From NCBI GenBank assembly GCA_003142375.1, contig PLME01000011.1, positions 81,475 to 145,474 on the forward strand: 64,000 nucleotides of DNA. The letters run 5' to 3'. Source of the stretch: Dehalococcoidia bacterium (GTDB lineage Bacteria; Chloroflexota; Dehalococcoidia; GIF9; UBA5629). The translations under genes were made by a program, and so were the position numbers. Shown here in pieces: positions 1 to 64,000 of this stretch. The notes below the pieces were generated by a model. It worked only from the letters and a program-made list of their open reading frames with translations. It searched no databases and had not been told where the DNA came from. Within the stretch, counting starts at the first letter, position 1. Every line of letters starts with the position of its first letter.

Positions 1-1
1 G

Positions 2-256
2 AGCGGTAATTCTATGATCGATGCGCTGATAGCCGATGGCGATATCGTTTTAATGGAACCTGTAAAATCTGTTGAAAATGGTGACATGGTGGCGGCCTGG
101 CTGAAAAAGGAAGAGGAGGTTACATTAAAAAGGTTTTTCCGTGAAGAGGACTTGATCAGGCTCCAACCTGCCAATATTCAGATGAAACCCATCTTTACCG
201 ACCCCGCCAATATCGAGGTCCAGGGCAAAGTGGTTGCAGTAATTAGGACCCTCTAA
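2..256 (+). CDS. lexA: LexA repressor, C-terminal S24 peptidase domain (5'-truncated by window edge)
   Basis: The frame is open from position 2. The Gly-x-Ser-Met catalytic serine motif (SGNSMIDALIADGDIV) and the C-terminal GKVVAVIRTL beta-strands are typical of LexA/S24. The N-terminal wHTH lies outside the window. Confidence 0.7.
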   Translation, partial: SGNSMIDALIADGDIVLMEPVKSVENGDMVAAWLKKEEEVTLKRFFREEDLIRLQPANIQMKPIFTDPANIEVQGKVVAVIRTL

Positions 257-425
257 GCCTTACGTGCCGCTGAGATTTTCTTCGATATCGGCTGTTCTTA
301 TCTTCCCCTGACTTCCGGGAACACAGAATTTCTAAAAACCGGTCAAGGAAGTATAATTCTACTCATTACCAGCGTCTATCTCGCTTATTTTGTTATTTTC
401 AGTACGCGGTTAATTGGAGGTTAAA

Positions 426-1433
426 ATGAACGACGATTATACAATACTTGCCGGACTCTACGGTTACAAGGACTCTGACAGGTTTAAAAAGATACTGAAG
501 ATTTTGATTAATGAGGAACAGATCAAGCTCATCAACTTCATGCCCGCCACAGTTGAAGAGCTGGCACAGAAGACCAATGTTTCTCCGGAAGCTATCAAAC
601 CTATGGTTGACGATCTTTTTAATAAAGGGGTCATCTTCGAGTCTTCCAAAGGTTACCGTCCGGCGCGCCATATTTTTCAGCTGCATGATTCGACGGGAAG
701 CGACAGCAGATCAGACAAAATATGGGGCAGGAAACTGTTGGATGCGTGGATGGACTTCTCTGAAAACGAGTTGTTTCGCGATACGGCCAAGTGGGTGTTA
801 AATTTTCCAAGGCCGTTTTCCCGGGTTGTCCCTGCCATGTCATCATTTGCCCGGAAGCCAGATCTGGCTGAGGGCGAGGATCTGGAATCGGTAATCGACC
901 ATGCAACCAGAATCGCTGTAGTGCAGTGCCCCTGCCGAAGAATGGCGCAAAAATGCGACAGGCCGATTGAGGTATGCTTACAGCTCAATAAAGGTGCTGA
1001 ATACGCCATAAAACGCGGGTCGGGTAAAGAGGTGTCCATCCAGGATGCTAAAAAGATACTTCACACCGCGTCGGAGGCGGGACTTGTCCACACTGTTGAA
1101 AACGTGCCGCAGGCGGGAACTTACATTTGTAACTGTTGCCCGGACTGCTGTGTTTTACTGTACCCCTGGCTTACTTATGGTAATTTGGATAAAGGCCTTG
1201 CCAGGAGCCGGTTTGAGGCTAAGGTGGACGAGGAATCGTGCAGCGGGTGTCAGGACTGTGTCGAGCAGTGCCCTTTCAGCGCCATAGAGATGACCAAAGT
1301 ACCGGGCCAGAAGAAATTGAAGGCGAAGGTCAATCCCGATAAATGTTACGGCTGTGGATGCTGCGCTGTTAATTGCCTGACTGAATCCATCAAATTGCAT
1401 GAAGTCAGGCCGCCCGAATATTTGGCTGTCTGA
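426..1433 (+). CDS. winged-HTH / Fe-S cluster fusion protein (two C-terminal CxxCxxCxxxCP ferredoxin motifs plus CPC..C and CNCCPDCC cysteine clusters); putative redox-sensing regulator
   Basis: The ORF track gives 414..1433. ATG 426 follows a GGAGG RBS (416-420). The N-terminus has a MarR/ArsR-like wHTH segment (LINFMPATVEELAQKTNVSPEAIKPMVDDLFNKGVIF). The C-terminal half carries CSGCQDCVEQCP and CYGCGCCAVNCL 4Fe-4S motifs and additional Cys clusters. Confidence 0.55.
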   Translation: MNDDYTILAGLYGYKDSDRFKKILKILINEEQIKLINFMPATVEELAQKTNVSPEAIKPMVDDLFNKGVIFESSKGYRPARHIFQLHDSTGSDSRSDKIWGRKLLDAWMDFSENELFRDTAKWVLNFPRPFSRVVPAMSSFARKPDLAEGEDLESVIDHATRIAVVQCPCRRMAQKCDRPIEVCLQLNKGAEYAIKRGSGKEVSIQDAKKILHTASEAGLVHTVENVPQAGTYICNCCPDCCVLLYPWLTYGNLDKGLARSRFEAKVDEESCSGCQDCVEQCPFSAIEMTKVPGQKKLKAKVNPDKCYGCGCCAVNCLTESIKLHEVRPPEYLAV

Positions 1434-1593
1434 ACATCAAAAAAACAATTCAAACCTGAGTTCCAATTGTCCGGAAAACAGTTCTGTCGCGCTTCTTCAA
1501 CACACTCAAATTTCTTGCTCGGCTCCCTTTTTTAGCTCACAACCATCCAACCTTGTCAATAGCCAAATAGTCCTAATCGGTGAACCGACTGGC

Positions 1594-1622
1594 TTGACAT
1601 TTCGAGCGGAGCGGCTCAAAAT
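1594..1622 (+). promoter_or_regulatory. candidate sigma70-type promoter (TTGACA-17 nt-CAAAAT) upstream of ORF 1676
   Basis: TTGACA sits at 1594-1599, followed by a 17-nt spacer and CAAAAT at 1617-1622. It lies in a 240-nt non-coding gap. Confidence 0.3.
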
Positions 1623-1651
1623 GGTACTATAGTACCAGTACGTAGGTACGT
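1623..1651 (+). promoter_or_regulatory. candidate operator: perfect 14-bp palindrome GGTACTATAGTACC followed by two more GTAC cores
   Basis: GGTACTATAGTACC at 1623-1636 is self-complementary. GTAC occurs four times, at 1624, 1632, 1638 and 1646. The array lies directly at the predicted +1 of the promoter above. Confidence 0.35.
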
Positions 1652-1675
1652 CTGAAAACAGAAGATGTTCATTTA

Positions 1676-2107
1676 GTGTGGGTTATGAAGGGCAAAATTA
1701 TTTGGATTACAGCAATTGGTTTAGCCGGCACCATTGTGCTGGGCGTATCTCTTGCGTTGCCTTCAATGCTTAGAGCGGACAACAACCAGTCGGCTACCAT
1801 GCCGACGTCCGAAATCGCCAAAGCCTATAAACAGGCGCTTATATCTCCGCTTAATAAGGCTACCAGCGAAATCAAGGACCCTGAACTTGCCAGCTTCACA
1901 CAGAAGCTGGTGCAGTCTTATGAACTGGAAAAGACAACCGCTAACACCGGTGACCAATCCAGCCTTGCAGATCTTCTGCCTGATGTAGCCAAAATTGAGA
2001 AGAACGCTATTAACATGCCCCTCAAAGAGGCCGGAAAACAGTTGAAAGATAAAGAGCTTTCCGACTTCTACAACCGCTTTATTACCACTTGCGGCGTAGA
2101 CAACTAG
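1676..2107 (+). CDS. hypothetical exported/membrane-anchored protein
   Basis: An N-terminal hydrophobic segment (IIWITAIGLAGTIVLGVSLALPSML) is followed by a hydrophilic, lysine/glutamate-rich domain. There are no recognisable motifs. The real start may be ATG 1685. Confidence 0.45.
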   Translation: MWVMKGKIIWITAIGLAGTIVLGVSLALPSMLRADNNQSATMPTSEIAKAYKQALISPLNKATSEIKDPELASFTQKLVQSYELEKTTANTGDQSSLADLLPDVAKIEKNAINMPLKEAGKQLKDKELSDFYNRFITTCGVDN

Positions 2108-2191
2108 CCTGCGCAGAACCAGCCATTATAAAAAATCACAAGATTAATACTTTCTTCTGATAGCTGTGTCTAAAAATTGCCTAGTGTGGGA

Positions 2192-2428
2192 CTAGCGACC
2201 TGGCTGCAAATAGGGGCTGGTCTGCAGAATTCCCTGAGTAAAAAGACTATATGCGCCAAAGAATGTCAGGGCAGCCAGGGCGAACAGTAATATCGCGATA
2301 ACAATTGATGGGCGGTCTTTGTTTTTCAGCCCATTTGATAAAAGCCAGATGCCCAACGGCAATAATAAAACCCCTATTATGGTGCAGATTATACCGAGCG
2401 CGGTGCTTACCGTTTTTATCAGGTCCAT
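2192..2428 (-). CDS. small two-TM membrane protein, unknown function
   Basis: The 78-aa ORF has two long hydrophobic helices separated by a basic NGLKNKDRP loop. There are no conserved motifs. Confidence 0.35.
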   Translation of the reverse strand: MDLIKTVSTALGIICTIIGVLLLPLGIWLLSNGLKNKDRPSIVIAILLFALAALTFFGAYSLFTQGILQTSPYLQPGR

Positions 2429-2492
2429 TTAACAACCCTGCCTATCTATAAGAAGCCTGCCGGATACATCTTAAATATAAGTATAGTCAAAT

Positions 2493-2545
2493 AAACAGGC
2501 CGGATACAATCTTATCGATTGCTCCGGCCTGTTTATTTATTATTT
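2493..2545. terminator. bidirectional rho-independent terminator hairpin
   Basis: AAACAGGCCGGA (2493-2504) pairs with TCCGGCCTGTTT (2523-2534). It is followed by a T-rich run on the plus strand and preceded by an A-rich run, which reads as a T-run on the minus strand. It lies just downstream of minus-strand gene 2579..3361. Confidence 0.5.
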
Positions 2546-2578
2546 CACTGAAACAAAATTTGCTTGCTTCCGGCAGGC

Positions 2579-3361
2579 TCAGGGTGTTGTAAATACCTGA
2601 TGTGGCTGGAATATGCAGATATTAGCGTCACTCTGCACATTGCCGTCCGTGATTTCCACAAAATAAGCATAAGATGTCTTAGGCTTGAGCTCATTGCCGA
2701 TAATTACCTGGCCCCTGTTGAGCCCGGCTTTCAGATCGTTATTGTAGACCCTCTGAATATAGATGTTGTCCCACCAGACCAGCTTCTGTGTATCGGCTTC
2801 GGCGGATGACCCTCCCTTAGCAATACGGTAAACGTAGAAAGCATCCATATTGCCTACGTCTTTGAGTGTGAGCCAGCTGCACTTAACATCCTTTAAGGAT
2901 GCCCCGGCCAGCATCAGCTTGGTTTTGGATGGGGAGAACGAATCGTAAATTTTCTGCTTGTTTTTAAGATAGACGGATACCATGGCATCAGAAATGGCTT
3001 TTTTTTGCACACGGGTCTTTTTTATGACGTCGCCATTTTTGCAGGTGACCTGCACCACATATTCGCCTTCCTTCATGAAACCGGTGGAAAGATTGATCAT
3101 ATACCAGTAGTAATTCAAAGTCGGATCGTATATCCAGCCGTTGAGGTTGAAATTCGTGAACATCTGGTTTTTAAATTCTACTTTGTAGCCGTTGGGGCCC
3201 AGACCTTCTATCTTCTCGATTAAGTCCGGTGTGGGCGTGCCGGGCGTAGGATAGAAGGAAACCAAGAACTTGTGTTGCTCTTTTTGCAGGGGTGAGTTTT
3301 CGAAATCCCAGTAAACATTGCATGCCATAATGTCATACATCTTGACCGCCGTATCTATCAT
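2579..3361 (-). CDS. hypothetical protein (260 aa), no recognisable domain
   Basis: A long clean ORF with a terminator downstream. It has Tyr/Trp-rich beta-type composition. No motif was recognised. Confidence 0.5.
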   Translation of the reverse strand: MIDTAVKMYDIMACNVYWDFENSPLQKEQHKFLVSFYPTPGTPTPDLIEKIEGLGPNGYKVEFKNQMFTNFNLNGWIYDPTLNYYWYMINLSTGFMKEGEYVVQVTCKNGDVIKKTRVQKKAISDAMVSVYLKNKQKIYDSFSPSKTKLMLAGASLKDVKCSWLTLKDVGNMDAFYVYRIAKGGSSAEADTQKLVWWDNIYIQRVYNNDLKAGLNRGQVIIGNELKPKTSYAYFVEITDGNVQSDANICIFQPHQVFTTP

Positions 3362-3572
3362 GATTCCTCCTTTTTGATCCGTCGATTTGCCCGGTTAAAC
3401 ATCCGAGCGCTTGCCCTAATTTTTGAGATCATATTAATACTAATTAAAAATGTTGTCAAGGCGGCTTTGGAATTGATTTTTCGTGGTTGGATTTCTATTT
3501 AATTGAGTATAACCGCCGTATGGAATATAATTCGTCCCGGATTTGTATTGATCTGGTTTTAAAGGACCGTGG

Positions 3573-4199
3573 ATGAACGACAAAGCAACTAAAAAACAGA
3601 AAAGGACCAAATCAGCCAATGCTAAGTTACAGCGAATTGCGAAGATAGCATCTACCCTTTTTTTTGAGAAAGGCTTCACGGAAACTACGGTCAGGGATAT
3701 CTCCAAGGCCTGCAATATAAGCATGGGGCATCTCTATTACTACATAAAATCCAAGGATGATTTCCCCGTGATATTCGGCGAGATACATTTAAAAAATATA
3801 AGTAAATGGGAATATGAAGTCCGCAGAGAAATGTTAAAAAGTCCGCCCGAAACAACCTTACGCTTCGCCGTCAGAAACTATTTACATCTGATACACGCAA
3901 GGCGCAAGATGATGCTTTTCTGGTACAGGGTGGCAAAGTCCCTCAAACCTGAACAGTTGCAGGGCGTAATTGAATCCGAAGTGCGGGTGGTAAACGTGTT
4001 TAAACAGATAGTGCAAACCGGCGTCCAGCAGGGCCAGTTCAAGGTGAGCGACCCTTTTCTTACAGCCTTTCAAATTGAGGTTTTATGTCATACATGGATT
4101 TTAAAACGGTGGTTCCTGCACGATCTCTATACAATTGACCAGTTTGTAGATATATGTGAGAACAATGCAGTTTCCATGGTGCGAGGAATTACCGAGTAA
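3573..4199 (+). CDS. TetR/AcrR family transcriptional regulator
   Basis: A TetR HTH is present (FFEKGFTETTVRDISKACNISMGHLYYYIKSKDD). It has a basic N-terminal extension and a C-terminal ligand-binding helical domain. Confidence 0.75.
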   Translation: MNDKATKKQKRTKSANAKLQRIAKIASTLFFEKGFTETTVRDISKACNISMGHLYYYIKSKDDFPVIFGEIHLKNISKWEYEVRREMLKSPPETTLRFAVRNYLHLIHARRKMMLFWYRVAKSLKPEQLQGVIESEVRVVNVFKQIVQTGVQQGQFKVSDPFLTAFQIEVLCHTWILKRWFLHDLYTIDQFVDICENNAVSMVRGITE

Positions 4200-4911
4200 T
4201 TTTGAAAGACTTCTGGGGCTTGGATGCGGGATTGCCTTTGACCATAGCGGCAATAAGGGCCACGATTTGGTCCACATACTGGTCTACAGTACGGCTGTCT
4301 TTATATAACCATCTCTTCAAAGCCCAGGTTTGACACATCATAACAATATTACTTGCAACTATGAATGGGTCTTTGACGTGAAACTGTCCCTGCTTGCATC
4401 CGGACTCGAGTATTTCCCGAAATACCTTTACTACCTGCTTTTCGACTTCCATTATACCGGCGCTGTCTTCCTTTTTAACTTGTACTGCAGCGTGGTACCA
4501 GAAAACCGTCATCTTCCGCCCTGTATGGACTACGTATGCATAGTCTGTTACAGCTTTCTTCAGTAATTCGTCCGGAGGTACACGCTTCATCTCTTTGCGG
4601 ATTGCCTTTTCCCACTTATCAATGCTATTTTTTTGGATTGTCCTGAAAATTGCCGGGAAATCGTCTTTCGATTTGATGTAGTAATACAGGTGTCCGGGAC
4701 TGATATTGCAGGCCTCGCCTATATCCCTGGTAGTAGTGGGACCATACCCTTTCTTATGAAACAGGTCCGCCGCCGCCATCACAATTTGTAGTAATTTGGC
4801 GCTGGGTTTCTTACTCCTTATAATAGCATCAAGATCATCCATCGTTATATCTTCACGAGGCGCCTTGTTTTTACGAACTTTCACAAGTTTATCTGAGGCC
4901 ACTGGCGACAT
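4189..4911 (-). CDS. TetR/AcrR family transcriptional regulator (paralogue of 3573..4199)
   Basis: Its HTH (FHKKGYGPTTTRDIGEACNISPGHLYYYIKSKDDFPAIF) and C-terminal motifs (QGQFHVKDPF vs QGQFKVSDPF) are clearly paralogous to the plus-strand gene. The two 3' ends overlap by 11 nt. Confidence 0.75.
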   Translation of the reverse strand: MSPVASDKLVKVRKNKAPREDITMDDLDAIIRSKKPSAKLLQIVMAAADLFHKKGYGPTTTRDIGEACNISPGHLYYYIKSKDDFPAIFRTIQKNSIDKWEKAIRKEMKRVPPDELLKKAVTDYAYVVHTGRKMTVFWYHAAVQVKKEDSAGIMEVEKQVVKVFREILESGCKQGQFHVKDPFIVASNIVMMCQTWALKRWLYKDSRTVDQYVDQIVALIAAMVKGNPASKPQKSFKITR

Positions 4912-5280
4912 CCTTATTTAATTATTTTGCTGATTAAGTATAAAGGGATCCTAGATGGACAGCAATCAAAACTCATGGCGGCATCCTTTACGATTCTTGA
5001 CAATATTTTAGAGTTGATGATAAAGTATTTGACAAATTATAGAGCAAACGGTTGGACTAGTGCAACTAGCTGCACTACTCAGCAGGCTAACTGACCACAT
5101 TGTAATGCCCTGAGATAGGGAAATATTCATAATTTACGCCACAGTTCAAAACGAATGATCAGGCTTTGAGGATAAATATGAAGGAGGTGGTATGCGCTGA
5201 ATGTCATTCAAAAACGATTAGGGGAATCATTAATTTTGAGGCATAGAGACTCAATGAAAAAAAGGAGGTTCAACTAGGCA

Positions 5281-6558
5281 ATGATAAAATGGTACAAGGT
5301 TTCCTCACTACTAGTAGTGGTGGTTATGGTGCTTAGCCTGCTGGCCACGGCCTGCGCTGCTGAGCAGCAGAAGCCGGCACCACCTCAGCCCACAGGACCT
5401 ATCACCATCAATGTCGGTGTACCTATGCCGCTTAGCGGCACAGCAGCGCCATGGGGCCAGATTCCTACCCCACTCCGTGAAGGCTTCATCCAGGTGTTCA
5501 ATAAGGATGGCTTTAAGGTAGGTGACCAGACTTACAACATTAAGATGGTTCAGGTTGACGACGAGAACACGCCTGAGGGCGGCTCGGCCGCCGCCAAAGA
5601 GCTCATAGAGAATGATGGCTGCAAGTTCTTCGTCGGGCACTGGTCATGGAACTTCTCCGCCATTGCAGCTGTGACCAACCCGGCTAAAGTCATCTTTCTC
5701 ACCAGGAACGGCGCTCCTGATGCTTTGCCTGCCAGTTGGGCTGGTGGCGGTGCATATGACCCCAAGACCATGCCTTATGTTGTTTTCGGCACTCCGTCTC
5801 AAGAGGAATTCCTTGCTGACTGCTTCGCGCTTGTCGATGCGTTCCCCAATTACAAGAAGATAGGTTTGGTCGACTCATCAGTGAGCAAAGGTGGTCCGGG
5901 CTGGATTGCCGTGCAGAAGGCGCTCGATAAACAGGGAGTCAGGTGGGCCAGCGAGTGGTTCACGCCTGGCACTACAGACTTTTCTCCCATGCTCACCAGA
6001 TTACATGAGGAAGGTTGTGATATCGTCTTTGTCGCCGGATGGGTCGGTGAATACATGGCCATGCTTAAACAGCGGTGGGAGTTGGGCTACAAGGACATGC
6101 ATATTGCCTGTTCCGGCCCATTCGTAAGCATGGATATATACCAATCAGTTGTCGGCGTCGATGCTTTCGAGGGCGCCATCGGATCATACGAGGCCCCCTG
6201 GGCGTTCAAGAAGACCAAAGTCAACCCAAATATAATCGCCCAGTGCCAGGAAACTTTGAAGATTGCGGCGCAAACGACGGGCGGCCCGTATGACTATACC
6301 GGTGAATTCCCCTGGGTGCCCGCTCACGTAGAGATCCTGACTCAGGCAATGCAGAAGGCCGGCAGTGTCAGCGACCCGGATGCCATAATGAACGCCATCC
6401 GCGGTGGCACCTTTGATACCACTGCAGGTAAATGGACAATGTCCGGTGCACAGACATATGGTTCACCTATAGTTTTCGGAACCCCTGCTTCCTTATGCAG
6501 CATCCAGAACGGCAAAGAAGTATATCTTTCCGAACATCCAATGGAACCGCTTCCGTAA
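5281..6558 (+). CDS. ABC transporter substrate-binding lipoprotein, LivK/LivJ (branched-chain amino acid/amide) family
   Basis: The signal peptide ends LLATAC (lipobox). A periplasmic-binding-protein type I fold is recognisable. It is the first gene of a K-H-M-G-F cassette. Confidence 0.8.
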   Translation: MIKWYKVSSLLVVVVMVLSLLATACAAEQQKPAPPQPTGPITINVGVPMPLSGTAAPWGQIPTPLREGFIQVFNKDGFKVGDQTYNIKMVQVDDENTPEGGSAAAKELIENDGCKFFVGHWSWNFSAIAAVTNPAKVIFLTRNGAPDALPASWAGGGAYDPKTMPYVVFGTPSQEEFLADCFALVDAFPNYKKIGLVDSSVSKGGPGWIAVQKALDKQGVRWASEWFTPGTTDFSPMLTRLHEEGCDIVFVAGWVGEYMAMLKQRWELGYKDMHIACSGPFVSMDIYQSVVGVDAFEGAIGSYEAPWAFKKTKVNPNIIAQCQETLKIAAQTTGGPYDYTGEFPWVPAHVEILTQAMQKAGSVSDPDAIMNAIRGGTFDTTAGKWTMSGAQTYGSPIVFGTPASLCSIQNGKEVYLSEHPMEPLP

Positions 6559-6588
6559 CGATACAGAGCTAAAATAAGGAGAATTGGT

Positions 6589-7452
6589 ATGCCCCCCGCT
6601 GGAATATGGATTGACGGACTGGTTCAAAGTTGCATCTATATGACCATGGCATTCGGCATGGTGCTGGTATTCAGCATACTTGGCATTCTGAACTGGACAC
6701 ACGGCCAGTTCTACATGCTGGGCGCTTTCGTCGTCTATTACGCAGTCACGGCGGCGGGCGTACCTTTCCCCTTGAGCTTACTGATATCTGGGGTAATCGT
6801 CGGAGCATTGGGTATGGTGGTGGAGAAGCTCGTCATCGAGCGCCTCACAGGTCCAGGTTACGGCCTGCTGGCCGTAACCGCAGCCACCATGGCGCTCATC
6901 TTTTTCTTTGAGGGTGCGGCCGGCATGGCTTTTGGCCTTATGGCCAAGGGAATGGCCACCACGCTCCCAGGTGTGCTTGACATGGGTTCATTCAGTATCA
7001 GCTATCAAAAAATTGCCGTCATCATTTTTACCCTGGTTATTATGGTCGCCATGTATATCGTGCTCAACCGCACCAAGGTAGGAAAGGCTATCAGGGCGAC
7101 GGCCCAACAACCGGATGCGGCGAGCTTATACGGCGTCAACGTGGGATGGGTCTCATTGATTGTTATGGGCATCGGCTGTTCACTGGCGGCCATGGCCGGG
7201 GGCATTATGGGACCTGTCCAGTCAGTTGATCCTTTCATGGGACGTATTCCCATGATTATGTCCCTGCTGGCCATTGTCATTGGAGGCCTGGGCAGCCTCA
7301 CCGGCGCCATTGTGGGAGGCATCATACTGGGTCTCCTTAACAGCGTCATAGCATATAAGATTTCCTATTTCTCCGAAGTTGCCCTGTTCTTGCTGGTGAT
7401 TGTTATCTTGCTGATCAGACCGCAAGGCCTGTTTGGAGCCGCCCCGAAATGA
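6589..7452 (+). CDS. branched-chain amino acid ABC transporter permease, LivH family
   Basis: It is a polytopic membrane protein with a LivH-like C-terminus (LLIRPQGLFG). Confidence 0.8.
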   Translation: MPPAGIWIDGLVQSCIYMTMAFGMVLVFSILGILNWTHGQFYMLGAFVVYYAVTAAGVPFPLSLLISGVIVGALGMVVEKLVIERLTGPGYGLLAVTAATMALIFFFEGAAGMAFGLMAKGMATTLPGVLDMGSFSISYQKIAVIIFTLVIMVAMYIVLNRTKVGKAIRATAQQPDAASLYGVNVGWVSLIVMGIGCSLAAMAGGIMGPVQSVDPFMGRIPMIMSLLAIVIGGLGSLTGAIVGGIILGLLNSVIAYKISYFSEVALFLLVIVILLIRPQGLFGAAPK

Positions 7453-8495
7453 TAATAGGGCGCTACTATATAGACCAAAAAAGCGTGGTGCCCAAAATTG
7501 TGATCGGGGCAGTTATTGCCCTGCTTGCTCTTGTGCCGCTATTCACAACCAGTATGGTGACACTTTCCACCCTGATATCAAGCGGCATCTGGTCAATAGC
7601 GGTTATGGGCTTTATTCTGATATTGAGGACCGGCCAGTTCAGCATGGGGCAGGCGGCTTTCATGGCTATAGGCGGCTATGTCTCAGCCATACTCACGGTC
7701 AGACTGGGACTTCCGTACTGGCCAAGTTTTTTAGCGGCGGGTGTTATCTCGGGGATCATAGCTCTAGGTATCGGATTGATTGTGCTGCGTGCGGGGGGCA
7801 CATCTTTCTCAATCATAACAATTGCCTTCGGCGAGATAGTGAGGATTGTGGCCCTGAATTGGGATGATGTCACCCGGGGGGCCTCCGGAATATTAACCAA
7901 ACCGCCGGCGCCTATAACCATAGGGAATTTTGAAATAAACTTCGCTACGAATCTGGTGCCATTCTATTACTTTATGTTCTTTCTGGTAATTGCGTCGGCG
8001 TTGTTCTTCTGGCAAATAGACCGATCTCGTGTAGGCGGAACATTCCGAAGCGTAGCTGCTAACCCCGTACTTGCAGAGCATTTAGGCATTCACCTTATGA
8101 AGTACCGCGTGATTGCATTTACTATGGCTGGCGTCTTCACCGGCTTTGCCGGCGCCTATTACGTCACCTTTATTTCGGTTATAAATCCGCTTATTTTTGA
8201 TTTGTGGAAGTCCGTTCAGATAATGATGATGAGCATTGTAGGCGGCCCAACCTTAATAGTCGGAGGGGCGATCGTAGGATCTACTGTATTGTATTCTCTG
8301 GGTAACTACCTGACCCAACTGCCAGTAGCCAATGTTCAGTATTTGGTGTTCGGCGCTGTGGTTGTGCTGGTGCTGCTGTTTCTCCCCAAAGGAACCGGAC
8401 TGGTTGACCTTTGGGGCAAGTTCTGGCGCAAAGTGTTTAAAGAGCCTGAAGAATATGAAATCCCCGGGGAATTCTCACAGGAAGACGAAGAATAA
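7449..8495 (+). CDS. branched-chain amino acid ABC transporter permease, LivM family
   Basis: It is a membrane protein and overlaps livH by 4 nt. The topology is LivM-like. Confidence 0.8.
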   Translation: MIIGRYYIDQKSVVPKIVIGAVIALLALVPLFTTSMVTLSTLISSGIWSIAVMGFILILRTGQFSMGQAAFMAIGGYVSAILTVRLGLPYWPSFLAAGVISGIIALGIGLIVLRAGGTSFSIITIAFGEIVRIVALNWDDVTRGASGILTKPPAPITIGNFEINFATNLVPFYYFMFFLVIASALFFWQIDRSRVGGTFRSVAANPVLAEHLGIHLMKYRVIAFTMAGVFTGFAGAYYVTFISVINPLIFDLWKSVQIMMMSIVGGPTLIVGGAIVGSTVLYSLGNYLTQLPVANVQYLVFGAVVVLVLLFLPKGTGLVDLWGKFWRKVFKEPEEYEIPGEFSQEDEE

Positions 8496-8512
8496 ATAGG
8501 ATTATTACCGAG

Positions 8513-9277
8513 ATGGCTTTATTAGAACTAAACGACGTGACCAAACTCTTCGGCAAACTTGCCGCAGTCGAGGATATCGATCTGCAGGTAGAGGAAGGTG
8601 AGATCCTCGGCATTGTCGGGCCCAACGGCTCGGGCAAGACCACGCTGATCAACTTAATTTCAGGTTATTACAAGCCTACGCGCGGCGACATATATTTTAA
8701 AGGAAGAAAAATATCCGGGCTGAGGCCCGATCAAATAGCCAGGCTGGGCATTGTCAGGACCTTTCAGTCGAATGTGCTCTTTGAAGGTGCTTCAGTAATC
8801 GAGAGCATGATGATCAGTTCCAGGCTGCAGTATAAGACCAGCGACTGGCAGGCCTTCTTCAATACCAGGACCTATAAAGACGAGCAGGAAAAGGTGGTCG
8901 GCAACCTGCTTGAAACGCTGCAGCTGCTGGATATCTTTAACGAGACATTCAGGCCGGCAGCGGCCCTCTCACACGGCTACCAGCGCATGCTGGGAATAGC
9001 CGCGGCCCTGGCTGCCAATCCCAGCGTCCTGATGCTCGACGAACCTACCACCGGCATGAACCACGAAGAAGCCATGTTCGTGGTGGAAAATATTAAAAAG
9101 ATCAACCAGCAGGGAATTACGGTATTGCTGATCGAACACAATATGAAAGTGCTGCTGGGTGTGGCTACCAGGGTGGTCGTCCTGAGCTTCGGCAATAAGA
9201 TCGCCGACGGCGACCCCTACGAAATGATGAGCAAGCCGGAGGTCATCGAGGCATACCTGGGCACGGAGACGGTGTAA
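8513..9277 (+). CDS. ABC transporter ATP-binding protein, LivG family
   Basis: Walker A (GPNGSGKTT), ABC signature (LSHGYQRMLGIA) and Walker B (LMLDEPTTGM) are all present. Confidence 0.85.
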   Translation: MALLELNDVTKLFGKLAAVEDIDLQVEEGEILGIVGPNGSGKTTLINLISGYYKPTRGDIYFKGRKISGLRPDQIARLGIVRTFQSNVLFEGASVIESMMISSRLQYKTSDWQAFFNTRTYKDEQEKVVGNLLETLQLLDIFNETFRPAAALSHGYQRMLGIAAALAANPSVLMLDEPTTGMNHEEAMFVVENIKKINQQGITVLLIEHNMKVLLGVATRVVVLSFGNKIADGDPYEMMSKPEVIEAYLGTETV

Positions 9278-9280
9278 ATC

Positions 9281-9985
9281 ATGCTGGAATTGAAGAACGT
9301 CTGGATCAGGTACGGCAAGAATGTGGCGGTGAGGAAGCTCACCCTGACCGTCAATAAAGGCGATTTCGTGACCATCCTGGGCGCCAACGGCGCCGGCAAG
9401 TCTTCTACACTCAATGCCATCAGCGGACTGGTGAAAATCAAACGGGGAGAGATACATTTTAAAGGGCAAAAAATAAACGGCCTCAAGCCGGGAGCCATAG
9501 CTGCTAGAGGGATTATCCAGATTCCCGAAGGCAGAAAATTGTTCCCGCTCATGAGCGTCATGGAAAACCTGGAGATGGGCGCCTATTTGTGCAAAGATAC
9601 CAAACGTGTCCGGGACTCCTTAGAAAAAGTCCTGACCCTCTTTCCGGTGTTAAAGGAAAAACTCGGCGGCAAAGCGCGCGAACTTAGCGGCGGACAGCAG
9701 CAGATGCTTGCCATTGCACGCGGGTTGATGGCAATACCGGAGTTGCTCATGTTCGATGAACCGTCCCTCGGCTTGAGCCCCTTGCTGCGCCAGCAACTCG
9801 CTGAGAAAATCAAAGAGGTCAGCCGTGAAGGCGTCACCATCGTTCTCGTAGAGCAAAACGCAAGACTTGGCCTGATGTTAGCTACCTATGGTTACGTTAT
9901 GGAAAACGGACAACTGGTACTACAGGGCAAAACTTCGGACTTAATGCAGGACGAAGGTGTGAGGAAGGCGTATCTCGGCGTTTAA
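9281..9985 (+). CDS. ABC transporter ATP-binding protein, LivF family
   Basis: Walker A (GANGAGKSS), signature (LSGGQQQMLAIA) and Walker B (LMFDEPSLGL) are present. Confidence 0.85.
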   Translation: MLELKNVWIRYGKNVAVRKLTLTVNKGDFVTILGANGAGKSSTLNAISGLVKIKRGEIHFKGQKINGLKPGAIAARGIIQIPEGRKLFPLMSVMENLEMGAYLCKDTKRVRDSLEKVLTLFPVLKEKLGGKARELSGGQQQMLAIARGLMAIPELLMFDEPSLGLSPLLRQQLAEKIKEVSREGVTIVLVEQNARLGLMLATYGYVMENGQLVLQGKTSDLMQDEGVRKAYLGV

Positions 9986-10119
9986 CATTTGGTTTAATGG
10001 CGCCGCCATGGCATTAAGCGATGATAAATATGGTAAATGTACCAATTTCGTCGACACGCTAATAATCGAAAATTCGAGAAAATTATTCCTGTGTAAATAA
10101 CAGCGAAAAAGGAGTGATC

Positions 10120-10527
10120 ATGGCAAAATATATGACTCAAGAGTGGATGGATTTATACAAGGATGCACTCAATGCCAGCAAAACGTACGAAGATTCCGCC
10201 AAAACATGGGAGGGTGATTTCTATTTCATTTGTGAGAAGGGCGGCCCGGTAAAAGAAACAATGTATGCCTATGTTGACCTTTATCACGGCAAATGCCGTG
10301 CGGCGGAGATCGTCGACAACCCCAGCAAATATAAACCGGAATTTGTTATATCCACCAATTACACTATTTGGAAGAGGATAGTTTCAGGACAACTGGATTC
10401 CACTCAGGCGCTGATTACAAAGCAGTCCAAACTCACCGGAAACATGGCCAAGATCATGCGCTATACCAAGGCGGCCAATGAAATAACCAACATCACCAAG
10501 CAGCTTCCCACCGAATGGCCGGAATAA
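10120..10527 (+). CDS. SCP2 sterol/lipid-carrier domain protein
   Basis: ATG 10120 follows an AAAAAGGAG RBS. The SCP2 C-terminal motif is present (QALITKQSKLTGNMAKIMRY). The ORF track start is 10114. Confidence 0.6.
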   Translation: MAKYMTQEWMDLYKDALNASKTYEDSAKTWEGDFYFICEKGGPVKETMYAYVDLYHGKCRAAEIVDNPSKYKPEFVISTNYTIWKRIVSGQLDSTQALITKQSKLTGNMAKIMRYTKAANEITNITKQLPTEWPE

Positions 10528-10666
10528 CTGCAAGTCCTATAAGCAATTACAAGGTGATTACTACCCTACCTATGGACCTCTTGGGTTGCGGGGCAGAGCT
10601 GGTTTTCGCCACCAAAATCGGCTCTGCCGCATCAGAAAAAGCGTTTCAAACAAGGAGGACCCAGAG

Positions 10667-12259
10667 ATGAATCTGGCGACATTGGCTGATGATAATATAA
10701 CGAAGTTCGGAGAATATGAGTATCTTCACTATGAAGGACGATGGTATACCAATGTCGAACTGAGCCGTATTGCCAACCGCCTGGGCAACGCACTGAAAAA
10801 ATTGGGTGTAAAAAGGGGCGACCGGGTGGGTACACAGGTATATAACTGCCCGCAAGTGTTGATGGCTTTTCAGGCCGTCCTGAAAATCGGCGCCATAATT
10901 GTACCCATGAATCCCAGCGCCCGGGGGGAAGAGGCAGCACACTTATACCGCGATTCGGGCATTAAGGTATTGATAACTTCCAGCGACTACACTCCGGTAA
11001 TCGATGCAGCACGACCGACGGCGCCCGGACTGGCACATGTTATATTTATTGACAAAGACGGCGTCCCCGGCACTCTCAATTTCGATAAACTAATAGCTGA
11101 TTGCTCCGATCGGCTGGCCGTCGAAGACATGGATACTGATGACGATGCGGCCATGATATACACGGCCGGCACCACCGGCTTGCCTAAAGGCGTGGTGCAT
11201 ACTCATTTCGGGCTCTACTACACGCTGCTGGGTTTTTACGAGACACTCGAGACGATCATTCCGGCCAGGTTTCAGTCGGTGACCCTCACCAAGGATGTCA
11301 GCCTGGACAAAGTAGTCAGAAAGGATTTCGACATCATAGGTATGGAAGTATCGAATATCTGCCTCCTTGTTCTACCGCTGTGCCATATCTATGGAATGAT
11401 GCAGATGTTCTTGAAGTTTTACACGGCGGACAAGCTGATAGTCTTGAGGAGATTTGACCCGGTGGAAATATTCAAGTGCATGGAAAAATTCAAGGTCACC
11501 AGCCTCGACGGCGTTCCTGCCATGTGGATCATGCTTTACAACCATCCCGATATCGATAAGTACGATATGAGCGCTTCCAGATATTTGTCGTGCGGAGGCG
11601 CCCCTATGCCTTTGGAACTTCTGAAAGCCTGGAAACAGAAATTTGGCATCCAGATATGCGAAGGCTGGGGCATGTCTGAGTTGGCTTCTTATGGTACTTC
11701 CATGTTTGCGCGCTCTTTTAAAGACGGATCAGTCGGCAAATTGATGCAGAAGGCAAGCCGGATAAAAATACTGGACGATAACGACCGTGAGGTCCCTACC
11801 GGCCAATGGGGAGAGGTGGTCTTCAAAGGCTTCAATGTTATGAAGTATTACTGGAACCTGCCGGAGGAGACCGCTAGAACGATCAAGAACGGTTGGCTTT
11901 ACACGGGGGATCTCGGCTACTTGGATCAGGAAGGTTATCTTTTCCTGACAGGCCGCAAGAAAGACTTGATAATCAGGGGCGGAGAAAATGTGTTCCCCTC
12001 CGATGTTGAAAATGTCCTTTATAAGAATACTAAGGTGATGGAGTGCGCGGTAATAGGGGTGCCTGATAAGGTCTATGGAGAAGAGATAAAGGCCTTCGTG
12101 GTCCTCAGGCCAGGTGAAAGCGCCACCGAACAGGAGCTCATCAATTTCTGCAAACCACAACTGCCTACCTTTAAGCAGCCTAAATGGATTGTGTTCCAGA
12201 AGTCTTTGCCCAAGAGCGCTGTCGGCAAGATACTTAAAAAAGATCTGAGGAAACTATAA
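10667..12259 (+). CDS. AMP-dependent synthetase/ligase (long-chain fatty acid or aromatic acid CoA ligase, FadD-like)
   Basis: ATG 10667 follows an AGGAGG RBS at 10654-10659. The AMP-binding motif (IYTAGTTGLPKGVVHTH), the TGDLGYLDQEGYLFLTGRKKDLIIRGGENVFP hinge and a C-terminal lysine are present. The ORF track start is 10586. Confidence 0.85.
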   Translation: MNLATLADDNITKFGEYEYLHYEGRWYTNVELSRIANRLGNALKKLGVKRGDRVGTQVYNCPQVLMAFQAVLKIGAIIVPMNPSARGEEAAHLYRDSGIKVLITSSDYTPVIDAARPTAPGLAHVIFIDKDGVPGTLNFDKLIADCSDRLAVEDMDTDDDAAMIYTAGTTGLPKGVVHTHFGLYYTLLGFYETLETIIPARFQSVTLTKDVSLDKVVRKDFDIIGMEVSNICLLVLPLCHIYGMMQMFLKFYTADKLIVLRRFDPVEIFKCMEKFKVTSLDGVPAMWIMLYNHPDIDKYDMSASRYLSCGGAPMPLELLKAWKQKFGIQICEGWGMSELASYGTSMFARSFKDGSVGKLMQKASRIKILDDNDREVPTGQWGEVVFKGFNVMKYYWNLPEETARTIKNGWLYTGDLGYLDQEGYLFLTGRKKDLIIRGGENVFPSDVENVLYKNTKVMECAVIGVPDKVYGEEIKAFVVLRPGESATEQELINFCKPQLPTFKQPKWIVFQKSLPKSAVGKILKKDLRKL

Positions 12260-12296
12260 GGTACAGAACACTGACCGTTGACCACCTGGTCTTAGT

Positions 12297-12372
12297 TGGT
12301 CGGGGTGAGTGGATTCGAACCACCGACTTCATGGTCCCAAACCATGCGCGCTAGCCGCTGCGCTACACCCCG
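12297..12372 (-). tRNA. tRNA-Pro (anticodon TGG), CCA encoded
   Basis: The reverse complement reads CGGGGTGTAGCGCAGCGGCTAGCGCGCATGGTTTGGGACCATGAAGTCGGTGGTTCGAATCCACTCACCCCGACCA. The anticodon loop is TTTGGGA. Confidence 0.85.
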
Positions 12373-12444
12373 CAAGGCAAAAGTATAGATTACACCTAAT
12401 ATGCAGTCAAGAAAGCTGTATTTAGCGGCAGGTTGATCGCAGGG

Positions 12445-13173
12445 TTACCGGCAATTGGGGCAGACGTCGAAGAACCCTTTTGGTAGGTCCCATTTCTTGC
12501 GGATGTACTCAAGCTGCTTTTCGGGCGCCCATTCAATGCCGCAGACCTTACATTTTTGCAGCCTGTATTTAATTTTCCAGTTGTAGATATAACGATAACC
12601 TTTTTTATCTTCCATTTTGATAGCGCCGGTCGGGCAGGCGTAGTAGCATGAGCCGCAGCCGATGCATGCCTTGGCGCTTTCGAGATAGGGAGATGCGGGT
12701 CCTTTGGTTATGCCGCGGTTCACCAGGCTGATAGCACTGACACCCACTACCTGCTCACAAACCCTGGCGCAGAGGCCGCAGACAATACAGTTTTCCTTGG
12801 TCCAGTATTCCTTTTCGAAGGATGATTTTTCGATGCCGTATTCAGCCGCCAGCTGCTTAATAACCTTGTTTTCCGAACACCTTGCAAGCAGCAGGTCCAG
12901 CAGCATCTTGCGGTTGCCGACTACCCTGGGGGAATCCGTTTCGACTACCAGGCCTTCCTCAACCGGGAAAAGGCATGAGGTCACAATGCGTTTCCTGGTT
13001 CCACGAGTGATCTCAACGATACATAACCGGCAGGCACCATAGGGTTCTACCGCATCAAGGTTGCATAAAGAAGGTATTTTGATGCCGTGAGCCCTGGCCA
13101 CCTGCAATATATACTGGCCCTTCTCGGCCGTATATTTATTGCCGTTTACAGTCAGAGTAACTAATTCACTCAA
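12445..13173 (-). CDS. NuoG-N-terminal-like polyferredoxin (2Fe-2S + 4Fe-4S clusters), no catalytic domain
   Basis: The likely TTG start at 13173 overlaps the nuoF-like stop by 8 nt; alternative ATG starts are 13203 and 13239. The protein begins VTLTVNGNKYTAEKGQYILQVARAHGIKIPSLC (2Fe-2S) and carries CIVCGLCARVCEQ and CIGCGSCYYACP 4Fe-4S motifs. It ends with a CxxC..CPNC ribbon. Confidence 0.65.
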   Translation of the reverse strand: MSELVTLTVNGNKYTAEKGQYILQVARAHGIKIPSLCNLDAVEPYGACRLCIVEITRGTRKRIVTSCLFPVEEGLVVETDSPRVVGNRKMLLDLLLARCSENKVIKQLAAEYGIEKSSFEKEYWTKENCIVCGLCARVCEQVVGVSAISLVNRGITKGPASPYLESAKACIGCGSCYYACPTGAIKMEDKKGYRYIYNWKIKYRLQKCKVCGIEWAPEKQLEYIRKKWDLPKGFFDVCPNCR

Positions 13174-15025
13174 TCTTAACAGCCCCCAATTTACACACTT
13201 CATAACAGGTGCGGCACTTAATGCATTTAGCCTGATCAAGCACGACCGGCTTTCTTTTGCCCACAGCTGTTATAGCCCCGGCCGGACAGGCTTTGACACA
13301 CAGGCCGCAATCGGGACATTTTTCCTCAATTATCGAGAAGGTGATCAGGTCTTTGCATACGCCGGCCCTGCATTTCTTGAGTTTAATGTGCTCTATGTAT
13401 TCCTCCCTGAAATATTGCATGGTTGTAAGTACCGGGTTGGGTGCTGAGCCGCCCAACTGGCATAGCGCACTATCCCTTAAACAGTGGCCGACTTCTTCCA
13501 GGAGAGGAAGGTCGCTTTCCTTGCCCGCACCGGACGTTATGTCATTTAAAATCTGTCGCATCCTCTTGATGCCTTCGCGACAGGGTACGCATTTACCGCA
13601 TGATTCTTCCTCAAGGAATGAGAGGTAATACTTGGCTATGTCAACCATGCAGTTGTTCTCGTCCATCACGATCATGCCGCCTGATCCCATCATTGAGCCG
13701 ACCTTGGTCAGCGCGTCGAAATCAACAGGCATGTCGAGCATACTCTCCGGCAGGCAACCTCCGGAAGGACCGCCGGTTTGGACGGCCTTGAATTTCTTGC
13801 CTTCGCGAATGCCTCCGCCTATATTAAAAATAATGTCCCGGAGCTGTATGCCCATGGGCACTTCCACCAGGCCAGTATTGTTAACCTTGCCCGTTAGAGA
13901 GAAGATCTTGGTGCCTGTGTTGGTCGGTGTGCCTATCTTCTTGAACCAAGCAGCCCCATTATTGATTATGAGGGGAATATTGGCCCAGGTCTCCACGTTA
14001 TTCAGGTCGCTGGGCCTGTCCCACAACCCTTTTTCCACAGTATGCGTATATTTGGCCCGCGGCTAGCCGACTTTGCCTTCCAGTGATGCCATCAGAGCAG
14101 TGGATTCACCGCAAATAAAGGCGCCGCCACCACGATTGACCCTGACTTCAAAATCGAATCCCGAACCCAGGATATTTTTGCCCAGCAAACCCAATTTCCC
14201 GGCCTGTTCCATGGCATTTATGATGTTCTTCAAGGCTAGCGGGTATTCGTTTCGCACGTAGATATAGCCCTGATGGGAACCTATGGCAAAGGCACCGATA
14301 ATCAAGCCTTCCAGTACGCTATGAGGGTTGCCAGTCAACAGGCCCTCATTGGCATAGGCCCCGGGGTCACCCTCGTCAGCATTGACAATAACGTACTTGA
14401 TATCTCCGTGCGCCTTCCGGCAGCTTTCCCATTTAGCGCCGGTGGTAAACCCACCACCTCCGCGGCCGCGCAGCCCGGATTGCTTAATGATATCGATGAT
14501 TTGCTCGGGCTGATAGTCGAAGAGGGCCTTGGCCAGGGCGGAATATCCGCCTATGGAGATGTAGTCCTCGATGCTAGTCGGATCGATTCTGATATTGTTG
14601 CCCAGGATAATGCGTTTCTGGTTTTTATAGAAAGGCAAATCAGCCTGGGCTGTAATCTCAGCCTTAGTTAACGGGTCTTTGAATAAAAGCCGGCTGATGA
14701 CCTGCTTGTTGAGAACCGTTTTATCCAGAATTTCCGGTACATCTTCCGGCTTTATCTTCTGATAAAAAATATTCCCCGGCTCTACAATGGCAATGGGTCC
14801 CCTTTCGCAGAACCCGTGACAACCTGTTACCTTAAATTCGACCTGGTCGGTCAGGCCTTTTTTATTTATCTCGGCTTTAAAGGCTTCGACAACCGGGTTG
14901 CTGCCATACGGGCGGCAAGCGGTTCCGTTGCAGACCGAAACCCGTGCCTTATCAGTCCCCAGCCCTTTGGCCAGTTTCTTGTTCAGCGCTTCTAGTTCTT
15001 TAGGAGATTTCAGTTTACCCGGCAT
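13166..15025 (-). pseudogene. NuoF-like NAD(P)H-binding flavoprotein, HndC/HydB architecture, interrupted by an in-frame TAG at 14063-14065
   Basis: ORFs 14063..15025 and 13166..14038 are in the same frame. The N-terminal part has a thioredoxin-like 2Fe-2S domain, GGGGF and NADEGDPGA motifs and ends [14 protein letters not shown]. The C-terminal part continues [30 protein letters not shown], carries the ESCGKCVPCREG N3-cluster motif and has 2x CxxCxxCxxxCP. The canonical KPPFPA loop is replaced by KYTHTV. Confidence 0.6.
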
Positions 15026-15040
15026 ATCGATAATTCTTCT

Positions 15041-15490
15041 CTACCTATATTTGTTCAGCATCGGCTCAACTTTGTCATTCGTCATATGGCCAAAATACTC
15101 ATCGCCTATCTTGACCACGGGCCCTGTCGCACAGCAGCCCATGCAGTTAACGCTTTCCAGGGTGAAGTTATGGTCTGCCGTCGTCCCGCCCGGGTTAACG
15201 CCAAGTTGGCGCTGCAAGGAGTCGAGGATAAGTTCGCCGCCCCTGACATGGCAGGCGGTGCCCAGGCAGACATTGACGATGTGCTTGCCCCTTTCCTTAA
15301 GGCTAAAGGCACGAAAAAACGTGGCCAGGGCAAATACCTGACTCTGAGGGATGCCCATTTTTTTGCTGACTTTATCAAGGGCTGTTCGAGGCAAGTAGTT
15401 ATATTCGGACTGGATGTCCTGTAATATAGATACAAGCTGACTTTTATCATTACCGTACTTCTTGATTATGGCTGTAACGGCGTCTTTCAT
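15041..15490 (-). CDS. NuoE-like [2Fe-2S] thioredoxin-fold subunit (HndA/HydC-like)
   Basis: CLGTACHVRGG and VNCMGCCATGPV cysteine motifs are present. Its start overlaps the porB stop (ATGA). Confidence 0.8.
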   Translation of the reverse strand: MKDAVTAIIKKYGNDKSQLVSILQDIQSEYNYLPRTALDKVSKKMGIPQSQVFALATFFRAFSLKERGKHIVNVCLGTACHVRGGELILDSLQRQLGVNPGGTTADHNFTLESVNCMGCCATGPVVKIGDEYFGHMTNDKVEPMLNKYR

Positions 15491-16416
15491 TTGATCTTTT
15501 TCCCGGCGAGCATCCTTATCCTATTAAATTCGGTCAGAACATGCTCCTGAATTTCAGCTGTATTCTCTTTGGTCAAATGGCGGAATCTGCCCTGTAGCTT
15601 CAGATAATCCTCCACAGGCCTGAGTTTAGGATAGTCAAAGTTAAGCGTGTATTTTCCATCTTCTATTTCATACATGGGGAAAATACCGGTTTCCACAGCC
15701 AGGCGTCCCATCGTTATGGTAAGGTTTGAGGCGCTGCGCCAGCCGGTCGGGCACACAGATAATATATGAATATACGAGGGACCTTTTATCTGTTTGGCCT
15801 TTTCGATTTTATTCATGATATCGAAGGGATAGCTGGAACAGGATGTCGCCACGTAGCGGATGTTATGTGCGGCAGCTATGGCGGGCATGTTCTTTTTCTG
15901 GGTATGCTGTCCCATGCTTAACTTGCCGGCAGGAGCGGTGGTGGTAGATGCCCCGAAGGGAGTTTCGCTGGACCTTTGAATGCCGGTATTCATATAAGCT
16001 TCATTGTCAAAACATACGTAAATAAAATCGTGACCTCGCTCCAATGCACCAGACAATGACTGCAAGCCAATATCCGCCGTGCCGCCGTCTCCACCCATGG
16101 CCACCACCTTAACTTCCTTGGTATACCCGTGCTTGCGCTTCAGAGCCTTAAGGCCTGACTCGATGCCGGATGCTACGGCTGAAGCATTTTCAAAGAGTGT
16201 ATGTATCCAGGGCACTTCCCAGGCTGTCTCGGGCAGCGGAGTGGACACGATCTCCATGCAACCTGTGGCGTTGGAGATTATGGTATTTCTGCCCAATGCT
16301 TTGCACACATAGCGGACAGCCAGAACCTCACCACAGCCGGAACAAGCACGGTGACCCGAGGCAATATAGTCACTCGCTGTGACAAGTTTGGGAGCATATA
16401 TAGCAAGCGTTTCCAC
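15487..16416 (-). CDS. porB: 2-oxoacid:ferredoxin oxidoreductase beta subunit (TPP-binding)
   Basis: The N-terminal Cys cluster (CSGCGEV...C), a GDG TPP-binding motif and an OFOR-beta-like size are present. The substrate (pyruvate, 2-oxoisovalerate or 2-oxoglutarate) is undetermined. Confidence 0.8.
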   Translation of the reverse strand: METLAIYAPKLVTASDYIASGHRACSGCGEVLAVRYVCKALGRNTIISNATGCMEIVSTPLPETAWEVPWIHTLFENASAVASGIESGLKALKRKHGYTKEVKVVAMGGDGGTADIGLQSLSGALERGHDFIYVCFDNEAYMNTGIQRSSETPFGASTTTAPAGKLSMGQHTQKKNMPAIAAAHNIRYVATSCSSYPFDIMNKIEKAKQIKGPSYIHILSVCPTGWRSASNLTITMGRLAVETGIFPMYEIEDGKYTLNFDYPKLRPVEDYLKLQGRFRHLTKENTAEIQEHVLTEFNRIRMLAGKKIK

Positions 16417-17591
16417 TATTCTCTCACTCCAAACATGATTATTTCCTGCGTTTCCCCGGCCTTCAATTTCTGCATGGCCAGATCAATGAGCGTTTTGAAG
16501 TTATCGGGGGATATATCCCTACCGCCGAGGCCGCCTACAACGCTGGCTACCTGCGGCTTTTTGTCCAGAGTATAAAGGGCAGCCCTGATCTCTGAGCAGA
16601 CCGGAGCCGGCCCGCCCAGCGATATGGCCCTGTCCAGAACAATAACGTTTTGAGCTGCGGACAGCGCTTCCTGTACTTCTTCGTAAGGGAACGGCCGCCA
16701 GAGACGCAGCCTGACAAGACCGATTTTCTTTCCCTCGTCCTGCAGGTCATCGATTGCAATCATGGCGTTTTCGCTGTAGCTACCCATGGTGACAAGAATT
16801 GTCTCGGCGCCATCGGCTTTATATTTTTCTACTGGATTATAATAACGTCCGGTGAGGTCGCCGTATTTCTTCCATGTATCGAGGATGACCTTCTTCGAAG
16901 CCCGTACTGAGGCATCCAACGCCTTTCTAGCCTCGGTATATAAATTCGGCGCGGCAAAGCAACCCATCGTTATAGGATCATCCGGGTCCAGCGGATGGGG
17001 GTATTTGTAAGGCGGAAGGAATTCATCAACCGATTTTTGGTCCAGTATGTATACGGGTTCGATGACATGCGATACATGGAAACCATCGATGTTAATTACG
17101 GTGGGCAGGAGAACATCGGGATGCTCTGCAATGCGAAAAGCGCACAGCGTCTGGTCGAAGGCCTGTTGACCGTTTTCAATAAAGATCTGTATCCAGCCTG
17201 CATCCCTTGTTATCATGGCATCGGAATGGTCCCCCCAGATGTTTAAAGGTCCTGAAAGGGCGCGATTGGCAACTGCCATTACGATCGGAAGCCGCAGGGA
17301 AGCGGCAACCAGCAGCACTTCGTGCATCAATATTAAGCCCTGGCTGGCGGTTGCGGTAAAAGTCCTTGCTCCAACAGCGCATGATCCAAGACAGGCGCTC
17401 ATGGCGGAATGTTCGGACTCTACCGGAATGTATTCCGCATCAAGGTAACCATTGGCGACCATTTCTGCAAGGCTTTCAACGATATGGGTCTGAGGGGTAA
17501 TCGGGTAAGCCGCGATTACATCAACGTTGGCCAGTCTTACAGCTTCTGACACTGCCAACGATGATTCAATACCGACACGCTTCGACGTCAT
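16416..17591 (-). CDS. porA: 2-oxoacid:ferredoxin oxidoreductase alpha subunit
   Basis: ATG 17591 directly follows the porGD stop. The sequence is OFOR-alpha-like (AYPITPQT, GDHSDAM). The ORF track extends to 17633. Confidence 0.8.
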   Translation of the reverse strand: MTSKRVGIESSLAVSEAVRLANVDVIAAYPITPQTHIVESLAEMVANGYLDAEYIPVESEHSAMSACLGSCAVGARTFTATASQGLILMHEVLLVAASLRLPIVMAVANRALSGPLNIWGDHSDAMITRDAGWIQIFIENGQQAFDQTLCAFRIAEHPDVLLPTVINIDGFHVSHVIEPVYILDQKSVDEFLPPYKYPHPLDPDDPITMGCFAAPNLYTEARKALDASVRASKKVILDTWKKYGDLTGRYYNPVEKYKADGAETILVTMGSYSENAMIAIDDLQDEGKKIGLVRLRLWRPFPYEEVQEALSAAQNVIVLDRAISLGGPAPVCSEIRAALYTLDKKPQVASVVGGLGGRDISPDNFKTLIDLAMQKLKAGETQEIIMFGVRE

Positions 17592-17593
17592 GA

Positions 17594-18478
17594 TTATGTT
17601 CCCTCGACCATTTTTATTGCCTGTGTCCAGCATTCATGGGCGCACATCCCACATCCTTTACAATAAAACAGATTAGCCCGGTAATAGCCTTCTTCATTCG
17701 GTTGAATGCATCCCTCGGGGCAAAACAGAGAGCATATTCCGCATTTGATACATTTCTTATCATCCCATACCGGATGCTGAGATTTCCAATCACCGGTGCC
17801 GAACTTTTTGGTATTGCCCGGTTCGGTAACTATGCATCCCACCAGCAACTCGCGCCAGCCCGGAATTTTTTCCATAGGAAATGATTTGGATTTTTTCGTA
17901 CCGGTGGTCGTTATCTGACTTATAACGGTGCTATTGTAAGCGCGCATGCAGGCCTCAAAGTTGGAACTGGCGCGGGCGCCAAACCTTTCATTAAGAGGCG
18001 CCTTTAGGGACTCAAATTTAACTACTTCGGCAGCTTTAACCATGGCTCCCACCATTGTGGTATTAACTATATTGACACCTAACAATTCGCGGGCGATGGA
18101 TGCAGCATCAACTACTGCCAGCTTCCAGTCTCCGCTGAATTCCTGCTGGAGATCTTCGACTGACCGGGTACTATTAACCACCAGACAGCCTCCGGGCTTT
18201 AAACCGTCCGTCACATTTATAAGTGTAACGAGCCCGGGATCCAGGACAACAACTATATCTGGCTTAACTACACCGGATCGAATGCGGATCGGGTTCTCAG
18301 CATCTATCCTGTTGAATGCGAGTACAGGAGCTCCGCGCCTTTCCGGGCCAAAGCTGGGAAAAGCCTGGGCAAATTTCCCCTCGTGTATGGCAGCCAAGGC
18401 AATTAGTTCGGCGGACGTGACAGCACCCTGTCCGCCCCGCCCGTGCCATCGGATTTCAATCGAAGTGTCCTTTTTCAT
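17594..18478 (-). CDS. 2-oxoacid:ferredoxin oxidoreductase fused gamma-delta subunit
   Basis: The gamma domain (GRGGQGAVT) is fused to a delta ferredoxin with CIKCGICSLFCP and CKGCGMCAHEC motifs. Confidence 0.8.
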   Translation of the reverse strand: MKKDTSIEIRWHGRGGQGAVTSAELIALAAIHEGKFAQAFPSFGPERRGAPVLAFNRIDAENPIRIRSGVVKPDIVVVLDPGLVTLINVTDGLKPGGCLVVNSTRSVEDLQQEFSGDWKLAVVDAASIARELLGVNIVNTTMVGAMVKAAEVVKFESLKAPLNERFGARASSNFEACMRAYNSTVISQITTTGTKKSKSFPMEKIPGWRELLVGCIVTEPGNTKKFGTGDWKSQHPVWDDKKCIKCGICSLFCPEGCIQPNEEGYYRANLFYCKGCGMCAHECWTQAIKMVEGT

Positions 18479-18511
18479 ATAACTTGCAGTTAAGTAAATT
18501 AACGGGTTCGA

Positions 18512-18585
18512 TGCGCCCCTGGAGGGACTTGAACCCTCGCACCCGGCTTCGGAGGCCGGCGCTCTATCCCCTGAGCTACAGGGGC
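18512..18585 (-). tRNA. tRNA-Arg (anticodon CCG)
   Basis: The reverse complement reads GCCCCTGTAGCTCAGGGGATAGAGCGCCGGCCTCCGAAGCCGGGTGCGAGGGTTCAAGTCCCTCCAGGGGCG. The anticodon loop is CTCCGAA. CCA is not fully encoded. Confidence 0.8.
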
Positions 18586-18746
18586 AGACAGAATAACTAG
18601 CACTTTATTCCCTATGGAATTCCAACGCTAGGTTATTCAGTATATCAATTTTATTTTTTATTTGGCAAATCTGTTAACCTCTTAATTTAACAGAGTAAAT
18701 AATACATGCCGTGAAGTTCCAGCTTTTGCCCTTATAAACGGGATGA

Positions 18747-18752
18747 TATAAT
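18747..18752 (+). promoter_or_regulatory. -10 TATAAT box for the tRNA-Ser pair
   Basis: TATAAT lies 11 nt upstream of the mature tRNA 5' end at 18764. The -35 box is weak (TTTTGC). Confidence 0.35.
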
Positions 18753-18763
18753 TGTCTGACAGC

Positions 18764-18849
18764 GGAGAGGTGACCGAGTGGCTGATGGTGCCGCTCTCGA
18801 AAAGCGGTGGGCGAGAGCCTCGTGGGTTCGAATCCCACCCTCTCCGCCA
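18764..18849 (+). tRNA. tRNA-Ser (anticodon CGA), long variable arm, CCA encoded
   Basis: The sequence is GGAGAGGTGACCGAGTGGCTGATGGTGCCGCTCTCGAAAAGCGG...GGGTTCGAATCCCACCCTCTCCGCCA. The anticodon loop is CTCGAAA. Confidence 0.85.
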
Positions 18850-18864
18850 TATTTTATGCCCTAT

Positions 18865-18953
<89 letters not shown>

Positions 18954-18973
18954 TATTGCATCGGTCTGGCGGA

Positions 18974-19822
18974 ATGAAAGACATAAAGGATCCTAACGTA
19001 AAAATTGGGCTGGCGCTGGGTAGCGGCGGAGCACGCGGGATAGCGCATATCGGCGTGATAAAAGCCCTTACGGAAGCCGGCATTCCCATTCATATGATTG
19101 CAGGTACCAGTATGGGAGCACTGGTGGGAGCATGTTACGCAGCAGACAAGCAGATATCTTTTCTAGAAGATATAGCCATAAAGTCGAATCTGCGTAAGAT
19201 GGCGCAACTATTGGATCCGAAACTCACCTTGCTGAGTGCTGGCATATTGCACGGGGGAAGGGTTGAGAATTTCTTAAAATCCATTATGGGTGACAGGCAA
19301 ATCGAAGATTGCAAAATACCATATTCCGCTATAGCTACTGATATAAGAACCGGCAAAGAAGTGATTTTAAATAAAGGCCCCTTGCTAAAGGCTGTCAGGG
19401 CCAGCATTTCTATTCCTTTTGTCTTTGTCCCGGTCAAATATGGATCGGCCTATCTGGTGGATGGCGGAACTATTAACCCGGTGCCTGCCAACGTGGTTCG
19501 GTCCATGGGCGCCACATTTATAATCGCCGTAAATGTATTAAATGACGTTAAGAAACGCAGGCATTTCGGGCTTACTGGAGAAAAAAAGTTCGATAAACCT
19601 CCCAGCAGCTTCAATACCATGATACAGTCCATTTACATTATGGAATACCAGATAATCAAGGCCAGTATACTCAAAGCTGATATTATCATCGAGCCGGATA
19701 TCGGCTATATCGAAGCTTTCGAATTCCACCGCGGGCCGGAAGCTATTGAAGCCGGCTATAGCGCCGCCCTCGCGGTTATCCCGGAAATCCAAAAACTTCT
19801 CAGCGGTACCGAAGAAAATTAA
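18974..19822 (+). CDS. patatin-like phospholipase
   Basis: The GxGxxG oxyanion motif (GSGGARG), the GTSMG nucleophile elbow and a DGG aspartate motif are present. ATG 18974 was chosen because the ORF track start at 18926 overlaps tRNA-Ser. Confidence 0.75.
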   Translation: MKDIKDPNVKIGLALGSGGARGIAHIGVIKALTEAGIPIHMIAGTSMGALVGACYAADKQISFLEDIAIKSNLRKMAQLLDPKLTLLSAGILHGGRVENFLKSIMGDRQIEDCKIPYSAIATDIRTGKEVILNKGPLLKAVRASISIPFVFVPVKYGSAYLVDGGTINPVPANVVRSMGATFIIAVNVLNDVKKRRHFGLTGEKKFDKPPSSFNTMIQSIYIMEYQIIKASILKADIIIEPDIGYIEAFEFHRGPEAIEAGYSAALAVIPEIQKLLSGTEEN

Positions 19823-19933
19823 AATCCTTCGATTTTCCTTATATCCTGGCGGTAATTTTCAGTACATTCTCCGCATCTAGACATACGACGGTGTTGGCTT
19901 TTTGCATAGCTGTGTTAAAATAACTCGATTTTT

Positions 19934-21031
19934 ATGCAGGACAGCGAAACAAAATACTGGATAGGCTTTAGCAGAGCGCCCGGCATCGGGAAGGTTAGAC
20001 TTAATTCCCTCAAAGACCACTTCGGTTGTCTCGAAGGTGCCTGGAAGGCCAGCAAAGCCGAACTCATCCGCGCCGGTCTGGATGATAAAATAGCCGACGG
20101 TTTAGTTGATTGCCGCACCAAGATATCTCTTGAAAAAGAGCTGGAGCTCATCGAGAAATACCATATCAAGGTCATCCCTTTCAACTCTCCGCATTATCCA
20201 CCGCTTTTGAAGGAGATCCATGATTATCCGGCTGTAATTTATATACGCGGCATGCTCAAAGCATTAACCGGAACCAACATAGCCGTTGTGGGTACCCGCC
20301 GGGCTACCGCTTACGGCAGGCAGGTTACGGAAGAATTGGCCCGGAGCCTCGTTATGAATAATATTACAATTGTCAGTGGCCTGGCCAAAGGCATTGATAC
20401 AGCGGCGCACAGGGCTGCCCTCGATGCCGGCGGTCAGACAGTGGCAGTATTTGCCAGCGGGCTGGACATAGTATACCCGCCGGAGAATTTGAACCTGGCT
20501 CGTGAAATAATGGAGCACGGAGTTCTAGTTAGTGAATATCCTGTAGGGATAAAGCCGAAAGCTGATAATTTCCCACGGCGTAACCGGATATTAAGCGGTT
20601 TAAGCAGCGGTGTACTGGTGGTGGAATCAGGAGAAAGCGGCGGCGCTCTCATCACGGCCAATTTTGCAGTGGAGCAAAACAGGGAGGTATTTGCAGTCCC
20701 GGGAAGTGTTCTATCACCCATGAGCAGGGGACCCAATAAACTCATTCAAGAGGGAGCAAAGCTGGTCAGAAACCACCTGGATATAATTGAAGAATTGAAT
20801 CTATCAGTAGTGTCCCAGCAGCTTGTGATGGAGGAGCTAACTGCATCCAACGAAATTGAATCGCATATAATGAAATGTATGACAGGTGAACCGACCCATA
20901 TAGATGAAATCTGCAGGAAAACCGGAATAAATACTTCTACGGTTATGAGCAATCTGGCTATAATGGAGTTCAAAGGGTTGGTACGGCAAATAGGCAGCAT
21001 GAGCTACATGCTTAATAATAATTTAAGATAA
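19934..21031 (+). CDS. dprA: DNA processing protein DprA (Smf)
   Basis: The Rossmann core is present (VVGTRRATAYGRQVTEELARSLV...IVSGLAKGIDTAAHRAAL). Confidence 0.8.
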   Translation: MQDSETKYWIGFSRAPGIGKVRLNSLKDHFGCLEGAWKASKAELIRAGLDDKIADGLVDCRTKISLEKELELIEKYHIKVIPFNSPHYPPLLKEIHDYPAVIYIRGMLKALTGTNIAVVGTRRATAYGRQVTEELARSLVMNNITIVSGLAKGIDTAAHRAALDAGGQTVAVFASGLDIVYPPENLNLAREIMEHGVLVSEYPVGIKPKADNFPRRNRILSGLSSGVLVVESGESGGALITANFAVEQNREVFAVPGSVLSPMSRGPNKLIQEGAKLVRNHLDIIEELNLSVVSQQLVMEELTASNEIESHIMKCMTGEPTHIDEICRKTGINTSTVMSNLAIMEFKGLVRQIGSMSYMLNNNLR

Positions 21032-21053
21032 TAAAGGATAAATAAGTAAATTT

Positions 21054-23288
21054 ATGGCTACTAAACTCGTTATTGTGGAATCTCCGGCAAAGGCTAAAAC
21101 TCTGACTAAGATACTTGGTAAAAACTATATTATCAAGGCCTCCATGGGGCATGTTCGTGATCTACCCGAGGATAAACTGGGAATACAGATAGACAAGGAC
21201 TTTGAACCCGAATACAGGAATATACGGGAGCGCAAACCTATTATCACCAGTATCAAAGAGCTGGCCAACAGCGCTTCGGCCATTTATTTGGCAACTGACC
21301 CGGATCGTGAAGGTGAAGCGATTTCCTGGCACCTCATCAAAGCTGCCAACCTTGAAAAGGACAAGATACCCCTGCGGAGGGTTACTTTCCATGAGATAAC
21401 CAAGGAAGCTGTGGAACAGGCATTTGACAATCCCCGTGCCATCGATATGAAAATGGTGGAAGCACAGCAGGCCAGGAGGATACTGGATCGGCTGGTAGGC
21501 TATAAGCTCAGCCCGCTATTGTGGAAAAAAGTGCTTAAGGGTCTTTCGGCCGGGCGCGTTCAATCGGTTGCAGTCCGGATAATTGTTGAACGGGAAAGAG
21601 AAATTCAGAGTTTCGATCCAGTGGAATATTGGACCATAGAAGCCGATCTGGCCAAACAGAGCGCCGGAGAGAAAAGCTTCAAAGCCTCGTTCGTAGGTTT
21701 GTTGGGTGAGAGGAAACTTGATATCCCCGGCAAGGACCGCTGTGATGACATCCTTGCGGACTTGAGGGAAGCCGAATATTCCGTAGCAGCAATTCAGAAG
21801 AAAGAAGTCCCGCGTAATCCGGCCCCGCCTTTTATAACCAGCACGTTGCAACAGGAAGCATGGCGCAAACTGCATTTCACAGCCAAAAAGACCATGGTCA
21901 TTGCACAGCAATTGTATGAGGGATTGCACATAGGCGAGGAAGGCGATACCGGGTTAATCACCTACATGCGCACAGATTCTACACACATGGCTGCCACCGC
22001 TGTGGAAGAAATACGGGACTACATCCACGGCAACTTCTCGCGTGAATATTTACCCAAGACTGCCCGGGCATTTACCAAGAAAGTGAAAATGGCCCAGGAA
22101 GCACACGAAGCCATACGGCCGACCAAAGCCCAAAGGGCGCCGGAGAAAATCAAAGGTTATTTAAATAAGGAGCAAAACCTTTTATATGAATTGATTTGGA
22201 AGAGGGCTATTGCCAGCCAGATGGCAGCCGCCGTCTATGATACATTGACTGTCGATATTCACGCACAGTTAAGTAAAAAGAAAAAAGCATACTTGCTCCA
22301 AACAAAAGCTTCATCCCTTCGCTTTCCTGGATTTATGGCCCTTTATATCGAGGGTAGAGACGAAGAAAAGGATGAATATGACGAGGGGACCACTACAAAG
22401 ATTCCAAAGTTATCGGAAGACGAATTGCTGCGCCTGGTTGAGCTCCATCCGGAGCAGTTTTTTACTCAGCCTCCTCCACGTTACACCGAGGCTACCCTAA
22501 TTAAATCGCTTGAACAGAAGGGCATCGGCCGACCGAGCACGTATGCCCCGATTATCTCTACTATCGTTGATAGGGGCTATGTATACAAAGATGCAGGAAA
22601 GCTCAAACCGGAGGAAATAGGCACTATTGTCAACGATCTGCTGGTAAAGAGCTTCCCCAACATCGTGGACTTCAACTTTACTGCCAAAATGGAAGATGAA
22701 CTGGATGAGATAGCTAAAGGTAAACTAAAGTGGGTTTCAGTAATCAGGTCGTTTTACTCGCCGTTCGAGAAAGATTTATTACATGCGCAGGAGAAACTGG
22801 AGAAGATAGTTATCAAATCCAAGGAGACCTGCCCTGAGTGCGGCAAAACCATGGTAATGAAATCGAGCAGGTATGGTAAATTTTTGGCCTGCAGCAATTA
22901 CCCTGAGTGCATGGGAAAGAAATCCATAAATTCGTTCAGGGGATCTTCCGGGGCTTCTGATAATGCTGCTCCCGAAGTATCCAATGAACCCTGTCCTATT
23001 TGCTCAAAAAATATGGTGGTCCGCAAAAGCCGTTTCGGAAAATTTTTAGCCTGCCCTGACTACCCTAAATGCAGTGGGAAAAAGACTATGCAGAGAAAGC
23101 CCTTTGGCGGTGGAAAGGAAAAGAGCAGTGATAGCACACCGGAAACGACCGATGAAAAATGTCCTAAATGCGGCAAGCCGATGGTTATCAGGTCTGGTAG
23201 GTTCGGGAAATTCCTGGCTTGCAGTGCTTATCCCAAATGCAAGACCACGAAAAAAATCCTCGCTGACAAACAGGCCGCTGATAAATAG
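21054..23288 (+). CDS. topA: DNA topoisomerase I with three C-terminal C4 zinc ribbons
   Basis: The Toprim N-terminus (LVIVESPAKAKT), a catalytic Tyr region and CPECGK.../CPICSK.../CPKCGK... zinc fingers are present. Confidence 0.9.
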   Translation: MATKLVIVESPAKAKTLTKILGKNYIIKASMGHVRDLPEDKLGIQIDKDFEPEYRNIRERKPIITSIKELANSASAIYLATDPDREGEAISWHLIKAANLEKDKIPLRRVTFHEITKEAVEQAFDNPRAIDMKMVEAQQARRILDRLVGYKLSPLLWKKVLKGLSAGRVQSVAVRIIVEREREIQSFDPVEYWTIEADLAKQSAGEKSFKASFVGLLGERKLDIPGKDRCDDILADLREAEYSVAAIQKKEVPRNPAPPFITSTLQQEAWRKLHFTAKKTMVIAQQLYEGLHIGEEGDTGLITYMRTDSTHMAATAVEEIRDYIHGNFSREYLPKTARAFTKKVKMAQEAHEAIRPTKAQRAPEKIKGYLNKEQNLLYELIWKRAIASQMAAAVYDTLTVDIHAQLSKKKKAYLLQTKASSLRFPGFMALYIEGRDEEKDEYDEGTTTKIPKLSEDELLRLVELHPEQFFTQPPPRYTEATLIKSLEQKGIGRPSTYAPIISTIVDRGYVYKDAGKLKPEEIGTIVNDLLVKSFPNIVDFNFTAKMEDELDEIAKGKLKWVSVIRSFYSPFEKDLLHAQEKLEKIVIKSKETCPECGKTMVMKSSRYGKFLACSNYPECMGKKSINSFRGSSGASDNAAPEVSNEPCPICSKNMVVRKSRFGKFLACPDYPKCSGKKTMQRKPFGGGKEKSSDSTPETTDEKCPKCGKPMVIRSGRFGKFLACSAYPKCKTTKKILADKQAADK

Positions 23289-23352
23289 GTTTTACTAAAT
23301 ATCGCGTGGCTTGTCTGAATAAATAATAACGTAAATTGCAGAGAAACCTGGT

Positions 23353-24429
23353 TTGCAAAGACTGAATGATTTAAGGGACAAATTTGCCGGCAGTAATATA
23401 GATGGATTGATTGTCGGCTCACCGGTGAACCGCCGATACCTGTCAGGTTTTTCAGGGTCCGCCGGCTGGATCGTTATTTCCGCTAAAGAAGCCGTTCTAG
23501 CTGTAGACTTCCGCTATGTGGAGCAGGCCAGGAAGGAATCCAACGCTTTCGAAGTTATCTATATACAGGGTGATCTGGCCAAATGGCTCCCGGAGGTCGT
23601 AGGCAGGCTGAGTATAAAAAGGCTGGGTATTGAATCAGAATATACAACTCTTTCGACCTACGAATCTTTGTGCCTCATATTTCAAAATGGTGAAACCTCC
23701 CTTCAACCTTTGAAAAACATGGTCGAATCATTGCGTATAGTTAAGTCTGAATTAGAGATCTCTAACATCAGCAGGGCTGCCGAAATTGCCGATAAAACCA
23801 TGGCCTACATAAGCACCAACCTGCGTCCCGGGATAAGTGAAATTTACTTTGCCTGGGAGCTGGAGAAATTCATCCGGGATCAAAAATATGAGCCATTGCC
23901 GTTTGAGATAATTGTCGCTTCTGGCTGCAACGCAGCTCTCCCGCATGCCAGGCCTACTGAAAAATTAATTGTTGAAGGTGAGCCTGTCACAATCGACCTC
24001 GGCGCCAGATATAACGACTATTGCAGCGATATAACCCGCACGTTCGTGATTGGAAAGGGAGACACGGATTTTTATAAAATCTATAATGTAGTGCTGGGAG
24101 CCCAACTGGCTGCTTTATCAATTGTCGAGGCGGGTATGCAGGCTTCAACTGCCGATACCATTGCACGCAAAATGATCGATAAGGCGGGTTACGGCGAATA
24201 TTTCGGACACGGTTTGGGGCACGGAATTGGCCTTGAAACGCACGAGGCCCCGCGGCTGGGGACCTTAAGTGATGATATACTCTTGGAGAACATGGTTTTT
24301 ACCATCGAGCCCGGGATTTATATACCTGGGTGGGGTGGTATAAGGATCGAAGACACGGTAACTATCAGGGATGGAAAAATAAAAACGATCAGCAAAGCCG
24401 GAAAAGAGGCACACATACTTGGAGGTTAA
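23353..24429 (+). CDS. M24 family Xaa-Pro aminopeptidase/dipeptidase
   Basis: It has a TTG start. The pita-bread fold metal ligands are present (DLGARYNDYCSDITRT, HGLGHGIGLETHE, IEPGIY). Confidence 0.8.
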   Translation: MQRLNDLRDKFAGSNIDGLIVGSPVNRRYLSGFSGSAGWIVISAKEAVLAVDFRYVEQARKESNAFEVIYIQGDLAKWLPEVVGRLSIKRLGIESEYTTLSTYESLCLIFQNGETSLQPLKNMVESLRIVKSELEISNISRAAEIADKTMAYISTNLRPGISEIYFAWELEKFIRDQKYEPLPFEIIVASGCNAALPHARPTEKLIVEGEPVTIDLGARYNDYCSDITRTFVIGKGDTDFYKIYNVVLGAQLAALSIVEAGMQASTADTIARKMIDKAGYGEYFGHGLGHGIGLETHEAPRLGTLSDDILLENMVFTIEPGIYIPGWGGIRIEDTVTIRDGKIKTISKAGKEAHILGG

Positions 24430-24435
24430 GCAGAT

Positions 24436-24996
24436 ATGATTGATGCAGGAGAGCTTAAAAAAGGCATTACAATAGTGCTGGACGGACAGCTTTACCAGGT
24501 GCTTGATTTCCAGCATATAAAAATGGGCCGGGGTTCCGCACAAATCCGCATAAAACTGCGCGATGTCAAAGGCGGCCATACCATTGAGAAATCATTCCAG
24601 GCCAGCGAAAAATTCGCTAAGGCCTTTTTACAGAAGCGCCCTGCTCAGTTTCTCTATAACGACGGCGATATATACCATTTTATGGATAACGAAACCTACG
24701 AACAGTTTGCTGTGGATAAGTCACTTATAGGCGACGCACTGAATTACCTTAAAGAGAATATGAACTTGGAGTTGCTTACACATAAGGGTGTTACCATCGG
24801 CGTTGAAATCCCATTATCCGTCGAGTTAAAGATAGTTGAGACGGGCCCCGGTTTTAAAGGCAACACGGCCAGCGCCGGCAGTAAGCCCGCTACTATGGAG
24901 ACCGGGATCACCATTCAGGTCCCTTTCTTTATAAATACCGGCGATATTATAAAAGTGGATACCAGGACCGGCACATATTTGGAAAGGGTTAGCTGA
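24436..24996 (+). CDS. efp: translation elongation factor P
   Basis: The KOW N-terminus and GDxxKVDTRTGxYxERV C-terminus match. The size is 186 aa. Confidence 0.9.
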   Translation: MIDAGELKKGITIVLDGQLYQVLDFQHIKMGRGSAQIRIKLRDVKGGHTIEKSFQASEKFAKAFLQKRPAQFLYNDGDIYHFMDNETYEQFAVDKSLIGDALNYLKENMNLELLTHKGVTIGVEIPLSVELKIVETGPGFKGNTASAGSKPATMETGITIQVPFFINTGDIIKVDTRTGTYLERVS

Positions 24997-25000
24997 TCCT

Positions 25001-25657
25001 TTGGTTAAAGCCGATCTCCACGTACATACCTTTCACTCCGTGGATTCCAATATGTCCTACGAGCAGCTTATTGCTGCCTGTCAGAGAAAAGGTATTAATT
25101 GCATTGCAGTCTCTGATCACGGGACCACCAGGGGTGCACGGGAGTTGAGTAAGATCGCCCCCTTCAAGGTCATTATTTGCGAAGAGGTGCTCACTCCCTA
25201 CGGTGAGATTATGGGGATGTTTTTAAACGAGGATATACCCAATAATATCAGTGTGGAAGACACTTTAAAGCACATACGCCAGCAGGGCGGGTTGATCAAT
25301 ATCCCCCACCCTTATGATAGAGTGAGGCCTTCAGCCTTTCGAAATAAACAGATGCTGGAATCGGTCGCCGAACAGGCCGATTTAATCGAAGTATTTAATT
25401 CCAGGAGCCTGTTTCCAGGCATAGGCAAGAAGGCCCGAGAGCTGGCTTCGAGGCACAATAAAGTTGTCAGCGCCGGCAGTGACGCCCACAGCCCGATTGA
25501 AATCGGCTATGTTTCCATAGATATGCCCGACTTCGACACCAAGCAGGAATTCCTTGCTTCGCTAAGCAAGGCCGAGTTCCACTGTAAAAAATCGAGCCCG
25601 TTGATACACATTATCAGCACCACAGCCAGGTTAGGAAAACGACATAAACCGGAGTAG
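25001..25657 (+). CDS. PHP (polymerase/histidinol-phosphatase) family metal-dependent phosphoesterase
   Basis: It has a TTG start 5 nt after the efp stop. The PHP motif DLHVHTFHS is present, with later His/Asp ligands. Confidence 0.65.
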   Translation: MVKADLHVHTFHSVDSNMSYEQLIAACQRKGINCIAVSDHGTTRGARELSKIAPFKVIICEEVLTPYGEIMGMFLNEDIPNNISVEDTLKHIRQQGGLINIPHPYDRVRPSAFRNKQMLESVAEQADLIEVFNSRSLFPGIGKKARELASRHNKVVSAGSDAHSPIEIGYVSIDMPDFDTKQEFLASLSKAEFHCKKSSPLIHIISTTARLGKRHKPE

Positions 25658-26488
25658 TTGAAAGTGCTTAGAGTCGGCTGGTTTTCTACTGCCAGGGGAG
25701 ACAGCTCACGCAAGCTGTTGTCAACTGCTTATGCAAGCATCCGTAGCGGAGAGCTCAAAGCCCAAATAGATTTTGTTTTCTGCAGCCGTGAGCCGGGAGA
25801 GTCCGAGAAGACGGACCTCTTCATTGAACAGGTTAAAGGTTACGGCATACCTCTGATCTGTTTATCTGTCAAGGAATTTGCACAGAGGTCCTCTCAGGAA
25901 ATAGGTGTTAAGAACAAGAGGCTGCCCGAGTGGAGGGTTGAATACGACCGGCAGGTGATGAAGAAGCTTTCAACATACAATGCGGATATCTGCGTGCTGG
26001 CCGGCTACATGCTTATCGTTGGCCCGGAAATGTGCGGCCATTACAATTTGATAAACCTGCACCCAGCTCTGCCATCGGGGCCCAAAGGCACCTGGCAGGA
26101 AGTTATTTGGTATTTGATTTCAACCAGGGCTACCGAATCGGGTGTTATGATGCATCTTGTGACGCCCGACCTTGATAGGGGTCCGGTCATCACTTATTGT
26201 AAATACAGTATCAGCGGCCCTGAATTTAATACTTTGTGGGCAGAGATAAAGGATGTGCCGGTTATTACTTTAAAGGCGCAGCAGGGAGAAAATAACGAGC
26301 TTTTTAAAAAGATCAGGCAGGCCGGATTTATGCGCGAAACCCCTTTGATTATTCACACCTTGAAGTCTTTCAGTGAAGGTAAAATAACCATAGACCGCAG
26401 GAAACGGTTATTGGATGCCGCAGGCAAGCCAATACCTGGTTATGATTTGACCAGCGAGATTGATAGGGACTTGTCAGCGCCTCAATAG
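25658..26488 (+). CDS. formyltransferase-family protein (PurN/Fmt-like N-terminal domain with C-terminal extension)
   Basis: It has a TTG start abutting the PHP stop. The formyl-transferase core motif is present (LAGYMLIVGPEMCGHYNLINLHPALPSGPKG). Confidence 0.5.
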   Translation: MKVLRVGWFSTARGDSSRKLLSTAYASIRSGELKAQIDFVFCSREPGESEKTDLFIEQVKGYGIPLICLSVKEFAQRSSQEIGVKNKRLPEWRVEYDRQVMKKLSTYNADICVLAGYMLIVGPEMCGHYNLINLHPALPSGPKGTWQEVIWYLISTRATESGVMMHLVTPDLDRGPVITYCKYSISGPEFNTLWAEIKDVPVITLKAQQGENNELFKKIRQAGFMRETPLIIHTLKSFSEGKITIDRRKRLLDAAGKPIPGYDLTSEIDRDLSAPQ

Positions 26489-26506
26489 GAGCGGCAGCAG
26501 AATAAA

Positions 26507-26543
26507 AGAGAGGAGACTGGTGAAGTCTCCTCTCTTTGTTTTA
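26507..26543. terminator. bidirectional rho-independent terminator between convergent formyltransferase-like gene and clpP
   Basis: AGAGAGGAGACT pairs with AGTCTCCTCTCT across a 5-nt loop. It is flanked by an A-run upstream and a T-run downstream. Confidence 0.55.
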
Positions 26544-26562
26544 TCCAGCTTTGGAAATAAAT

Positions 26563-27177
26563 TTATGTCTTCGGTTTGTTGGAAGACGGTGCCAGGATAT
26601 CATCTATCAGCCCGTATTGTACCGCCTGCTCGGCGTTGAAATAAATATCTCTGTCCGTATCCTGGCGGATCTTTTCCAAAGATTGCCCGGTATGTTTGGC
26701 CAAAATTTTGGCTATTAGCTCGTCAAGCCTTTCAAATTCTTTGGCGGCAATTTTAATGTCGGTTATCTGTCCCTGTGTTCCGGCCCTGCCCTGGTGCATA
26801 TGGATTGTTGAGCTGGGCAGTGCGTACCTTTTTCCCTTGGCTCCGGCGCACAGCAGGACCGTTCCCATGCTGTAAGCGGAACCAACGCAAATGGTTGAGA
26901 CGTCCGGCTGTATCAGTTGCATCGTGTCATAGATTGCTAGGCCAGCGGTGACCACACCGCCGGGCGAATGAATATAAAGGCTGATATCCTTCTCAGGGTC
27001 CTCACGTGCCAGATACAACAATTGAGCGACTATCAGGTTGGCGATCTGGTCTTCAACCTGGGTCCCGAGGAATACAATCCTCTCCTTAAGCAAGAGCGAG
27101 TATATATCCATAGATCTTTCGCCCCTGGCGCTGCTCTCGGTTACCATAGGTATTATGTTAAGCGGTGACCTGTCCAT
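26563..27177 (-). CDS. clpP: ATP-dependent Clp protease proteolytic subunit
   Basis: The N-terminus ([29 protein letters not shown]) and the catalytic Ser/His region (GSAYSMG, HMHQ) are present. Confidence 0.9.
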
Positions 27178-28477
27178 TTTTTTCTCCCTCCTCCGGGTTT
27201 TCTTCTTTTTCAGTTACTATCTTAGCTAGTAAGTCCATAGTTTTATTAATTATCATCATATCTCTGAGCGATTCACGCGGTTGCGGCAGGCTAAAAAGCG
27301 CCCTGACATTTTCCGCTTTAGTTTCATCGCCTTTGATCATGTTCTCGATCGCTTCTGCCAATTCATCCTCACTTACCTTGATGTCTTCCACCTCGCCTAT
27401 TTTGCTGGTAACCAGGAAAGCCTTGACCCTATCAGTGGCCGCCGGCCTCAGATCATCGCGATGCTGTTCAAGCGTTTTCTTAGCATTTCCCAGGTAATTC
27501 TCAAGCCCCTTCACACCGTCTGCAAAATTCCTCGCCTCCTCGTTGATGATATGGTCTATTTCTTTATCAACCAGCACCGGCGGAAACTCTATTGTGCTCT
27601 GCTCGATTAACATAGTTACCAGTTTGTTCTCGAATTCCTTCTTCAGGTTTTCGTCGGCCCGTGATTGCAGGCCCACACGGATTTTTCCCTTCAGGTCGTC
27701 CAGATTCTCACTGCCCGCATTCTTGGCGAACTCATCATTTACTTCTGGAAGGCTCTTTTCCTTTATTTCTTTTACTTTAACTGTGAAGGTGTACTCTTTT
27801 CCAGCTATTTCTTTTACCTCGTAATCATCCGGGAAAGATAGCGTAAACTCTGTATCCGCATCTTTTTCCAGCCCCACCAGTTTCTCAGCGAAACCGGGCG
27901 CAGGGTATTTGGAATCCTTGTTCACTTCGTAGGCCGCATCTTTGCGGTCGAGGATCTGATCGCCACCCCTTTTAGCCGTGATATCGCAGGTAATAATATC
28001 CCCGTATTGGATGCCACGTTCCACCGGGACTAGGGTGCCGAATTGCATCTGCAATTGCTCGATCACCTGATTGATGTCGCTGTCGCCGATCTCCTTCTTC
28101 CCCATTTCCAATTTCAGTTCACGGTAGTTTCCGGGAGTAACATTCGGTTTTAGAGGGACTATGGCCTTGAATGTAACCGGCTCAATTTGCAGAAGCTCAA
28201 TTTTAGGTTCGGCGATGGCCGCAATAGACTCCTTCTTTAAGGCCTCTTCATAGGCTTCAGGGATAAGGTGCTCTAACGCCTCCTGGAAAATAGCTTGTTT
28301 GCCTACGTGCTGCTCAACCAGGCTGCTCGGCGCTTTGCCCTTTCTAAAGCCGGGCAGCGTCACTCTTCTCGCCAGGTGCTCCAGGGCCTCGGCCATATAT
28401 TTATCGATTTCATTGCCTTCCATTTCCACATTGAGGGCAAGCTGGCAATTATCCATTTTTTCGCAAGTTGTTTTCAT
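27158..28477 (-). CDS. tig: trigger factor
   Basis: The ribosome-binding N-domain (GFRKGKAP signature), an FKBP PPIase domain and a C-terminal helical domain are present. It is upstream of clpP. Confidence 0.9.
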
Positions 28478-28532
28478 ATTAACGTATCACCTTGAATTAT
28501 TATAACATCGGGAAATTCGACTTCAAAAATGT

Positions 28533-30335
28533 TTACGCTTGATTCTCCTGCTCCGTAATGCGCAGGTGCAGCTCATCGAGTTGTAAATTCGATATATGGG
28601 AAGGCGCATCGGTCATCACATCGATCGCAGCCTGATTCTTGGGGAAGGCAATAACATCCCGGATGGTCTTACTGCCTGTCAGCAGCATTATAAACCTATC
28701 AATTCCGGGAGCTATGCCCCCGTGGGGTGGCGCTCCGTATTCCAGAGCCTCCAAAAAACCCCCGAACTTGTCTTCCATTTCTTCTTTCGAGTATCCAAGG
28801 ATGCTGAATATTTTCTCCTGGAGATCCCTGGTGTGTATGCGGATGCTTCCACTGGACAGTTCGAAACCGTTGCAAACGATGTCGTAGTGACGTGCGCGGA
28901 TCTTGGAGAGGTCCGAATCAAGCAGTGGTACATCTTCGTCAAAGGGCGCTGTAAACATGTGGTGCATGGAGTCCCAGCCTTTTCTTTCTTCGTTCCACTC
29001 AAATAGAGGGAAATCCGTGACGAAAAGAAATGCCATTAAATTGGATGGACACAGCTGCAGGCGTTTGGCCATCTCACGGCGCAGCTCATCAAGAATCTTA
29101 TGTACTATGTTTTCGCTGCCGGCCGCTATGAGAATTAAGTCCCCGCGTTGGGCTTCAAATATCTTGAATATCTCTTTCAGCTTTGCGGTCCCCAGATGTT
29201 TGGTGGCGACTGATTTAACCTGTGTGGACAAATCACCAGCGTCATCTCCATCCGGCAACCATGCCATCGAGATCAGGCCTTTGGCGCCCAAACCTCTGGC
29301 TATTTCAGTCAATTCTTCAATTTGCTTGTGTGTGTAATTGGCACATCCCGGCAGGCAAATACCTTTTACAACTCCTTTGGCTTGGATGGCGGACTTGAAG
29401 ACAATAAACTCGCTGTCCGACACCAGGGATGAGATGTCCTTTAATTCCAAGCCGTAGCGGATATCCGGCTTGTCCGTCCCGTAGCGGCTGATAACATCGG
29501 CATAAGACAGCCTGGGGAATGGTTTAATGAGTTTGATATCGGGCGTCAAGGTTTCCACCAGCGAAGTAAACATCTCTTCACACAAACTCAATATGTCCTC
29601 TTCAGTGACAAAACTCATCTCCAGGTCTAACTGGGTAAACTCCGGCTGGCGATCGGCGCGCAGGTCCTCATCACGAAAACACCTGGCTATTTGATAGTAT
29701 TTCTCCATGCCGGCCACCATCAGCAGTTGCTTAAGCTGCTGGGGCGATTGAGGCAAAGCATAGAACTTGCCCGCATGTAGGCGGCTGGGGACCACGTAAT
29801 CACGAGCTCCTTCTGGTGTGCTCTTTATCAATATAGGAGTCTCCACCTCGACAAAGCCCCTGACATCAAGGAAATCACGCATGAATTTAATCACCTTATG
29901 CCTGAGTATCATATTGTCCCGCATACCCGACCGCCTGAGGTGGAGATAACGGTATTTCAGCAAAAGGTTTTCGTCAACGTCCACCTCTTCATTGATATAA
30001 AAAGGCGGAGTTTTGGAGGAGTTATAAATTTGTATGGCTTTTGCAAGAATCTCTATTTCACCGGTAGGCAATTTAGAGTTTTCGGTGCCAGACGGCCTTT
30101 TTGAGACCTCTCCTTTAACCTGAAGGACGTACTCATTTCTTAGTTCCGTGGCAATGGAATGTGCATCACCCGAAATCTCGGGGTTAAAAACGACCTGCGT
30201 AATCCCTTCTTTGTCACGTAGATCAATGAATATCAGGCCGCCGTGGTCGCGACGCCGGTGAACCCATCCTGCCAGTGTGACCGATTGACCGGTATTGGCG
30301 GCGCGCAATTCTCCACAATTATGAGTTTTTAGCAA
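28533..30335 (-). CDS. aspS: aspartate--tRNA ligase
   Basis: The class II aaRS motifs and the AspRS QSPQQ flipping loop are present (FYALPQSPQQLKQLLMVAG). The size is 600 aa. Confidence 0.9.
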   Translation of the reverse strand: MLKTHNCGELRAANTGQSVTLAGWVHRRRDHGGLIFIDLRDKEGITQVVFNPEISGDAHSIATELRNEYVLQVKGEVSKRPSGTENSKLPTGEIEILAKAIQIYNSSKTPPFYINEEVDVDENLLLKYRYLHLRRSGMRDNMILRHKVIKFMRDFLDVRGFVEVETPILIKSTPEGARDYVVPSRLHAGKFYALPQSPQQLKQLLMVAGMEKYYQIARCFRDEDLRADRQPEFTQLDLEMSFVTEEDILSLCEEMFTSLVETLTPDIKLIKPFPRLSYADVISRYGTDKPDIRYGLELKDISSLVSDSEFIVFKSAIQAKGVVKGICLPGCANYTHKQIEELTEIARGLGAKGLISMAWLPDGDDAGDLSTQVKSVATKHLGTAKLKEIFKIFEAQRGDLILIAAGSENIVHKILDELRREMAKRLQLCPSNLMAFLFVTDFPLFEWNEERKGWDSMHHMFTAPFDEDVPLLDSDLSKIRARHYDIVCNGFELSSGSIRIHTRDLQEKIFSILGYSKEEMEDKFGGFLEALEYGAPPHGGIAPGIDRFIMLLTGSKTIRDVIAFPKNQAAIDVMTDAPSHISNLQLDELHLRITEQENQA

Positions 30336-30458
30336 TTAGTCCTCCTGGGCATCAAATTATATCTTAATACGATTACTCGGCACAAAATTTGAATACAGGA
30401 GTCAGAGGATAGCAGTACTTAATGTAACAACTCCTGGATTAAAAAGGTGCCTGGCAGG

Positions 30459-32015
30459 TTAGGAACCTTTAGAGTATTTATCCCTCAGCCTGGGCTTTTC
30501 AATTTTCCCGGTGGGGTTTCGCGGTATCTTATCGAATATAATTTTCCTCGGCACTTTGTGTTTTGCGAGGCAATCTTTGCAAAAGTCAATGACCTCGATC
30601 TCGGTGATGTTTTCGCCCTGCTTAAGATCAATAATGGCAACAGCTATCTCCCCTAACCTATCATCAGGGATGCCGATGACCGCAACATCATATATTTTAG
30701 TATGATTATGTAAAGCATCCTCGACTTCAACAGGGTAAATATTCTCCCCACCTGTGATGATGACATCTTTCTTTCTATCTACTAAATAAATAAAGCCTTC
30801 ATCGTCCATAGTTGCCATATCCCCGGTATAAAGCCAGCCGTCCTTCAAGGTCTCTCGAGTTTTCTCCGGATTCCGGTAATATTCTTTCATTACGCCGTCG
30901 CCTTTAACCGCCAGTTCCCCTATCTCTCCCTTCCCCATAGTGTCTCCTTTTTCATCCACTATTTTCGCTTCCCAGTTAAAACCTGGAACCCCAATAGCTC
31001 CGACCTTCCTCTCATTCTCTATACCCAGGTGAACGCATCCGGGCCCCGAGGATTCGCTCAACCCGTAGTTGGTATCATATTGCATATCAGGGAAGACCTG
31101 CTTCCACTGTTTTATCAGGGCCGGCGGCACGGGTTGCGCTCCAATATGCATCAATCTCCAGCAGTTGAGATCATAGTCCTCTTTTTTAAGATCGCCTTTC
31201 TCCAGGGCCACCAGTATATCGTGAGCCCAGGGGACCAGCAGCCATACAATTGTCCCCCTTTCCTTGTGAACAACTTCCAACACATTTTTAGGACTCACAT
31301 CACCCAATAGCGTGGCTTTACCACCCACTATCAGGCTGCCGAACCAGTGCATCTTGGACCCGGTGTGATAGAGTGGTGGAATCAATATGAAGTTATCATC
31401 CCTTGTCTGATGATGGTGCGCATACTCGGTGATGGCCGCGCATTTCAAATTACTGTGCGTGAGAAGGATCGGCTTCGGCGTGCCGGTGGTCCCCGAGGTA
31501 AAGTACAGGCTGCAGTTATCATCTTCTTTCAACTGTACTGCGGGCGCTGTAACCGGGAACTGGGCAATGGCTGAGTGAAAGTCTTTTATATAATCAGGTG
31601 TTTTGCCGCCCACTCCTATGTATTTCTTGAGTTGGCGTAACTGGCCGTGCACCGAGTCTATTCGTCCGAAGAACTCTTCGCCGATTATGGCGTTTTTTGC
31701 GCCTGAAATATCGGCACAGTATTTGAAGTCCTGTTCCGTGAACCTGAAATTTAGCGGAACCACCCAGGCCCCGGTACGCAAAATTCCGAAATAGGCTATC
31801 AGCCAATCGATGGAATTCACCATCCAGTGTATGACTTTATCGCCCTTATTAACGCCCGAGGCTAGGAGCATATTGGCGACTCTGTTGGCCTCTTCGTCAA
31901 ATACCTTCCAGGTTATCTCCCGCCGATAGTTCAAGCTCGGCTTAATCTCAACCAGGGCGCAATCGTCAGGATAATTTCTGGCGTTGCGCGCAAGCATTTC
32001 GGGTATTGTGATCAT
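30459..32015 (-). CDS. AMP-dependent synthetase/ligase (acyl- or aryl-CoA ligase)
   Basis: The AMP-binding motif YFTSGTTGTPKPILLTH, the YTGDMATMDDEGFIYLVDRKKDVIITGGENIYP hinge and a C-terminal K are present. Confidence 0.85.
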   Translation of the reverse strand: MITIPEMLARNARNYPDDCALVEIKPSLNYRREITWKVFDEEANRVANMLLASGVNKGDKVIHWMVNSIDWLIAYFGILRTGAWVVPLNFRFTEQDFKYCADISGAKNAIIGEEFFGRIDSVHGQLRQLKKYIGVGGKTPDYIKDFHSAIAQFPVTAPAVQLKEDDNCSLYFTSGTTGTPKPILLTHSNLKCAAITEYAHHHQTRDDNFILIPPLYHTGSKMHWFGSLIVGGKATLLGDVSPKNVLEVVHKERGTIVWLLVPWAHDILVALEKGDLKKEDYDLNCWRLMHIGAQPVPPALIKQWKQVFPDMQYDTNYGLSESSGPGCVHLGIENERKVGAIGVPGFNWEAKIVDEKGDTMGKGEIGELAVKGDGVMKEYYRNPEKTRETLKDGWLYTGDMATMDDEGFIYLVDRKKDVIITGGENIYPVEVEDALHNHTKIYDVAVIGIPDDRLGEIAVAIIDLKQGENITEIEVIDFCKDCLAKHKVPRKIIFDKIPRNPTGKIEKPRLRDKYSKGS

Positions 32016-32065
32016 ATTTGTTTTCCGATGCCGTCCAGAAGATTTCCCCGCTATTATATAACAGG

Positions 32066-32776
32066 TCAGCCGCCCAGGTATGCGTTTTTGACCCTTTCGT
32101 CTTCGTTTAATTCGCCTGCCGGTCCTTCAAGCACCAATTTTCCAGTCTCCAGCACATATGCCCTGTTGGCGAGGTTCAGGGCCATGCGGGCGTTCTGTTC
32201 CACAAGGATAATACTTATACCACCGCGATTGATCTCTTTAATCGTTCTACCGACCTCCCCCACCATGATAGGCGACAGTCCCATGCTTGGCTCATCCATC
32301 ATAATAAGTGTAGGCTTATTTAAAAGGGCACGCCCAATGGCCAGCATCTGCTGCTCTCCTCCGCTCAGGCTACCCGCCGTCTGGTTCTTTCTTTCCTTCA
32401 AGATAGGGAAATGCTCGAATATTGCATCGAGTTGACCTGCTATTTCCTTTTTATCCTTCCATAAATAAGCGCCCAATTCCAGGTTTTCCATGACTGATAA
32501 GGGAGCCAGTATTTTCCTTCCTTCCGGTACATGTGAGATACCGAGGCGTACGATTTTATATGCGGGCAGGCCCGTGATTTTAGCACCCCTAAAATAAGCT
32601 TCTCCCGAGCTTAGCGACTTTAAACCGGATATGGCCCGCAGCGTTGTGGTCTTGCCCGCCCCGTTGGCGCCTATAATTGTAACTATCTCCTTCTCGCCGA
32701 CATGCAGGGAAACATCGGTCAATACCTTCGTTTTGCCGTAATAGACAGTGAAATTCCTTACTTCAAGTAGTGACAT
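32066..32776 (-). CDS. ABC transporter ATP-binding protein, LivF family
   Basis: Walker A (GANGAGKTT), signature (LSGGEQQMLAIG) and Walker B (IMMDEPSMGL) are present. Confidence 0.85.
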   Translation of the reverse strand: MSLLEVRNFTVYYGKTKVLTDVSLHVGEKEIVTIIGANGAGKTTTLRAISGLKSLSSGEAYFRGAKITGLPAYKIVRLGISHVPEGRKILAPLSVMENLELGAYLWKDKKEIAGQLDAIFEHFPILKERKNQTAGSLSGGEQQMLAIGRALLNKPTLIMMDEPSMGLSPIMVGEVGRTIKEINRGGISIILVEQNARMALNLANRAYVLETGKLVLEGPAGELNEDERVKNAYLGG

Positions 32777-32780
32777 TATG

Positions 32781-33545
32781 TCATATCACCTGCTTTCCCA
32801 AATAGGCTTCGATCACCTGTTCATCTTTTCGAATATCGGCCGGCGTATTTTCCGCTATCTTCACGCCCAAGCTTAGTACAACTATCCTGTCACAAAGGCT
32901 CATAACAGCCTTCATATCGTGCTCCACTATCAAAACGGTTATCCCTTTATTACGGATCTTCTTTATTTTTTCCACCATTTCCATAGTTTCAGTGGGATTC
33001 ATACCGGTTACGGGTTCGTCGAGCAGCAGCAAGTCCGGTTCGGTCGCTAGTGCTATGGCGATGGCAAGTGCACGTTGATGTCCATGCGGTAAATTGGCTG
33101 CGAGTTCGCCGCTAAAAGAAGATAGCCCCATGAACTCTATAATCTCAGAGGCTTTCTTTTCCTTATCAGCTTCTTCACTGTTTGCCCCGGGTGTATGCAG
33201 GAAAGCTTTCCACAGCGGTTGAGTATAATGCTGGTGAAATCCGCTCAAAACATTCTCGAAGACCGTTTCCTGCATAAACAAAGTAGGTTCCTGGAATATC
33301 CTGGCGATACCTTTTTGAGCAATCTCATCAATCCGTAAGCCAGTAATCAGTTCGCCTTTAAATTGAATTTTGCCCTTATTGGGAACTATAAAACCGCCGA
33401 TAATATTGAAAAGAGTGCTTTTACCGGCGCCGTTGGGACCTATAAGCCCGAGGATTTCGCCCTCCCTTATATCCAGCGATAAATCACGCACTGCGACCAG
33501 TCCGCCAAATATCTTTGTAACATTTCTAACTTCCAGGAGGGCCAT
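32781..33545 (-). CDS. ABC transporter ATP-binding protein, LivG family
   Basis: GPNGAGKST and [10 protein letters not shown] are present. Long stretches match the LivG gene at 8513 by eye. Confidence 0.85.
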
Positions 33546-33547
33546 TT

Positions 33548-34585
33548 CTATCTTTCTCCAGCCCCCGGATTCTTGTTTTTCTGCAGCCAGGATTTAATGG
33601 AATGAATAGCCTGACCGTTGTTTCGGTTGTTTGATTTTGCAGCATTTATTATCGTGCCCAGAATGCCTCCCTGGAAAAATAGGATAACCAGCAATAACAA
33701 TATGCCTGTTACTATCGGCTCGTACTCTTTGATTATCCGCAGATATTCGGGAATAAATGTCATTATAATCGAGCCAACAGCCGGGCCCATTACATAGAAC
33801 TCAAGACCGCCCAGTACTGCATAAAGTTGAATATAGATCGACAGCCATCCGCTGAAAGCCCCCGGAGTAACGGTCTGAAAATAATGCGCATAAAAACTTC
33901 CGGCTGCGGCTGCTGTAGTGGAAGCGATGGTAAAGGCCAGCAATCTGTAGTTATACTGGTTGATGCCCAGCGTCCCGGCCAGGTTGGGGCTAAGCTTAAT
34001 GGCCTTCCACGCCCGGCCTATATATGACGTGTACAGGGCATAGTAAGCTAGCACGACCAGCAGTAGAATAATCAGTATTAGATAGTAGTATGGTGTTTTG
34101 CTGCCGAATTGAATTGGACCTAATGGCGTCGGTTTGGGAATGCCTATGATACCTCCCCACCCCCCTAGAAATTCGATCTGTCCTGCAGCTATAACCACAG
34201 CGCTAGCAAAAAGCAGCGTGATGATTACGAAGGCAATTCCGCCGTTTCTGACGAAAATAGCGCCGACCCCCAGTGCCAGTATGCTGGCAATGATGATGGT
34301 GAGCGGAAAGGCCAGCCAGAAAGATATGCCTGAATTCATTGCCAGTGTAGCCGAAATATATGCCCCAACTGCATAGAAGGCCCCAGCTCCCAGGCTTATC
34401 AGCCCGGTGCTGAAGAGCATGCTGAAAGACATGCCCAGAATGGTCCCCACGCAGGCCATAATCAACAGGTGTTTAATATAATCGTTTTCAATAAACAGTG
34501 GCAGGGCTGCAAGAATGATGATGAGGATCACCGCCGCCGCCAGTTTTTTGTGAATTGTTTTCCAGCTAGTCGGCAGCTTCACCAA
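33548..34585 (-). CDS. branched-chain amino acid ABC transporter permease, LivM family
   Basis: It is a polytopic membrane protein in the LivM position of the cassette. Confidence 0.8.
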
Positions 34586-35459
34586 GCAAACCTCCGGGTC
34601 TGAAACTAAGTATAGCGATAACCAGCAGGAATACGAATAGCTCGGCTATTCCGCCCAGGAATTGAAAACCAAAGCTCAAAGCAAGGCCGACCAGCAGGCC
34701 TCCCAAAATTGTACCTCTATAGCTGCCTATCCCACCGACTAACAGCACCAGCAGAGATAAGAATATTACATTTTCTCCCATGGCGGGCGTGACAGAGAAA
34801 AGCGGGGCGATGATGCCGCCTGCAATCCCGGCCAGGGCGCTTCCCAGAGCGAAACAAAACACCAGTATCCAGAGGGTGTTGATACCTGCCAGGGTTACGG
34901 CTTCAGGATCGTAACTTATGGCCCTTAATATTTTGCCCAGCGTGGTCCTGTACATAAGGAAATACAGCAAGAGGCAAATAATTATGGCCGCCAGTATGAC
35001 TATTACCCGCATGAGGGAAATCCTGACGTCGAAGATATCTATCATTTGAGGAAATGGAGTTTTCACACCCCTTTCTTCGGTTCCGAATAGCAGCAGGGTG
35101 CCTTGCTGCAATATCATCATCAAACCCACGGAGGCCATGGCGCTCAATAACAACCTGTAGGAAAATGTCGTGGTAACTGTGAACCTCTGCCTCACAACAT
35201 GAAAGATGCTCATGTAGCATATCGCTCCGACCAGGCCGAGGGTAAGACCGGCCAGGATAAGGGAGAGAGCGAAGTCCAGATGCATGATTTGGAATAATAG
35301 GAGCAGCATGTAGGCTCCCAGCATATAGAACTGGCCGTGGGCAAAATTCAGTATTTTAGTGCCCCTGATAATGATGTCCAGGCCGAGCACCATAAGTACG
35401 TAAACCGAGCCTAGAGATAGTGCGTTTAAAAGTAATTGAGCTAATAAACCCGGAGTCAC
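34566..35459 (-). CDS. branched-chain amino acid ABC transporter permease, LivH family
   Basis: It is a membrane protein with a LivH-like C-terminus ([11 protein letters not shown]). Confidence 0.8.
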   Translation of the reverse strand: MTPGLLAQLLLNALSLGSVYVLMVLGLDIIIRGTKILNFAHGQFYMLGAYMLLLLFQIMHLDFALSLILAGLTLGLVGAICYMSIFHVVRQRFTVTTTFSYRLLLSAMASVGLMMILQQGTLLLFGTEERGVKTPFPQMIDIFDVRISLMRVIVILAAIIICLLLYFLMYRTTLGKILRAISYDPEAVTLAGINTLWILVFCFALGSALAGIAGGIIAPLFSVTPAMGENVIFLSLLVLLVGGIGSYRGTILGGLLVGLALSFGFQFLGGIAELFVFLLVIAILSFRPGGLLGEAAD

Positions 35460-35573
35460 GTTATTCCCTTTACATCAAGAGGTAGAAGTCACTGCAATAT
35501 TACAGTGACTTCTACCGTTTTGGCTAATTATTCGTTTAGAAATAAGACTTTCTGTTCGGTGATTGTAGCAGAA

Positions 35574-36824
35574 CTACTTCCATACTCCGCCGAAAGCACT
35601 CTGGTTAGCCTTTAAGGCATCATCCGCTGAAACGGTCCCCAGGTATTCGTATTTACCACTCTTGAAAATACCGAAGTCCAATGACGCACAGGTGTCGCAG
35701 AACCTGTCGTTCTTGAAGTCCGGCCGCTTCACCAGCATGGCACTGCCATTAGGGCTTTGCCAGGATAGACCATTGGCTGAAAGATATGCACTGACCACTT
35801 CGGGATCAATGCTATCGGCCTTTTGAACAGCATTGACGAAGGCGTAAAAGGCGGGTATCCAGGTAAGGCTGACCGTCGACCATGAGCCGTATTTAGCCGT
35901 CCAGTCCTGTTTATATTGCGTAGCTAAGGCACTGGGGTTTGGAATCTCAGTCGATGGCAATATGGAGATGAGCCCCTCCATAGACTGCGGTGGGGCCACC
36001 GCCAGCACTTCGGTCAAGCTGGGGGGCATGGGGCTCACATGAGCACCTTTGAACCCTGCTTCATATAATGCTTTGAATTGCAGGCCGAACTGGGTTCCGG
36101 CAACCGCTCCCGGGTAGTCCATAATATCGGGTTTCAAGGCTGCAATCTTGGTAGCAAATGGAGCAAAATCCTGTGTGCTGCGCGGATAGTAGACGTTATC
36201 CAGCACGGTGATTCCGAGGGCCGTAGCGATTTTGGCGTTATCGCTCGCCAGGGCTTTGCCGGTTTCATCGTCCGGGGACAGGTTTACCATGGTTTTAGCA
36301 TTGGGGAAGGCAGACTTCAGCAATGGGAACAACGGTGCCAGATTGGTCCTCCATGTTGCAGTTCCAAATACGTATTTGTTGGCCGGATCGATTATTTTCG
36401 ACGAGGCGCCGCCGCAGAGGACCATCACTTTGGCAGGTTCTGTAACTGCGAGGCCGGCCACGATCGGTGCTGAACCGACCTGGCAGATAATGAATTTTAC
36501 TTTATCTTGATTGACCAATCGCTCTACTGCCGCCCGTCCACCGTCAGCAGTATATTTGTCATCGTATATAATCAGGTTAATATTGTATTTCTGGCCTTTG
36601 ACCGTCAGCCCACCCGCTGCATTGAACGCAGGGACGATCATTTCCAGAGCCTTTTTTGTATCCATGCCCAGGCTGTTGTCAAACGGAAGTGTGCATCCGA
36701 CATTGAGAGTTTTTACTTCCGTTGCCGCGGCTGGCTGTGTGGTCGCTGCCGGGCTGCAAGCTACCATGAACGAAGATGCCAGTATGCTCGCAACCATTGT
36801 CAGAATCAGGGCCGCCCTTTTCAT
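35574..36824 (-). CDS. ABC transporter substrate-binding protein, LivK family
   Basis: The signal peptide has a lipobox (FMVACS). A type I periplasmic-binding-protein fold is recognisable. It is the first gene of the minus-strand K-H-M-G-F cassette. Confidence 0.8.
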   Translation of the reverse strand: MKRAALILTMVASILASSFMVACSPAATTQPAAATEVKTLNVGCTLPFDNSLGMDTKKALEMIVPAFNAAGGLTVKGQKYNINLIIYDDKYTADGGRAAVERLVNQDKVKFIICQVGSAPIVAGLAVTEPAKVMVLCGGASSKIIDPANKYVFGTATWRTNLAPLFPLLKSAFPNAKTMVNLSPDDETGKALASDNAKIATALGITVLDNVYYPRSTQDFAPFATKIAALKPDIMDYPGAVAGTQFGLQFKALYEAGFKGAHVSPMPPSLTEVLAVAPPQSMEGLISILPSTEIPNPSALATQYKQDWTAKYGSWSTVSLTWIPAFYAFVNAVQKADSIDPEVVSAYLSANGLSWQSPNGSAMLVKRPDFKNDRFCDTCASLDFGIFKSGKYEYLGTVSADDALKANQSAFGGVWK

Positions 36825-37177
36825 AGATATACCTCCTCTTAATATAAATATAACTGTTAGTAATAAATTAGAAATATCAGTGTTGCCGGGACTTTTAGGT
36901 AGGATTCGTGACTCCAGAGTTACCGTGGGGATGCGGTAACCGGCCTAGAGTCACCTTCGGTAGATATACTTATTTGCGTGCATCTATACTGCGTAAAAGA
37001 TTAATTTAGTCTGAAGCTTTTTCAGTATATTATATTACCCCAGTATACTGCAACTATGTCAAGTTAACGCATCAAAGATATTAATGTTAAAATATCGACA
37101 ATACTAATACTGGCATTGCAAAAGCGGGGTTCTAATCAATCGTAAGATGGTCTCTATACATTTATGAGGAGGTGGCT

Positions 37178-37477
37178 ATGGCTATATATCTTTTACTTTC
37201 GACTCTGACTGGTGAAGGCAGAAAGGCAATAGAGGAATATCCCGAGAAATTAAAGGAATTAAATAAAGAAGTCGAATTCATGGGTATTAAAATCCTCGCC
37301 CAGTATGCGCTGCTCGGCCAATATGACTTCGTCAACATAGTAGAAGCCCCTTCAAATGAAAAGGCTGCTGAGCTGGCCATACACCTTTCAGCCGGCGGTT
37401 TGCAGAGCCTGACCCTGGCTGCGATTCCCCTGGACAAGCTCATTGAGACCCTTAAAAAGAAGCCCCAGGTATTTTAA
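37178..37477 (+). CDS. GYD domain protein
   Basis: ATG 37178 follows a GAGGAGG RBS. The GYD-family sequence is present (GQYDFVNIVEAPSNEKAAELAIHLSAGG). Confidence 0.65.
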   Translation: MAIYLLLSTLTGEGRKAIEEYPEKLKELNKEVEFMGIKILAQYALLGQYDFVNIVEAPSNEKAAELAIHLSAGGLQSLTLAAIPLDKLIETLKKKPQVF

Positions 37478-37557
37478 GTAGCGGTCAATTGAATTAATCA
37501 ATCAAACCCTATTATAATTGTGTCTCATGTTCGAGCGCACAATGAACTCAATGTAAT

Positions 37558-39387
37558 ATGAATAAAAGCCGCAAACTGCTTTCCGGAAATGAAGCCATCG
37601 CAATTGGCGCCTACCATGCCGGTGTACTCGTCGCAACAGCCTACCCCGGCACGCCGAGCACCGAGATACTGGAGAATCTCTCAAAATACAGGGACATCTA
37701 TGCCGAATGGTCTACCAATGAAAAGGTAGCCATGGAGGTCGGGCTGGGCGCCTCCTATGCCGGCGTCAGAACCCTGGTTTCCATGAAACACGTAGGTCTA
37801 AATGTCGCTGCCGACCCATTCATGGCAGCGGCTACTACCGGTATACATGGCGGCCTGGTTGTCATATCTGCTGACGATCCCGGAATACACAGCTCCCAGG
37901 GTGAGCAGGACAACCGTCATTTCGCCAAGCTGGCCCGGGTGCCGATGCTGGAGCCGTCCGACAGCCAGGAAGCTTATGATCTCATTGAAATTGCCTACGA
38001 TCTGAGCGAAAAATACGACACCCCCGTCCTTTTCAGAATAACTACCCGCGTGGCCCACTCCAAGTCAGTCGTTGAATTGAATGAAAAGCGTATTAGAAAG
38101 GAAAGAACCAAGCATTTCCATCACGATGTAGGCAAATATGTGATGCTGCCCACTAACGCACGCAACCGTGTGCCTAACATGCATAGGCGGATCGTCGAGC
38201 TGACAAAGTATGCTGAAAGCACGCCGGTCAACCAGATAATCGATGGAGACAGCAAAATAGGAATCATATCAAGCGGTGTAAGTTATGAGTATGCCAGGGA
38301 AGTGTTCCCCCAGGCGTCTTTCTTGAAACTGGGCATGACTTATCCGTTGCCGCCTGATCTGGTGCAGAAGTTCGTCGGCAAGGTTAAAAAACTCTTTGTG
38401 GTTGAGGAATTGGACCCCTTCCTGGAAGAGAACATCAAAATAATGGGGGTCCACGTTGAAGGCAAGAAGCACCTCCCGCGCTTCGGTGAACTGAACAAGT
38501 CCGCAGTTCATCACGCGGCTGTGCAGGCAGGTCTTTCAGATCTGGCCAATCCGGTCGACGAAGTGAACCTGGTGAAGAACCTGCCGGGCAGGCCTCCCCT
38601 CCTTTGCCCCGGCTGTCCCCATTCAGGTGCGTTTTTTATTTTAAGCACCATTGGTAAGCGGGCCAAAGTACTGGATGCCGAGGGAAGATCGGAGGAAGAG
38701 ACCGGGCTGATTATTACGGGTGATATCGGCTGTTATACCTTGGCAACCTACCCACCTTTGCGCGCCATGGATACCACGGCCTGCATGGGCGCCAGTATTG
38801 GACAGGCCATAGGCCTTGAAAAGGCCGGGGTAAGCAGCAAGATCGCTGCCGTCATAGGGGATTCGACCTTCATGCATTCCGGTATTACAGGAATTGTAGA
38901 TGCCGTTTATAACGATGCGAAAATAACAGTGATCATATTGGATAACGGGACTACCGCCATGACCGGTCATCAGGACCATCCGGGCTCCGGTATATCTGCG
39001 CAGGGCGTAGCCACCGAGAAGGTTGATATCGAGAAGCTGGTACTGGGAGCCGGCGTTAAAGACGTCCATGCGGTTAATGCATTTGACGTCAAGGCTGTCA
39101 GAGCTGCTATCAGGTCGGCTCTGGATAATCCGTCTTTGTCGGTGGTCATTGTAAGAGGTAAATGCGCCGTAATAAACAGAGTCCGAAAAAACCCCAGGCA
39201 GATAGATCTGGCTAAGTGCAACGATTGCGGTGTATGCGTAATGATAGGCTGCCAGGCCATTCAAAAACGCAACGACAAACTGTATATTGACGCTACCACC
39301 TGCATGGGAGACGAGTGCAGGATTTGCGAACAACTTTGCCCCAAACAGGCAATTGCACCGGTATCAGGGAAATCGGTGGGTGGATGA
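37558..39387 (+). CDS. iorA: indolepyruvate:ferredoxin oxidoreductase alpha subunit
   Basis: The N-terminus (LLSGNEAIAIGAYHAGVLVATAYPGTPSTEILE), TPP domain and C-terminal 2x[4Fe-4S] (CNDCGVCV, CRICEQLCP) are present. The size is 609 aa. Confidence 0.8.
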   Translation: MNKSRKLLSGNEAIAIGAYHAGVLVATAYPGTPSTEILENLSKYRDIYAEWSTNEKVAMEVGLGASYAGVRTLVSMKHVGLNVAADPFMAAATTGIHGGLVVISADDPGIHSSQGEQDNRHFAKLARVPMLEPSDSQEAYDLIEIAYDLSEKYDTPVLFRITTRVAHSKSVVELNEKRIRKERTKHFHHDVGKYVMLPTNARNRVPNMHRRIVELTKYAESTPVNQIIDGDSKIGIISSGVSYEYAREVFPQASFLKLGMTYPLPPDLVQKFVGKVKKLFVVEELDPFLEENIKIMGVHVEGKKHLPRFGELNKSAVHHAAVQAGLSDLANPVDEVNLVKNLPGRPPLLCPGCPHSGAFFILSTIGKRAKVLDAEGRSEEETGLIITGDIGCYTLATYPPLRAMDTTACMGASIGQAIGLEKAGVSSKIAAVIGDSTFMHSGITGIVDAVYNDAKITVIILDNGTTAMTGHQDHPGSGISAQGVATEKVDIEKLVLGAGVKDVHAVNAFDVKAVRAAIRSALDNPSLSVVIVRGKCAVINRVRKNPRQIDLAKCNDCGVCVMIGCQAIQKRNDKLYIDATTCMGDECRICEQLCPKQAIAPVSGKSVGG

Positions 39388-40000
39388 TTTGGATCGAAAG
39401 AAACAAGATATTTTAATGGTGGGCGTGGGCGGACAGGGCATCATCCTGGCCAGCGATATTTTAGGAGAGGCGGCGCTGGAAAAGGGCCTGGATGTTAAAA
39501 AGACAGATACTCTGGGCATGGCACAGCGCGGAGGAAGCGTCACCAGCCACCTGCGTATCAGCCAAAAGGTATGGTCTCCCTTAATCAGCCCTGCGGAAGC
39601 AGACATCCTGCTGGCCTTTGAGAAGCTCGAGGCAGCCAGGTGGGTAAACTACTTGAAACCGGACGGACTGGCCATTATTAACAATCTCGCCATTCCGCCC
39701 CTGTCTATTTCGCTTGGCTCGCAAAAATATCCGGGCGATCAGGAGATCATCGATTCATTCAAGCAAAGGACTAAGAAAGTACATCTTGTGGATGGTTCCG
39801 CACAAGTGGCCCTTCTTGGCGATACCAGGACCCTCAATATTTTTATGCTGGGATTTTTGTCGGTGTCCTTGCCATTGGATATCGATTTAGATGCCTGGAA
39901 AAGCTGTCTGCGAAAACAACTACACCCCAGGATACTCGATATAAATTTGCGCGCTTTCCAAAAGGGCCGCGAGGAGGCTTCAAGTGTCAATCTCGGATAA
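39380..40000 (+). CDS. iorB: indolepyruvate:ferredoxin oxidoreductase beta subunit
   Basis: The sequence ILMVGVGGQGIILASDILGEAAL is typical of IorB. The start is uncertain: GTG 39380 or ATG 39416. The ORF track start 39287 overlaps iorA. Confidence 0.75.
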   Translation: MDDLDRKKQDILMVGVGGQGIILASDILGEAALEKGLDVKKTDTLGMAQRGGSVTSHLRISQKVWSPLISPAEADILLAFEKLEAARWVNYLKPDGLAIINNLAIPPLSISLGSQKYPGDQEIIDSFKQRTKKVHLVDGSAQVALLGDTRTLNIFMLGFLSVSLPLDIDLDAWKSCLRKQLHPRILDINLRAFQKGREEASSVNLG

Positions 40001-41171
40001 CGTGCGCCGGAGGATGGCAGATGGGTCCTGGACCAGGCGCATGTTCGAGGAAGCAGCCGTGCTCAAGAAAAAGCATGGTGAACACAACGTTTTCGATCTC
40101 TCCCTGGGGAATCCGATTATTGAACCTCCGGCGGAATTTAAACATGCTTTAAAAAATTTCATGGAAAATCCTTTGCCGGGCAGGCACCGTTATATGGAAA
40201 ACGCCGGTTATCAGGACACGAGGGATGCTGTAGCCAAGCAGGTCTCGCTAGAAAACGGTCTTGACCTTGGAGGTCATGACATCGTCATGACTGTAGGAGC
40301 GGCCGGCGCTATCAACGTCATACTCAAAACCCCGCTTAACGCCGGCGAAGAGGTCATTGTATTCGCACCGTATTTTATGGAGTACGACAACTATATAGAT
40401 AACCACCAGGGCGTGACCAGGGTAGTTAAAACCAGCGATCAATTCTTGCCGGACCTTGGCGATTTAGAGAGAAATATCAATGAAAAGACCAAAGCTGTCA
40501 TCATCAACTCTCCCAACAATCCCACCGGCGTTGTCTACAGTGAAGACTTGTTAAGACAGATAGCAGATATCCTTGTCAGAAAGGAAAAACAATACGGCAC
40601 ATCTATTTACATGATCAGCGACGAAGCCTACAGCAGCCTGATTTACGATGGGCTTAAATATGTACCTGCCCTCAGAATATATCACCGCTGCATGATAGCA
40701 ACGTCCCACTCCAAAGACCTGGCTTTGCCTGGGGAACGTATAGGTTATATTGCAATTAACCCGGAAATAGGGAATAAGGGCGAAATAGTCAGCGGCCTCA
40801 TTTTCTGCAACCGTATACTGGGATTTGTAAATGCCCCCGCCCTCATGCAGAACCTTATCCGCCACCTGCAGCATGTAACCGTATCAATTCCGGAGTATCA
40901 ACAAAAGCGCGATTTCTTGTATAATAGCCTGACTGAAATGGGATACAAGCTTGTAAAACCCCAGGGCGCCTTCTATATGTTTCCGCGGACGCCCATCGAA
41001 AACGACATAGAGTTTGTACACGAATTGCAGAAATCTAATGTCCTGACCGTCCCCGGTCGTGGATTCGGCACCCCCGGCTATTTCCGCATCTCATATTGCG
41101 TCAGCCAGCCAACCCTCGAAGGCTCGCTCTTCGGCTTTAAAAAGGTTGCTGAGCAGTTTAAACTCTTTTAG
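39984..41171 (+). CDS. class I/II PLP-dependent aminotransferase (aromatic/aspartate aminotransferase-like)
   Basis: The GTG start follows a GAGGAGG RBS. A SHSKDLALPGERIGY Lys-PLP motif and the NPTG motif are present. Confidence 0.75.
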   Translation: MSISDNVRRRMADGSWTRRMFEEAAVLKKKHGEHNVFDLSLGNPIIEPPAEFKHALKNFMENPLPGRHRYMENAGYQDTRDAVAKQVSLENGLDLGGHDIVMTVGAAGAINVILKTPLNAGEEVIVFAPYFMEYDNYIDNHQGVTRVVKTSDQFLPDLGDLERNINEKTKAVIINSPNNPTGVVYSEDLLRQIADILVRKEKQYGTSIYMISDEAYSSLIYDGLKYVPALRIYHRCMIATSHSKDLALPGERIGYIAINPEIGNKGEIVSGLIFCNRILGFVNAPALMQNLIRHLQHVTVSIPEYQQKRDFLYNSLTEMGYKLVKPQGAFYMFPRTPIENDIEFVHELQKSNVLTVPGRGFGTPGYFRISYCVSQPTLEGSLFGFKKVAEQFKLF

Positions 41172-41216
41172 ATTGGGCGGTTTATTTCAACGGATCGCCC
41201 TCCTCATGTAATCTAC

Positions 41217-43109
41217 ATGAAAAACGCGCACACGATTCCACAATTGATACAGGAGAACTACCGTAAGTGGGGTAGCCAGACCGCCATGTGCGTTAAAAAG
41301 CGCGGCATCTGGCATAAGTTCAACTGGAACGAATATTTTAATACGGTAAAATTCTTTTCTCTGGGTTTAACCAGCATCGGGCTCCAGCGGGGCGATGTTG
41401 CATGCATCATCGGGGATAACGAGCCCGAATGGTTCTGGGGAGAATTTGCAGTGCAGGCCGCCGGCGGCATAGCGACTGGCTCTTTTGTCGATTCTATCCC
41501 CTCCGAGCTGAAATATATTGCCGGTCATTCCGGAGCAAGTTTTGCCATAGTAAATGACCAGGAGCAGGCCGACAAATTCCTGGAAATCTGCGCTGAGCTT
41601 CCAGCACTTAAGAAGGTTGTCTACTGGGATGCCAAAGGGCTGAATAACTACGACCACCCCATGCTTATAAGCTTCGAGAATGTAATAGAAGAGGGCAAAG
41701 CATTCGACCGTTCCAACCCCGGACGTTTTGAGGAAAATATTGCACAGGGCCAACCTGATGATACCGCTTTCATTTACTATACTTCCGGCACAACCGGGCT
41801 GCCCAAAGGTGCAATTCTGACTCATCGAGCTTTGATACAGACTGCGCGCGGCTTTACCAGCGTTTATCCCCTATTCAAAGATGATGACCTGGTCTCCAAT
41901 TTCCCGGCCGCCTGGGTGGGCGACAGTTATTTTGCGACTATCCCCCATATCCTGACCGGGGCTCGGCTGAATTTTGCCGAAGAACCTGAAACAATAGCCG
42001 AGGATACACGCGAAGTGGGACCTGATTTTGCCATCTACGGCCCGAGACAGTGGGAGAGCCTGGTCAGCGAAATTCAGGTCAAGATGACCGATGCGCACCC
42101 GCTCAAGAGATTTTTCTATCACATGCTGCTGCCCGTCGGCTATAAGATTGCCGACATGAACTTTCAAAATAAGAAACCGGATGTATTCTGGAGTACTCTT
42201 CATGCCATAGCGTATTACTTGCTGCTGCGGCCTTTAAAAGACAGGCTCGGCCTGAGTAAAGTGAGATTCGCAGTCACCGGCAGCTCCGTTTTAAGCCTCG
42301 ATACCTTTAGACTAATCCATGCTATCGGGATAGAGCTCAGGCAAACTTACGCCAGCACGGAAGCCGGATTCATCTCCTCTCACACCAAGGGAGAGATCGA
42401 TTTTCAGAGCGTAGGCCGTCCGGCGCTGGGCGTTGAAGTACGTATAGCCAGGGACGGAGAATTGCTGGTAAGGAGCGATTGCCTTTTCAAGGAATATTTA
42501 AATGAGCCGGAGAAAACGAGAGCAGTGAAGATCAAAGGCTGGTGCCACACCGGCGACGCCGTAAACATCAATGACAACGGCCACCTGATCTTTCTTGACC
42601 GTCTCGAGCATATGGGTACGCTGGTGACCGGCGCCAGGTATGCACCGCAATATATTGAGGGTAGATTGAGGTTCAGCCCTTACATAAAGGATGCCATGGT
42701 AATTGGCGGCAAGGATAAGTCCTTTGTGGCTGCCATGATCAACATCGACTTCGCCATGGTCGGCAAATGGGCCGAGCGGAAGGGCATCACATATACCACA
42801 TTTGTAGACCTTTCCCAAAAAGAGGAAGTAGCCAACCTGATAAAAAAAGACCTTTCCAGGGTAAACAGCTATTTGCCGGAATTATCCAGGGTAAAGAGAT
42901 ATATGCTTATGCATAAGGAATTCGATCCTGACGAAGCGGAGTTGACCAGGACGCGCAAGCTGCGTCGCGAGTTTATGGAAGTGAGGTATAACCCACTGAT
43001 CGTAGCTATCTATGCCGGGCAAAACAGTTTGAATGTCGAAGCTTCGGTAACCTACAGGGACGGCCGGAAGGGCGTGGTATCGACCGGCATCAGGATATGG
43101 GACCTGTAA
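41217..43109 (+). CDS. AMP-dependent synthetase/ligase, long (~630 aa) FAA1-type acyl-CoA ligase
   Basis: The AMP-binding motif IYYTSGTTGLPKGAILTH and a TGD motif are present. It has a C-terminal extension typical of COG1022-type ligases. Confidence 0.8.
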   Translation: MKNAHTIPQLIQENYRKWGSQTAMCVKKRGIWHKFNWNEYFNTVKFFSLGLTSIGLQRGDVACIIGDNEPEWFWGEFAVQAAGGIATGSFVDSIPSELKYIAGHSGASFAIVNDQEQADKFLEICAELPALKKVVYWDAKGLNNYDHPMLISFENVIEEGKAFDRSNPGRFEENIAQGQPDDTAFIYYTSGTTGLPKGAILTHRALIQTARGFTSVYPLFKDDDLVSNFPAAWVGDSYFATIPHILTGARLNFAEEPETIAEDTREVGPDFAIYGPRQWESLVSEIQVKMTDAHPLKRFFYHMLLPVGYKIADMNFQNKKPDVFWSTLHAIAYYLLLRPLKDRLGLSKVRFAVTGSSVLSLDTFRLIHAIGIELRQTYASTEAGFISSHTKGEIDFQSVGRPALGVEVRIARDGELLVRSDCLFKEYLNEPEKTRAVKIKGWCHTGDAVNINDNGHLIFLDRLEHMGTLVTGARYAPQYIEGRLRFSPYIKDAMVIGGKDKSFVAAMINIDFAMVGKWAERKGITYTTFVDLSQKEEVANLIKKDLSRVNSYLPELSRVKRYMLMHKEFDPDEAELTRTRKLRREFMEVRYNPLIVAIYAGQNSLNVEASVTYRDGRKGVVSTGIRIWDL

Positions 43110-43119
43110 GTACAAGAAA

Positions 43120-43992
43120 ATGGATATATTAATTCAAAATATCATTACGGGCGTTGCCACCGGCATGGTATATGCCCTGATTGCGCTGGGTTTTGCCCTT
43201 ATCTGGAAGTCCAGCCGTGTTGCTAACCTGGCGCTGGGACAATTAGTTCTGATATCCTCATGGTTTACTTACAGCATGCTCGTTCAATTCAAATTTCCGT
43301 TCTGGTTGGGAATGATATTGACCATCGCCTTTGCAATTTTGCTGGGCTGGCTGATTGAGAGACTGGCATTGCGACCACTGATAGGACAGCCGATACTTTC
43401 ACTTATTGCCATAACATTGGGGCTGGCCTATTTCCTGGAGGGTTTCACCGCGTTTATCTGGCCGCAGGGCCAGGGCAACCTGCCCAAAGTCTTCCCACAG
43501 ACTTCAATTCAGATTGGTCCAGCCATGATACAACAGGAATTGCTGTGGGCAGCCGTCATCTCCTTGATTCTATTCATTTTGCTATCGGTCTTTTTTAAAT
43601 ATCACAGGATGGGCATCGCCATGAGGGCCACAGCCGATGACCAGCTGGCTGTCCAGGCCTGCGCCGTTCCGGTAAACCGTGTATTTTCCATGTCGTGGAT
43701 TTTCGCCTGTGTGGTTGCAGCTATCGGCGGTGTCCTCATATCCAGTATCGCAGCTATCAACTATGGGTTAGTCGAAACGGGCTTCAAATCATTTTCGGTG
43801 GTTATCCTGGGAGGAATGGAGTCGTTCCTGGGCTGCATCGTAGCCGGCCCAATAATTGGGTTGTGTGAAACGTTCGGCGGCTCGCAATTCGGCTCAAGCA
43901 TTAAAGAAGTAATACCGTTCATAATCATCGTGATAGTAATTATGATTAAACCCTTTGGATTATTCGGCGAAGAGAGGATTGAGAGGATTTAA
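43120..43992 (+). CDS. branched-chain amino acid ABC transporter permease, LivH family
   Basis: It is a membrane protein with a LivH-like C-terminus (IMIKPFGLFG). Confidence 0.8.
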   Translation: MDILIQNIITGVATGMVYALIALGFALIWKSSRVANLALGQLVLISSWFTYSMLVQFKFPFWLGMILTIAFAILLGWLIERLALRPLIGQPILSLIAITLGLAYFLEGFTAFIWPQGQGNLPKVFPQTSIQIGPAMIQQELLWAAVISLILFILLSVFFKYHRMGIAMRATADDQLAVQACAVPVNRVFSMSWIFACVVAAIGGVLISSIAAINYGLVETGFKSFSVVILGGMESFLGCIVAGPIIGLCETFGGSQFGSSIKEVIPFIIIVIVIMIKPFGLFGEERIERI

Positions 43993-43994
43993 TT

Positions 43995-45050
43995 ATGAGT
44001 CTGCCCTGCGGTATACGTAATTTCTCATATCATACCGATATAGCCATTATCAGGACCAAAACCCAATGGGTATTGTTCATATTGTTCATGCTGGCGCTAT
44101 TTGTTTTGCCGTTATATTTGCCTAGATCCTGGTTTGACACTGTTAATTCTATCGGTATCCTGCTGATTGCGGTGGTCGGTTTAAACATCCTGATGGGATA
44201 CTGCGGCCAGCTATCACTGGGTCATGCCGGGTTTATGGCAGTTGGCGCATTTACTTCTGCTCTGCTGACCGGCAACCTGCATATGCCGTTCCTGCTGGCG
44301 CTTATTATTTCCGGTCTGTCTGCCGGGATAATCGGCCTTATATTCGGCATCCCTTCCTTGCGCGTGAAAGGGTTTTACCTGGCTATCGTAACAATTGCAG
44401 CCCAATTCATCATTATCTGGATACTTCAGAACTGGACGGATATTACTCACGGCTCCAACGGCCTTGATGTATTGCCGGCCTCAATATTCAATTGGCAATT
44501 CGACAGTGAGATCAAACAATTTTATTTAATATTTACAATTGCTGTAATCAGCATTCTGTTTGCCACGAATCTGGCTAGAAGCCGCATCGGCCGCGCCTTT
44601 ATTGCCATCAGAGATAACGACCTGGCGGCAGAGGTAATGGGAATCAATGTTTTCAGCTACAAGCTGCTGGCCTTCTTCCTGGGCTGTTTTCTGGCAGGCA
44701 TCGCCGGATCCCTGTACTCGCAATATAGAGGTCATATTACTTACGAAGACTTTACGTTTCAGCAATCGATATTGTATATAGGCATGCTCATCATAGGTGG
44801 CCTCGGAAGTTCACTGGGCCCCATACTTGGCACGGTTATCATAGAGACCCTGCAAAAGTCGTTGACTAACACAGTGGCGCCCTGGCTTGAGCATACCATG
44901 ACCTTCATGCCGACCGGCTTTTCTTCCGGCCTCAATCTAATGTTATTCGGCCTGGCTATCATCTTAATCCTGATTTTTGAACCTAGGGGGTTGGCCCATT
45001 TATGGGCATTGTTCAAATCTTCGTACAGGATGTGGCCGTTTTCTTACTAA
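43995..45050 (+). CDS. branched-chain amino acid ABC transporter permease, LivM family
   Basis: It is a membrane protein in the LivM position. Confidence 0.8.
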   Translation: MSLPCGIRNFSYHTDIAIIRTKTQWVLFILFMLALFVLPLYLPRSWFDTVNSIGILLIAVVGLNILMGYCGQLSLGHAGFMAVGAFTSALLTGNLHMPFLLALIISGLSAGIIGLIFGIPSLRVKGFYLAIVTIAAQFIIIWILQNWTDITHGSNGLDVLPASIFNWQFDSEIKQFYLIFTIAVISILFATNLARSRIGRAFIAIRDNDLAAEVMGINVFSYKLLAFFLGCFLAGIAGSLYSQYRGHITYEDFTFQQSILYIGMLIIGGLGSSLGPILGTVIIETLQKSLTNTVAPWLEHTMTFMPTGFSSGLNLMLFGLAIILILIFEPRGLAHLWALFKSSYRMWPFSY

Positions 45051-45118
45051 ATGCTTTAAATACAAATGTAAATTTGATATAATGCATCTTCTTTTACGAA
45101 AAAAGTGAGGAGGTTTAA

Positions 45119-46387
45119 ATGAAGAAGTCCCGTGTAGTCTTGGTAGTCACATTGGTTCTCTTACTTACATCCCTGGTTACCCTGATGTCGGCGTGCACCA
45201 CCCAGCCGTCGGCGGAAAAGAAAGCCTTTAAACTCGGCTTGAGCATTCCCCTGACGGGCCCTGCAGCCGAAAAAGGCGCCCCCATCGGCCATGGTCAACT
45301 CGATGCTTTTAAATACATCAATGATGAGTTGGGCGGAGTTGCCGGATATAAAATCGATCCTGACTGGTACGACACGAATTATGATACACAGAAAGCTACC
45401 GACATCGCCAAGAAACTTATGACGGACGGTTGCCTGTTCTTTACCGTGGTGGCTTCCAAGGATATGAGTGCATCACAGGTAATAGCCAATAGGGCCGGAT
45501 TCCCCGGCATGATATGCTTTAGCTCCCCATCAAACACCCATCCCCCGGCGCATATCTACGCTCAGCTTCCGGATTACGGCGATGATTGGACCGCATTCAC
45601 AAAGTACTATATGCAGAATATCTGGAAGGGTCCGGGCAAACCAAAGATGGCACTCGAGCTGCTGAACAACTCCACAGGTTCCGGAGTCGCTAATGCGGCC
45701 AGGGCCATGGCAGACCAGCTCGGTGTTGAGATTGTTGATACTGAACAACACTCAGCCACCACTATCTCTGAAACAGATGCCCTGAACAGGATCAAAGCTA
45801 AGAATCCCGACATACTCTTTATCTCGAGTACACCTGCTCCTACAGCCATTATTCTGAAGAATGCGCGTGACCTGAACATGATCCCCGGTATGACTGTGGC
45901 CTGTGCGCATGCAAGTTTTACCAAAGCCCTTATCGATGCCGCCGGCAAAACCGTGGCCGAAGGCGTTTATGGCGTCTATCCGACGGTTAACTTTGGGGAC
46001 AACGTGCCGGGCATGGCCAAGATGGTAGAGTACTGTAAGGCCCAGCATCCGGAATATATGGGAAACAATGACTATCTGGTAGGCTGGGCATCCAGCCTTG
46101 TCAATGCGGAAATCTTAAAACAGGCCATACAGAATTCCAATGTCGACGATCTTTTTAAAGGAGACGCTGCTTCATGGCAACTGGCGGAGACCAACGGCTT
46201 TATGAAGGTCAAAGGGTATGATGTAGGCGGATTGCAGGGTCCGGTGGATTTTTCCGGTACTCTTGATAAACGCGGTTCCAAATCCGTCAAAATATTCCAG
46301 ATCCAGAATGGCCTGATGGTCTCACTCTCCGGCTGGGTTGATGCGCCCAATATTCCCTATGAGACCTTCGATTGGTTCGGTAAGTAA
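45119..46387 (+). CDS. ABC transporter substrate-binding lipoprotein, LivK family
   Basis: The signal peptide has a lipobox (LMSACT). A type I PBP fold is recognisable. It lies after the permeases, which is an atypical order. Confidence 0.8.
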   Translation: MKKSRVVLVVTLVLLLTSLVTLMSACTTQPSAEKKAFKLGLSIPLTGPAAEKGAPIGHGQLDAFKYINDELGGVAGYKIDPDWYDTNYDTQKATDIAKKLMTDGCLFFTVVASKDMSASQVIANRAGFPGMICFSSPSNTHPPAHIYAQLPDYGDDWTAFTKYYMQNIWKGPGKPKMALELLNNSTGSGVANAARAMADQLGVEIVDTEQHSATTISETDALNRIKAKNPDILFISSTPAPTAIILKNARDLNMIPGMTVACAHASFTKALIDAAGKTVAEGVYGVYPTVNFGDNVPGMAKMVEYCKAQHPEYMGNNDYLVGWASSLVNAEILKQAIQNSNVDDLFKGDAASWQLAETNGFMKVKGYDVGGLQGPVDFSGTLDKRGSKSVKIFQIQNGLMVSLSGWVDAPNIPYETFDWFGK

Positions 46388-46404
46388 GTTTAAATCCAGG
46401 TAAT

Positions 46405-47196
46405 ATGTTAAAACTCAACAACATTGAGGTATCGTACCTCAATGTGGTGAAAGTATTGCACGGCATTTCGATCACCGTCGAGAACGGTGTCGTTGTTGCC
46501 CTTCTCGGAGCTAACGGGGCCGGAAAGACGACTACTCTAAAGGCGATTTCCGGCCTCCTCCGCATTGAAGAGGGCGAGATCAATGACGGCACCATTGAAT
46601 GGGACGGAATCCGGATAGATAAGAAAAATGCCGTCGACATCGGCAAACTGGGTATAGTGCAGGCGCTGGAGGGCAGGCGGGTCTTCGAGCACCTCAATGC
46701 CGAGGAAAATCTTCTGGTTGGGGCTTTCAGCCGCTCCAATTTAAAGGATGTTAAGGCTGACTTGAATATGGTCTATTCCTATTTCCCCCGCCTGGAAAGT
46801 CTGAAACACAACATTGCCGGTTATCTATCGGGCGGAGAGCAGCAGATGCTGGTTATCGGCCGGGCCATGATGGCTGCTCCCCGGTTGATGATGCTGGATG
46901 AACCATCGCTGGGCCTGGCGCCCATGGTAGTTGATCAGATATACGACATCATTAAGAGATTCAACATGGATAGAAAAACCGCCATTCTGCTGGTTGAACA
47001 AAACGTGAGGGTTGCCTTGAACACCGCACATTACGGATATGTGATGGAGAACGGGCGGGTAGTTTTGGACGGTTCAGCCGATTACCTGAAAGGCCGTGAA
47101 GACGTGAAGGAATTCTATATGGGTATTTCGGCCTCCGGAGAGAAAAAGAGCTATAAAGACGTCAAGCACTATAAACGGCGAAAAAGGTGGCTCTGA
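46405..47196 (+). CDS. ABC transporter ATP-binding protein, LivF family, with basic C-terminal tail
   Basis: GANGAGKTT, LSGGEQQMLVIG and MMLDEPSLGL are present. The C-terminal tail is KSYKDVKHYKRRKRWL. Confidence 0.85.
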   Translation: MLKLNNIEVSYLNVVKVLHGISITVENGVVVALLGANGAGKTTTLKAISGLLRIEEGEINDGTIEWDGIRIDKKNAVDIGKLGIVQALEGRRVFEHLNAEENLLVGAFSRSNLKDVKADLNMVYSYFPRLESLKHNIAGYLSGGEQQMLVIGRAMMAAPRLMMLDEPSLGLAPMVVDQIYDIIKRFNMDRKTAILLVEQNVRVALNTAHYGYVMENGRVVLDGSADYLKGREDVKEFYMGISASGEKKSYKDVKHYKRRKRWL

Positions 47197-47220
47197 CAGT
47201 TTAGAAGGCCGTCCGCTTCC

Positions 47221-48033
47221 CTATTTTTCTCCCAGGTATGCGGCAATCACTTCAGGATTCCCCGATATCTCCTCGGGGGTTCCCTCGGCTATTTTGCGTC
47301 CGAAATCCAGTACAATAATCCTGTCGGCTAGGTCCATAACCACTCCCATATCGTGCTCAATAAGCACGATAGATTCTACACCATCTCGCAACACGGGTGT
47401 AGCCGGATAAGATTCGCCCTGTCCCTCGAAAATATCATAAATAAAGCGGACGATATCTTCCTTCTCCTCAAGGTTCATACCGGCCATGGGCTCATCCAAA
47501 AGAAGGACCCTGGGCTCCAGGGCCAGCGCCCGGCCCAATTCCACGCGTTTCCTGAGTCCGTAAGGCAAAGAGCTGACTATACTTTTTCTGATATGCTCGA
47601 TCTCAAGGAAGTCAATGATGTCTTCCACAGTTTTACGATGCTCCAACTCTTCCTTTTGAGCAGGCCCGAAATATAAAAATGTACTTAGAATATTCTGCTT
47701 CATCAGGACATGCCGTGCCGCCATAATGTTATCCAGCGTGCTCAGCCCCGAATAAAGCTCAATATTCTGGAAAGTCCTGGCAATTCCCATCCTGGCAATT
47801 TTGTCGGAACGTACCCCGTTGATCTTCCTTTTATTAAATAGAATCTGACCTTTCTGGGGCTTATAGAAGCCGTTAATGCAATTTAACAGGCAGGTCTTTC
47901 CGGCTCCATTGGGCCCAATGATAGCCAGCACCTCGTTCTTTTTGATCTCCAGGTTAATATCGGTCAGAGCCCTTACGCCCCCGAACCACAGTGAAAGGTC
48001 CTTGATACTTAAAGCTGTTTCTTTCCCATTCAT
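47221..48033 (-). CDS. ABC transporter ATP-binding protein, LivG family (inverted relative to its cassette)
   Basis: GPNGAGKTC and LLLDEPMAGM are present. An insertion GQGESYPATPVLRDGVE precedes the H-loop. It is convergent with livF. Confidence 0.8.
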   Translation of the reverse strand: MNGKETALSIKDLSLWFGGVRALTDINLEIKKNEVLAIIGPNGAGKTCLLNCINGFYKPQKGQILFNKRKINGVRSDKIARMGIARTFQNIELYSGLSTLDNIMAARHVLMKQNILSTFLYFGPAQKEELEHRKTVEDIIDFLEIEHIRKSIVSSLPYGLRKRVELGRALALEPRVLLLDEPMAGMNLEEKEDIVRFIYDIFEGQGESYPATPVLRDGVESIVLIEHDMGVVMDLADRIIVLDFGRKIAEGTPEEISGNPEVIAAYLGEK

Positions 48034-48083
48034 AAACGTAATACCGGAATTGGAAATTTTATGTTACCACCAAAGCCGCGTTA

Positions 48084-49271
48084 TTAAAAGTCTTTATCCC
48101 CTTTTTTACGTTTCGCTTCAACGCTTCTGATCTTCTGCTCGATTCTCTTATCCTCGTCGGTTACGTGATAGGACGCCAGAAATTTCTGCTTGAAGGCAGG
48201 AAATTGACCGGCGCTGATTGATTCACGTATTTCCGATACCAGAGAGTTCATAAAAAACAGGTTATGAATTGTGGCCAGCCTGTAGGCCAGCAATTCCTCG
48301 CATTTAAAAAGATGGTGTACATAGGCCTGAGTAAAATTCCGGCACGTGAAACAGCCGCAAGAGTCTTCAATTGGTATAAGTTTGTCGCCGAAAACTGCAT
48401 GCTTGATATTTATCCTTCCGTTGCGTGTGTAAAGCGCCCCGTTGCGCGCTACCCTTGTAGGCAAAGCGCTGTCGAATATATCGATGCCCCTGCCGATACC
48501 ATCAACTATGTCTTCGGGGGATCCTACACCCATTAAATAGCGCGGTTTATCTTCCGGCATTAGTTCCACGGTGCGATCTACAATCTCCCACATAGACGAC
48601 TTGGATTCTCCCAGACTGAGGCCGCCTATGGCATAACCGGGAAAATCTATGGCCGTTATTTGTTTGGCGGAAAGTTTCCTGAGTTCGGGTATCAGACCAC
48701 CCTGTATAATCCCAAATAGAAGCTGGCCGTTGTCCCCGTGCGACCGGAAGCATCTGCCTGCCCATTCAGTTGTATAAGCAACGGCGCTTGCCATCTGCTC
48801 TTTCTTCGCCGTGCTTTCCGGGCAAACGTCCAACACCATGATAATATCGGCGCCCAGCTTTTCCTGCAGATATACAGCATTTTCAGGAGAGATGTGGTGC
48901 TCGCTGCCGTCGATATGCGATCGGAATACAACTCCGTCCGGAGTTATCTTGCGGAATGAGGATAAACTGAAGATCTGGTAACCCCCGCTGTCGGTCAGGA
49001 TAGGTTTGTTCCATGACATGAATTTATGCAATCCGCCGGCCTTTTCAATTATCTCGACGCCTGGGCGTAAATAAAGGTGATAGGAGTTACAAAGGATCAT
49101 CTTGATGTCTATTTCTTCAAGGTCCTGCGGGGTCAAGGCCCTTACCGTCGCCTGACTCCCGACCGGTAAAAATATAGGGGTTTGCACCTTGCCATGCAGC
49201 ATGTTCAATTCGGCAAGCCTGGCCTTCGATGTAGGGTAAGTGGCCTGTAGCTTAAATGTCTTATCCGGCAT
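48084..49271 (-). CDS. tgt: queuine tRNA-ribosyltransferase (tRNA-guanine transglycosylase)
   Basis: The LTDSGGYQIFSL and DKPRYLMGVGSPEDIVDGI motifs are present, along with a CxCxxC Zn site (CGCFTCRNFTQAYVHHL). Confidence 0.9.
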   Translation of the reverse strand: MPDKTFKLQATYPTSKARLAELNMLHGKVQTPIFLPVGSQATVRALTPQDLEEIDIKMILCNSYHLYLRPGVEIIEKAGGLHKFMSWNKPILTDSGGYQIFSLSSFRKITPDGVVFRSHIDGSEHHISPENAVYLQEKLGADIIMVLDVCPESTAKKEQMASAVAYTTEWAGRCFRSHGDNGQLLFGIIQGGLIPELRKLSAKQITAIDFPGYAIGGLSLGESKSSMWEIVDRTVELMPEDKPRYLMGVGSPEDIVDGIGRGIDIFDSALPTRVARNGALYTRNGRINIKHAVFGDKLIPIEDSCGCFTCRNFTQAYVHHLFKCEELLAYRLATIHNLFFMNSLVSEIRESISAGQFPAFKQKFLASYHVTDEDKRIEQKIRSVEAKRKKGDKDF

Positions 49272-49292
49272 CAGATCACTCTGCCGTCCTTG

Positions 49293-50738
49293 TCAGCGCC
49301 TTTCCCAATAATGGATGTATTTGTTCAGGGCTCCAGCAGCTTCGGCCATATTCTCGAAAACGGGTATCCGGGCATCCACCAGTATAGGCCTTTGCTCCGC
49401 TATGGTTTTCCAGCGCACATTCTCCAGGTCGCTGTATCCCGCTTTAGCCGTACTCATAATGGCAACTATTGGTTTTCGCCCCTGCTTCGCATAACTTACA
49501 ATATTCTCGACCTCCATCTTTATAATGTTAACCCACCAGTCATCGGCCATGGGGTTATCATCGGAAACCTGGATAACGAGAAAATCGAACTCAGGGCTTT
49601 CGATAAACAGGCCGGGTATTTCACGAACCTTCATAAAGCTGTCGCCCCAAATAGAGAAATCGACCGGGTTACCTACCCAGTCCCATAGATCAGGCACCAT
49701 CTCCCGCAATTTCCTTCGCATGTCATCCGAAAATGGGGGTAAGCTTAAACCCGCTTCTTCCGCAACATCTGCCGATATAACGTTCTTTCCTCCACCTCCA
49801 CCCATCACCCCGATTCTACCTCCCCTTATCGGAGGCAAGCAATTAAACAGCACCAGCAGGTTAATCATCTCATCTATGTCCCCGGCTTCGATAACACCGG
49901 CCTGGTTAAATGCCGTATGCCACAGGTCAAGAGAACCGGCCAGTGCGGCGGTGTGGGACATAACCGCCCTCGTTCCGGCTTTGCCCCTTCCTCCCTTGAT
50001 GGCAACCACGGGTTTTAAGGCAGCCGCCTTTTTTAACGAGCGCATCAATTTTTGCCCGTCCTTTACTCCTTCGATATAGGCTGCTATTACTTTAGTGTTC
50101 GGGTCCCCGGCAAGATATTCGAAGATATCGCTTTCATCTATATCGAAGGCATTCCCGTAGCTGATCACCTTGCTAAAACGCAGGCCCTGCAGCATACCAT
50201 TCTGAATCAGGGTGGTCGCCGAGCCACCGCTCTGGAATATCACTCCTATATTGCCCGTTTCCCGTGGGAACCCATAGCCAAATGCGATGCCCGACGACGG
50301 GCTGTAAATTCCCATGCAATTGGGCCCTATAATGCGGATACCCAGTTCACGGGCCCTGTTCTGTATCGTACGTTCCAGCTCCAGCGCCTGCGGCCTTCCT
50401 GTCTCGCTTAAACGGGCGGTAAACAGGTGCATAACCTTTACATTTTTAGAAGGGCATTCTTCCAGCAGGGGTAGTACCCTGCCTGTTGGGACGCAGCAGA
50501 TTACCAGATCTACGTCTCCCGGTACATCGCTGAGGCTTTTATAGGCTTTGACGCCCTGCAGTGATTGCTTCTGTGGATTGACGGGATATATCGGTCCCTT
50601 AAACCCGTAATCGAGGAGATGCCGAAGAAAATGGTAACCGAATGAAAAAGGTTGATCAGAAGCTCCAACTACTGCCACACTGGAGGGATTAAACGCATAA
50701 TCCAGGACACATCCGGGCCGTCTTTCTAAATGAGCCAT
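49293..50738 (-). CDS. ADP-forming acyl-CoA synthetase (ACD) alpha subunit: CoA-binding + succinyl-CoA-synthetase-like domains
   Basis: The N-terminal CoA-binding domain (VAVVGAS), a flavodoxin-like domain and the CoA-ligase domain with the phospho-His loop region are present. There is no beta (ATP-grasp) subunit in the window. Confidence 0.65.
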   Translation of the reverse strand: MAHLERRPGCVLDYAFNPSSVAVVGASDQPFSFGYHFLRHLLDYGFKGPIYPVNPQKQSLQGVKAYKSLSDVPGDVDLVICCVPTGRVLPLLEECPSKNVKVMHLFTARLSETGRPQALELERTIQNRARELGIRIIGPNCMGIYSPSSGIAFGYGFPRETGNIGVIFQSGGSATTLIQNGMLQGLRFSKVISYGNAFDIDESDIFEYLAGDPNTKVIAAYIEGVKDGQKLMRSLKKAAALKPVVAIKGGRGKAGTRAVMSHTAALAGSLDLWHTAFNQAGVIEAGDIDEMINLLVLFNCLPPIRGGRIGVMGGGGGKNVISADVAEEAGLSLPPFSDDMRRKLREMVPDLWDWVGNPVDFSIWGDSFMKVREIPGLFIESPEFDFLVIQVSDDNPMADDWWVNIIKMEVENIVSYAKQGRKPIVAIMSTAKAGYSDLENVRWKTIAEQRPILVDARIPVFENMAEAAGALNKYIHYWERR

Positions 50739-51610
50739 GCATCAATTGCCATTACAGTGAAGATAATGCCCAGGTAAGGGAAGGCCGATAGTTTATACAC
50801 TGCCCAGGCATTCCTGGAATTGGGATTGAAAAGCAGCCTCAAATTGGCAACTATCATTATCAGACTTAGAACGACCGCAACCGATAAATAGAGCCAGTGG
50901 AACCACCCCGTAAGGAAATAAACCAGGACGGCAAAGACCGAAAGGGCAATCGAAAGCACTGCCAGCATTTTTATCACGTCAGCATCCTTAAAGTTCAAAG
51001 GAAAATAATGCAAGCCGGCACTCTCGTAGTCCTCCCGGTTGGCCATCATCAGCGTCCATACATGCGTCGGGGTCCAGCAGGCAATCATGCAAAACAATAG
51101 GACCGGCATAATATCGATGGATGTCTGTTTGGTGATTGCATACCAACCTATTAGGATAGGAGCGCTGCCGGCTACAATGCCGAAGAAAGTGCATGAAATG
51201 GTCTTGCGCCAGATTGCGGAGGCTGAAACGCCTATCAGCCCGATCAAAAAGCATATGGGGGACAAAAACCAGGCCGTCACCAAGCCGGCTATAATGAGAA
51301 TCAGTGTCAGCGCCAGCACCTTTTCGGGTGGCTGGATCCGCTTGGCCGGCAATACCCGGTTGCAGGTCCTCTTCATGAGGACATCAACATTGCGGTCCAG
51401 ATAATTGGTTAGTCCATTGGCGCCGGCGCTTCCCAGGGCTATGGCCACTATGGTCAGAATAAAATCTTTGACCGGGAAGACCCCACTAAGAGTTGCTGCA
51501 GCAACCAGCGCTGAACAAGCACCGATTATCAATATCAGGCTGGTTTCCCTGGGCTTGAGGACGTATATATAGTCAGCAAAACTATAATCTGCTTTTAATA
51601 CAATGCTCAC
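50726..51610 (-). CDS. UbiA-family prenyltransferase, heme O synthase (CtaB/CyoE)-like
   Basis: It has nine TM helices. The NYLDRNVDVLMKRTCNRVLP motif resembles the CtaB NxxxDxxxDxxMxRT signature. Confidence 0.6.
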   Translation of the reverse strand: MSIVLKADYSFADYIYVLKPRETSLILIIGACSALVAAATLSGVFPVKDFILTIVAIALGSAGANGLTNYLDRNVDVLMKRTCNRVLPAKRIQPPEKVLALTLILIIAGLVTAWFLSPICFLIGLIGVSASAIWRKTISCTFFGIVAGSAPILIGWYAITKQTSIDIMPVLLFCMIACWTPTHVWTLMMANREDYESAGLHYFPLNFKDADVIKMLAVLSIALSVFAVLVYFLTGWFHWLYLSVAVVLSLIMIVANLRLLFNPNSRNAWAVYKLSAFPYLGIIFTVMAIDAWLI

Positions 51611-51737
51611 TTTAGATCGGTCCCTGGTCTGAAGTTGAAATGGAAGACCAAAATAACTGTAATATGATATACCGTTTTTATCTCTTCATCAAAATCGAGT
51701 TGGGTTTTTCACGACTGGAAGATGGCCGGATCAACAG

Positions 51738-52661
51738 TCATTGATACAGGAATCTTGGATATGAATTATTGATAAAATTCAAAGCCGCTATTTGTTCGGC
51801 CCCTAATAACTTGCCGCCGATGAAGTCTCCCAGAATGCTATCGTTGCCGCTGAATAACATTCTGAATAAGCCGGGCGACTCCGGGTGATAGTATTCGATC
51901 TGAGGATTTTCGATAGAAGCCAATTTCGCTGCTTCGTCGACTGCTGTTTCCAATCCACCAAGTTCATCAACCAGTCCCAGGTCTTTGGCCTGAAGCCCGG
52001 TGTAAGCCTGCCCGGTGGCCAGCTCTTTCACTTTTCCCGGGTCCATGTGGCGGCCCTCAGCCACGATATCGATGAATTCACCATATAATTCATCCGTAGT
52101 CTTCTGTACGATTGCCCTTTCCTCCGGTGTCAGCTCCCGCATACCGGCATACATATCCTTGTATTTGCCGGATTTCACGATCTCCATATCTACGCCTATC
52201 TTATCGAATAGCCCTTTTAAATTGGGCACTTCTGAGATCACACCTATGCTTCCGGTCAGAGTGGAAGGCAGAGCAATGATCTTATTAGCTTTGGCGGATA
52301 TATAGTAGCCTCCGGAAGCCGCCATACTTCTCATGCTGATAACCACAGGTTTCTTTACCTTTTGCATCTCATAAACGATCTCCTGACAGGCGCTGACATC
52401 TCCGCCGGGGCTATTGACCTGGATAACTATAGCTTTGACATTAAAATCATTCTGAGCACGCTGAAGCTGGTTTCTTACCGCATCCGGCGTAATGGATGCA
52501 CCGCTAAAGACTGATGAGCCAGATTCGATCTGGATTACGCCGTTTAGTGATATTACCGCAATCTTATTCACAATTGCATTGCATGAGGTAAACATGGAAA
52601 TAGCTAATATCATTATCAAAATGAATGCTATGACTGGTCTCATCCGGGCACCTCCACGCAC
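51738..52661 (-). CDS. sppA: signal peptide peptidase SppA (36K type)
   Basis: The N-terminal TM, a ClpP/crotonase fold with SPGG and a catalytic Ser/Lys region are present. The start may be ATG 52643. Confidence 0.75.
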   Translation of the reverse strand: MRGGARMRPVIAFILIMILAISMFTSCNAIVNKIAVISLNGVIQIESGSSVFSGASITPDAVRNQLQRAQNDFNVKAIVIQVNSPGGDVSACQEIVYEMQKVKKPVVISMRSMAASGGYYISAKANKIIALPSTLTGSIGVISEVPNLKGLFDKIGVDMEIVKSGKYKDMYAGMRELTPEERAIVQKTTDELYGEFIDIVAEGRHMDPGKVKELATGQAYTGLQAKDLGLVDELGGLETAVDEAAKLASIENPQIEYYHPESPGLFRMLFSGNDSILGDFIGGKLLGAEQIAALNFINNSYPRFLYQ

Positions 52662-52717
52662 AGCGTTAATATCATAATAGGGCCAAAAGAAATATTACTA
52701 TTTATCAGGATTTAAAA

Positions 52718-53170
52718 CTAATGAGAAGGGTCGTTGGAGGCCGAAATATCGCCGTTCATTTTCCTCTCATCCAAGAAGGACTGAAGAATCACGGTGGCCG
52801 CAGCGGCGTCCATCTCATTTTTTAGCTTATTTCCCTTCTTCCCCGCCTCTCTTAGCTTTTGGTTGGCTGACACCGAGGACAGCCGCTCATCCTGCATCAC
52901 TATTTCCACATTTACTGCCTCAGCTATCTTTCCTTTGAAGTCCAAGACCTTCTCAGCCTGCTTCCCTATGGCACCGCTTAAAGAGTAGGGAAGGCCGATT
53001 ATTATCTGGCTGGCGCTGTATTTTTTTACCAGGGCAGCTATTTGATTGATGGCCTTCTCGTCCTGGTCCCTGATGATAGTGCTGAAGGGAGAAGCCAGGA
53101 CCTGCGACGGATCCGATAATGCCACCCCGATTTTTTTATCTCCGATATCCAATCCAATAATTCTGCCCAT
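52718..53170 (-). CDS. ruvX: Holliday-junction-resolvase-like pre-16S rRNA nuclease RuvX/YqgF
   Basis: The N-terminus MGRIIGLDIGDKKIGVALSD matches. The size is 150 aa. Confidence 0.85.
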   Translation of the reverse strand: MGRIIGLDIGDKKIGVALSDPSQVLASPFSTIIRDQDEKAINQIAALVKKYSASQIIIGLPYSLSGAIGKQAEKVLDFKGKIAEAVNVEIVMQDERLSSVSANQKLREAGKKGNKLKNEMDAAAATVILQSFLDERKMNGDISASNDPSH

Positions 53171-53174
53171 GTCT

Positions 53175-55811
53175 TTATTTGATCAATTCCTCGACAAATT
53201 TCGGCACAGATTGCAACGCTTCAGCGATTTTTTCCTGGTTTTTGGCGCCGGCCTGGGCCATCTCCGCCTTGCCCCCACCACTTCCTCCCGCGATAGCGGC
53301 AACTTTCTTAACGAGTTTACCGCTGTGAAAACCCTTCTGGATAATATCTGACGTGGCAGTAGCTATAAATCCCGGCTTTTCTTCGAATACGGTGGCCAGT
53401 ACAATAACCCCGCTTTTAATTTTATCGCGAAGCATATCTCCCATTTCCATCATATCGGGCATTGATCTGGGCGCAACCTCGGCAAAAAGAATATTTACTC
53501 CGTTAAAGTTTTTCAGATGGTCTTTGATAAGCTCGTCCACCTCAGAACGGGATTTTTCCCGCCTTAGCTGTGCGGTTACTTTGTCGCTCACGGCCAGATT
53601 GTCCTGAAGGACAAGAACCTTACTCGGGATTTCATTCACACTGGTCTTTAAATCGCTGGACAATTGCTCCAATATGCCCAGACGCTCGTTAATCAGGCCC
53701 TCGGCGCCCCTGCCCGTCACCGCCTCGATACGGCGTAAACCCGTGCCTACGCTGGCTTCACTGGATATCAGAAAATAGCCTATCTCACCGGTTCGTTTGA
53801 CATGCGTTCCGCCGCAAAGCTCCATGCTGACGCCCGGATCGCCGATCTTGACCACCCTCACCATATCGCCATATTTCTCTTCAAATATAGCTGTTGCACC
53901 CTGACCGACCGCCTGGTCATATGAACACACATCGGTTGCCACCGGCAGATCTTTACGTATTATCTCGTTGACACCGGCCTGTACCTCCTTCAACTGCTCT
54001 TTGTTGATGGCAGCCAGGTGGGTAAAATCGAAACGCAGCCTCTCCGGGGATACCAGTGACCCCCTCTGAGCTACGTGGCTGCCTAAAACCTTTCTAAGCA
54101 CTGCCTGTAAAATATGTGTGGCGGTATGGTTCCTGGCTATGTCCAACCTGCGGTCTATATCTACGGCCGCGCTGACTACATCCCCTTTAGAAATGGTGCC
54201 AGAAACAACATGACCGGAGACAGCGATGGTGTTGGCATGGGAAACGGCGTTGGCAATGTTAACTTCACCCGACTTGGACTTTATTTTGCCTGTATCTCCG
54301 ACCTGTCCACCCATTTCACCGTAAAACGGAGTCCTATCTAAAACGAGGGTGATTTTCTTCCCCTTGCCGGCTTCAGAAACAGGTTTGCCTAAAGCATTAT
54401 CGATTATCTGTACTATCCTGGCGCTTATGGAGAGCTCCTCGTAGCCAACAAATTCCGTCGGCTCCAGAGATTTTGTATCGATGTCGCTTCCGCCGGAAAT
54501 CTGGGTGTTAAACTTATGTGATGCCCTGGCCCTTTCACGCTGTTTTCCCATCTCCAGCTCGAAGCCTTCTCTGTCAACCGACAGACCGTGCTCCTCGGCG
54601 ATCTCAGCGCTGAGCTCCAACGGGAAGCCAAAAGTGTCCCAGAACTTGAAAACCTCTTCGTTTAACAGGCAGTTTCTGTTTTGAGACTTCGCTTCACCAA
54701 TGGCTTTTTCACAAAGGTTGATGCCCGCATCAAGCGTAATCTCGAATTTCTCCTCTTCATTTCTGATTATGTCAAATATTAGCTTGCGGTTGGTTACCAA
54801 CTCGGGATAGATATTCCCCATCTTGTCAATGACTACACCGGCCATTTCACCCAAGAAGGGCTTATCGATGCCCAGTTTTCTCCCCAGGAAGCAGGCACGC
54901 CTTAAGATTCGCCTCAAAACATAGCCGCGGCCTTCATTGGACGGCAGCACACCATCGGCAATTAAAAAGGTTATGCCCCGGCTGTGCTCCGCAATTACTT
55001 TGAACGATCTGTCGATTGTCTCGTCAACGCCGCCCTTTTTCCCTGTAATACCCCCGATCTTTTTGATTAGAGGAACAAAAAGATCGGTATCGTAAACAGT
55101 AGGGTTGCCGTTGCAGGCGGCGACAATTCGTTCCAGGCCCATCCCGGTATCTATATTGGGTTTAGGCAGTTTAGTCCGTTTACCCTCGCGGTCCTGATTG
55201 TATTCTGTAAATACCAGGTTCCAGATTTCGGAAAACCTTCCGCAACTGCACGAAGGGTCGCAATCGGGCTTGCCGCAGCCGTATTTCTCGCCGAAGTCGT
55301 AATGTATCTCGCTGCAGGGTCCGCAGGGCCCGCTGTCGCCCGCTGGCCCCCAGAAATTGTCCTTTTCTCCCAGCCTTACGATCTTATTTTCGGGGAAACC
55401 GATCCCCTTCCAGATTTTAAAAGCCTCGTCATCATCCAGAAATATGGTTACCCACAGCTTTTCGGGAGGTACATGCAGCCGGTCGATGACAAATTCCCAG
55501 GCCCACTTAATGGCTTCTTTTTTAAAATAATCGCCCACACTGAAGTTGCCCAGCATTTCGAAGAAAGTCAGGTGCTTGTTATCCCCGACCGACTCTACAT
55601 CCGTTGTCCTGAAGCATTTCTGGCAGGATGCCAGCCTGGGATTGGGAGGGATTGCCAGTCCCAGGAAATAGGGCTTGACCTGTACCATTCCGGCGGTAGT
55701 TAACAGCAGGGTAGGGTCCCCGTGCGGTATCAGAGATGAACTGGATATTACCTTATGCTTCTTTTCAGTAAAGAAATTTAAAAATTCACTGCGGATATCG
55801 TTACTGTTCAC
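53175..55811 (-). CDS. alaS: alanine--tRNA ligase
   Basis: The 878-aa size, class II core, editing domain HxxxH/CxxxH and C-terminal DHHA1 domain match. Confidence 0.9.
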   Translation of the reverse strand: MNSNDIRSEFLNFFTEKKHKVISSSSLIPHGDPTLLLTTAGMVQVKPYFLGLAIPPNPRLASCQKCFRTTDVESVGDNKHLTFFEMLGNFSVGDYFKKEAIKWAWEFVIDRLHVPPEKLWVTIFLDDDEAFKIWKGIGFPENKIVRLGEKDNFWGPAGDSGPCGPCSEIHYDFGEKYGCGKPDCDPSCSCGRFSEIWNLVFTEYNQDREGKRTKLPKPNIDTGMGLERIVAACNGNPTVYDTDLFVPLIKKIGGITGKKGGVDETIDRSFKVIAEHSRGITFLIADGVLPSNEGRGYVLRRILRRACFLGRKLGIDKPFLGEMAGVVIDKMGNIYPELVTNRKLIFDIIRNEEEKFEITLDAGINLCEKAIGEAKSQNRNCLLNEEVFKFWDTFGFPLELSAEIAEEHGLSVDREGFELEMGKQRERARASHKFNTQISGGSDIDTKSLEPTEFVGYEELSISARIVQIIDNALGKPVSEAGKGKKITLVLDRTPFYGEMGGQVGDTGKIKSKSGEVNIANAVSHANTIAVSGHVVSGTISKGDVVSAAVDIDRRLDIARNHTATHILQAVLRKVLGSHVAQRGSLVSPERLRFDFTHLAAINKEQLKEVQAGVNEIIRKDLPVATDVCSYDQAVGQGATAIFEEKYGDMVRVVKIGDPGVSMELCGGTHVKRTGEIGYFLISSEASVGTGLRRIEAVTGRGAEGLINERLGILEQLSSDLKTSVNEIPSKVLVLQDNLAVSDKVTAQLRREKSRSEVDELIKDHLKNFNGVNILFAEVAPRSMPDMMEMGDMLRDKIKSGVIVLATVFEEKPGFIATATSDIIQKGFHSGKLVKKVAAIAGGSGGGKAEMAQAGAKNQEKIAEALQSVPKFVEELIK

Positions 55812-55901
55812 AGGTGTTCACCTCGGAGCATTTTATATAAGTACGTGTGTGTTAGTCAATACGAATTTAAATCTGCTTTGCCGGGTTCAAGCTACCGCCT
55901 T

Positions 55902-55930
55902 TTAACAAGTCAAATAACATGTGTTACAAT
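55902..55930 (+). promoter_or_regulatory. candidate sigma70 promoter TTAACA-17-TACAAT upstream of the FmdB-like gene
   Basis: The -35 box is at 55902-55907, the spacer is 17 nt and the -10 box is at 55925-55930. Confidence 0.3.
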
Positions 55931-55951
55931 CATCAAATCCGGGTGATAAGT

Positions 55952-56305
55952 ATGCCTATTTATGAATACTGGTGCAACAGTTGTAAAGCCAGGATAGAGA
56001 TCCTCGTTCCTACTTTCAAGAGCGATCCGCCCTGTTGCCCCCAATGTCAGAATAATTCGCTGCAGCGCAGGTTCTCGACATTTATGGTGCAATCCTCTTA
56101 TAAAGATGTATATGATAACATTCTTTCGGATTCACAGCTAATGCGGGGCATGATGCATAATGACCCCAGGGCACTGGCGGAATGGAATAAAAAAATGAGT
56201 GGCGGCGAACCGATTGCCCCCGAATATCAGGAAACACTGGAGCAAATGGAGAGGGGGATCATGCCCTCCAATCCGGATTCGGATACTTCCGGAGAAGTCC
56301 CCTGA
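55952..56305 (+). CDS. FmdB-family zinc-ribbon protein
   Basis: MPIYEYWCNSCKARIEIL...CPQCQN gives two CxxC pairs. The ORF track starts at 55919; ATG 55952 was chosen. Confidence 0.55.
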   Translation: MPIYEYWCNSCKARIEILVPTFKSDPPCCPQCQNNSLQRRFSTFMVQSSYKDVYDNILSDSQLMRGMMHNDPRALAEWNKKMSGGEPIAPEYQETLEQMERGIMPSNPDSDTSGEVP

Positions 56306-56319
56306 AACGAAGGTTGATC

Positions 56320-56424
56320 ATGCCAATCTACAAGTATACCTGCAATAACTGCAACCAGAGGGTCAGCCTGTTTAGAGGCAGCCAGGGGAGGGGATCTTCC
56401 CCAGTCTGTCAAGGATTTGAATAG
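56320..56424 (+). CDS. small (34 aa) FmdB-like zinc-ribbon ORF
   Basis: MPIYKYTCNNCNQRVSLFRGSQGRGSSPVCQGFE. Its N-terminus is paralogous to the upstream gene. It is not in the ORF track (under 60 aa). Confidence 0.3.
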   Translation: MPIYKYTCNNCNQRVSLFRGSQGRGSSPVCQGFE

Positions 56425-56426
56425 CG

Positions 56427-56897
56427 GTGCATCCTCGGATTCTACGTACCATTGACGCCAATGTAAACCGTATAAGCGAAGGGCTGCGCGTCCTGGAAGA
56501 TATATCCAGATACATAATCGAGGATGTGAATACCAGCCGCCAACTTAAGTCCATCCGGCATCAGGTAAACCAACTGGTGAGCGGCATTGCAACACATCTA
56601 ATCCAAACAAGGGATGTAGAAGGCGACATTGGCTCAGGATTCGATCTAATCGATGAACATCAGGACCTTGCCGCCGTGGTCAGGGCCAATGCCAAAAGAG
56701 CACAGGAGGGGATACGGGTTCTGGAAGAGCTGTCAAAATTACCCGACCTGAAATCCGTGATATCTTCCACGAAGCTGAAAGAATCTAGATACCACATATA
56801 TTCCATAGAAAAGTCCATAATCACCAAGTTGCCTGATCAACGAATATCTAACAAGGATGGGAAAAAAGTTGAAAGAAAAGGAAAAAGCCTCCCGTAA
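56427..56897 (+). CDS. hypothetical protein (156 aa), predicted helical; overlaps downstream translin-like gene by 41 nt
   Basis: It is a clean ORF immediately after the small zinc-ribbon ORF. There is no confident family assignment, though it is possibly PhoU/HEPN-like helical. Confidence 0.4.
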   Translation: MHPRILRTIDANVNRISEGLRVLEDISRYIIEDVNTSRQLKSIRHQVNQLVSGIATHLIQTRDVEGDIGSGFDLIDEHQDLAAVVRANAKRAQEGIRVLEELSKLPDLKSVISSTKLKESRYHIYSIEKSIITKLPDQRISNKDGKKVERKGKSLP

Positions 56898-57534
56898 GCT
56901 GGATAAAATCGCAGACAAGATACGCAAAAAGCTGGGCGCCAAGGATTCGGCGCGTGAACAATGTCTCAAAGGCTGCCGCGAGATCATCCGGCTCAGCTCC
57001 ACCTCCATCAGGGCCATACACCGAAGGGAAAAGGAACACGCTTTTGAGCTGGTGAACTTGGCCGCCTCGCTGGTGCGACAAATCCAGGACGAACTGTCCG
57101 TCACACATCACGACCTGTTGAGCGCCAACTACGTGCATGATGCCTTTAAAGAATTTGCCGAGGCGCGCATAACCTACGGTATCATCTTTGAGGGAGACAT
57201 CCCCGACCCGGACTCTCTGCGCATCGCATATCCGGCATACCTCAACGGCCTGGCCGAATCGGTGGGCGAACTGAGGAGGTTTCTGCTGGATAGCCTGAGA
57301 ACCAACGATTTTTCCGCCTCCGAGGAGCTTCTGGCCGTGATGGACCATATCTATACAATCCTGGTAACTATGGATTTTCCCGATGCCATCACTTACGGAC
57401 TCAGGCGCAATACCGACAGTGTCAGGGGCATAGTGGAAAAAACCCGCGGAGACCTTACCCTGGTGATCCACAACAATCGTCTTCAGAAAAAATTAGGCAC
57501 TTTAACCCGCAAATTACGTATTTCTGCGGACTAG
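56857..57534 (+). CDS. translin-family protein
   Basis: AYLNGLAESVGELRRFLLDSL, ELLAVMDHIYTILVTMDFPD and GLRRNTDSVRGIVEKTRGDL match the translin GLxDxxGELxR, MDxIY and LRxKxD motifs. Confidence 0.55.
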   Translation: MGKKLKEKEKASRKLDKIADKIRKKLGAKDSAREQCLKGCREIIRLSSTSIRAIHRREKEHAFELVNLAASLVRQIQDELSVTHHDLLSANYVHDAFKEFAEARITYGIIFEGDIPDPDSLRIAYPAYLNGLAESVGELRRFLLDSLRTNDFSASEELLAVMDHIYTILVTMDFPDAITYGLRRNTDSVRGIVEKTRGDLTLVIHNNRLQKKLGTLTRKLRISAD

Positions 57535-57541
57535 ATTTAGC

Positions 57542-57570
57542 TTGACTTTAATCGTCAGCGCTGGTAAAAT
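57542..57570 (+). promoter_or_regulatory. sigma70-type promoter TTGACT-17-TAAAAT upstream of hppA
   Basis: TTGACT is at 57542-57547, the spacer is 17 nt and TAAAAT is at 57565-57570. A strong AAGGAGG RBS precedes ATG 57635. Confidence 0.45.
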
Positions 57571-57634
57571 CCCCGATTTGGTGGGTATGCGCTGTTTTGC
57601 AGCGTGACCATAATTAATCGAATAAGGAGGTACC

Positions 57635-59779
57635 ATGATACAAATTCCCCCAATCTTTTGGATCGTTCCTGTTGCCGGTGTACTGACACTTGCGTTCGCC
57701 GCATGGCTGATCGTAAGTATCATGCGCAAACCTACAGGCACTCCAAAGATGAAAGAAATTGGCGACATGATTTTCGAGGGTGCGTGGGCGTTCCTTAAGA
57801 GGCAGTACAGCACGATCGCAATTTATTCCGTGGTCGTGGCTATCGTTCTCGGCATTATCGTAGGTCTACTGCCAGCTGAGGGAGCACTTCAAAAAGCCGG
57901 CTATGATGCCATATCGATCGGCTGGCATACAGCTCTGGCATTCCTGGTCGGCGCCATTTGTTCAGGCGTAGCCGGGTTTATCGGCATGTACATCGCAGTT
58001 AAATCCAACGTACGCTGCGCTGCCGCTGCTCAGAAGAATCTTACAGAGGCAGTGAACGTTGCCCTGCGCGGCGGTGCCGTATCCGGTTTCCTCATCACAG
58101 CACTCAGCCTGATCGGCGTAACCGTAATCTTCTTTGCCTTTGGCGGTGCTAATACGCCCGAGCTTTCACCGCATTTGATCGTCGGCTTCGGCTTCGGCGC
58201 CAGCTTCGTGGCGTTGTTCGCACAGCTTGGCGGCGGTATCTATACCAAAGCTGCCGATATGGGCGCCGACCTCGTCGGCAAAGTCGAGGCTGGAATCCCT
58301 GAAGATGATCCCCGCAATGCCGCCGTTATCGCAGACCTCGTCGGCGACAACGTTGGCGACTGCGCCGGCCGTGGCGCCGACCTCTTTGAGTCAACGGCAG
58401 CCGAGAATATCGGCGCCATGATTCTGGGTATCGTAGCATATATTGCTACAGGCAATGTAGCATGGGTCCTCTTCCCCCTGTGTGTTCGTGGCTTTGGCAT
58501 GATTGCCAGCATGATCGGAATTATGGTCGTGCGCGCAAAGGAAAGCGAGAATGCCATGAACGCTCTCAATCGCGGTTACTTCGTGGCCATCGGCCTTTCC
58601 ATTATCGGCCTGGCAATCACGGTATACTTCATGCTTAACAACTGGTGGCTCTTTGGCGCCGGCATGGTTGGTATAATTGCCAGCATTGCCATCATCTATG
58701 TAACCCAATACTACACAGAGTCACGCTACAAGCCGGTCCAGGAGATCGCTGAGGCATCCAAGACCGGTCCTGCAACCAATATCGTCATGGGTATTGCAGT
58801 CGGTTTCGAAACTACTTTTGCTACTGCCATCGTCATCGGCACAGCCTTAATACTGGCCTACTGGTTCGGCCAGATGAGTGGAGTACTAGGTGGTGCTGCG
58901 TTCGGTACTGCAGTTGCCACCATGGGCATGCTCATGACCTGCCCTTACGTTCTATCGATGGATACCTTCGGCCCCATCACCGATAATGCCAACGGCATTA
59001 ACGAGATGGCAGGCGCCGGCAAAGAGATCCGCAAGATTACCGACAGGCTCGACGCCGTCGGCAATACCACCAAGGCGCTTACCAAGGGCTATGCCATGGT
59101 CTCCGCCGGCCTTGCTGCATTCCTGCTCTTCCAGGCCTACATGGACCGTGTAGCCTTCCTCAGGGGAGGAACCTTCGATTCCGTTAATATCGCGCGTATC
59201 GAGGTTTTCGTTGGCGCACTGCTTGCTGCCATGCTCGTTTTCCTGTTCAGTTCACTGGCCATCAAAGCAGTCGGCCGCACTGCCAGCAAAATCATCAACG
59301 CAGTCCGTGAACAGTTCAGGGCCCATCCGGGCATCATGGCTGGCACTGAAAAGCCCGACTATGGCGAGATCGTAGACATCACCGCCAAAGCCGGCCTGAG
59401 GGAAATGATCGCTCCCGCTTTGCTGCCGGTCCTCGCCCCGGTCGTAATCGGCCTTCTCTTCAAATATCTCTCTCCCAAATTCGACGCTGCTCAGGTCGTT
59501 GCGGGCGTGCTGATGGTCGGCACCATAGCCGGAATCATGCTGGCCTCCTTCATGAACAACGGCGGCGGCGCCTGGGATAATGCCAAAAAGATGATTGAAG
59601 ATGACCAGCTGAAAGACGATAAGGGCAACATCCTTGGCAAAGGTTCAGATGCTCACAAAGCTGCTGTGGTAGGAGATACCGTCGGTGATCCGCTCAAGGA
59701 CACTGCAGGACCTTCACTGCACGTGCTGGTAAAGCTTCTGGCCACCATCACCCTGGTACTCTGCCCGCTCTTCGTCTAG
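57635..59779 (+). CDS. hppA: membrane-bound proton-translocating pyrophosphatase
   Basis: The DNVGDCAGRGADLFES and GDTVGDPLKDTAGPSL signatures are present. The protein is 714 aa with about 16 TM helices. Confidence 0.9.
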   Translation: MIQIPPIFWIVPVAGVLTLAFAAWLIVSIMRKPTGTPKMKEIGDMIFEGAWAFLKRQYSTIAIYSVVVAIVLGIIVGLLPAEGALQKAGYDAISIGWHTALAFLVGAICSGVAGFIGMYIAVKSNVRCAAAAQKNLTEAVNVALRGGAVSGFLITALSLIGVTVIFFAFGGANTPELSPHLIVGFGFGASFVALFAQLGGGIYTKAADMGADLVGKVEAGIPEDDPRNAAVIADLVGDNVGDCAGRGADLFESTAAENIGAMILGIVAYIATGNVAWVLFPLCVRGFGMIASMIGIMVVRAKESENAMNALNRGYFVAIGLSIIGLAITVYFMLNNWWLFGAGMVGIIASIAIIYVTQYYTESRYKPVQEIAEASKTGPATNIVMGIAVGFETTFATAIVIGTALILAYWFGQMSGVLGGAAFGTAVATMGMLMTCPYVLSMDTFGPITDNANGINEMAGAGKEIRKITDRLDAVGNTTKALTKGYAMVSAGLAAFLLFQAYMDRVAFLRGGTFDSVNIARIEVFVGALLAAMLVFLFSSLAIKAVGRTASKIINAVREQFRAHPGIMAGTEKPDYGEIVDITAKAGLREMIAPALLPVLAPVVIGLLFKYLSPKFDAAQVVAGVLMVGTIAGIMLASFMNNGGGAWDNAKKMIEDDQLKDDKGNILGKGSDAHKAAVVGDTVGDPLKDTAGPSLHVLVKLLATITLVLCPLFV

Positions 59780-59804
59780 AAATAGACTTAGACTGCTGAT
59801 AAAA

Positions 59805-59842
59805 AAGGGGCAATCACCTGATAAAGGGATTGCCCCTTTTCT
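59805..59842. terminator. bidirectional terminator hairpin overlapping the 3' end of the MBL-fold gene
   Basis: AAGGGGCAATC pairs with GATTGCCCCTT across a 12-nt loop. An A-run precedes it and a T-run follows. The second arm encodes the C-terminal RGNPFIR of the minus-strand gene. Confidence 0.5.
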
Positions 59843-60437
59843 CATCCCCTATGGTGGTTTCAGGACCGTGCCCCGGGTAAACTATGGTGCTGTCGGGCAA
59901 TGTATAGAGCTTACTCTTAATACTGTGTTCCAACTGTTTGTAGCTGCATCCCGGAAAATCGGTGCGCCCTATGCCCTGATTAAAAAGGGTATCGCCGCTG
60001 AAAAGGATTCCGTGTCCGTATAAAGATATTTCATCGGGACAGTGACCCGGCGTAAACAGCACTTCAAAATGGAGGTCGTCTATATCTATTTTATCGCCTT
60101 CCTTTAATATCAGATCCGGTTCCGGAACCCTGGTCGAGCCCCCCGACATGGCGGCGACCAGCTTTACGAATGCACCCGGCGTCGTGGGTTCTGGCCCCGC
60201 TCCCACAGCGAACTTGGCGCCGGTAGCCTCTTTTAGAGCTTTGACGGCCCCGATATGATCGAAATGGGAATGGGTAACTACTATCAGGGCTACGGAGATA
60301 TCAAGGCTTTCGATCCTTTTCAATATCGTCTTCGACTCCCCTCCCGGGTCAACTATCATCCCTCTTTTAGACTTATCGGAAGCAACGATATAGCAATTGG
60401 TGGCGATAAATCCCACGGTAAGAGCCTCGAATATCAT
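59814..60437 (-). CDS. MBL-fold metallo-hydrolase (glyoxalase II-like)
   Basis: The HxHxDH motif (VVTHSHFDHIGA) and later His/Asp ligands are present. Confidence 0.75.
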   Translation of the reverse strand: MIFEALTVGFIATNCYIVASDKSKRGMIVDPGGESKTILKRIESLDISVALIVVTHSHFDHIGAVKALKEATGAKFAVGAGPEPTTPGAFVKLVAAMSGGSTRVPEPDLILKEGDKIDIDDLHFEVLFTPGHCPDEISLYGHGILFSGDTLFNQGIGRTDFPGCSYKQLEHSIKSKLYTLPDSTIVYPGHGPETTIGDEKRGNPFIR

Positions 60438-60543
60438 CTCTTAATCTCCTTAATATACAGGCTTAGCACATTTTACGGGCAACGTGAAAGACAACACCTA
60501 AAGTTTAATTATGCGTAGCGCAGCTGTCCACCGGCCGGTGGGA

Positions 60544-61494
60544 CTAAGTAGCCCTTATTTCTTCGCGCATAAACTTGATATACGCAATGGCAAAGCACAC
60601 CGCGGTCAGTGCAACCAGCGCCACTATTTGCGGCCAGACGATCAGCAGGCTCTGCGTCAGTGGGAGAGGGGTGGGAGTAAGCCCGGAATATATACCGATT
60701 ACCATCATGGTAGGGCTGCTGGTGCCCATTGAAGGCAGCAATATCGCTTGAATGCTCTCAGAATACAGGGTCCCGGGGGAAACCCTGCTGATCATCCTGA
60801 ATAAGTTGTCGAATTGCATTATATCGCTCACAGATGCGTTTTGTGTGCTTGTATGCAATACGGCGCCCGCGATTAAGGCCGCAATTAAACTCCCGAAAAG
60901 GAAAAGAAACATCCAGATTGCGATTGAGGTGAGGGCGGACGTTGATGTCTTTCTGAATAGTACGGAGAAAAGGATAGCCAGTGACATCCAGAAAGCTCCA
61001 TATAATATGCTGATGACTATAAATGTGAACAGGCGCAGTATTTCCTCGGCTTGCGGCGGGACGCCGATCATACGCAGGCCAAGGCCCGACACTAGTATGA
61101 CCATGGAAAATATCATTAAGGCCATCATAATCACGCCGGCCAGGAATTTACCGTTTATAACATCGTCACGATAAACAGGCTGTGCCAGCAGACGGCTCAG
61201 GTTACCACTTACCCGCTCGCTGTTGACGGCATCGAAGCCAAGGGCAATGCCGATTATGGGTATGAAGATCGACATGAAAAGCGGGAAGGAGAACGGATTA
61301 CTGCTGCCGGATGTTGTAAACAGATTAAGGAATATATATTTGGTTGAGTCATCCACGCTGGACCTGATATTTTGCGATGCGATATAGACCGTGGCTATCC
61401 CGGCCACATATATGAGTAAGAACAGGACAACAAACCTTTTGCTATTGAAGCAGTCCGACAGTTCCTTCCACAATATCTCTTTTAAGCCTGTCAT
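60544..61494 (-). CDS. ABC-2 type transporter permease
   Basis: It has six TM helices and a polytopic ABC-2 topology. It follows the ATPase gene with a 2-nt gap. Confidence 0.6.
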   Translation of the reverse strand: MTGLKEILWKELSDCFNSKRFVVLFLLIYVAGIATVYIASQNIRSSVDDSTKYIFLNLFTTSGSSNPFSFPLFMSIFIPIIGIALGFDAVNSERVSGNLSRLLAQPVYRDDVINGKFLAGVIMMALMIFSMVILVSGLGLRMIGVPPQAEEILRLFTFIVISILYGAFWMSLAILFSVLFRKTSTSALTSIAIWMFLFLFGSLIAALIAGAVLHTSTQNASVSDIMQFDNLFRMISRVSPGTLYSESIQAILLPSMGTSSPTMMVIGIYSGLTPTPLPLTQSLLIVWPQIVALVALTAVCFAIAYIKFMREEIRAT

Positions 61495-61496
61495 TT

Positions 61497-62441
61497 TTAC
61501 GACTCTCTAAAATATTTCATGTAGACTTCTTCGAGCTCGAATTCTTCAACCTTCATCTGGATTTTCAGCCCTGTGCATTTCAGTATGACCTGCTCCAGCT
61601 CTTTTTCCAGGTTGTCTTCCGCTTTCACAACCGTGCTGTCACCCACACATTCCACGCTGATAACCCCCGGTATTTTCATGATCTCTTCACTGACTTTGTC
61701 AGCCAGTTGGGCTACAGGCATTATGATATTGAATTGACCTTCGCGCAGCATCTCCCTGCCCAGCTTGTCGACAGGTCCCGAAGCCAACATCCTACCCTTG
61801 GAAAAAATACCGACCTGAGTGCATACTTTTTGTACCTGATGAAGCTGGTGCGAGGATATGAGAACCGTGACCTTCCGTTTAGCCATTTCTGTTATCAAAT
61901 TCAAAATCTGGTCCGTGCCCTCGGGATCGATTCCCGAAGTAGGCTCATCAAGAATTGCCACCCTGGGGTCTTTGATCATGACATCGGCAATGCCAAGGCG
62001 CTGTTTCATCCCGTGGGAGAACTTGCCCACCATTTGATCACCCTTATCTTTTAAACCGATGACCTCCAGCAATCCGTCGATTTTATCCTTTAGCAATGAC
62101 CCTGACAGCCCGTTGAGCCTGCCCGTATACTCCAGGTTTTCGCGGGCGGTCAGGTCGTCATAGAACCCTATTTTTTCCGGCATGTAGCCTACCACTTTTT
62201 TTACTTTAATGGGTTCACGGGCCGGATTATAGCCGATTACACTCACGGTTCCCGAAGTGGGCTCCGAAAATCCCATCAGCATCAAAATGGTTGTTGTTTT
62301 GCCGGCGCCGTTGGGACCCAGCAATCCGAATACCTCGCCCTCGGGCAGTTGCAGGTTCAGGCTGTCGACAGCCACGAACTTGCCATAGGCCTTGGTTAGA
62401 TTATGGGTTTCAATAACAAAATTGTTGCTCATAATCTCCAT
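61497..62441 (-). CDS. ABC transporter ATP-binding protein (ABC-2/DrrA-like)
   Basis: Walker A (GPNGAGKTT), signature (FSHGMKQRLGIA) and Walker B (AILDEPTSGID) are present. Confidence 0.85.
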   Translation of the reverse strand: MEIMSNNFVIETHNLTKAYGKFVAVDSLNLQLPEGEVFGLLGPNGAGKTTTILMLMGFSEPTSGTVSVIGYNPAREPIKVKKVVGYMPEKIGFYDDLTARENLEYTGRLNGLSGSLLKDKIDGLLEVIGLKDKGDQMVGKFSHGMKQRLGIADVMIKDPRVAILDEPTSGIDPEGTDQILNLITEMAKRKVTVLISSHQLHQVQKVCTQVGIFSKGRMLASGPVDKLGREMLREGQFNIIMPVAQLADKVSEEIMKIPGVISVECVGDSTVVKAEDNLEKELEQVILKCTGLKIQMKVEEFELEEVYMKYFRES

Positions 62442-63370
62442 TAGCGGCGGCCGAAGCGCATAAAGATGACAGCCAGGGCCAGTACTACCAGAATTACAAT
62501 GCCGACTCCAACCCAGCCCCAGATCGTGGGCGTAAGTACAGTAACCCTCATCTGCAAATTGGCGAACGCATATTTTGATTCAGGTTGAGCCTGTATCGTA
62601 ACCATATAATCACCTGAAATGGTTTTATCCGGGGGCCGGATCGTAACTTGGATTTCTTTAGTGTCTCCGGATTTAAAAGCGTCCAACTTATCGGGCTTGC
62701 AGGTAACAGTCCAGCCGCTGGGCCTGTCTTTGGCCAAACAGGTTATTTCAACGTTTTCAAGGTCACCCGATCCGGTATTGGTCAGGTCGACGGTCATATT
62801 ATTATCCTGTCCGGAAGTAGCCTCGGTATTCAGCCTCCCGTCAGGTGTGGACATCTTCATGTCATAATTGGCGGTAACAATGCCCTTGAGATCGATGCTG
62901 GCCTTGACGTCCCCCGAAATGGCCTGGAAAACGATGGGGTATTCACCGGGCGCCGGGGAACCGGTGGTAAATGGGCTTACCGTAAGTTTAATCGTGTCGC
63001 CGTACCCCTTGGTACCGTCAAGGCGGATGGCAGCTATTTCCTGCCCCTCACCATAGCCAGGATAGATTTTGTAAACGAAGCCGTCCGGCACCACGGCTTT
63101 CAAATCGAAGGTCTTGAATCCCGGTCCCTTGTAATTTAAGGTTACCGTAAAAGAATAGCTCAGCCCTGAATAGCCACTTACAACCGGGTACTGGCAGGTT
63201 AATTCCAAATTTTCGGCAGGTGCTGTATCGTTTTGTCCTGTATATCCGGCGGCCTCATACGATTTAAGGGATTGTGCCGCATTCACAGGGGTATTATTAA
63301 CAAAAGCTACCGATAGAATCGTAAATGTAAGAATGCATAATACGGCTATCTGAAGGACCTTTTTGACCAT
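62441..63370 (-). CDS. cell-surface protein with signal peptide, two Ig-like/NEW3-type beta domains and C-terminal TM anchor (COG1470-like)
   Basis: ATG 63370 follows a GGAGG RBS; the ORF track start is 63397. The signal peptide is VLCILTFTILSVAFVNNTPVNAA. The C-terminus has a hydrophobic helix followed by RFGRR. Confidence 0.5.
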   Translation of the reverse strand: MVKKVLQIAVLCILTFTILSVAFVNNTPVNAAQSLKSYEAAGYTGQNDTAPAENLELTCQYPVVSGYSGLSYSFTVTLNYKGPGFKTFDLKAVVPDGFVYKIYPGYGEGQEIAAIRLDGTKGYGDTIKLTVSPFTTGSPAPGEYPIVFQAISGDVKASIDLKGIVTANYDMKMSTPDGRLNTEATSGQDNNMTVDLTNTGSGDLENVEITCLAKDRPSGWTVTCKPDKLDAFKSGDTKEIQVTIRPPDKTISGDYMVTIQAQPESKYAFANLQMRVTVLTPTIWGWVGVGIVILVVLALAVIFMRFGRR

Positions 63371-63579
63371 GAACATACCTCCATCATTATAAAGCAATAC
63401 GTGTATTCAACGGATAGATAAACTGGCAAATACGTTAAACGAAAATATAATGTAGCTCAATATGATTTTAGTGTCAAATATTAGCAATTTATTCCAGACT
63501 CAGAGCCTTGATTTATTAGCTTGTTACAAATATACTAAAACAAAGCATCAAACATTCAATTTGAGAGGGAGGTGTCACC

Positions 63580-63834
63580 ATGGCAGAGGTCGAAGTTGGG
63601 ACTATTTCTGATTTCTTCGCTAAACCGGTTGTTGCCGCCGTCGAGCTAACCGCAGAGTTGAAGGTTGGTGATACTATTCATATCAAGGGCCATACTACGG
63701 ATATGGAAATGGTTGTCAGTTCGATGCAGATACATAATCAGATGGTGGAGACAGCTAAAGCAGGCGATGCCGTCGGCATCAAGGTATCCGATAAAGTACG
63801 GCACGGCGACAAAGTTTTCAAGGTAACTGAATAA
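63580..63834 (+). CDS. small beta-barrel protein (84 aa), translation-factor domain-2-like fold; unknown function
   Basis: A GAGGGAGG RBS precedes it. It is Gly/Val/Lys-rich with beta-barrel spacing (KVGDTIHIKG...KAGDAVGIKV...HGDKVFKV). Confidence 0.4.
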   Translation: MAEVEVGTISDFFAKPVVAAVELTAELKVGDTIHIKGHTTDMEMVVSSMQIHNQMVETAKAGDAVGIKVSDKVRHGDKVFKVTE

Positions 63835-63837
63835 ATA

Positions 63838-64000
63838 CTACGTCCCGAAGCTTTTCAGCAGGTTGGCCATCTCAATCGCACTGTTAGCTGCGGCGAATCC
63901 CCTGTTTCCTTCCTTGGCTCCTGCCCTTTCGATAGCCTGCTCAAGGTTATCCGCCGTGATGATTCCCTGAATCACCGGTATTCCCGTATCCAGGCTCAAT
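63838..64000 (-). CDS. ribH: 6,7-dimethyl-8-ribityllumazine synthase, partial (start beyond window end)
   Basis: The reverse-strand translation ends ...[50 protein letters not shown]. This matches the RibH C-terminus. Confidence 0.7.

What the first reader, a model, noticed from the sequence alone, without database searches (positions are those of the whole stretch)
426..1433. Winged-HTH fused to a multi-cluster Fe-S domain: candidate redox- or metabolite-sensing transcription factor
The N-terminal 100 aa have a MarR/ArsR-like recognition-helix segment (EELAQKTNVSPEAIKPMVDDLFNKGVIF). The C-terminal 200 aa contain CPCRRMAQKC, CNCCPDCC and two canonical CxxCxxCxxxCP ferredoxin motifs, i.e. at least two and possibly three Fe-S clusters. 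This architecture is unusual for a regulator. It sits beside lexA and upstream of a promoter carrying a striking palindrome (see next finding). The regulator role is my inference from domain order, and it could instead be an electron-transfer protein with a non-DNA-binding helical N-domain.
Basis: partly seen in the sequence, partly recalled or inferred. Interest (0 to 1): 0.5.

Follow-up and report, generated by a model that had tools for sequence, protein, structure and literature searches.

The report
Uncharacterised winged-helix, multi-cluster iron-sulfur protein
This gene encodes a member of a large, unstudied family of iron-sulfur proteins from strict anaerobes: a winged-helix domain, a nine-cysteine domain with no solved structural relative, and a two-cluster ferredoxin module; it looks more like an electron-transfer protein or enzyme than a DNA-binding regulator.

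Summary
ORF 426-1433 (335 aa, GGAGG ribosome-binding site) is a real gene next to lexA.

AlphaFold2 gives a confident single body (pLDDT 94, pTM 0.91) with three parts:
- a 170-aa middle domain with nine near-invariant Cys;
- a 2x[4Fe-4S] ferredoxin module.

The architecture is conserved in at least 1,450 50%-identity clusters. These come from Dehalococcoidia, Syntrophia, Desulfobacteria, Actinomycetota, Archaeoglobi, Hadesarchaea and Bathyarchaeota. Every source names them only "4Fe-4S binding protein".

The transcription-factor reading is weakly supported:
- The recognition helix is acidic across the family.
- Invariant non-core residues tie the N-domain to the rest of the protein.
- No operator or conserved target gene was found.
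- lexA adjacency is limited to the four closest relatives.

Most loci stand alone. Flanking genes are about 2.5-fold enriched for acyl-CoA metabolism. One real fusion (SCP2 + this protein) follows a 2-hydroxyacyl-CoA-dehydratase/activase operon.

Best reading: a soluble redox protein. Function remains untested.

The parts
14..256 (+). 3' end of lexA (S24 peptidase domain). The gene runs off the window start.
   Evidence: Pfam Peptidase_S24, E 1.4e-16. Full lexA lies upstream of the orthologue in L001-L004.
349..357 (+). AAGTATAAT, a -10-like element conserved in the three closest loci. Likely the gene's own promoter.
   Evidence: Alignment of the lexA to Fe-S gene spacer in the window, L007 and L008. 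L009 and L010 have only a 42-43 bp spacer and lack this element.
416..420 (+). Ribosome-binding site GGAGG
   Evidence: Sequence. Invariant in five aligned loci.
426..1433 (+). CDS, 335 aa: winged helix + Cys9 domain + 2x[4Fe-4S] ferredoxin module
   Evidence: AF2 pLDDT 94.2, pTM 0.91.
426..710 (+). N-terminal helical / winged-helix domain (aa 1-95). Recognition helix aa 54-66, wing aa 68-82, conserved QLHD at aa 85-88.
711..1217 (+). Middle Cys9 domain (aa 96-264), with no known relative in the libraries searched
927..977 (+). Cys motif C168-P-C170-x6-C177-x6-C184
   Evidence: Conserved in 164, 164, 158 and 164 of 164 members respectively.
1128..1151 (+). Cys motif C235-N-C237-C238-P-D240-C241-C242. 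Position 240 is Asp or Cys across the family.
   Evidence: C177, C238 and C241 are lost together in 4 members.
1218..1400 (+). 2x[4Fe-4S] ferredoxin module (aa 265-325). Motifs C272/275/278/282-P and C307/310/313/317.

Best explanation
The gene encodes a soluble multi-cluster iron-sulfur redox protein. It belongs to a widespread, uncharacterised family restricted to anaerobic bacteria and archaea.

Shown:
- A three-part architecture that is conserved end to end.
- A canonical 2x[4Fe-4S] ferredoxin module.
- Nine conserved Cys in a middle domain with no relative among solved structures.
- A winged-helix fold at the N-terminus.

Inferred:
- Electrons enter or leave through the two ferredoxin clusters.
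- They are relayed to one or two further metal sites in the middle domain. Site A would be C168/C170/C184/C235/C237/C242. Site B would be C177/C238/C241, plus Asp or Cys at position 240.
- At those sites a partner protein or small substrate is reduced or oxidised. In many lineages that partner comes from acyl-CoA metabolism (ADP-forming acyl-CoA synthetase, acyl-CoA dehydrogenase, enoyl-CoA hydratase, 2-hydroxyacyl-CoA-dehydratase-type enzymes).
- The winged helix, with an acidic 'recognition' helix and a basic wing, is a built-in structural or docking module, not a sequence-specific DNA reader.

In this window the gene has its own promoter. Its position after lexA is a local feature of one small clade.
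For: - Ferredoxin module: passes the Pfam cut-offs and the fold matches.
- Cysteines: all 17 conserved Cys are kept in 147-164 of 164 diverse members.
- Metal sites: co-loss of C177/C238/C241 and Asp/Cys alternation at position 240 point to two separate sites in the middle domain.
- Rigid body: the full-length model has pTM 0.91, so the N-domain is not predicted as a free module.
- N-domain conservation: invariant or near-invariant polar residues outside a wH core (S17, R19, H87, D88) and in the middle domain (R171, Y193, R197, H222, N236) suggest a pocket or an interface.
- Recognition helix: acidic family-wide.
- Conserved length: architecture and length (about 330-340 aa) are kept at 34-39% identity between Chloroflexota, Desulfobacterota and Archaea, with at least 1,450 cluster representatives.
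- Neighbourhood: acyl-CoA genes make up 12.4% of genes at positions -2, -1 and +1, against 5.2% further out (Fisher p 0.006). 15 of 71 loci have one at +-1.
- Examples: ACD sits 27 bp upstream in Desulfatitalea. ACAD sits directly upstream in L091 and L092.
- Fusion: an SCP2-fused member, seen on 18 or more contigs, directly follows HGD-D x2 + BcrAD_BadFG activase, a system that needs a low-potential electron donor.
- Precedent: a wHTH acts as a protein-protein interface in an Fe-S electron-transfer complex, namely BamF in class II benzoyl-CoA reductase (10.64898/2026.04.10.717634).
Against: - No partner gene is conserved across the family, and 38 of 59 loci look monocistronic. The acyl-CoA link covers only about 20-40% of loci and is modest.
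- The window's own locus has no adjacent redox or acyl-CoA enzyme gene. The nearest AMP-ligase is 9 kb away.
- The wing is conserved and basic, and the fold's closest neighbours are true DNA-binding repressors.
- No metal content, redox or activity data exist for any member. I could not inspect Cys-Cys distances in the model, so the cluster count is inferred from sequence only.
Confidence: 0.55

Rival explanations
1. Redox-sensing transcription factor. The winged helix binds DNA, mainly through the basic wing. The Fe-S domains report the redox state of the ferredoxin pool or the presence of an oxidant, and so switch DNA binding. This would be a ferredoxin-level analogue of Rex.
For: - Weak hits to HTH_11, TrmB, MarR and Rrf2. 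Many Desulfobacterota members have a precomputed TrmB hit.
- Conserved basic residues at K49, K/R67, K75, R78 and R81. Wing charge is +6 in Desulfobacterota.
- Variable, mostly stand-alone contexts and several paralogues per genome are typical of regulators.
- The position beside acyl-CoA genes would also suit a pathway regulator.
Against: - The recognition helix is acidic in 89-100% of members, at the positions that contact DNA in TrmB/ArsR-type proteins.
- No HTH model reaches its cut-off.
- The N-domain is rigidly integrated and carries invariant non-core residues.
- Three or four clusters arranged as a relay are typical of electron transfer. Known Fe-S sensors use one cluster (established knowledge of IscR, NsrR, FNR, SoxR and WhiB).
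- No palindromic operator was found upstream of the gene in the window clade.
- The gene often sits at the 3' end of metabolic operons.
- One apparent wH-less variant exists.
Confidence: 0.2
2. DNA-damage or nucleic-acid-directed Fe-S protein. In this clade the gene belongs to the SOS response and acts on DNA or RNA, with the wing binding nucleic acid non-specifically.
For: - The gene lies directly after lexA in the window, L007, L008, L009 and L010.
- In L009 and L010 the spacer is only 42-43 bp, without a promoter. lexA there carries an upstream Cheo-type box, AGAACAAATGT[TA]CG, so co-transcription under LexA is likely.
- The wing is basic.
Against: - lexA linkage is seen in only 4 of about 73 non-redundant loci.
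- The window copy has a 160-bp spacer, its own -10 element and no LexA box.
- There is no similarity to known Fe-S repair or modification enzymes in Pfam, NCBIfam or the PDB.
Confidence: 0.08
3. Metal- or thiol-handling protein. The very Cys-dense motif (CNCCxDCC, or CNCCxCCC in 68 of 164 members) would bind or buffer a metal, or carry a redox-active disulfide or persulfide as in ferredoxin:thioredoxin reductase, rather than ordinary clusters.
For: - CPC and CxC pairs recall the CPC...CPC...CHC pattern of the FTR catalytic subunit (my recollection, used only as a lead).
- Six Cys are kept even when three others are lost.
- An MBL-fold (glyoxalase-II-like) gene overlaps the start of the Fe-S gene in the clade about 51% identical to the query.
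Against: - No Pfam FeThRed_B or CCG hit.
- No FTR or HdrB fold match.
- The attached ferredoxin module argues for an electron relay to clusters.
Confidence: 0.1

Closest known systems
Bacterial-type 2x[4Fe-4S] ferredoxin modules fused to enzymes (PorD/OFOR delta subunit, AprB, PsaC, polyferredoxins FwdF/MvhB)
   Different: Those proteins lack the winged helix and the Cys9 domain. The match covers only aa 264-330.
Fe-S-containing winged-helix regulators (Rrf2 family IscR/NsrR/RirA; ArsR-like SufR; ArnR)
   Same: Both combine a winged-helix fold with Cys-bound iron-sulfur chemistry in one polypeptide.
   Different: Those regulators bind one cluster through 3-4 Cys next to a basic recognition helix and act as dimers. 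Here there are 17 conserved Cys, a ferredoxin module and an acidic recognition helix. The Rrf2 Pfam score is 13 bits against a cut-off of 30.
Rex (winged helix + Rossmann NADH sensor)
   Same: Conceptually alike: a winged helix fused to a module that binds a redox carrier.
   Different: No sequence or fold relation outside the winged helix. Rex has a basic recognition helix and defined operators. A true Rex gene lies two genes downstream of one family member (L092), so the two coexist.
wHTH modules used as protein-protein interfaces in redox complexes (BamF adaptor of class II benzoyl-CoA reductase; DsrD of dissimilatory sulfite reductase, the latter from my own knowledge)
   Same: A winged helix inside or beside an Fe-S electron-transfer system, without a DNA-binding role.
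   Different: No homology was shown. Those are separate subunits or different domain contexts.
EFR1 family ferredoxin (NCBIfam NF038196)
   Same: Best non-generic NCBIfam hit for the whole protein (E 8.5e-9).
   Different: The score is 35.8 bits against a cut-off of 75. The middle domain alone gives no hit, so the similarity comes only from the ferredoxin motifs.

Membership tests
2x[4Fe-4S] ferredoxin domain (Pfam Fer4 / Fer4_7) | Two CxxCxxCxxxC motifs and a score above the gathering cut-off | tested here: met
   Fer4 34.4 bits (cut-off 21.1) and Fer4_7 34.5 bits (cut-off 27) at aa 266-319. The eight Cys are conserved in 157-162 of 164 members.
2x[4Fe-4S] ferredoxin domain (Pfam Fer4 / Fer4_7) | Ferredoxin (beta-alpha-beta)2 fold | tested here: met
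2x[4Fe-4S] ferredoxin domain (Pfam Fer4 / Fer4_7) | Two cubane clusters actually bound | not testable with these tools
   Needs Fe/S analysis and EPR.
Winged-helix (ArsR/MarR/TrmB-type) transcription factor | Winged helix-turn-helix fold | tested here: met
Winged-helix (ArsR/MarR/TrmB-type) transcription factor | Sequence membership in a curated HTH family | tested here: not met
   All below cut-off: HTH_11 24.7 vs 25, MarR 13.7 vs 24.6, TrmB 14.6 vs 25.6, Rrf2 13 vs 30. No NCBIfam regulator model comes near its cut-off.
Winged-helix (ArsR/MarR/TrmB-type) transcription factor | Basic or polar recognition helix able to enter the major groove | tested here: not met
   Helix 3 net charge: median -1, with 11% of 164 members positive. 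In 120 Desulfobacterota members the median is -2 and none is positive.
Winged-helix (ArsR/MarR/TrmB-type) transcription factor | Specific operator DNA, usually a palindrome near its own or a target promoter | tested here: inconclusive
   No conserved palindrome lies in the upstream spacer of the window clade. The Smithella clade shows a conserved promoter-to-RBS block that could hold an operator for some factor. The downstream palindrome at 1623-1636 is unique in the window.
Winged-helix (ArsR/MarR/TrmB-type) transcription factor | DNA binding and dimerisation | not testable with these tools
   Needs EMSA or DAP-seq and SEC-MALS, or multimer modelling.
EFR1 family ferredoxin (NF038196) | Score above the NCBIfam cut-off across the model | tested here: not met
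   35.8 bits vs cut-off 75. The middle domain alone has no hit.
Ferredoxin:thioredoxin reductase catalytic subunit / HdrB CCG-type Cys-rich domains | Sequence or fold similarity to FeThRed_B or CCG domains | tested here: not met
LexA (SOS) regulon member | Cheo-type LexA box AGAACnnnTGT[TA]CG in its promoter | tested here: not met
   The boxes sit upstream of lexA in L008-L010. No match lies before the Fe-S gene; the only window hit (1 mismatch) is at 9067, inside a coding region.

The most novel reading that the evidence does not exclude
The family is a ferredoxin-level redox-sensing transcription factor shared by strictly anaerobic bacteria and archaea. Its built-in ferredoxin relay would equilibrate with the cellular ferredoxin pool. 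The redox state of the novel Cys9 site would reposition a wing-dominated winged helix on DNA. This would be the low-potential counterpart of Rex.
Probability: 0.15. Interest if true: 0.85.

Novelty: new variant of a known kind. Interest (0 to 1): 0.5.

Why it matters
Strict anaerobes run much of their metabolism on low-potential iron-sulfur carriers, yet many of their "4Fe-4S binding proteins" have no assigned role.

This family is large (at least 1,450 50%-identity clusters) and spans two domains of life. Its confidently modelled 170-residue, nine-cysteine domain has no relative in Pfam, NCBIfam or any solved structure.

If that domain holds a new type of cluster or a catalytic site linked to acyl-CoA chemistry, it would add an enzyme or carrier to fatty-acid, aromatic and hydrocarbon degradation pathways in syntrophs, sulfate reducers and subsurface Chloroflexota. 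If instead it is a regulator, it would be the first sensor of the ferredoxin pool. Either outcome can be tested with one recombinant protein.

Tried and rejected
- EFR1 ferredoxin membership: rejected. The hit is below cut-off and comes only from the ferredoxin motifs.
- FTR-like or CCG-like Cys domains: no sequence or fold support.
- Profile of the middle domain against PDB sequences: the only hits were designed pentatricopeptide repeats, with per-repeat scores of 5-6 bits. These are spurious.
- A LexA box in front of the gene: none.
- Extra copies of the 1623-1636 palindrome as a possible regulon: none. The single 3-mismatch hit is at chance level.
- Rfam on 1-2600: nothing.
- A universally conserved neighbour: none in 118 flanking proteins. 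The commonest Pfam family (Lactamase_B) covers 10 and is clade-specific.
- AlphaFold-database fold search: that library was unavailable.
- wH-less variants as proof that the N-domain is dispensable: P0239 lies at a contig edge and is uninformative. P0259 looks real but rests on one 973-bp contig.
- Literature searches for a characterised member found none.
- I could not read model coordinates. Cys-Cys geometry and burial of helix 3 were therefore not checked.

Full report
**1. The observation**

The + strand ORF 426..1433 starts with ATG five bases after a GGAGG and encodes 335 aa. The upstream ORF 14..256 is the S24-peptidase end of LexA (full lexA in the orthologous loci).

Homologues are found at E down to 1e-210 and share the same length, so the gene is real.

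Three small corrections apply:
- Only the first ferredoxin motif ends in CP.
- C312 in the second motif is not conserved.
- The invariant C184 was overlooked, so the middle region has nine conserved Cys.

**2. Anatomy**

Pfam recognises only the C-terminal dicluster ferredoxin above threshold: Fer4 at 34.4 bits and Fer4_7 at 34.5 bits. Several HTH or winged-helix models score just below their cut-offs on aa 34-77.

No chain covers more than one part.

The intervening 170 residues (aa 96-264) were modelled separately (pLDDT 93.5). They have no structural neighbour:
- Foldseek against all PDB chains to April 2026 has a best E of 1.7 and TM <= 0.21.
- There is no Pfam hit at E <= 10 and no NCBIfam hit.
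- A profile search of PDB sequences returns only spurious designed-repeat matches.

**3. The cysteines**

In an alignment of 164 diverse members, all nine middle-domain Cys are present in 147-164 sequences. These are C168, C170, C177, C184, C235, C237, C238, C241 and C242. The eight ferredoxin Cys are present in 157-162.

Two patterns suggest how the nine are used:
- C177, C238 and C241 are lost together in four members that keep the other six.
- Position 240 is Asp in about half of the family and Cys in 68 members. Such an exchange is typical of a cluster ligand; this is my inference, by analogy with Asp-ligated cubanes.

I therefore propose two sites:
- Site B: C177/C238/C241, plus residue 240.
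- Site A: six Cys, namely C168/C170/C184/C235/C237/C242.

That would give up to four metal centres. This is inferred from sequence, because I could not read the model's coordinates.

**4. The family**

The N-terminal plus middle part alone (262 aa) finds 1,450 representatives of 50%-identity clusters at E <= 1e-3, and 525 at <= 1e-10. Most are 320-370 aa and align from near residue 1.

A scan of one genome per species gives at least 497 loci. They come from:
- Dehalococcoidia;
- Syntrophaceae/Smithella and Desulfobacteraceae;
- anaerobic Actinomycetota;
- Nitrospirales, Binataceae and Abyssobacteria;
- Archaeoglobi, Hadesarchaea and Bathyarchaeota.

A Thermoplasmata member appears among the protein hits. 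Several genomes carry more than one copy.

Identity between Chloroflexota and archaeal members is 34-39% over the whole length.

All names given by sources are generic ("4Fe-4S binding protein"). JGI's automatic names append "predicted transcriptional regulator", "MarR", "ArsR" and the like. Three literature searches found no characterised member.

**5. Is the winged helix a DNA reader?**

Against DNA binding:
- The exposed face of helix 3 is acid-rich. D/E make up 40-55% of residues at positions 53-55 and 37-48% at positions 62-63.
- Net charge of aa 54-66 has a median of -1, and only 11% of members are positive.
- In 120 Desulfobacterota members, aa 53-66 has a median of -2 and none is positive. 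The consensus pEeEIEkMIDPLFkKG carries Glu where TrmB-type regulators carry R/S/K/Y (the TrmB comparison is from my knowledge of that family).
- The N-domain has invariant or near-invariant residues that a generic wH core does not require: Y5, Y14, S17, R19, and Q85-L-H87-D88.
- The whole protein is predicted as one rigid body (pTM 0.91).

For nucleic-acid binding:
- The wing is conserved and basic. K/R67 is present in 91% of members, along with K75, R78 and R81. Wing charge is +6 in Desulfobacterota.

Wing-led nucleic-acid binding, or docking of a phosphate-rich ligand or an acidic partner, therefore cannot be excluded.

A recent structure-based preprint on class II benzoyl-CoA reductase describes a wHTH motif in the BamF adaptor that serves as an interface with BamI. 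This shows that such modules are used for protein contacts in Fe-S electron-transfer machines.

**6. Genomic context**

I called ORFs in about 70-73 non-redundant loci and clustered the neighbours.
- No neighbour is universal.
- 38 of 59 loci with both flanks have no same-strand neighbour within 80 bp.
- lexA precedes the gene only in the four closest loci, at 64-91% identity.

In L009 and L010 the spacer is 42-43 bp, and lexA has an upstream box AGAACAAATGT[TA]CG, so co-transcription is likely there. In the window the spacer is 160 bp with a conserved AAGTATAAT and no LexA box.

A clade about 51% identical to the query has an overlapping upstream MBL-fold gene.

Across phyla, the recurrent theme is acyl-CoA metabolism:
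- Such genes make up 12.4% of genes at positions -2, -1 and +1, against 5.2% further out (odds ratio 2.6, Fisher p 0.006).
- ACD lies 27 bp upstream of the gene in Desulfatitalea, preceded by two CoA-transferase subunits.
- ACAD lies directly upstream in L091 and L092, the latter after a 2-oxoacid:ferredoxin oxidoreductase.
- A fused 3-hydroxyacyl-CoA dehydrogenase/enoyl-CoA hydratase lies 6 bp downstream in an archaeal MAG.

One variant, P0212, carries an N-terminal SCP2 lipid-binding domain. It has been seen on 18 or more contigs. It follows two HGD-D genes, a BcrAD_BadFG activase and a ParA-like ATPase on the same strand. Enzymes of that type need a low-potential one-electron donor (established knowledge of 2-hydroxyacyl-CoA dehydratases and class I benzoyl-CoA reductase).

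The link is real but partial. It does not apply visibly to the window's own locus. There the neighbours are lexA, a small secreted protein, two TetR genes and an ABC transporter.

**7. Interpretation**

The most economical reading is a soluble redox protein. A ferredoxin relay feeds one or two additional sites in a novel Cys9 domain, and the winged helix serves as an integrated structural or docking element. Whether the protein is a dedicated carrier or a catalyst is open.

The conserved polar residues around the Cys motifs (R171, Y193, R197, H222, N236) lean towards a binding pocket. I give this reading 0.55.

The rivals are:
- The transcription-factor reading keeps 0.2, because of the fold, the basic wing and the regulator-like scatter of contexts.
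- An SOS or nucleic-acid role gets 0.08.
- A thiol- or metal-handling role gets 0.1.

**8. Novelty and score**

The ferredoxin module and the winged-helix fold are ordinary. The combination, the conserved nine-Cys domain without any known relative, and the size and spread of the unannotated family are not.

I rate it a new variant of a known kind, with interest 0.5. It is a good, cheap target for biochemistry, but there is no evidence yet for the striking regulatory mechanism that was proposed.

Noticed in passing
window 1553-1650: This non-coding block is almost identical in L007 and L008 while its flanks diverge. It holds TTGACA-N17-CAAAAT and the perfect palindrome GGTACTATAGTACC (1623-1636), directly upstream of a 143-aa signal-peptide ORF (1676..2107). 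There is no Rfam hit, and the palindrome is unique in the window. It is probably the promoter and operator of that downstream gene.
   Followed up: partly
window 13166-15025 (-): A NuoF/HydB-like gene (2Fe-2S_thioredx + Complex1_51K) is interrupted by an in-frame TAG at 14063-14065, inside the conserved SLEGKxG*PRxK motif. The next ORF continues in the same frame. This could be a pseudogene, a sequencing error or stop-codon read-through.
   Followed up: no
window 3573-4911: Two TetR_N + TetR_C_24 paralogues are convergent and overlap by 11 nt: 3573..4199 (+) and 4189..4911 (-). They sit between the Fe-S gene region and a branched-chain-type ABC transporter. The close relative L001 has only one TetR gene here.
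   Followed up: no
L087-L089, 3702-10514: An SCP2-fused family member (P0212, 446 aa) sits in a same-strand cluster: HGD-D x2, BcrAD_BadFG activase, a ParA/CbiA-like ATPase, then P0212, then a Zn-alcohol dehydrogenase. Two more HGD-D genes lie nearby, beyond IS elements.
   Followed up: partly
L055, L059, L079, L080, L082, L085 (about 80 nt upstream of the gene start): Smithella/Syntrophaceae orthologues share a consensus promoter TTCTTGACA-N17-GATACT. The spacer (GAAAGAnnTATTTCCC) and the 5' UTR (TTTCCACAATTCTTTGAAA) are unusually conserved, whereas sequence further upstream is not. This may be an operator for an unknown factor.
   Followed up: no
L008 5180-5195; L009 5300-5315; L010 4363-4378: Cheo-type LexA boxes AGAACAAATGT[TA]CG lie upstream of lexA in these Dehalococcoidia. 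This fits a Gram-positive-type SOS box in this class.
   Followed up: partly
L020 352-2704; L060 5983-10594; L055 4704-6966; L050 5923-9202: Two family paralogues (26-32% identical to the query) lie within 0.3-3 kb of each other in several genomes, in tandem in L020. This indicates local duplication.
   Followed up: no
L092 9401-9976: A true Rex repressor gene (Put_DNA-bind_N + CoA_binding) lies two genes downstream of a family member. That member follows an OFOR, an NfnB-like gene, a ferredoxin and an ACAD.
   Followed up: no

Follow-up and report, generated by a model that had tools for sequence, protein, structure and literature searches.

Three gene clusters resembling LivKHMGF transporters lie within a single 64,000-nt stretch of DNA (hereafter, the window) from an uncultured, peat-soil Dehalococcoidia bacterium (Chloroflexota), and each has a gene for an AMP-forming acyl-CoA ligase nearby. 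Do these clusters import organic acids or amino acids, and do transporter and ligase act as partners? Our answer, which we hold with somewhat better than even confidence, is that the window encodes three importers of the HAAT family, that cassettes 1 and 3 with their ligases would be uptake-and-activation units of an already known kind, and that cassette 2 probably works independently of the ligase beside it.

Using Pfam annotation, we recovered each of the 15 transporter genes, together with the three genes for AMP-forming ligases, at the positions given in the original prediction (Table 1). The window contains no further AMP-binding ligase or Liv cassette beyond these three of each, and across the three cassettes the Walker A, Walker B and signature motifs of the ATPases and the ligase motifs A3, A5, A7 and A10 are all present. 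For ligase 1, the predicted start (ATG at 10667) is preferred over 10586, having a good ribosome-binding site. When the approximately 47 gene units of the window were permuted, an arrangement with the three ligases each beside a different cassette had a P-value of about 0.0005 under direct adjacency and about 0.004 when one intervening gene was allowed; such adjacency is therefore unlikely under random gene order. Each cassette had been called physically paired with a ligase, but an SCP2-domain gene separates F1 from ligase 1, so that this pair is not strictly adjacent. Annotation of the window found no benzoyl-CoA reductase or beta-oxidation genes, and none of the three cassettes lies inside a catabolic cluster.

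Table 1. Positions in the window of the cassettes, ligases and neighbouring genes
Feature	Position	Strand	Basis and placement
TetR-family candidate regulators (two genes)	3573-4199; 4189-4911	+; -	TetR_N + TetR_C_24; upstream of cassette 1
K1, lipoprotein-type substrate-binding protein	5281-6558	+	Peripla_BP_6, E 7e-31
H1 and M1, permeases	6589-7452; 7449-8495	+	BPD_transp_2, full length
G1 and F1, ATPases	8513-9277; 9281-9985	+	ABC_tran; BCA_ABC_TP_C tail on G1
SCP2-domain protein, lipid/acyl carrier fold	10114-10527	+	PF02036, E 4e-9; between F1 and ligase 1
Ligase 1, AMP-forming acyl-CoA synthetase	10667-12259 (alternative start 10586)	+	AMP-binding + AMP-binding_C
Ligase 2, AMP-forming acyl-CoA synthetase	30459-32015	-	AMP-binding + AMP-binding_C; 50 bp downstream of F2
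F2, LivF-type ATPase	32066-32776	-	Pfam
G2, LivG-type ATPase	32781-33545	-	BCA_ABC_TP_C tail
M2 and H2, permeases	33548-34585; 34566-35459	-	BPD_transp_2
K2, binding protein	35574-36824	-	Peripla_BP_6 (Pfam)
IorA	37558-39387	+	TIGR03336, 695 bits (cutoff 651)
IorB	~39380-40000	+	NF005322, 241 bits (cutoff 237)
Class I aminotransferase	39984-41171	+	PRK06836, 534 bits (cutoff 376)
Ligase 3, ACSL/FadD11-like, AMP-forming	41217-43109	+	AMP-binding + AMP-binding_C_3; first gene of cassette 3
H3 and M3, permeases	43120-43992; 43995-45050	+	BPD_transp_2 (Pfam)
K3, binding protein	45119-46387	+	Peripla_BP_6
F3, LivF-type ATPase	46405-47196	+	Pfam
G3, LivG-type ATPase	47221-48033	-	ABC_tran + BCA_ABC_TP_C, E 6e-13
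ACD-alpha-like gene (ADP-forming acyl-CoA synthetase)	49293-50738		2.1 kb downstream of cassette 3

The cassettes are, by sequence identity, old and distant paralogues rather than duplicates of one another. K1 and K2 are 28% identical, the highest value among the binding proteins, and K3 has no BLASTP match to either at 1e-3; the original description of the cassettes as paralogous thus stands at the family level only. Identities are 46% for G1 and G2, 50% for F1 and F2, and 30% for ligases 1 and 2, while ligase 3 is 22–23% identical to the other two and carries a different C-terminal domain (AMP-binding_C_3). The ATPase peptides previously quoted do represent the genuine N-terminal ends of G1 and G2, but the identity that they share falls in the N-terminal strand and Walker A region, which is universally conserved in ABC ATPases. 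Likewise, a family of modules would imply duplication of one unit, whereas cassette 3 is of a separate ancient type with an ACSL-like ligase.

The binding proteins bear on the substrate class. In LivJ/K, a glutamate holds the alpha-ammonium group of the ligand. The equivalents of LivK Glu226 are Ser278 in K1, Met266 in K2 and His264 in K3, in alignments of about 20% identity; for K1, the two alignment programs used place the equivalents of Ser79 and Thr102 differently. In K3, Lys52 aligns with LivK Trp18, and both Lys52 and His264 are conserved in the K3 family; K2 keeps a serine at the equivalents of both Ser79 and Thr102. K1 to K3 score 35–69 bits against the NCBIfam LivJ/K model, compared to a cutoff of 477. 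Because the LivJ/K glutamate is absent from all three proteins, the alignments favour carboxylic acids over amino acids as substrates. Fold searches of the binding proteins did not discriminate among substrates: for K1 and K2, proteins that bind leucine, 4-hydroxybenzoate, urea or 2-oxoacids are all found among the sequence and fold neighbours, with scores that cannot be told apart, in line with the original caution that specificity cannot be read from sequence. By similarity, the ligases fall into generic FadD13/4CL and ACSL-like groups. Consequently, no substrate can be named for any cassette from sequence, fold neighbours or ligase group.

Cassette 1 is a conserved K-H-M-G-F-SCP2-ligase unit. 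Its H1 and M1 genes overlap by 4 bp, K1 has a signal peptide ending in LLATAC and an AF2 model with a pLDDT of 89.7, Walker A and B are intact in G1 and F1, and the motifs of ligase 1 are intact. The top NCBIfam match of ligase 1 is PRK06187 (447 bits versus a cutoff of 476), and its closest solved structure is FadD13 (E 2e-76). The entire gene order recurs in one syntenic relative, and a 93% identical SCP2 protein occupies the equivalent position in locus L095, while L088 and L089 have copies of 70–72% identity adjoining their K1-type cassettes. In L089 and L095, such a cassette is likewise flanked by a TetR_C_24 gene. Two distant contigs, one of which matches a Syntrophobacteraceae-annotated protein, carry K-H-M-G-F-ligase with a K that is 54–60% identical. 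Their ligases are non-orthologous and only 31–33% identical to ligase 1; therefore, the ligase partner is not fixed. Since the cassette is accompanied by an SCP2 carrier protein and TetR/FadR-like regulators (the second TetR gene weakly matches Bacillus-type FadR, 44 bits versus a cutoff of 200), its substrate is probably lipophilic.

Cassette 2 behaves differently in its relatives, and its pairing with ligase 2 is not a conserved unit and looks incidental. K2 has a lipobox ending in FMVAC and an AF2 model with a pLDDT of 92.6, and ligase 2 resembles PRK06187 (433 bits versus 476) and FadD13 as its closest solved structure (E 1e-74). Three K2 homologues (42–57% identity) sit with FAD flavoproteins and ferredoxins, in operons from which an AMP ligase is absent. 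In one relative (L010), the gene order is AspRS-ligase 2-GYD-IorA, with the transporter absent. The ligase is ancestral at this position; the transporter occurs in some relatives but is missing from another, and we consider that cassette 2 probably works independently of ligase 2. Its substrate class is less certain than for cassettes 1 and 3.

Cassette 3, by comparison of its loci, belongs to an old, cross-phylum module type whose transporter operon incorporates an ACSL-like ligase gene. Ligase 3, whose top NCBIfam match is FadD11-like (237 bits versus 950), recurs at 71–95% identity in 80 Dehalococcoidia loci that together represent one class, and it is 39% identical over its full length to the ligases of alphaproteobacterial modules. 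Colinearity of ligase-H-M-K-F holds in 49 of 50 Dehalococcoidia loci, and in 37 of 37 a LivG gene lies downstream of F3 on the opposite strand; in this class, the LivG gene has been relocated to the far end in inverted orientation. Here, G3 is convergent with F3, at the end of the tgt transcription unit, and K3 has a lipobox ending in LMSAC. The neighbouring tgt and ubiA genes, unrelated to the cassette, are conserved across these loci too, which means that some of the synteny reflects plain inheritance. On the strand of ligase 3 and immediately upstream of it lie genes for an indolepyruvate:ferredoxin oxidoreductase (IorA, IorB) and an aminotransferase, with overlaps or gaps of at most 45 bp. 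An ACD-alpha-like gene is found 2.1 kb downstream of the cassette.

Together, these features suggest three separate binding-protein-dependent ABC importers in an anaerobic Dehalococcoidia, of which cassettes 1 and 3 most likely import carboxylic acids rather than alpha-amino acids. All three K proteins carry lipoprotein signal peptides, so a membrane-anchored K would catch the acid outside the cell, the H/M permease pair would bring it in, and the G/F ATPases would supply the power. A cytoplasmic AMP-forming ligase would then convert acid, ATP and CoA to acyl-CoA, AMP and PPi, trapping the acid and feeding metabolism. We infer that the substrates belong to this class and that import is coupled to ligation; the gene content, the intact motifs and the ligase–transporter linkage are shown directly, and for cassettes 1 and 3 this linkage is conserved far beyond the source genome. 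The original proposal of uptake-and-activation modules for organic acids thus survives for cassettes 1 and 3, but not for cassette 2, whose pairing is not conserved.

It is very improbable that the ligases and cassettes, drawn from two large gene families, have no functional tie and became neighbours by chance. Anaerobic degraders do carry many members of both families, the cassette 2/ligase 2 pairing breaks down in relatives, and promoter and terminator scans gave the operon structure no positive support, but the permutation P-values (0.0005–0.004) and the cross-phylum conservation of a ligase beside cassettes 1 and 3 argue otherwise. An amino-acid fermentation deserves more weight, though we consider it unlikely: the cassettes, at least 2 and 3, would be true importers of aromatic or branched-chain amino acids, which the aminotransferase would transaminate and IorAB, by oxidising the resulting 2-oxoacids, would turn into acyl-CoAs, with ATP formed by an ADP-forming acyl-CoA synthetase, and the AMP-forming ligases would be unrelated neighbours or serve other pathways. 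IorA and IorB exceed their NCBIfam equivalog cutoffs, the aminotransferase falls in the Asp/aromatic class I group, and both activities beside cassette 3 also fit amino-acid catabolism; cassette 2 is divergent from the Ior genes and cassette 3 co-directional with them. The ACD-alpha-like gene, the occurrence of ACD-like genes near K2-type cassettes in other genomes and the two retained serines of K2 point the same way. This route is an accepted pathway, and expanded liv cassettes in Calditenuaceae have been linked to such a three-step fermentation (PMC12979851). However, ligase 3 sits tightly inside the string, 45 bp from the aminotransferase and 10 bp from H3, and it stays with the transporter operon both where Ior genes are not nearby and in Alphaproteobacteria. 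Moreover, the amino-group glutamate is missing in all three K proteins, with a conserved histidine in K3, and the ACD-like gene lies on the other strand in the tgt/ubiA housekeeping string with no ATP-grasp partner nearby.

Alternatively, cassette 3, and perhaps ligase 2, could serve anabolic salvage, whereby aryl-acetates or branched short-chain acids from peat are imported and ligated, reductively carboxylated by IorAB to 2-oxoacids and transaminated to Phe, Tyr, Trp or branched-chain amino acids. IorA-IorB-aminotransferase-ligase 3-H3-M3-K3-F3 would then be one salvage operon, and these four activities do form one co-directional string with gaps of at most 68 bp. Of 47 loci, 16 have the aminotransferase immediately ahead of ligase 3, and in 28 of 39 IorA lies no more than 10 kb upstream; ligase 2 directly adjoins GYD-IorA in the relative that lacks the transporter, methanogens offer a documented case of aryl-acid assimilation by a CoA ligase and an IOR (cited in PMC6737245), and an ATP-costly importer with an AMP-forming ligase would suit high-affinity scavenging. 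We nevertheless regard this reading as rather doubtful: ligase 3 is an ACSL/FadD11-like enzyme and not a PaaK-type phenylacetate-CoA ligase, the alphaproteobacterial module sits with beta-oxidation genes instead of an IOR, the Ior linkage is loose in many Dehalococcoidia (1–7 kb or absent) and may be inherited synteny only, and the direction of the IOR cannot be read from sequence. We retain uptake and activation of carboxylic acids as the preferred reading for cassettes 1 and 3.

The cassettes can be placed among known systems. LivJ/LivK-HMGF of Escherichia coli is a high-affinity branched-chain amino acid transporter, and the present cassettes share its five-component architecture, its Pfam families, the C-terminal BCA_ABC_TP_C motif of LivG and the type I periplasmic binding fold (hhalign probability 97–99.5%). 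They differ from it in their low LivJ/K scores, in lacking Glu226 in every K, in the adjacent ligase and in the lipoprotein anchor of the binding proteins, which are lipoproteins because the host is a monoderm Chloroflexota. Aryl-acid assimilation in methanogens (as cited in PMC6737245) combines a phenylacetyl-CoA ligase, an indolepyruvate:ferredoxin oxidoreductase and an aminotransferase, and genes for a CoA ligase, IorAB and an aminotransferase likewise lie together beside cassette 3; cassette 3 differs in having an ACSL-like rather than a PaaK-like ligase and in including an ABC importer in its gene string.

The closest counterparts of cassette 3 are alphaproteobacterial plasmid modules, recognized from annotation only, and we found no experimental study of them. 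All four loci inspected (Nitratireductor thuwali NTH_RS22340-22315, Marinovum algicola MALG_03765-03770, Azospirillum brasilense D9623_RS29065-29040 and Xanthobacter Py2 Xaut_5039-5034) contain the same six genes as cassette 3, in the order G-L-H-M-K-F or L-G-H-M-K-F (L, ligase), with a ligase of the same ACSL/FadD11-like type (~630–660 aa). At two loci, tblastn gave full-length best matches to cassette 3 for five components (G 57%, F 52%, M 40%, ligase 39% and H 30%), far better than to cassettes 1 or 2 (G1 and G2 scored lower than G3), while their binding proteins had no detectable similarity to K3. Unlike cassette 3, with its inverted G downstream of F, these modules keep all six genes on one strand, G being the first or the second of them. 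Genes for acyl-CoA dehydrogenase, enoyl-CoA hydratase and thiolase surround two of the four modules, and the other two adjoin a second, shorter ligase gene; their context is beta-oxidation or PaaK-like genes, as opposed to the IorAB and aminotransferase of cassette 3.

The original prediction had drawn its analogy from Rhodopseudomonas palustris, and thermal-shift data bear it out: most of its COG0683 proteins, although labelled as binding branched-chain amino acids, had aromatic, fatty or dicarboxylic acids as ligands rather than Leu, Ile or Val, and its systems include CouP (RPA1789) with the p-coumarate-CoA ligase RPA1787, and RPA3723/3724 beside pimFABCDE with the PimA ligase (PMC3223731). 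The present binding proteins share only 16–21% identity with the solved R. palustris ones, and the cassettes, unlike those of R. palustris and the Azoarcus examples, stand outside full catabolic clusters. What they share with R. palustris is the arrangement itself, a HAAT-type ABC transporter with the gene of an AMP-forming CoA ligase nearby.

We scanned about 60 ORFs of the window with Pfam and found all five components of a LivKHMGF-type HAAT importer (TC 3.A.1.4) in each of three cassettes: a Peripla_BP_6/5 type I binding protein (K), two BPD_transp_2 permeases (H and M) and two ATPases (G and F), one of them LivG-type with BCA_ABC_TP_C. Cassettes 1 and 2 are single, co-directional five-gene operons, while cassette 3 is not (G3 lies on the opposite strand); the best NCBIfam matches of G3 and F3 are LivG and LivF. 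All Walker A, Walker B, signature and ligase core motifs are intact, and the N-termini of K1, K2 and K3 carry a signal peptide ending in a lipobox-like Cys, as expected for such proteins in a monoderm. The window holds no AMP-forming ligases or Liv cassettes beyond the three of each. Under random gene order, the chance that three ligases each stand beside a different cassette is p ~0.0005 for direct adjacency and p ~0.004 when one intervening gene is allowed. Promoter and terminator scans for operon signals returned counts at shuffle level, and Rfam identified no riboswitches in the window, only four tRNAs.

Features of the three transporter-ligase regions and their surroundings (window positions)
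Feature	Position	Strand	Remark
K1	5281-6558	+	cassette 1
H1	6589-7452	+	cassette 1
M1	7449-8495	+	cassette 1
G1	8513-9277	+	cassette 1
F1	9281-9985	+	cassette 1
SCP2-domain gene	10114-10527	+	between F1 and L1
L1	10667-12259	+	ligase of cassette 1
tRNA-Pro	12297-12372	-	abuts the end of L1
NuoF/HydB-like flavoprotein gene	13166-15025	-	in-frame TAG at 14063-14065
tRNA-Arg and two tRNA-Ser	18513-18953
L2	32015-30459	-	ligase of cassette 2
F2	32776-32066	-	cassette 2
G2	33545-32781	-	cassette 2
M2	34585-33548	-	cassette 2
H2	35459-34566	-	cassette 2
Hairpin	35481-35516		K2-H2 gap
K2	36824-35574	-	cassette 2
GYD-domain gene	37172-37477	+	beside IorA
L3	41217-43109	+	ligase of cassette 3
H3	43120-43992	+	cassette 3
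M3	43995-45050	+	cassette 3
K3	45119-46387	+	cassette 3
F3	46405-47196	+	cassette 3
G3	48033-47221	-	cassette 3, convergent
ADP-forming acyl-CoA synthetase alpha-like gene	49293-50738	-	within the tgt-ubiA string
Membrane H+-pyrophosphatase	57635-59779	+	820 bits

The gene map of the original prediction was borne out by these scans. Its description of the three cassettes as paralogous stands in the sense of family membership and fails in the sense of copies of one recent module. In an all-against-all BLASTP comparison, K1 and K2 are 28% identical and K3 has no match to either at 1e-3; G1 and G2 are 46% identical, with G3 at 38% to G1 or G2; F1 and F2 are 50% identical; and L1 and L2 are 30% identical, with L3 at 22-23% to L1 or L2 and carrying a different C-terminal domain (AMP-binding_C_3). 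These identity levels rule out recent duplication of one module, and the divergence among the three cassettes is old. The identical runs that had been noted in the ATPases fall at the N-terminus and Walker A, regions that LivG-type ATPases conserve.

All three ligases belong to the AMP-forming ANL superfamily, with an AMP-binding N-domain and a C-terminal domain in Pfam. Among the motifs that define membership (P-loop or A3, A5, A7 and the catalytic Lys of A10 or its ACSL equivalent), the P-loops read YTAGTTGLPKG, TSGTTGTPK and TSGTTGLPK, the A7 motif TGD is present in all three, and the catalytic Lys lies in PKSAVGKI, PRNPTGKI and the ACSL-type TRTRKLRR. None is a housekeeping FadD, a placement that the original prediction had named as part of the case against it: scores for E. 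coli-type FadD (NF006523) are 267, 245 and 71 bits for L1, L2 and L3, far under the cutoff of 884. The subfamily nearest to L1 and L2 is PRK06187 (447 and 433 bits, just under the cutoff of 476), and NCBIfam and PDB comparisons place both nearest to FadD13, 4-coumarate-, feruloyl- and FadD5-type ligases. L1 and L2 stand far from benzoate-CoA ligases: FadD13 matches L1 at E 2e-76, benzoate-CoA ligase structures match it at E 1e-44, and no benzoate-, 4-hydroxybenzoate- or phenylacetate-CoA ligase is among the top 25 NCBIfam matches. Because 4-coumarate- and feruloyl-CoA ligases are close seconds, aromatic substrates are still possible. L3 is ACSL/FadD11-like, and the PDB holds no close solved relative of it. 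The window also encodes a membrane H+-pyrophosphatase; energy recovery from PPi by such enzymes has been proposed for syntrophs, and by analogy this one could recover energy from the PPi of the three ligases.

Comparison of genomes indicates that cassette 3 is a conserved unit. A protein identical to L3 is encoded on contigs of several peat or permafrost metagenomes and in the MAG GCA_003171355.1, and close L3 relatives are all annotated as Dehalococcoidia or Chloroflexota. With one genome per species, the best 80 of 262 L3 relatives are nearly all Dehalococcoidia or Chloroflexota MAGs (71-95% identity). The order ligase-H-M-K-F is colinear in 49 of the 50 Dehalococcoidia loci with enough downstream sequence, and in 37/37 loci a G3 orthologue follows F3 at a distance of 17-3064 bp, encoded on the opposite strand. 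The inverted G is therefore ancestral in Dehalococcoidia, rather than a local rearrangement.

A tblastn search of plasmids with L3 returned 133 records, and we inspected four alphaproteobacterial loci. Each has all its module genes on one strand, three as G-ligase-H-M-K-F and one as ligase-G-H-M-K-F. In the two loci taken further by tblastn, identities to cassette 3 are 57% (G), 39% (ligase), 30% (H), 40% (M) and 52% (F), much better matches than to cassettes 1 or 2, and the binding proteins show no detectable similarity to K3. We therefore defined, by genome comparison, an ACSL-embedded G/L/H/M/K/F module, in which a FadD11/ACSL-like ligase with AMP-binding_C_3 lies inside a Liv-type operon; cassette 3 belongs to this class. 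Its G, H, M and F proteins are orthologous across phyla and its binding protein is not conserved between phyla. Genes for acyl-CoA dehydrogenase, enoyl-CoA hydratase, thiolase and dienoyl-CoA reductase surround two of the four alphaproteobacterial modules. In the other two, a second, shorter ligase gene of ~410 aa adjoins the module (L097:13470-14699 and L098:5336-6586), annotated in Xanthobacter as a putative phenylacetate-CoA ligase, so the embedded ligase may share substrate activation with another enzyme, or may leave the pathway-specific activation to it. Our searches found no experimental literature on this module, which is annotated only, and general background alone on Dehalococcoidia liv-ligase clusters.

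IorA, IorB and a class I aminotransferase gene lie directly upstream of L3 on the same strand, with gaps of at most 45 bp. Both Ior subunits pass their equivalog tests (IorA, 695 bits against the TIGR03336 cutoff of 651; IorB, 241 against 237); a specifically aromatic assignment of the aminotransferase was dropped, and we leave it at class I. Of 47 loci, 16 have the aminotransferase immediately before L3, and 28 of 39 have IorA no more than 10 kb upstream. Because all loci come from one class, and because two neighbours without an obvious tie to cassette 3, tgt and ubiA, are likewise conserved, this linkage is weak evidence of a functional link. The GYD-domain gene adjoins IorA or L3 in most of the Dehalococcoidia loci, and its orientation varies. 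The ADP-forming acyl-CoA synthetase alpha-like gene encodes CoA_binding and Succ_CoA_lig domains (346 bits against a cutoff of 567) and has no ATP-grasp beta partner nearby; similar genes are found near K2-type cassettes in two comparison loci (L090 and L091).

Cassette 1, too, is a conserved unit, though some of its parts vary. In a syntenic relative (L095/L096), a TetR gene and two tandem K genes are followed by H, M, G, F, SCP2 and a ligase, with identities to the window of 87% (G), 90% (F), 93% (SCP2), 82% (L1), 72% (H), 62% (M) and 52-55% (the two K copies). The tandem K1-like genes (L095:6649-9257, the same locus as L096), which precede a single H-M-G-F-SCP2-ligase set, recall the tandem RPA3723-3725 binding proteins of R. 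palustris. On two distant contigs, whose K is 54-60% identical to K1, an AMP ligase comes after K-H-M-G-F, and one of them matches a Syntrophobacteraceae-annotated protein; among the homologues, one from Desulfobacteraceae is an orphan binding protein. The ligases of the distant contigs are 31-33% identical to L1, so that the position of the ligase beside K1-type cassettes is conserved, but not the enzyme. Upstream of these distant K1-type cassettes (L088:6003-8953 and L089:4847-8339) are genes for SCP2, an Fe-alcohol dehydrogenase and a tungsten-type aldehyde:ferredoxin oxidoreductase, which suggests an alcohol-aldehyde-acid-CoA route around this type of transporter; the window lacks both oxidoreductases. 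Given the SCP2 carrier fold and its TetR/FadR-like regulators, cassette 1 may handle a lipophilic substrate.

A link between cassette 1 and the POR/NuoEF-like genes was rejected: these lie on the opposite strand, beyond tRNA-Pro, and belong to central metabolism. The NuoF/HydB-like flavoprotein gene is interrupted by one in-frame TAG (...LEGKVG*PRAKY...) and is an intact ORF of 619 aa in L095; the TAG either stems from an assembly error or marks a nonsense mutation or pseudogene. The tRNA-Arg/tRNA-Ser cluster makes the ORF at 18682-19089 (-) spurious and requires the start of the patatin gene to lie after 18953.

Cassette 2 is not tied to L2. In L010, a relative whose L3 is 91% identical, the order is AspRS-L2-GYD-IorA without a transporter, and comparison of L010:2242-6245 with window positions 28533-37477 shows that only 228 bp separate L2 from GYD there; the 4.8 kb of cassette 2 are therefore an indel between these two genes. 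K2 homologues (42-57% identity) are found beside FAD_binding_2 flavoproteins and ferredoxins, in an operon without an AMP ligase. The K2-H2 gap (114 bp) contains a perfect 16-bp hairpin (MFE -35.4 kcal/mol, z = -6.0) that no U-run follows; it is identical in three comparison loci (L007-L009), with a variant stem in L012 and L015. By stabilising the mRNA or serving as a processing site, the hairpin may lift the level of binding protein relative to that of the membrane components.

Divergence within the cassettes is mosaic. The substrate-contacting K, H and M have diverged much faster than G, F, the ligase and SCP2, both in cassette 1 (L095) and in cassette 3 (relatives L012-L014). L010 and L011 show the reverse, with 86-98% identity across the cassette 3 block against 66-84% in the flanking AspRS, IorA, IorB and tgt. 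Together, these patterns suggest the exchange of cassettes between lineages.

We compared the binding proteins with LivK, in which we take Ser79, Thr102, Tyr202 and Glu226 to hold the amino-acid zwitterion, with Glu226 binding the alpha-ammonium group as in the LivJ/LivK structures. K1, K2 and K3 score 69, 40 and 35 bits against the LivJ/LivK family NF011933, whose cutoff is 477. When the K families were aligned by hhalign with LivK, 4N0Q and 3IP5 (hhalign and phmmer alignments at ~20% identity, where pocket positions other than that of Glu226 are uncertain), the counterparts of Glu226 were Ser278 (K1), Met266 (K2) and His264 (K3), the last conserved within its family, Tyr202 aligned with Trp, Ala and Thr, respectively, and the Ser79 and Thr102 positions were retained, as Ser, in K2 only. 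PDB sequence searches with K1-K3 gave only distant matches with mixed ligands (E 1e-9 to 1e-12). Confident AlphaFold2 models of K1 and K2 matched Leu-, 4-hydroxybenzoate-, vanillate-, urea- and 2-oxoacid-binding proteins together in Foldseek searches of the PDB (E 1e-19 to 1e-21); ligands so mixed at like scores do not discriminate the substrate. Thermal-shift assays on R. palustris identified aromatic, fatty or dicarboxylic acids as ligands of most of its 'branched-chain amino acid' binding proteins, and CoA ligase genes adjoin some of these proteins' genes, such as CouP with RPA1787 and RPA3723/4 with pimA (PMC3223731).

The reading best supported by the comparisons is that a carboxylic acid would be captured by a lipoprotein binding protein, imported through the H/M permeases with the G/F ATPases, and trapped as a CoA ester by the AMP-forming ligase. 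As a conserved unit, this is well supported for cassettes 3 and 1, and it is doubtful for the pair of cassette 2 and L2. The uptake-and-activation modules of the original prediction therefore hold up where the ligase linkage is conserved, in cassettes 3 and 1, and not for cassette 2 and L2, whose pairing is absent in relatives. Alternatively, the cassettes could import amino acids for fermentation through the aminotransferase, IOR and an ADP-forming synthetase, a route described in PMC12979851; however, the ligase is embedded in the cassette 3 operon and the K proteins lack Glu226, and we consider this explanation unlikely.

The same Ior and aminotransferase genes could instead act in salvage, with aryl or branched acids being imported and reductively carboxylated to amino acids, a route described for methanogens (cited in PMC6737245). 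This reading is rather improbable, as the ligase is ACSL-type and two of the four alphaproteobacterial modules lie in a beta-oxidation context. An ACSL-like ligase is present inside the transporter operon from Alphaproteobacteria to Chloroflexota, and a more speculative proposal, to which we give a low probability, is that cassette 3 is a transport-coupled thioesterification machine. The ligase would be a functional, perhaps physical, sixth subunit that traps the emerging substrate as a CoA ester, wired in Dehalococcoidia to IorAB and the aminotransferase so that scavenged aryl or branched-chain acids become amino acids by reductive carboxylation. If true, the locus would be a complete acid-to-amino-acid salvage operon.

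Peat, sediments and aquifers hold abundant non-dehalogenating Dehalococcoidia, and we know of no cultured member of this lineage; the organic acids they scavenge bear on carbon turnover in thawing peat. Two defined targets for ligand screening emerge, the K1/SCP2/L1 unit and the widely conserved ligase-H-M-K-F plus G unit. For metagenome-based metabolic reconstructions, the caution is that not every 'liv' cassette represents amino-acid transport.

Liv-type importers paired with CoA ligases for organic acids are an established concept from R. palustris and denitrifying aromatic degraders, and the three units are new, uncharacterised members of this kind. The bad, hba and cou transporter-ligase units of R. 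palustris, like the bzd and mbd units of Azoarcus, lie inside anaerobic aromatic catabolic clusters, whereas the units described here stand without downstream pathway genes. Their neighbours are POR, a NuoEF-like complex, IorAB, the aminotransferase and housekeeping genes, and the 64 kb contain no benzoyl-CoA reductase, hydratase/lyase or modified beta-oxidation genes. Compared to the known importer-ligase systems, these units differ in having no catabolic pathway adjacent and, for cassette 3, in the Ior/aminotransferase context and the inverted LivG.

Follow-up and report, generated by a model that had tools for sequence, protein, structure and literature searches.

In a Dehalococcoidia genome, the gene for BfuB, a subunit encoded by a Por-Bfu operon, is interrupted by one in-frame TAG, which is an ordinary recent loss-of-function (knockout) allele or a base-call error and not a recoded codon. 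With a probability of roughly 65%, we favour a real, very recent G-to-T nonsense allele that segregates in the population. That the reads contain the T as a true allele, and what it would mean for function as described below, is inferred from the comparisons. The gene belongs to a known family. The window, meaning the whole stretch of DNA that was analysed, is 64,000 nucleotides (64 kb) long.

The reading frame at 13166-15025 on the minus strand consists of 619 sense codons and a single internal stop. This stop, the TAG at 14065-14063, stands at codon 321 of the NuoF-like BfuB, with a derived T at 14065 in place of the G of a GAG codon (Glu). The minus strand reads GAA GGC AAA GTC GGC TAG CCG CGG GCC AAA TAT ACG CAT ACT GTG GAA AAA GGG here, so that a C directly follows the TAG on its 3' side, and the frame is unchanged across the stop. 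The first-pass annotation had described an in-frame TAG that splits a NuoF-like gene without a change of frame and with recognisable NuoF sequence on both flanks. Translation of 13166-15025 in one frame and the Pfam domains on either side of the stop agree with this description. The 5' fragment (14066-15025, minus strand), which would give a truncated product of 320 aa if the TAG is real, carries the 2Fe-2S_thioredx and Complex1_51K domains. The 3' fragment (13166-14062, minus strand, 298 codons) carries SLBB, NADH_4Fe-4S and two Fer4 domains.

The interrupted gene encodes BfuB of a Por-Bfu operon. Its Pfam domain set comprises an N-terminal thioredoxin-like 2Fe-2S domain, the FMN/NAD(H) domain, SLBB, the NuoF 4Fe-4S domain and a C-terminal 2x[4Fe-4S] ferredoxin domain. 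The closest database proteins are 619 aa long and come from Dehalococcoidia/Chloroflexota MAGs, and the intact allele on record (P0241) has the same length. Among solved structures the best relative is WorB (9mqx_B), which matches residues 29-615 with an E-value of 7e-233. In the operon, the BfuB domain set is found together with BfuC, a short BfuA and four POR domains/subunits, the combination by which Por-Bfu is recognised.

All genes of the operon lie on the minus strand and were assigned by Pfam. The 2-oxoacid:ferredoxin oxidoreductase (POR) genes span 15487-18478, with POR gamma-delta at 17594-18478, POR alpha at 16416-17633 and POR beta at 15487-16416. They are followed by the NuoE-like BfuC (15041-15490, 149 aa), which terminates in an ordinary TAG, by BfuB, and by the short BfuA (12445-13173, 242 aa), which resembles the N-terminal part of NuoG and starts with TTG. 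BfuA and the end of BfuB share 8 nt, and from this overlap the two genes are probably translationally coupled. Upstream of the operon is tRNA-Arg(CCG) at 18513-18585 and downstream is tRNA-Pro(TGG) at 12297-12372, both on the minus strand. The same gene order is found in the loci L002-L008 and L092. The start of POR alpha is ambiguous; annotation pipelines call a protein of either 405 aa, with a 40-nt overlap with the gamma-delta gene, or 391 aa.

The Por-Bfu arrangement, including the flanking tRNAs, has been described for Dehalococcoides and other Chloroflexi (Schut et al. 2022, PMC9304861). Por-Bfu belongs to the BfuABC family and is a putative electron-bifurcating pyruvate/2-oxoacid oxidoreductase of a family that is biochemically uncharacterised (Schut et al. 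2022, PMC9304861). The window agrees with this description in its order of POR gamma/delta, alpha, beta, BfuC, BfuB and short BfuA and, as in D. mccartyi 195, in the tRNA genes that flank the operon and in its taxon, Dehalococcoidia. It differs in the premature TAG within the BfuB of this assembly.

A few codons after the stop, the frame reads KYTHTV (14032-14049, minus strand), where HydB, NfnB and NuoF chains have a (K/R)PP(F/Y)P form. The replacement of KPPFPA by KYTHTV had been taken as something unusual, which the homologues contradict. PRAKY[V/I/T]HT[V/I/A] is present in all 120 best homologues, K[Y/H][I/V/T][H/R][T/S/A] in most of 80 GTDB species-representative loci, and WorB has KYIHA at the place of KYTHT, with Val instead of Glu at the position of codon 321. 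By sequence comparison, KYTHTV is thus the subfamily counterpart of the KPPFPA loop, normal for a BfuB clade that it marks, and no sign of decay.

WorB is the closest comparison, since WorB of the Acetomicrobium mobile WorABCSL complex (9mqx chain B) has the same domain set as BfuB and binds FMN and NAD in the cryo-EM structure (Feng et al. 2025, PMC12318220). Its partner is a tungsten aldehyde oxidoreductase (PMC12318220), whereas the partner of BfuB in the window is POR. The FMN/NADH-binding fold of BfuB is also homologous to that of HydB/HndC of bifurcating [FeFe]-hydrogenases, of NfnB and of NuoF/Nqo1 of complex I, and all of these share the framework GGGAF(I/V)CGE...LEG...PR...NNVET. The difference lies in the loop, which is (K/R)PP(F/Y)P(A/V) in HydB/HndC, NfnB and NuoF/Nqo1 but KY(T/I/V)HT in the clade of the window. 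The KY(T/I/V)HT loop reliably distinguishes the Por/Wor-type BfuB clade from HydB and NuoF with their PPFPA loop, and calls of 'decay' that are based on this motif are false alarms in this clade.

At codon 321 itself, Glu is found in 120 of the 120 closest homologue proteins. As protein databases could hide interrupted genes, we also read 80 GTDB species-representative loci as raw DNA, and all 80 have a sense codon there (Glu in 67, Arg in 9, and Met, Gly, Asp and Phe once each). Neither the 120 proteins nor the 80 raw-DNA loci contain a stop at this position. The proposal that a single GAG-to-TAG difference explains the stop is therefore confirmed by the Glu of the homologues and by the GAG of near-identical assemblies.

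This distribution also bears on whether the TAG could be decoded by pyrrolysine, by a suppressor tRNA or by programmed readthrough to give a full-length BfuB, which we regard as extremely improbable. A C after the UAG makes for a rather leaky stop, basal near-cognate readthrough of about 1e-4 to 1e-2 is possible for any stop, and pylTSBCD or a tRNA-CUA may lie elsewhere in the genome, outside the 64-kb window. However, conserved recoding, for which orthologues with the same TAG would speak, is refuted by the homologue counts, and assemblies that are otherwise near-identical have GAG. TAG is furthermore an ordinary terminator in the window and is not avoided: about 17 of 58 long non-overlapping ORFs (about 30%) end in it, among them BfuC and the H+-PPase, and the products of these two have the same lengths in many other assemblies. 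The first-pass annotation had named 1676-2107 and 57635-59779 as ORFs with an ordinary TAG stop, which both have, and its view that a reassigned code is unlikely holds with these counts. The four tRNAs of the 64-kb window include no tRNA-CUA. Moreover, the 120 nt on the 3' side of the stop show no unusual structure that could stimulate readthrough (MFE of -33.9 kcal/mol, with shuffled sequences at -35.1 on average, z=+0.30), and no known UAG recoding system would insert Glu. The absence of the stop from every relative and the other tests leave only non-specific basal readthrough. Very improbable, too, are decoding of UAG through a suppressor or pyrrolysine tRNA encoded outside the window or through efficient context-dependent readthrough and, as a milder variant, a loss of BfuB that is adaptive and recurrent in Dehalococcoidia, with the nonsense allele here and the deletion in D. 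mccartyi AP017649 as its instances.

The two live options are two of the three that the first-pass annotation had listed, a very recent inactivating mutation and a sequencing error, and both have to be judged against assemblies of the same population. Such contigs were found through exact-sequence look-up of neighbouring proteins, and the comparison covers ENA, JGI, NCBI (GCA_003171355.1) and Logan assemblies from several samples. The population is highly clonal, with 0-3 mismatches per 2-22 kb and no indels (3166-25025 and 36008-64000 against L092-L108). Away from the stop, the window is 99.98-100% identical to many assemblies, again with no indels. Apart from the stop, BfuB does not differ from the intact allele P0241, so that decay elsewhere in the gene is neither expected nor seen. 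For the same reason a dN/dS estimate for the two halves, which the first-pass annotation had suggested, is uninformative, the gene being the intact allele but for one base.

All five other assemblies that cover 14065 have G, that is GAG, and an uninterrupted BfuB frame, which the window lacks. The longest comparison is with a 413-kb contig of ENA ERZ19980492 (L092), where 21,860 bp contain one mismatch, at 14065 only. JGI 3300036886 (L008/L093) has 2 and 3 mismatches over 14,539 and 15,994 bp, JGI 3300036885 (L009) has 2 over 3,263 bp and JGI 3300038461 (L094) has 1 over 2,444 bp. The fifth assembly is a Logan contig of SRR7151603 (L109), which starts at window position 14071. As judged from these alleles, the T at 14065 is derived and private to the window assembly, and among the data sets compared it is seen in the window only.

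The protein records show the same asymmetry. The intact 619-aa P0241 is on record from JGI and ENA contigs, 4 of them in the cluster table or 6 by contig look-up, whereas the 320-aa truncated form is known from a single contig at NCBI (146,109 bp, presumably that of the window). Exact-product look-up of the 298-aa and 290-aa forms of the 3' fragment found neither on record. A 35-mer that spans the site, with the variant base set to N, had no match in the JGI metagenome_contigs or the GTDB genome_contigs; these two collections evidently do not hold this population and therefore yield no allele count.

That every other covering assembly of the population has G, including one from SRR7151603, and that the 320-aa product comes from a single contig would also be expected if the T were a sequencing, PCR or consensus artefact of one assembly and the organism had GAG and an intact BfuB. 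We regard such an artefact as a serious possibility, though clearly the less probable of the two. On the coding strand, GGC stands directly before the site. Illumina sequencing is known for G/T miscalls and for errors after GGC, and a G-to-T change is also typical of damage or cross-talk. Other assemblies of the population have private single-base differences at a similar rate, some of them at contig ends. However, the T stands in the consensus of a 146-kb contig, for which it would be expected to form the majority path of the source sample. In addition, the rest of the window is free of errors against the other assemblies, with 0 mismatches and no indels in 47635-64000 and one mismatch in 3166-25025. 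Among the private mismatches of the other assemblies, those at 16821 and 50011 are 10 bp or less from contig ends and look like end artefacts.

Only one other position was found where the window differs from all covering assemblies. At 40333 the window has C and five assemblies have T. This position lies in a gene for a PLP aminotransferase (40041-41171, plus strand), where the change is Leu117Pro; the residue is I, V or L in 120 of 120 homologues. Both changes private to the window, the nonsense change and Leu117Pro, look damaging, which speaks against a real allele and is what random errors would give. A damaging pair is, however, expected equally from changes that selection has not filtered and from errors. 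The ancestral state of 40333 was considered as a test for a distinct lineage; as Pro is the derived residue, it does not separate a real haplotype from an error.

What points more towards two alleles is the way in which independent contigs of SRR7151603, built with a k-mer abundance filter, break at both private sites. The Logan contig SRR7151603_71741 (L001) matches the window along 2,139 bp with 100% identity and breaks off at 14066, one base short of the T. A second contig, SRR7151603_4837, is 21.5 kb long and ends at 40334, adjoining the private SNP at 40333. De Bruijn contigs end at forks of the graph or where k-mers drop below the threshold. It is very unlikely that two contig ends fall by chance on both of the window-private sites, and their placement suggests that both sites are heterogeneous in the SRR7151603 reads. 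The coverage of this run cannot be trivially low, given a 21.5-kb contig from the same organism, and at the coverage which this contig implies the breaks are hard to obtain from isolated read errors.

The third contig of the run, L109, is its only Logan contig that covers the site, and because it carries G, the wild type is present in SRR7151603. A G-carrying contig beside the broken ones favours two co-occurring haplotypes. A point against the real allele is that L001 and L109 overlap by only 6 nt (GTCGGC), unlike the k-1 = 30 nt that a simple SNP bubble (k=31) predicts. As a further caveat, the window might derive from the same reads as the SRR7151603 contigs. The first-pass annotation had held that resequencing with GAG or another sense codon would make the TAG an assembly error. 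GAG was indeed found in other assemblies, but the rule is too strict, as the breaks exactly at the site point to two alleles in the reads more than to a pure assembly mistake.

If the nonsense allele is real, it would belong to a single haplotype within a nearly clonal Dehalococcoidia population, and the allele usually assembled from this population would be the wild-type GAG. The TAG would be read as a stop and translation would end after residue 320. The 320-aa product would lack the rest of the FMN/NAD pocket, SLBB, the NuoF 4Fe-4S cluster and the C-terminal ferredoxin domain. The start of BfuA overlaps the stop of BfuB, and BfuA would probably lose its translational coupling. The Bfu module of the TAG haplotype would most likely be non-functional, with the upstream POR genes left untouched. 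A single derived change in an undecayed gene with the wild type co-occurring is what is seen in ordinary nonsense polymorphisms or nascent bacterial pseudogenes, and nothing sets the BfuB TAG apart from these.

The least probable explanation of all is a functional split, in which the 320-aa N-terminal protein and a re-initiated C-terminal protein assemble non-covalently. In-frame GTG (14038) and TTG (14026) codons do follow the stop after 9 and 13 codons, and the TTG is preceded by GGAAAAAGGG. This purine run, however, abuts the TTG with no spacer, and the GTG has no purine-rich leader, so the 3' fragment appears to have no credible restart site. The break would also fall inside the FMN/NAD-binding domain, with a loss of 8-12 conserved residues (PRAKYTHT...), and we found no naturally split orthologue at the position of codon 321.

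Returning to the nonsense allele, other short BfuB entries in the databases have to be kept apart from it. Many 'NuoF' entries of 308 aa begin with the conserved Met of LMASLEG, which lies some 10 residues before the site. We considered whether they represent a conserved split or a Sec/stop codon upstream and rejected this, as one of the two entries examined is a deletion remnant and the other lies on a frameshifted contig of ENA ERZ25039512, an assembly in which many genes are fragmented. The remaining 308-aa entries, which lie mostly on contigs of 1-3 kb, are probably truncated gene calls, judging from the listed lengths. The deletion remnant is the Por-BfuB of D. mccartyi AP017649.1 (L006 4880-5930; 537480-548406), where roughly 265-270 codons are missing. 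Some 36 codons from the N-terminal end are fused, out of frame, to the part from roughly codon 300 on, and the remnant is annotated as a 308-aa 'NuoF', and the rest of the Por-Bfu operon is present. This remnant suggests that the Bfu module can be dispensable.

One further candidate for independent pseudogenisation was the pair of P0256 (180 aa) and P0121 (379 aa) on a 43-kb contig, which we rejected because it comes from the same noisy ERZ25039512 assembly, where BfuA is split as well. In the contigs 35619 and 54523 of ENA ERZ25039512 (L007, L011), the BfuB, BfuA and CoA-transferase genes are fragmented by frameshifts. Frameshifted entries of this kind inflate the count of apparent 'split NuoF' proteins in databases.

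For annotation, the gene should be labelled as a pseudogene or nonsense allele of BfuB (Por-Bfu), unless the reads show an error, in which case it should be corrected to GAG. It should not be entered as two genes or as a recoding event, and beyond annotation hygiene the TAG matters little. With 0-2 differences per 12-22 kb across samples, the population is clonal enough for single damaging variants to stand out, and these could be used for tracking haplotypes if the reads are examined.

The window also contains a second 2-oxoacid oxidoreductase cluster at 37558-48033 (both strands), with a fused alpha/beta protein of 609 aa and a gamma subunit. Next come the aminotransferase, an AMP-forming ligase at 41217-43109 and an ABC transporter for branched-chain amino acids, and the cluster looks like an amino-acid-fermentation module.
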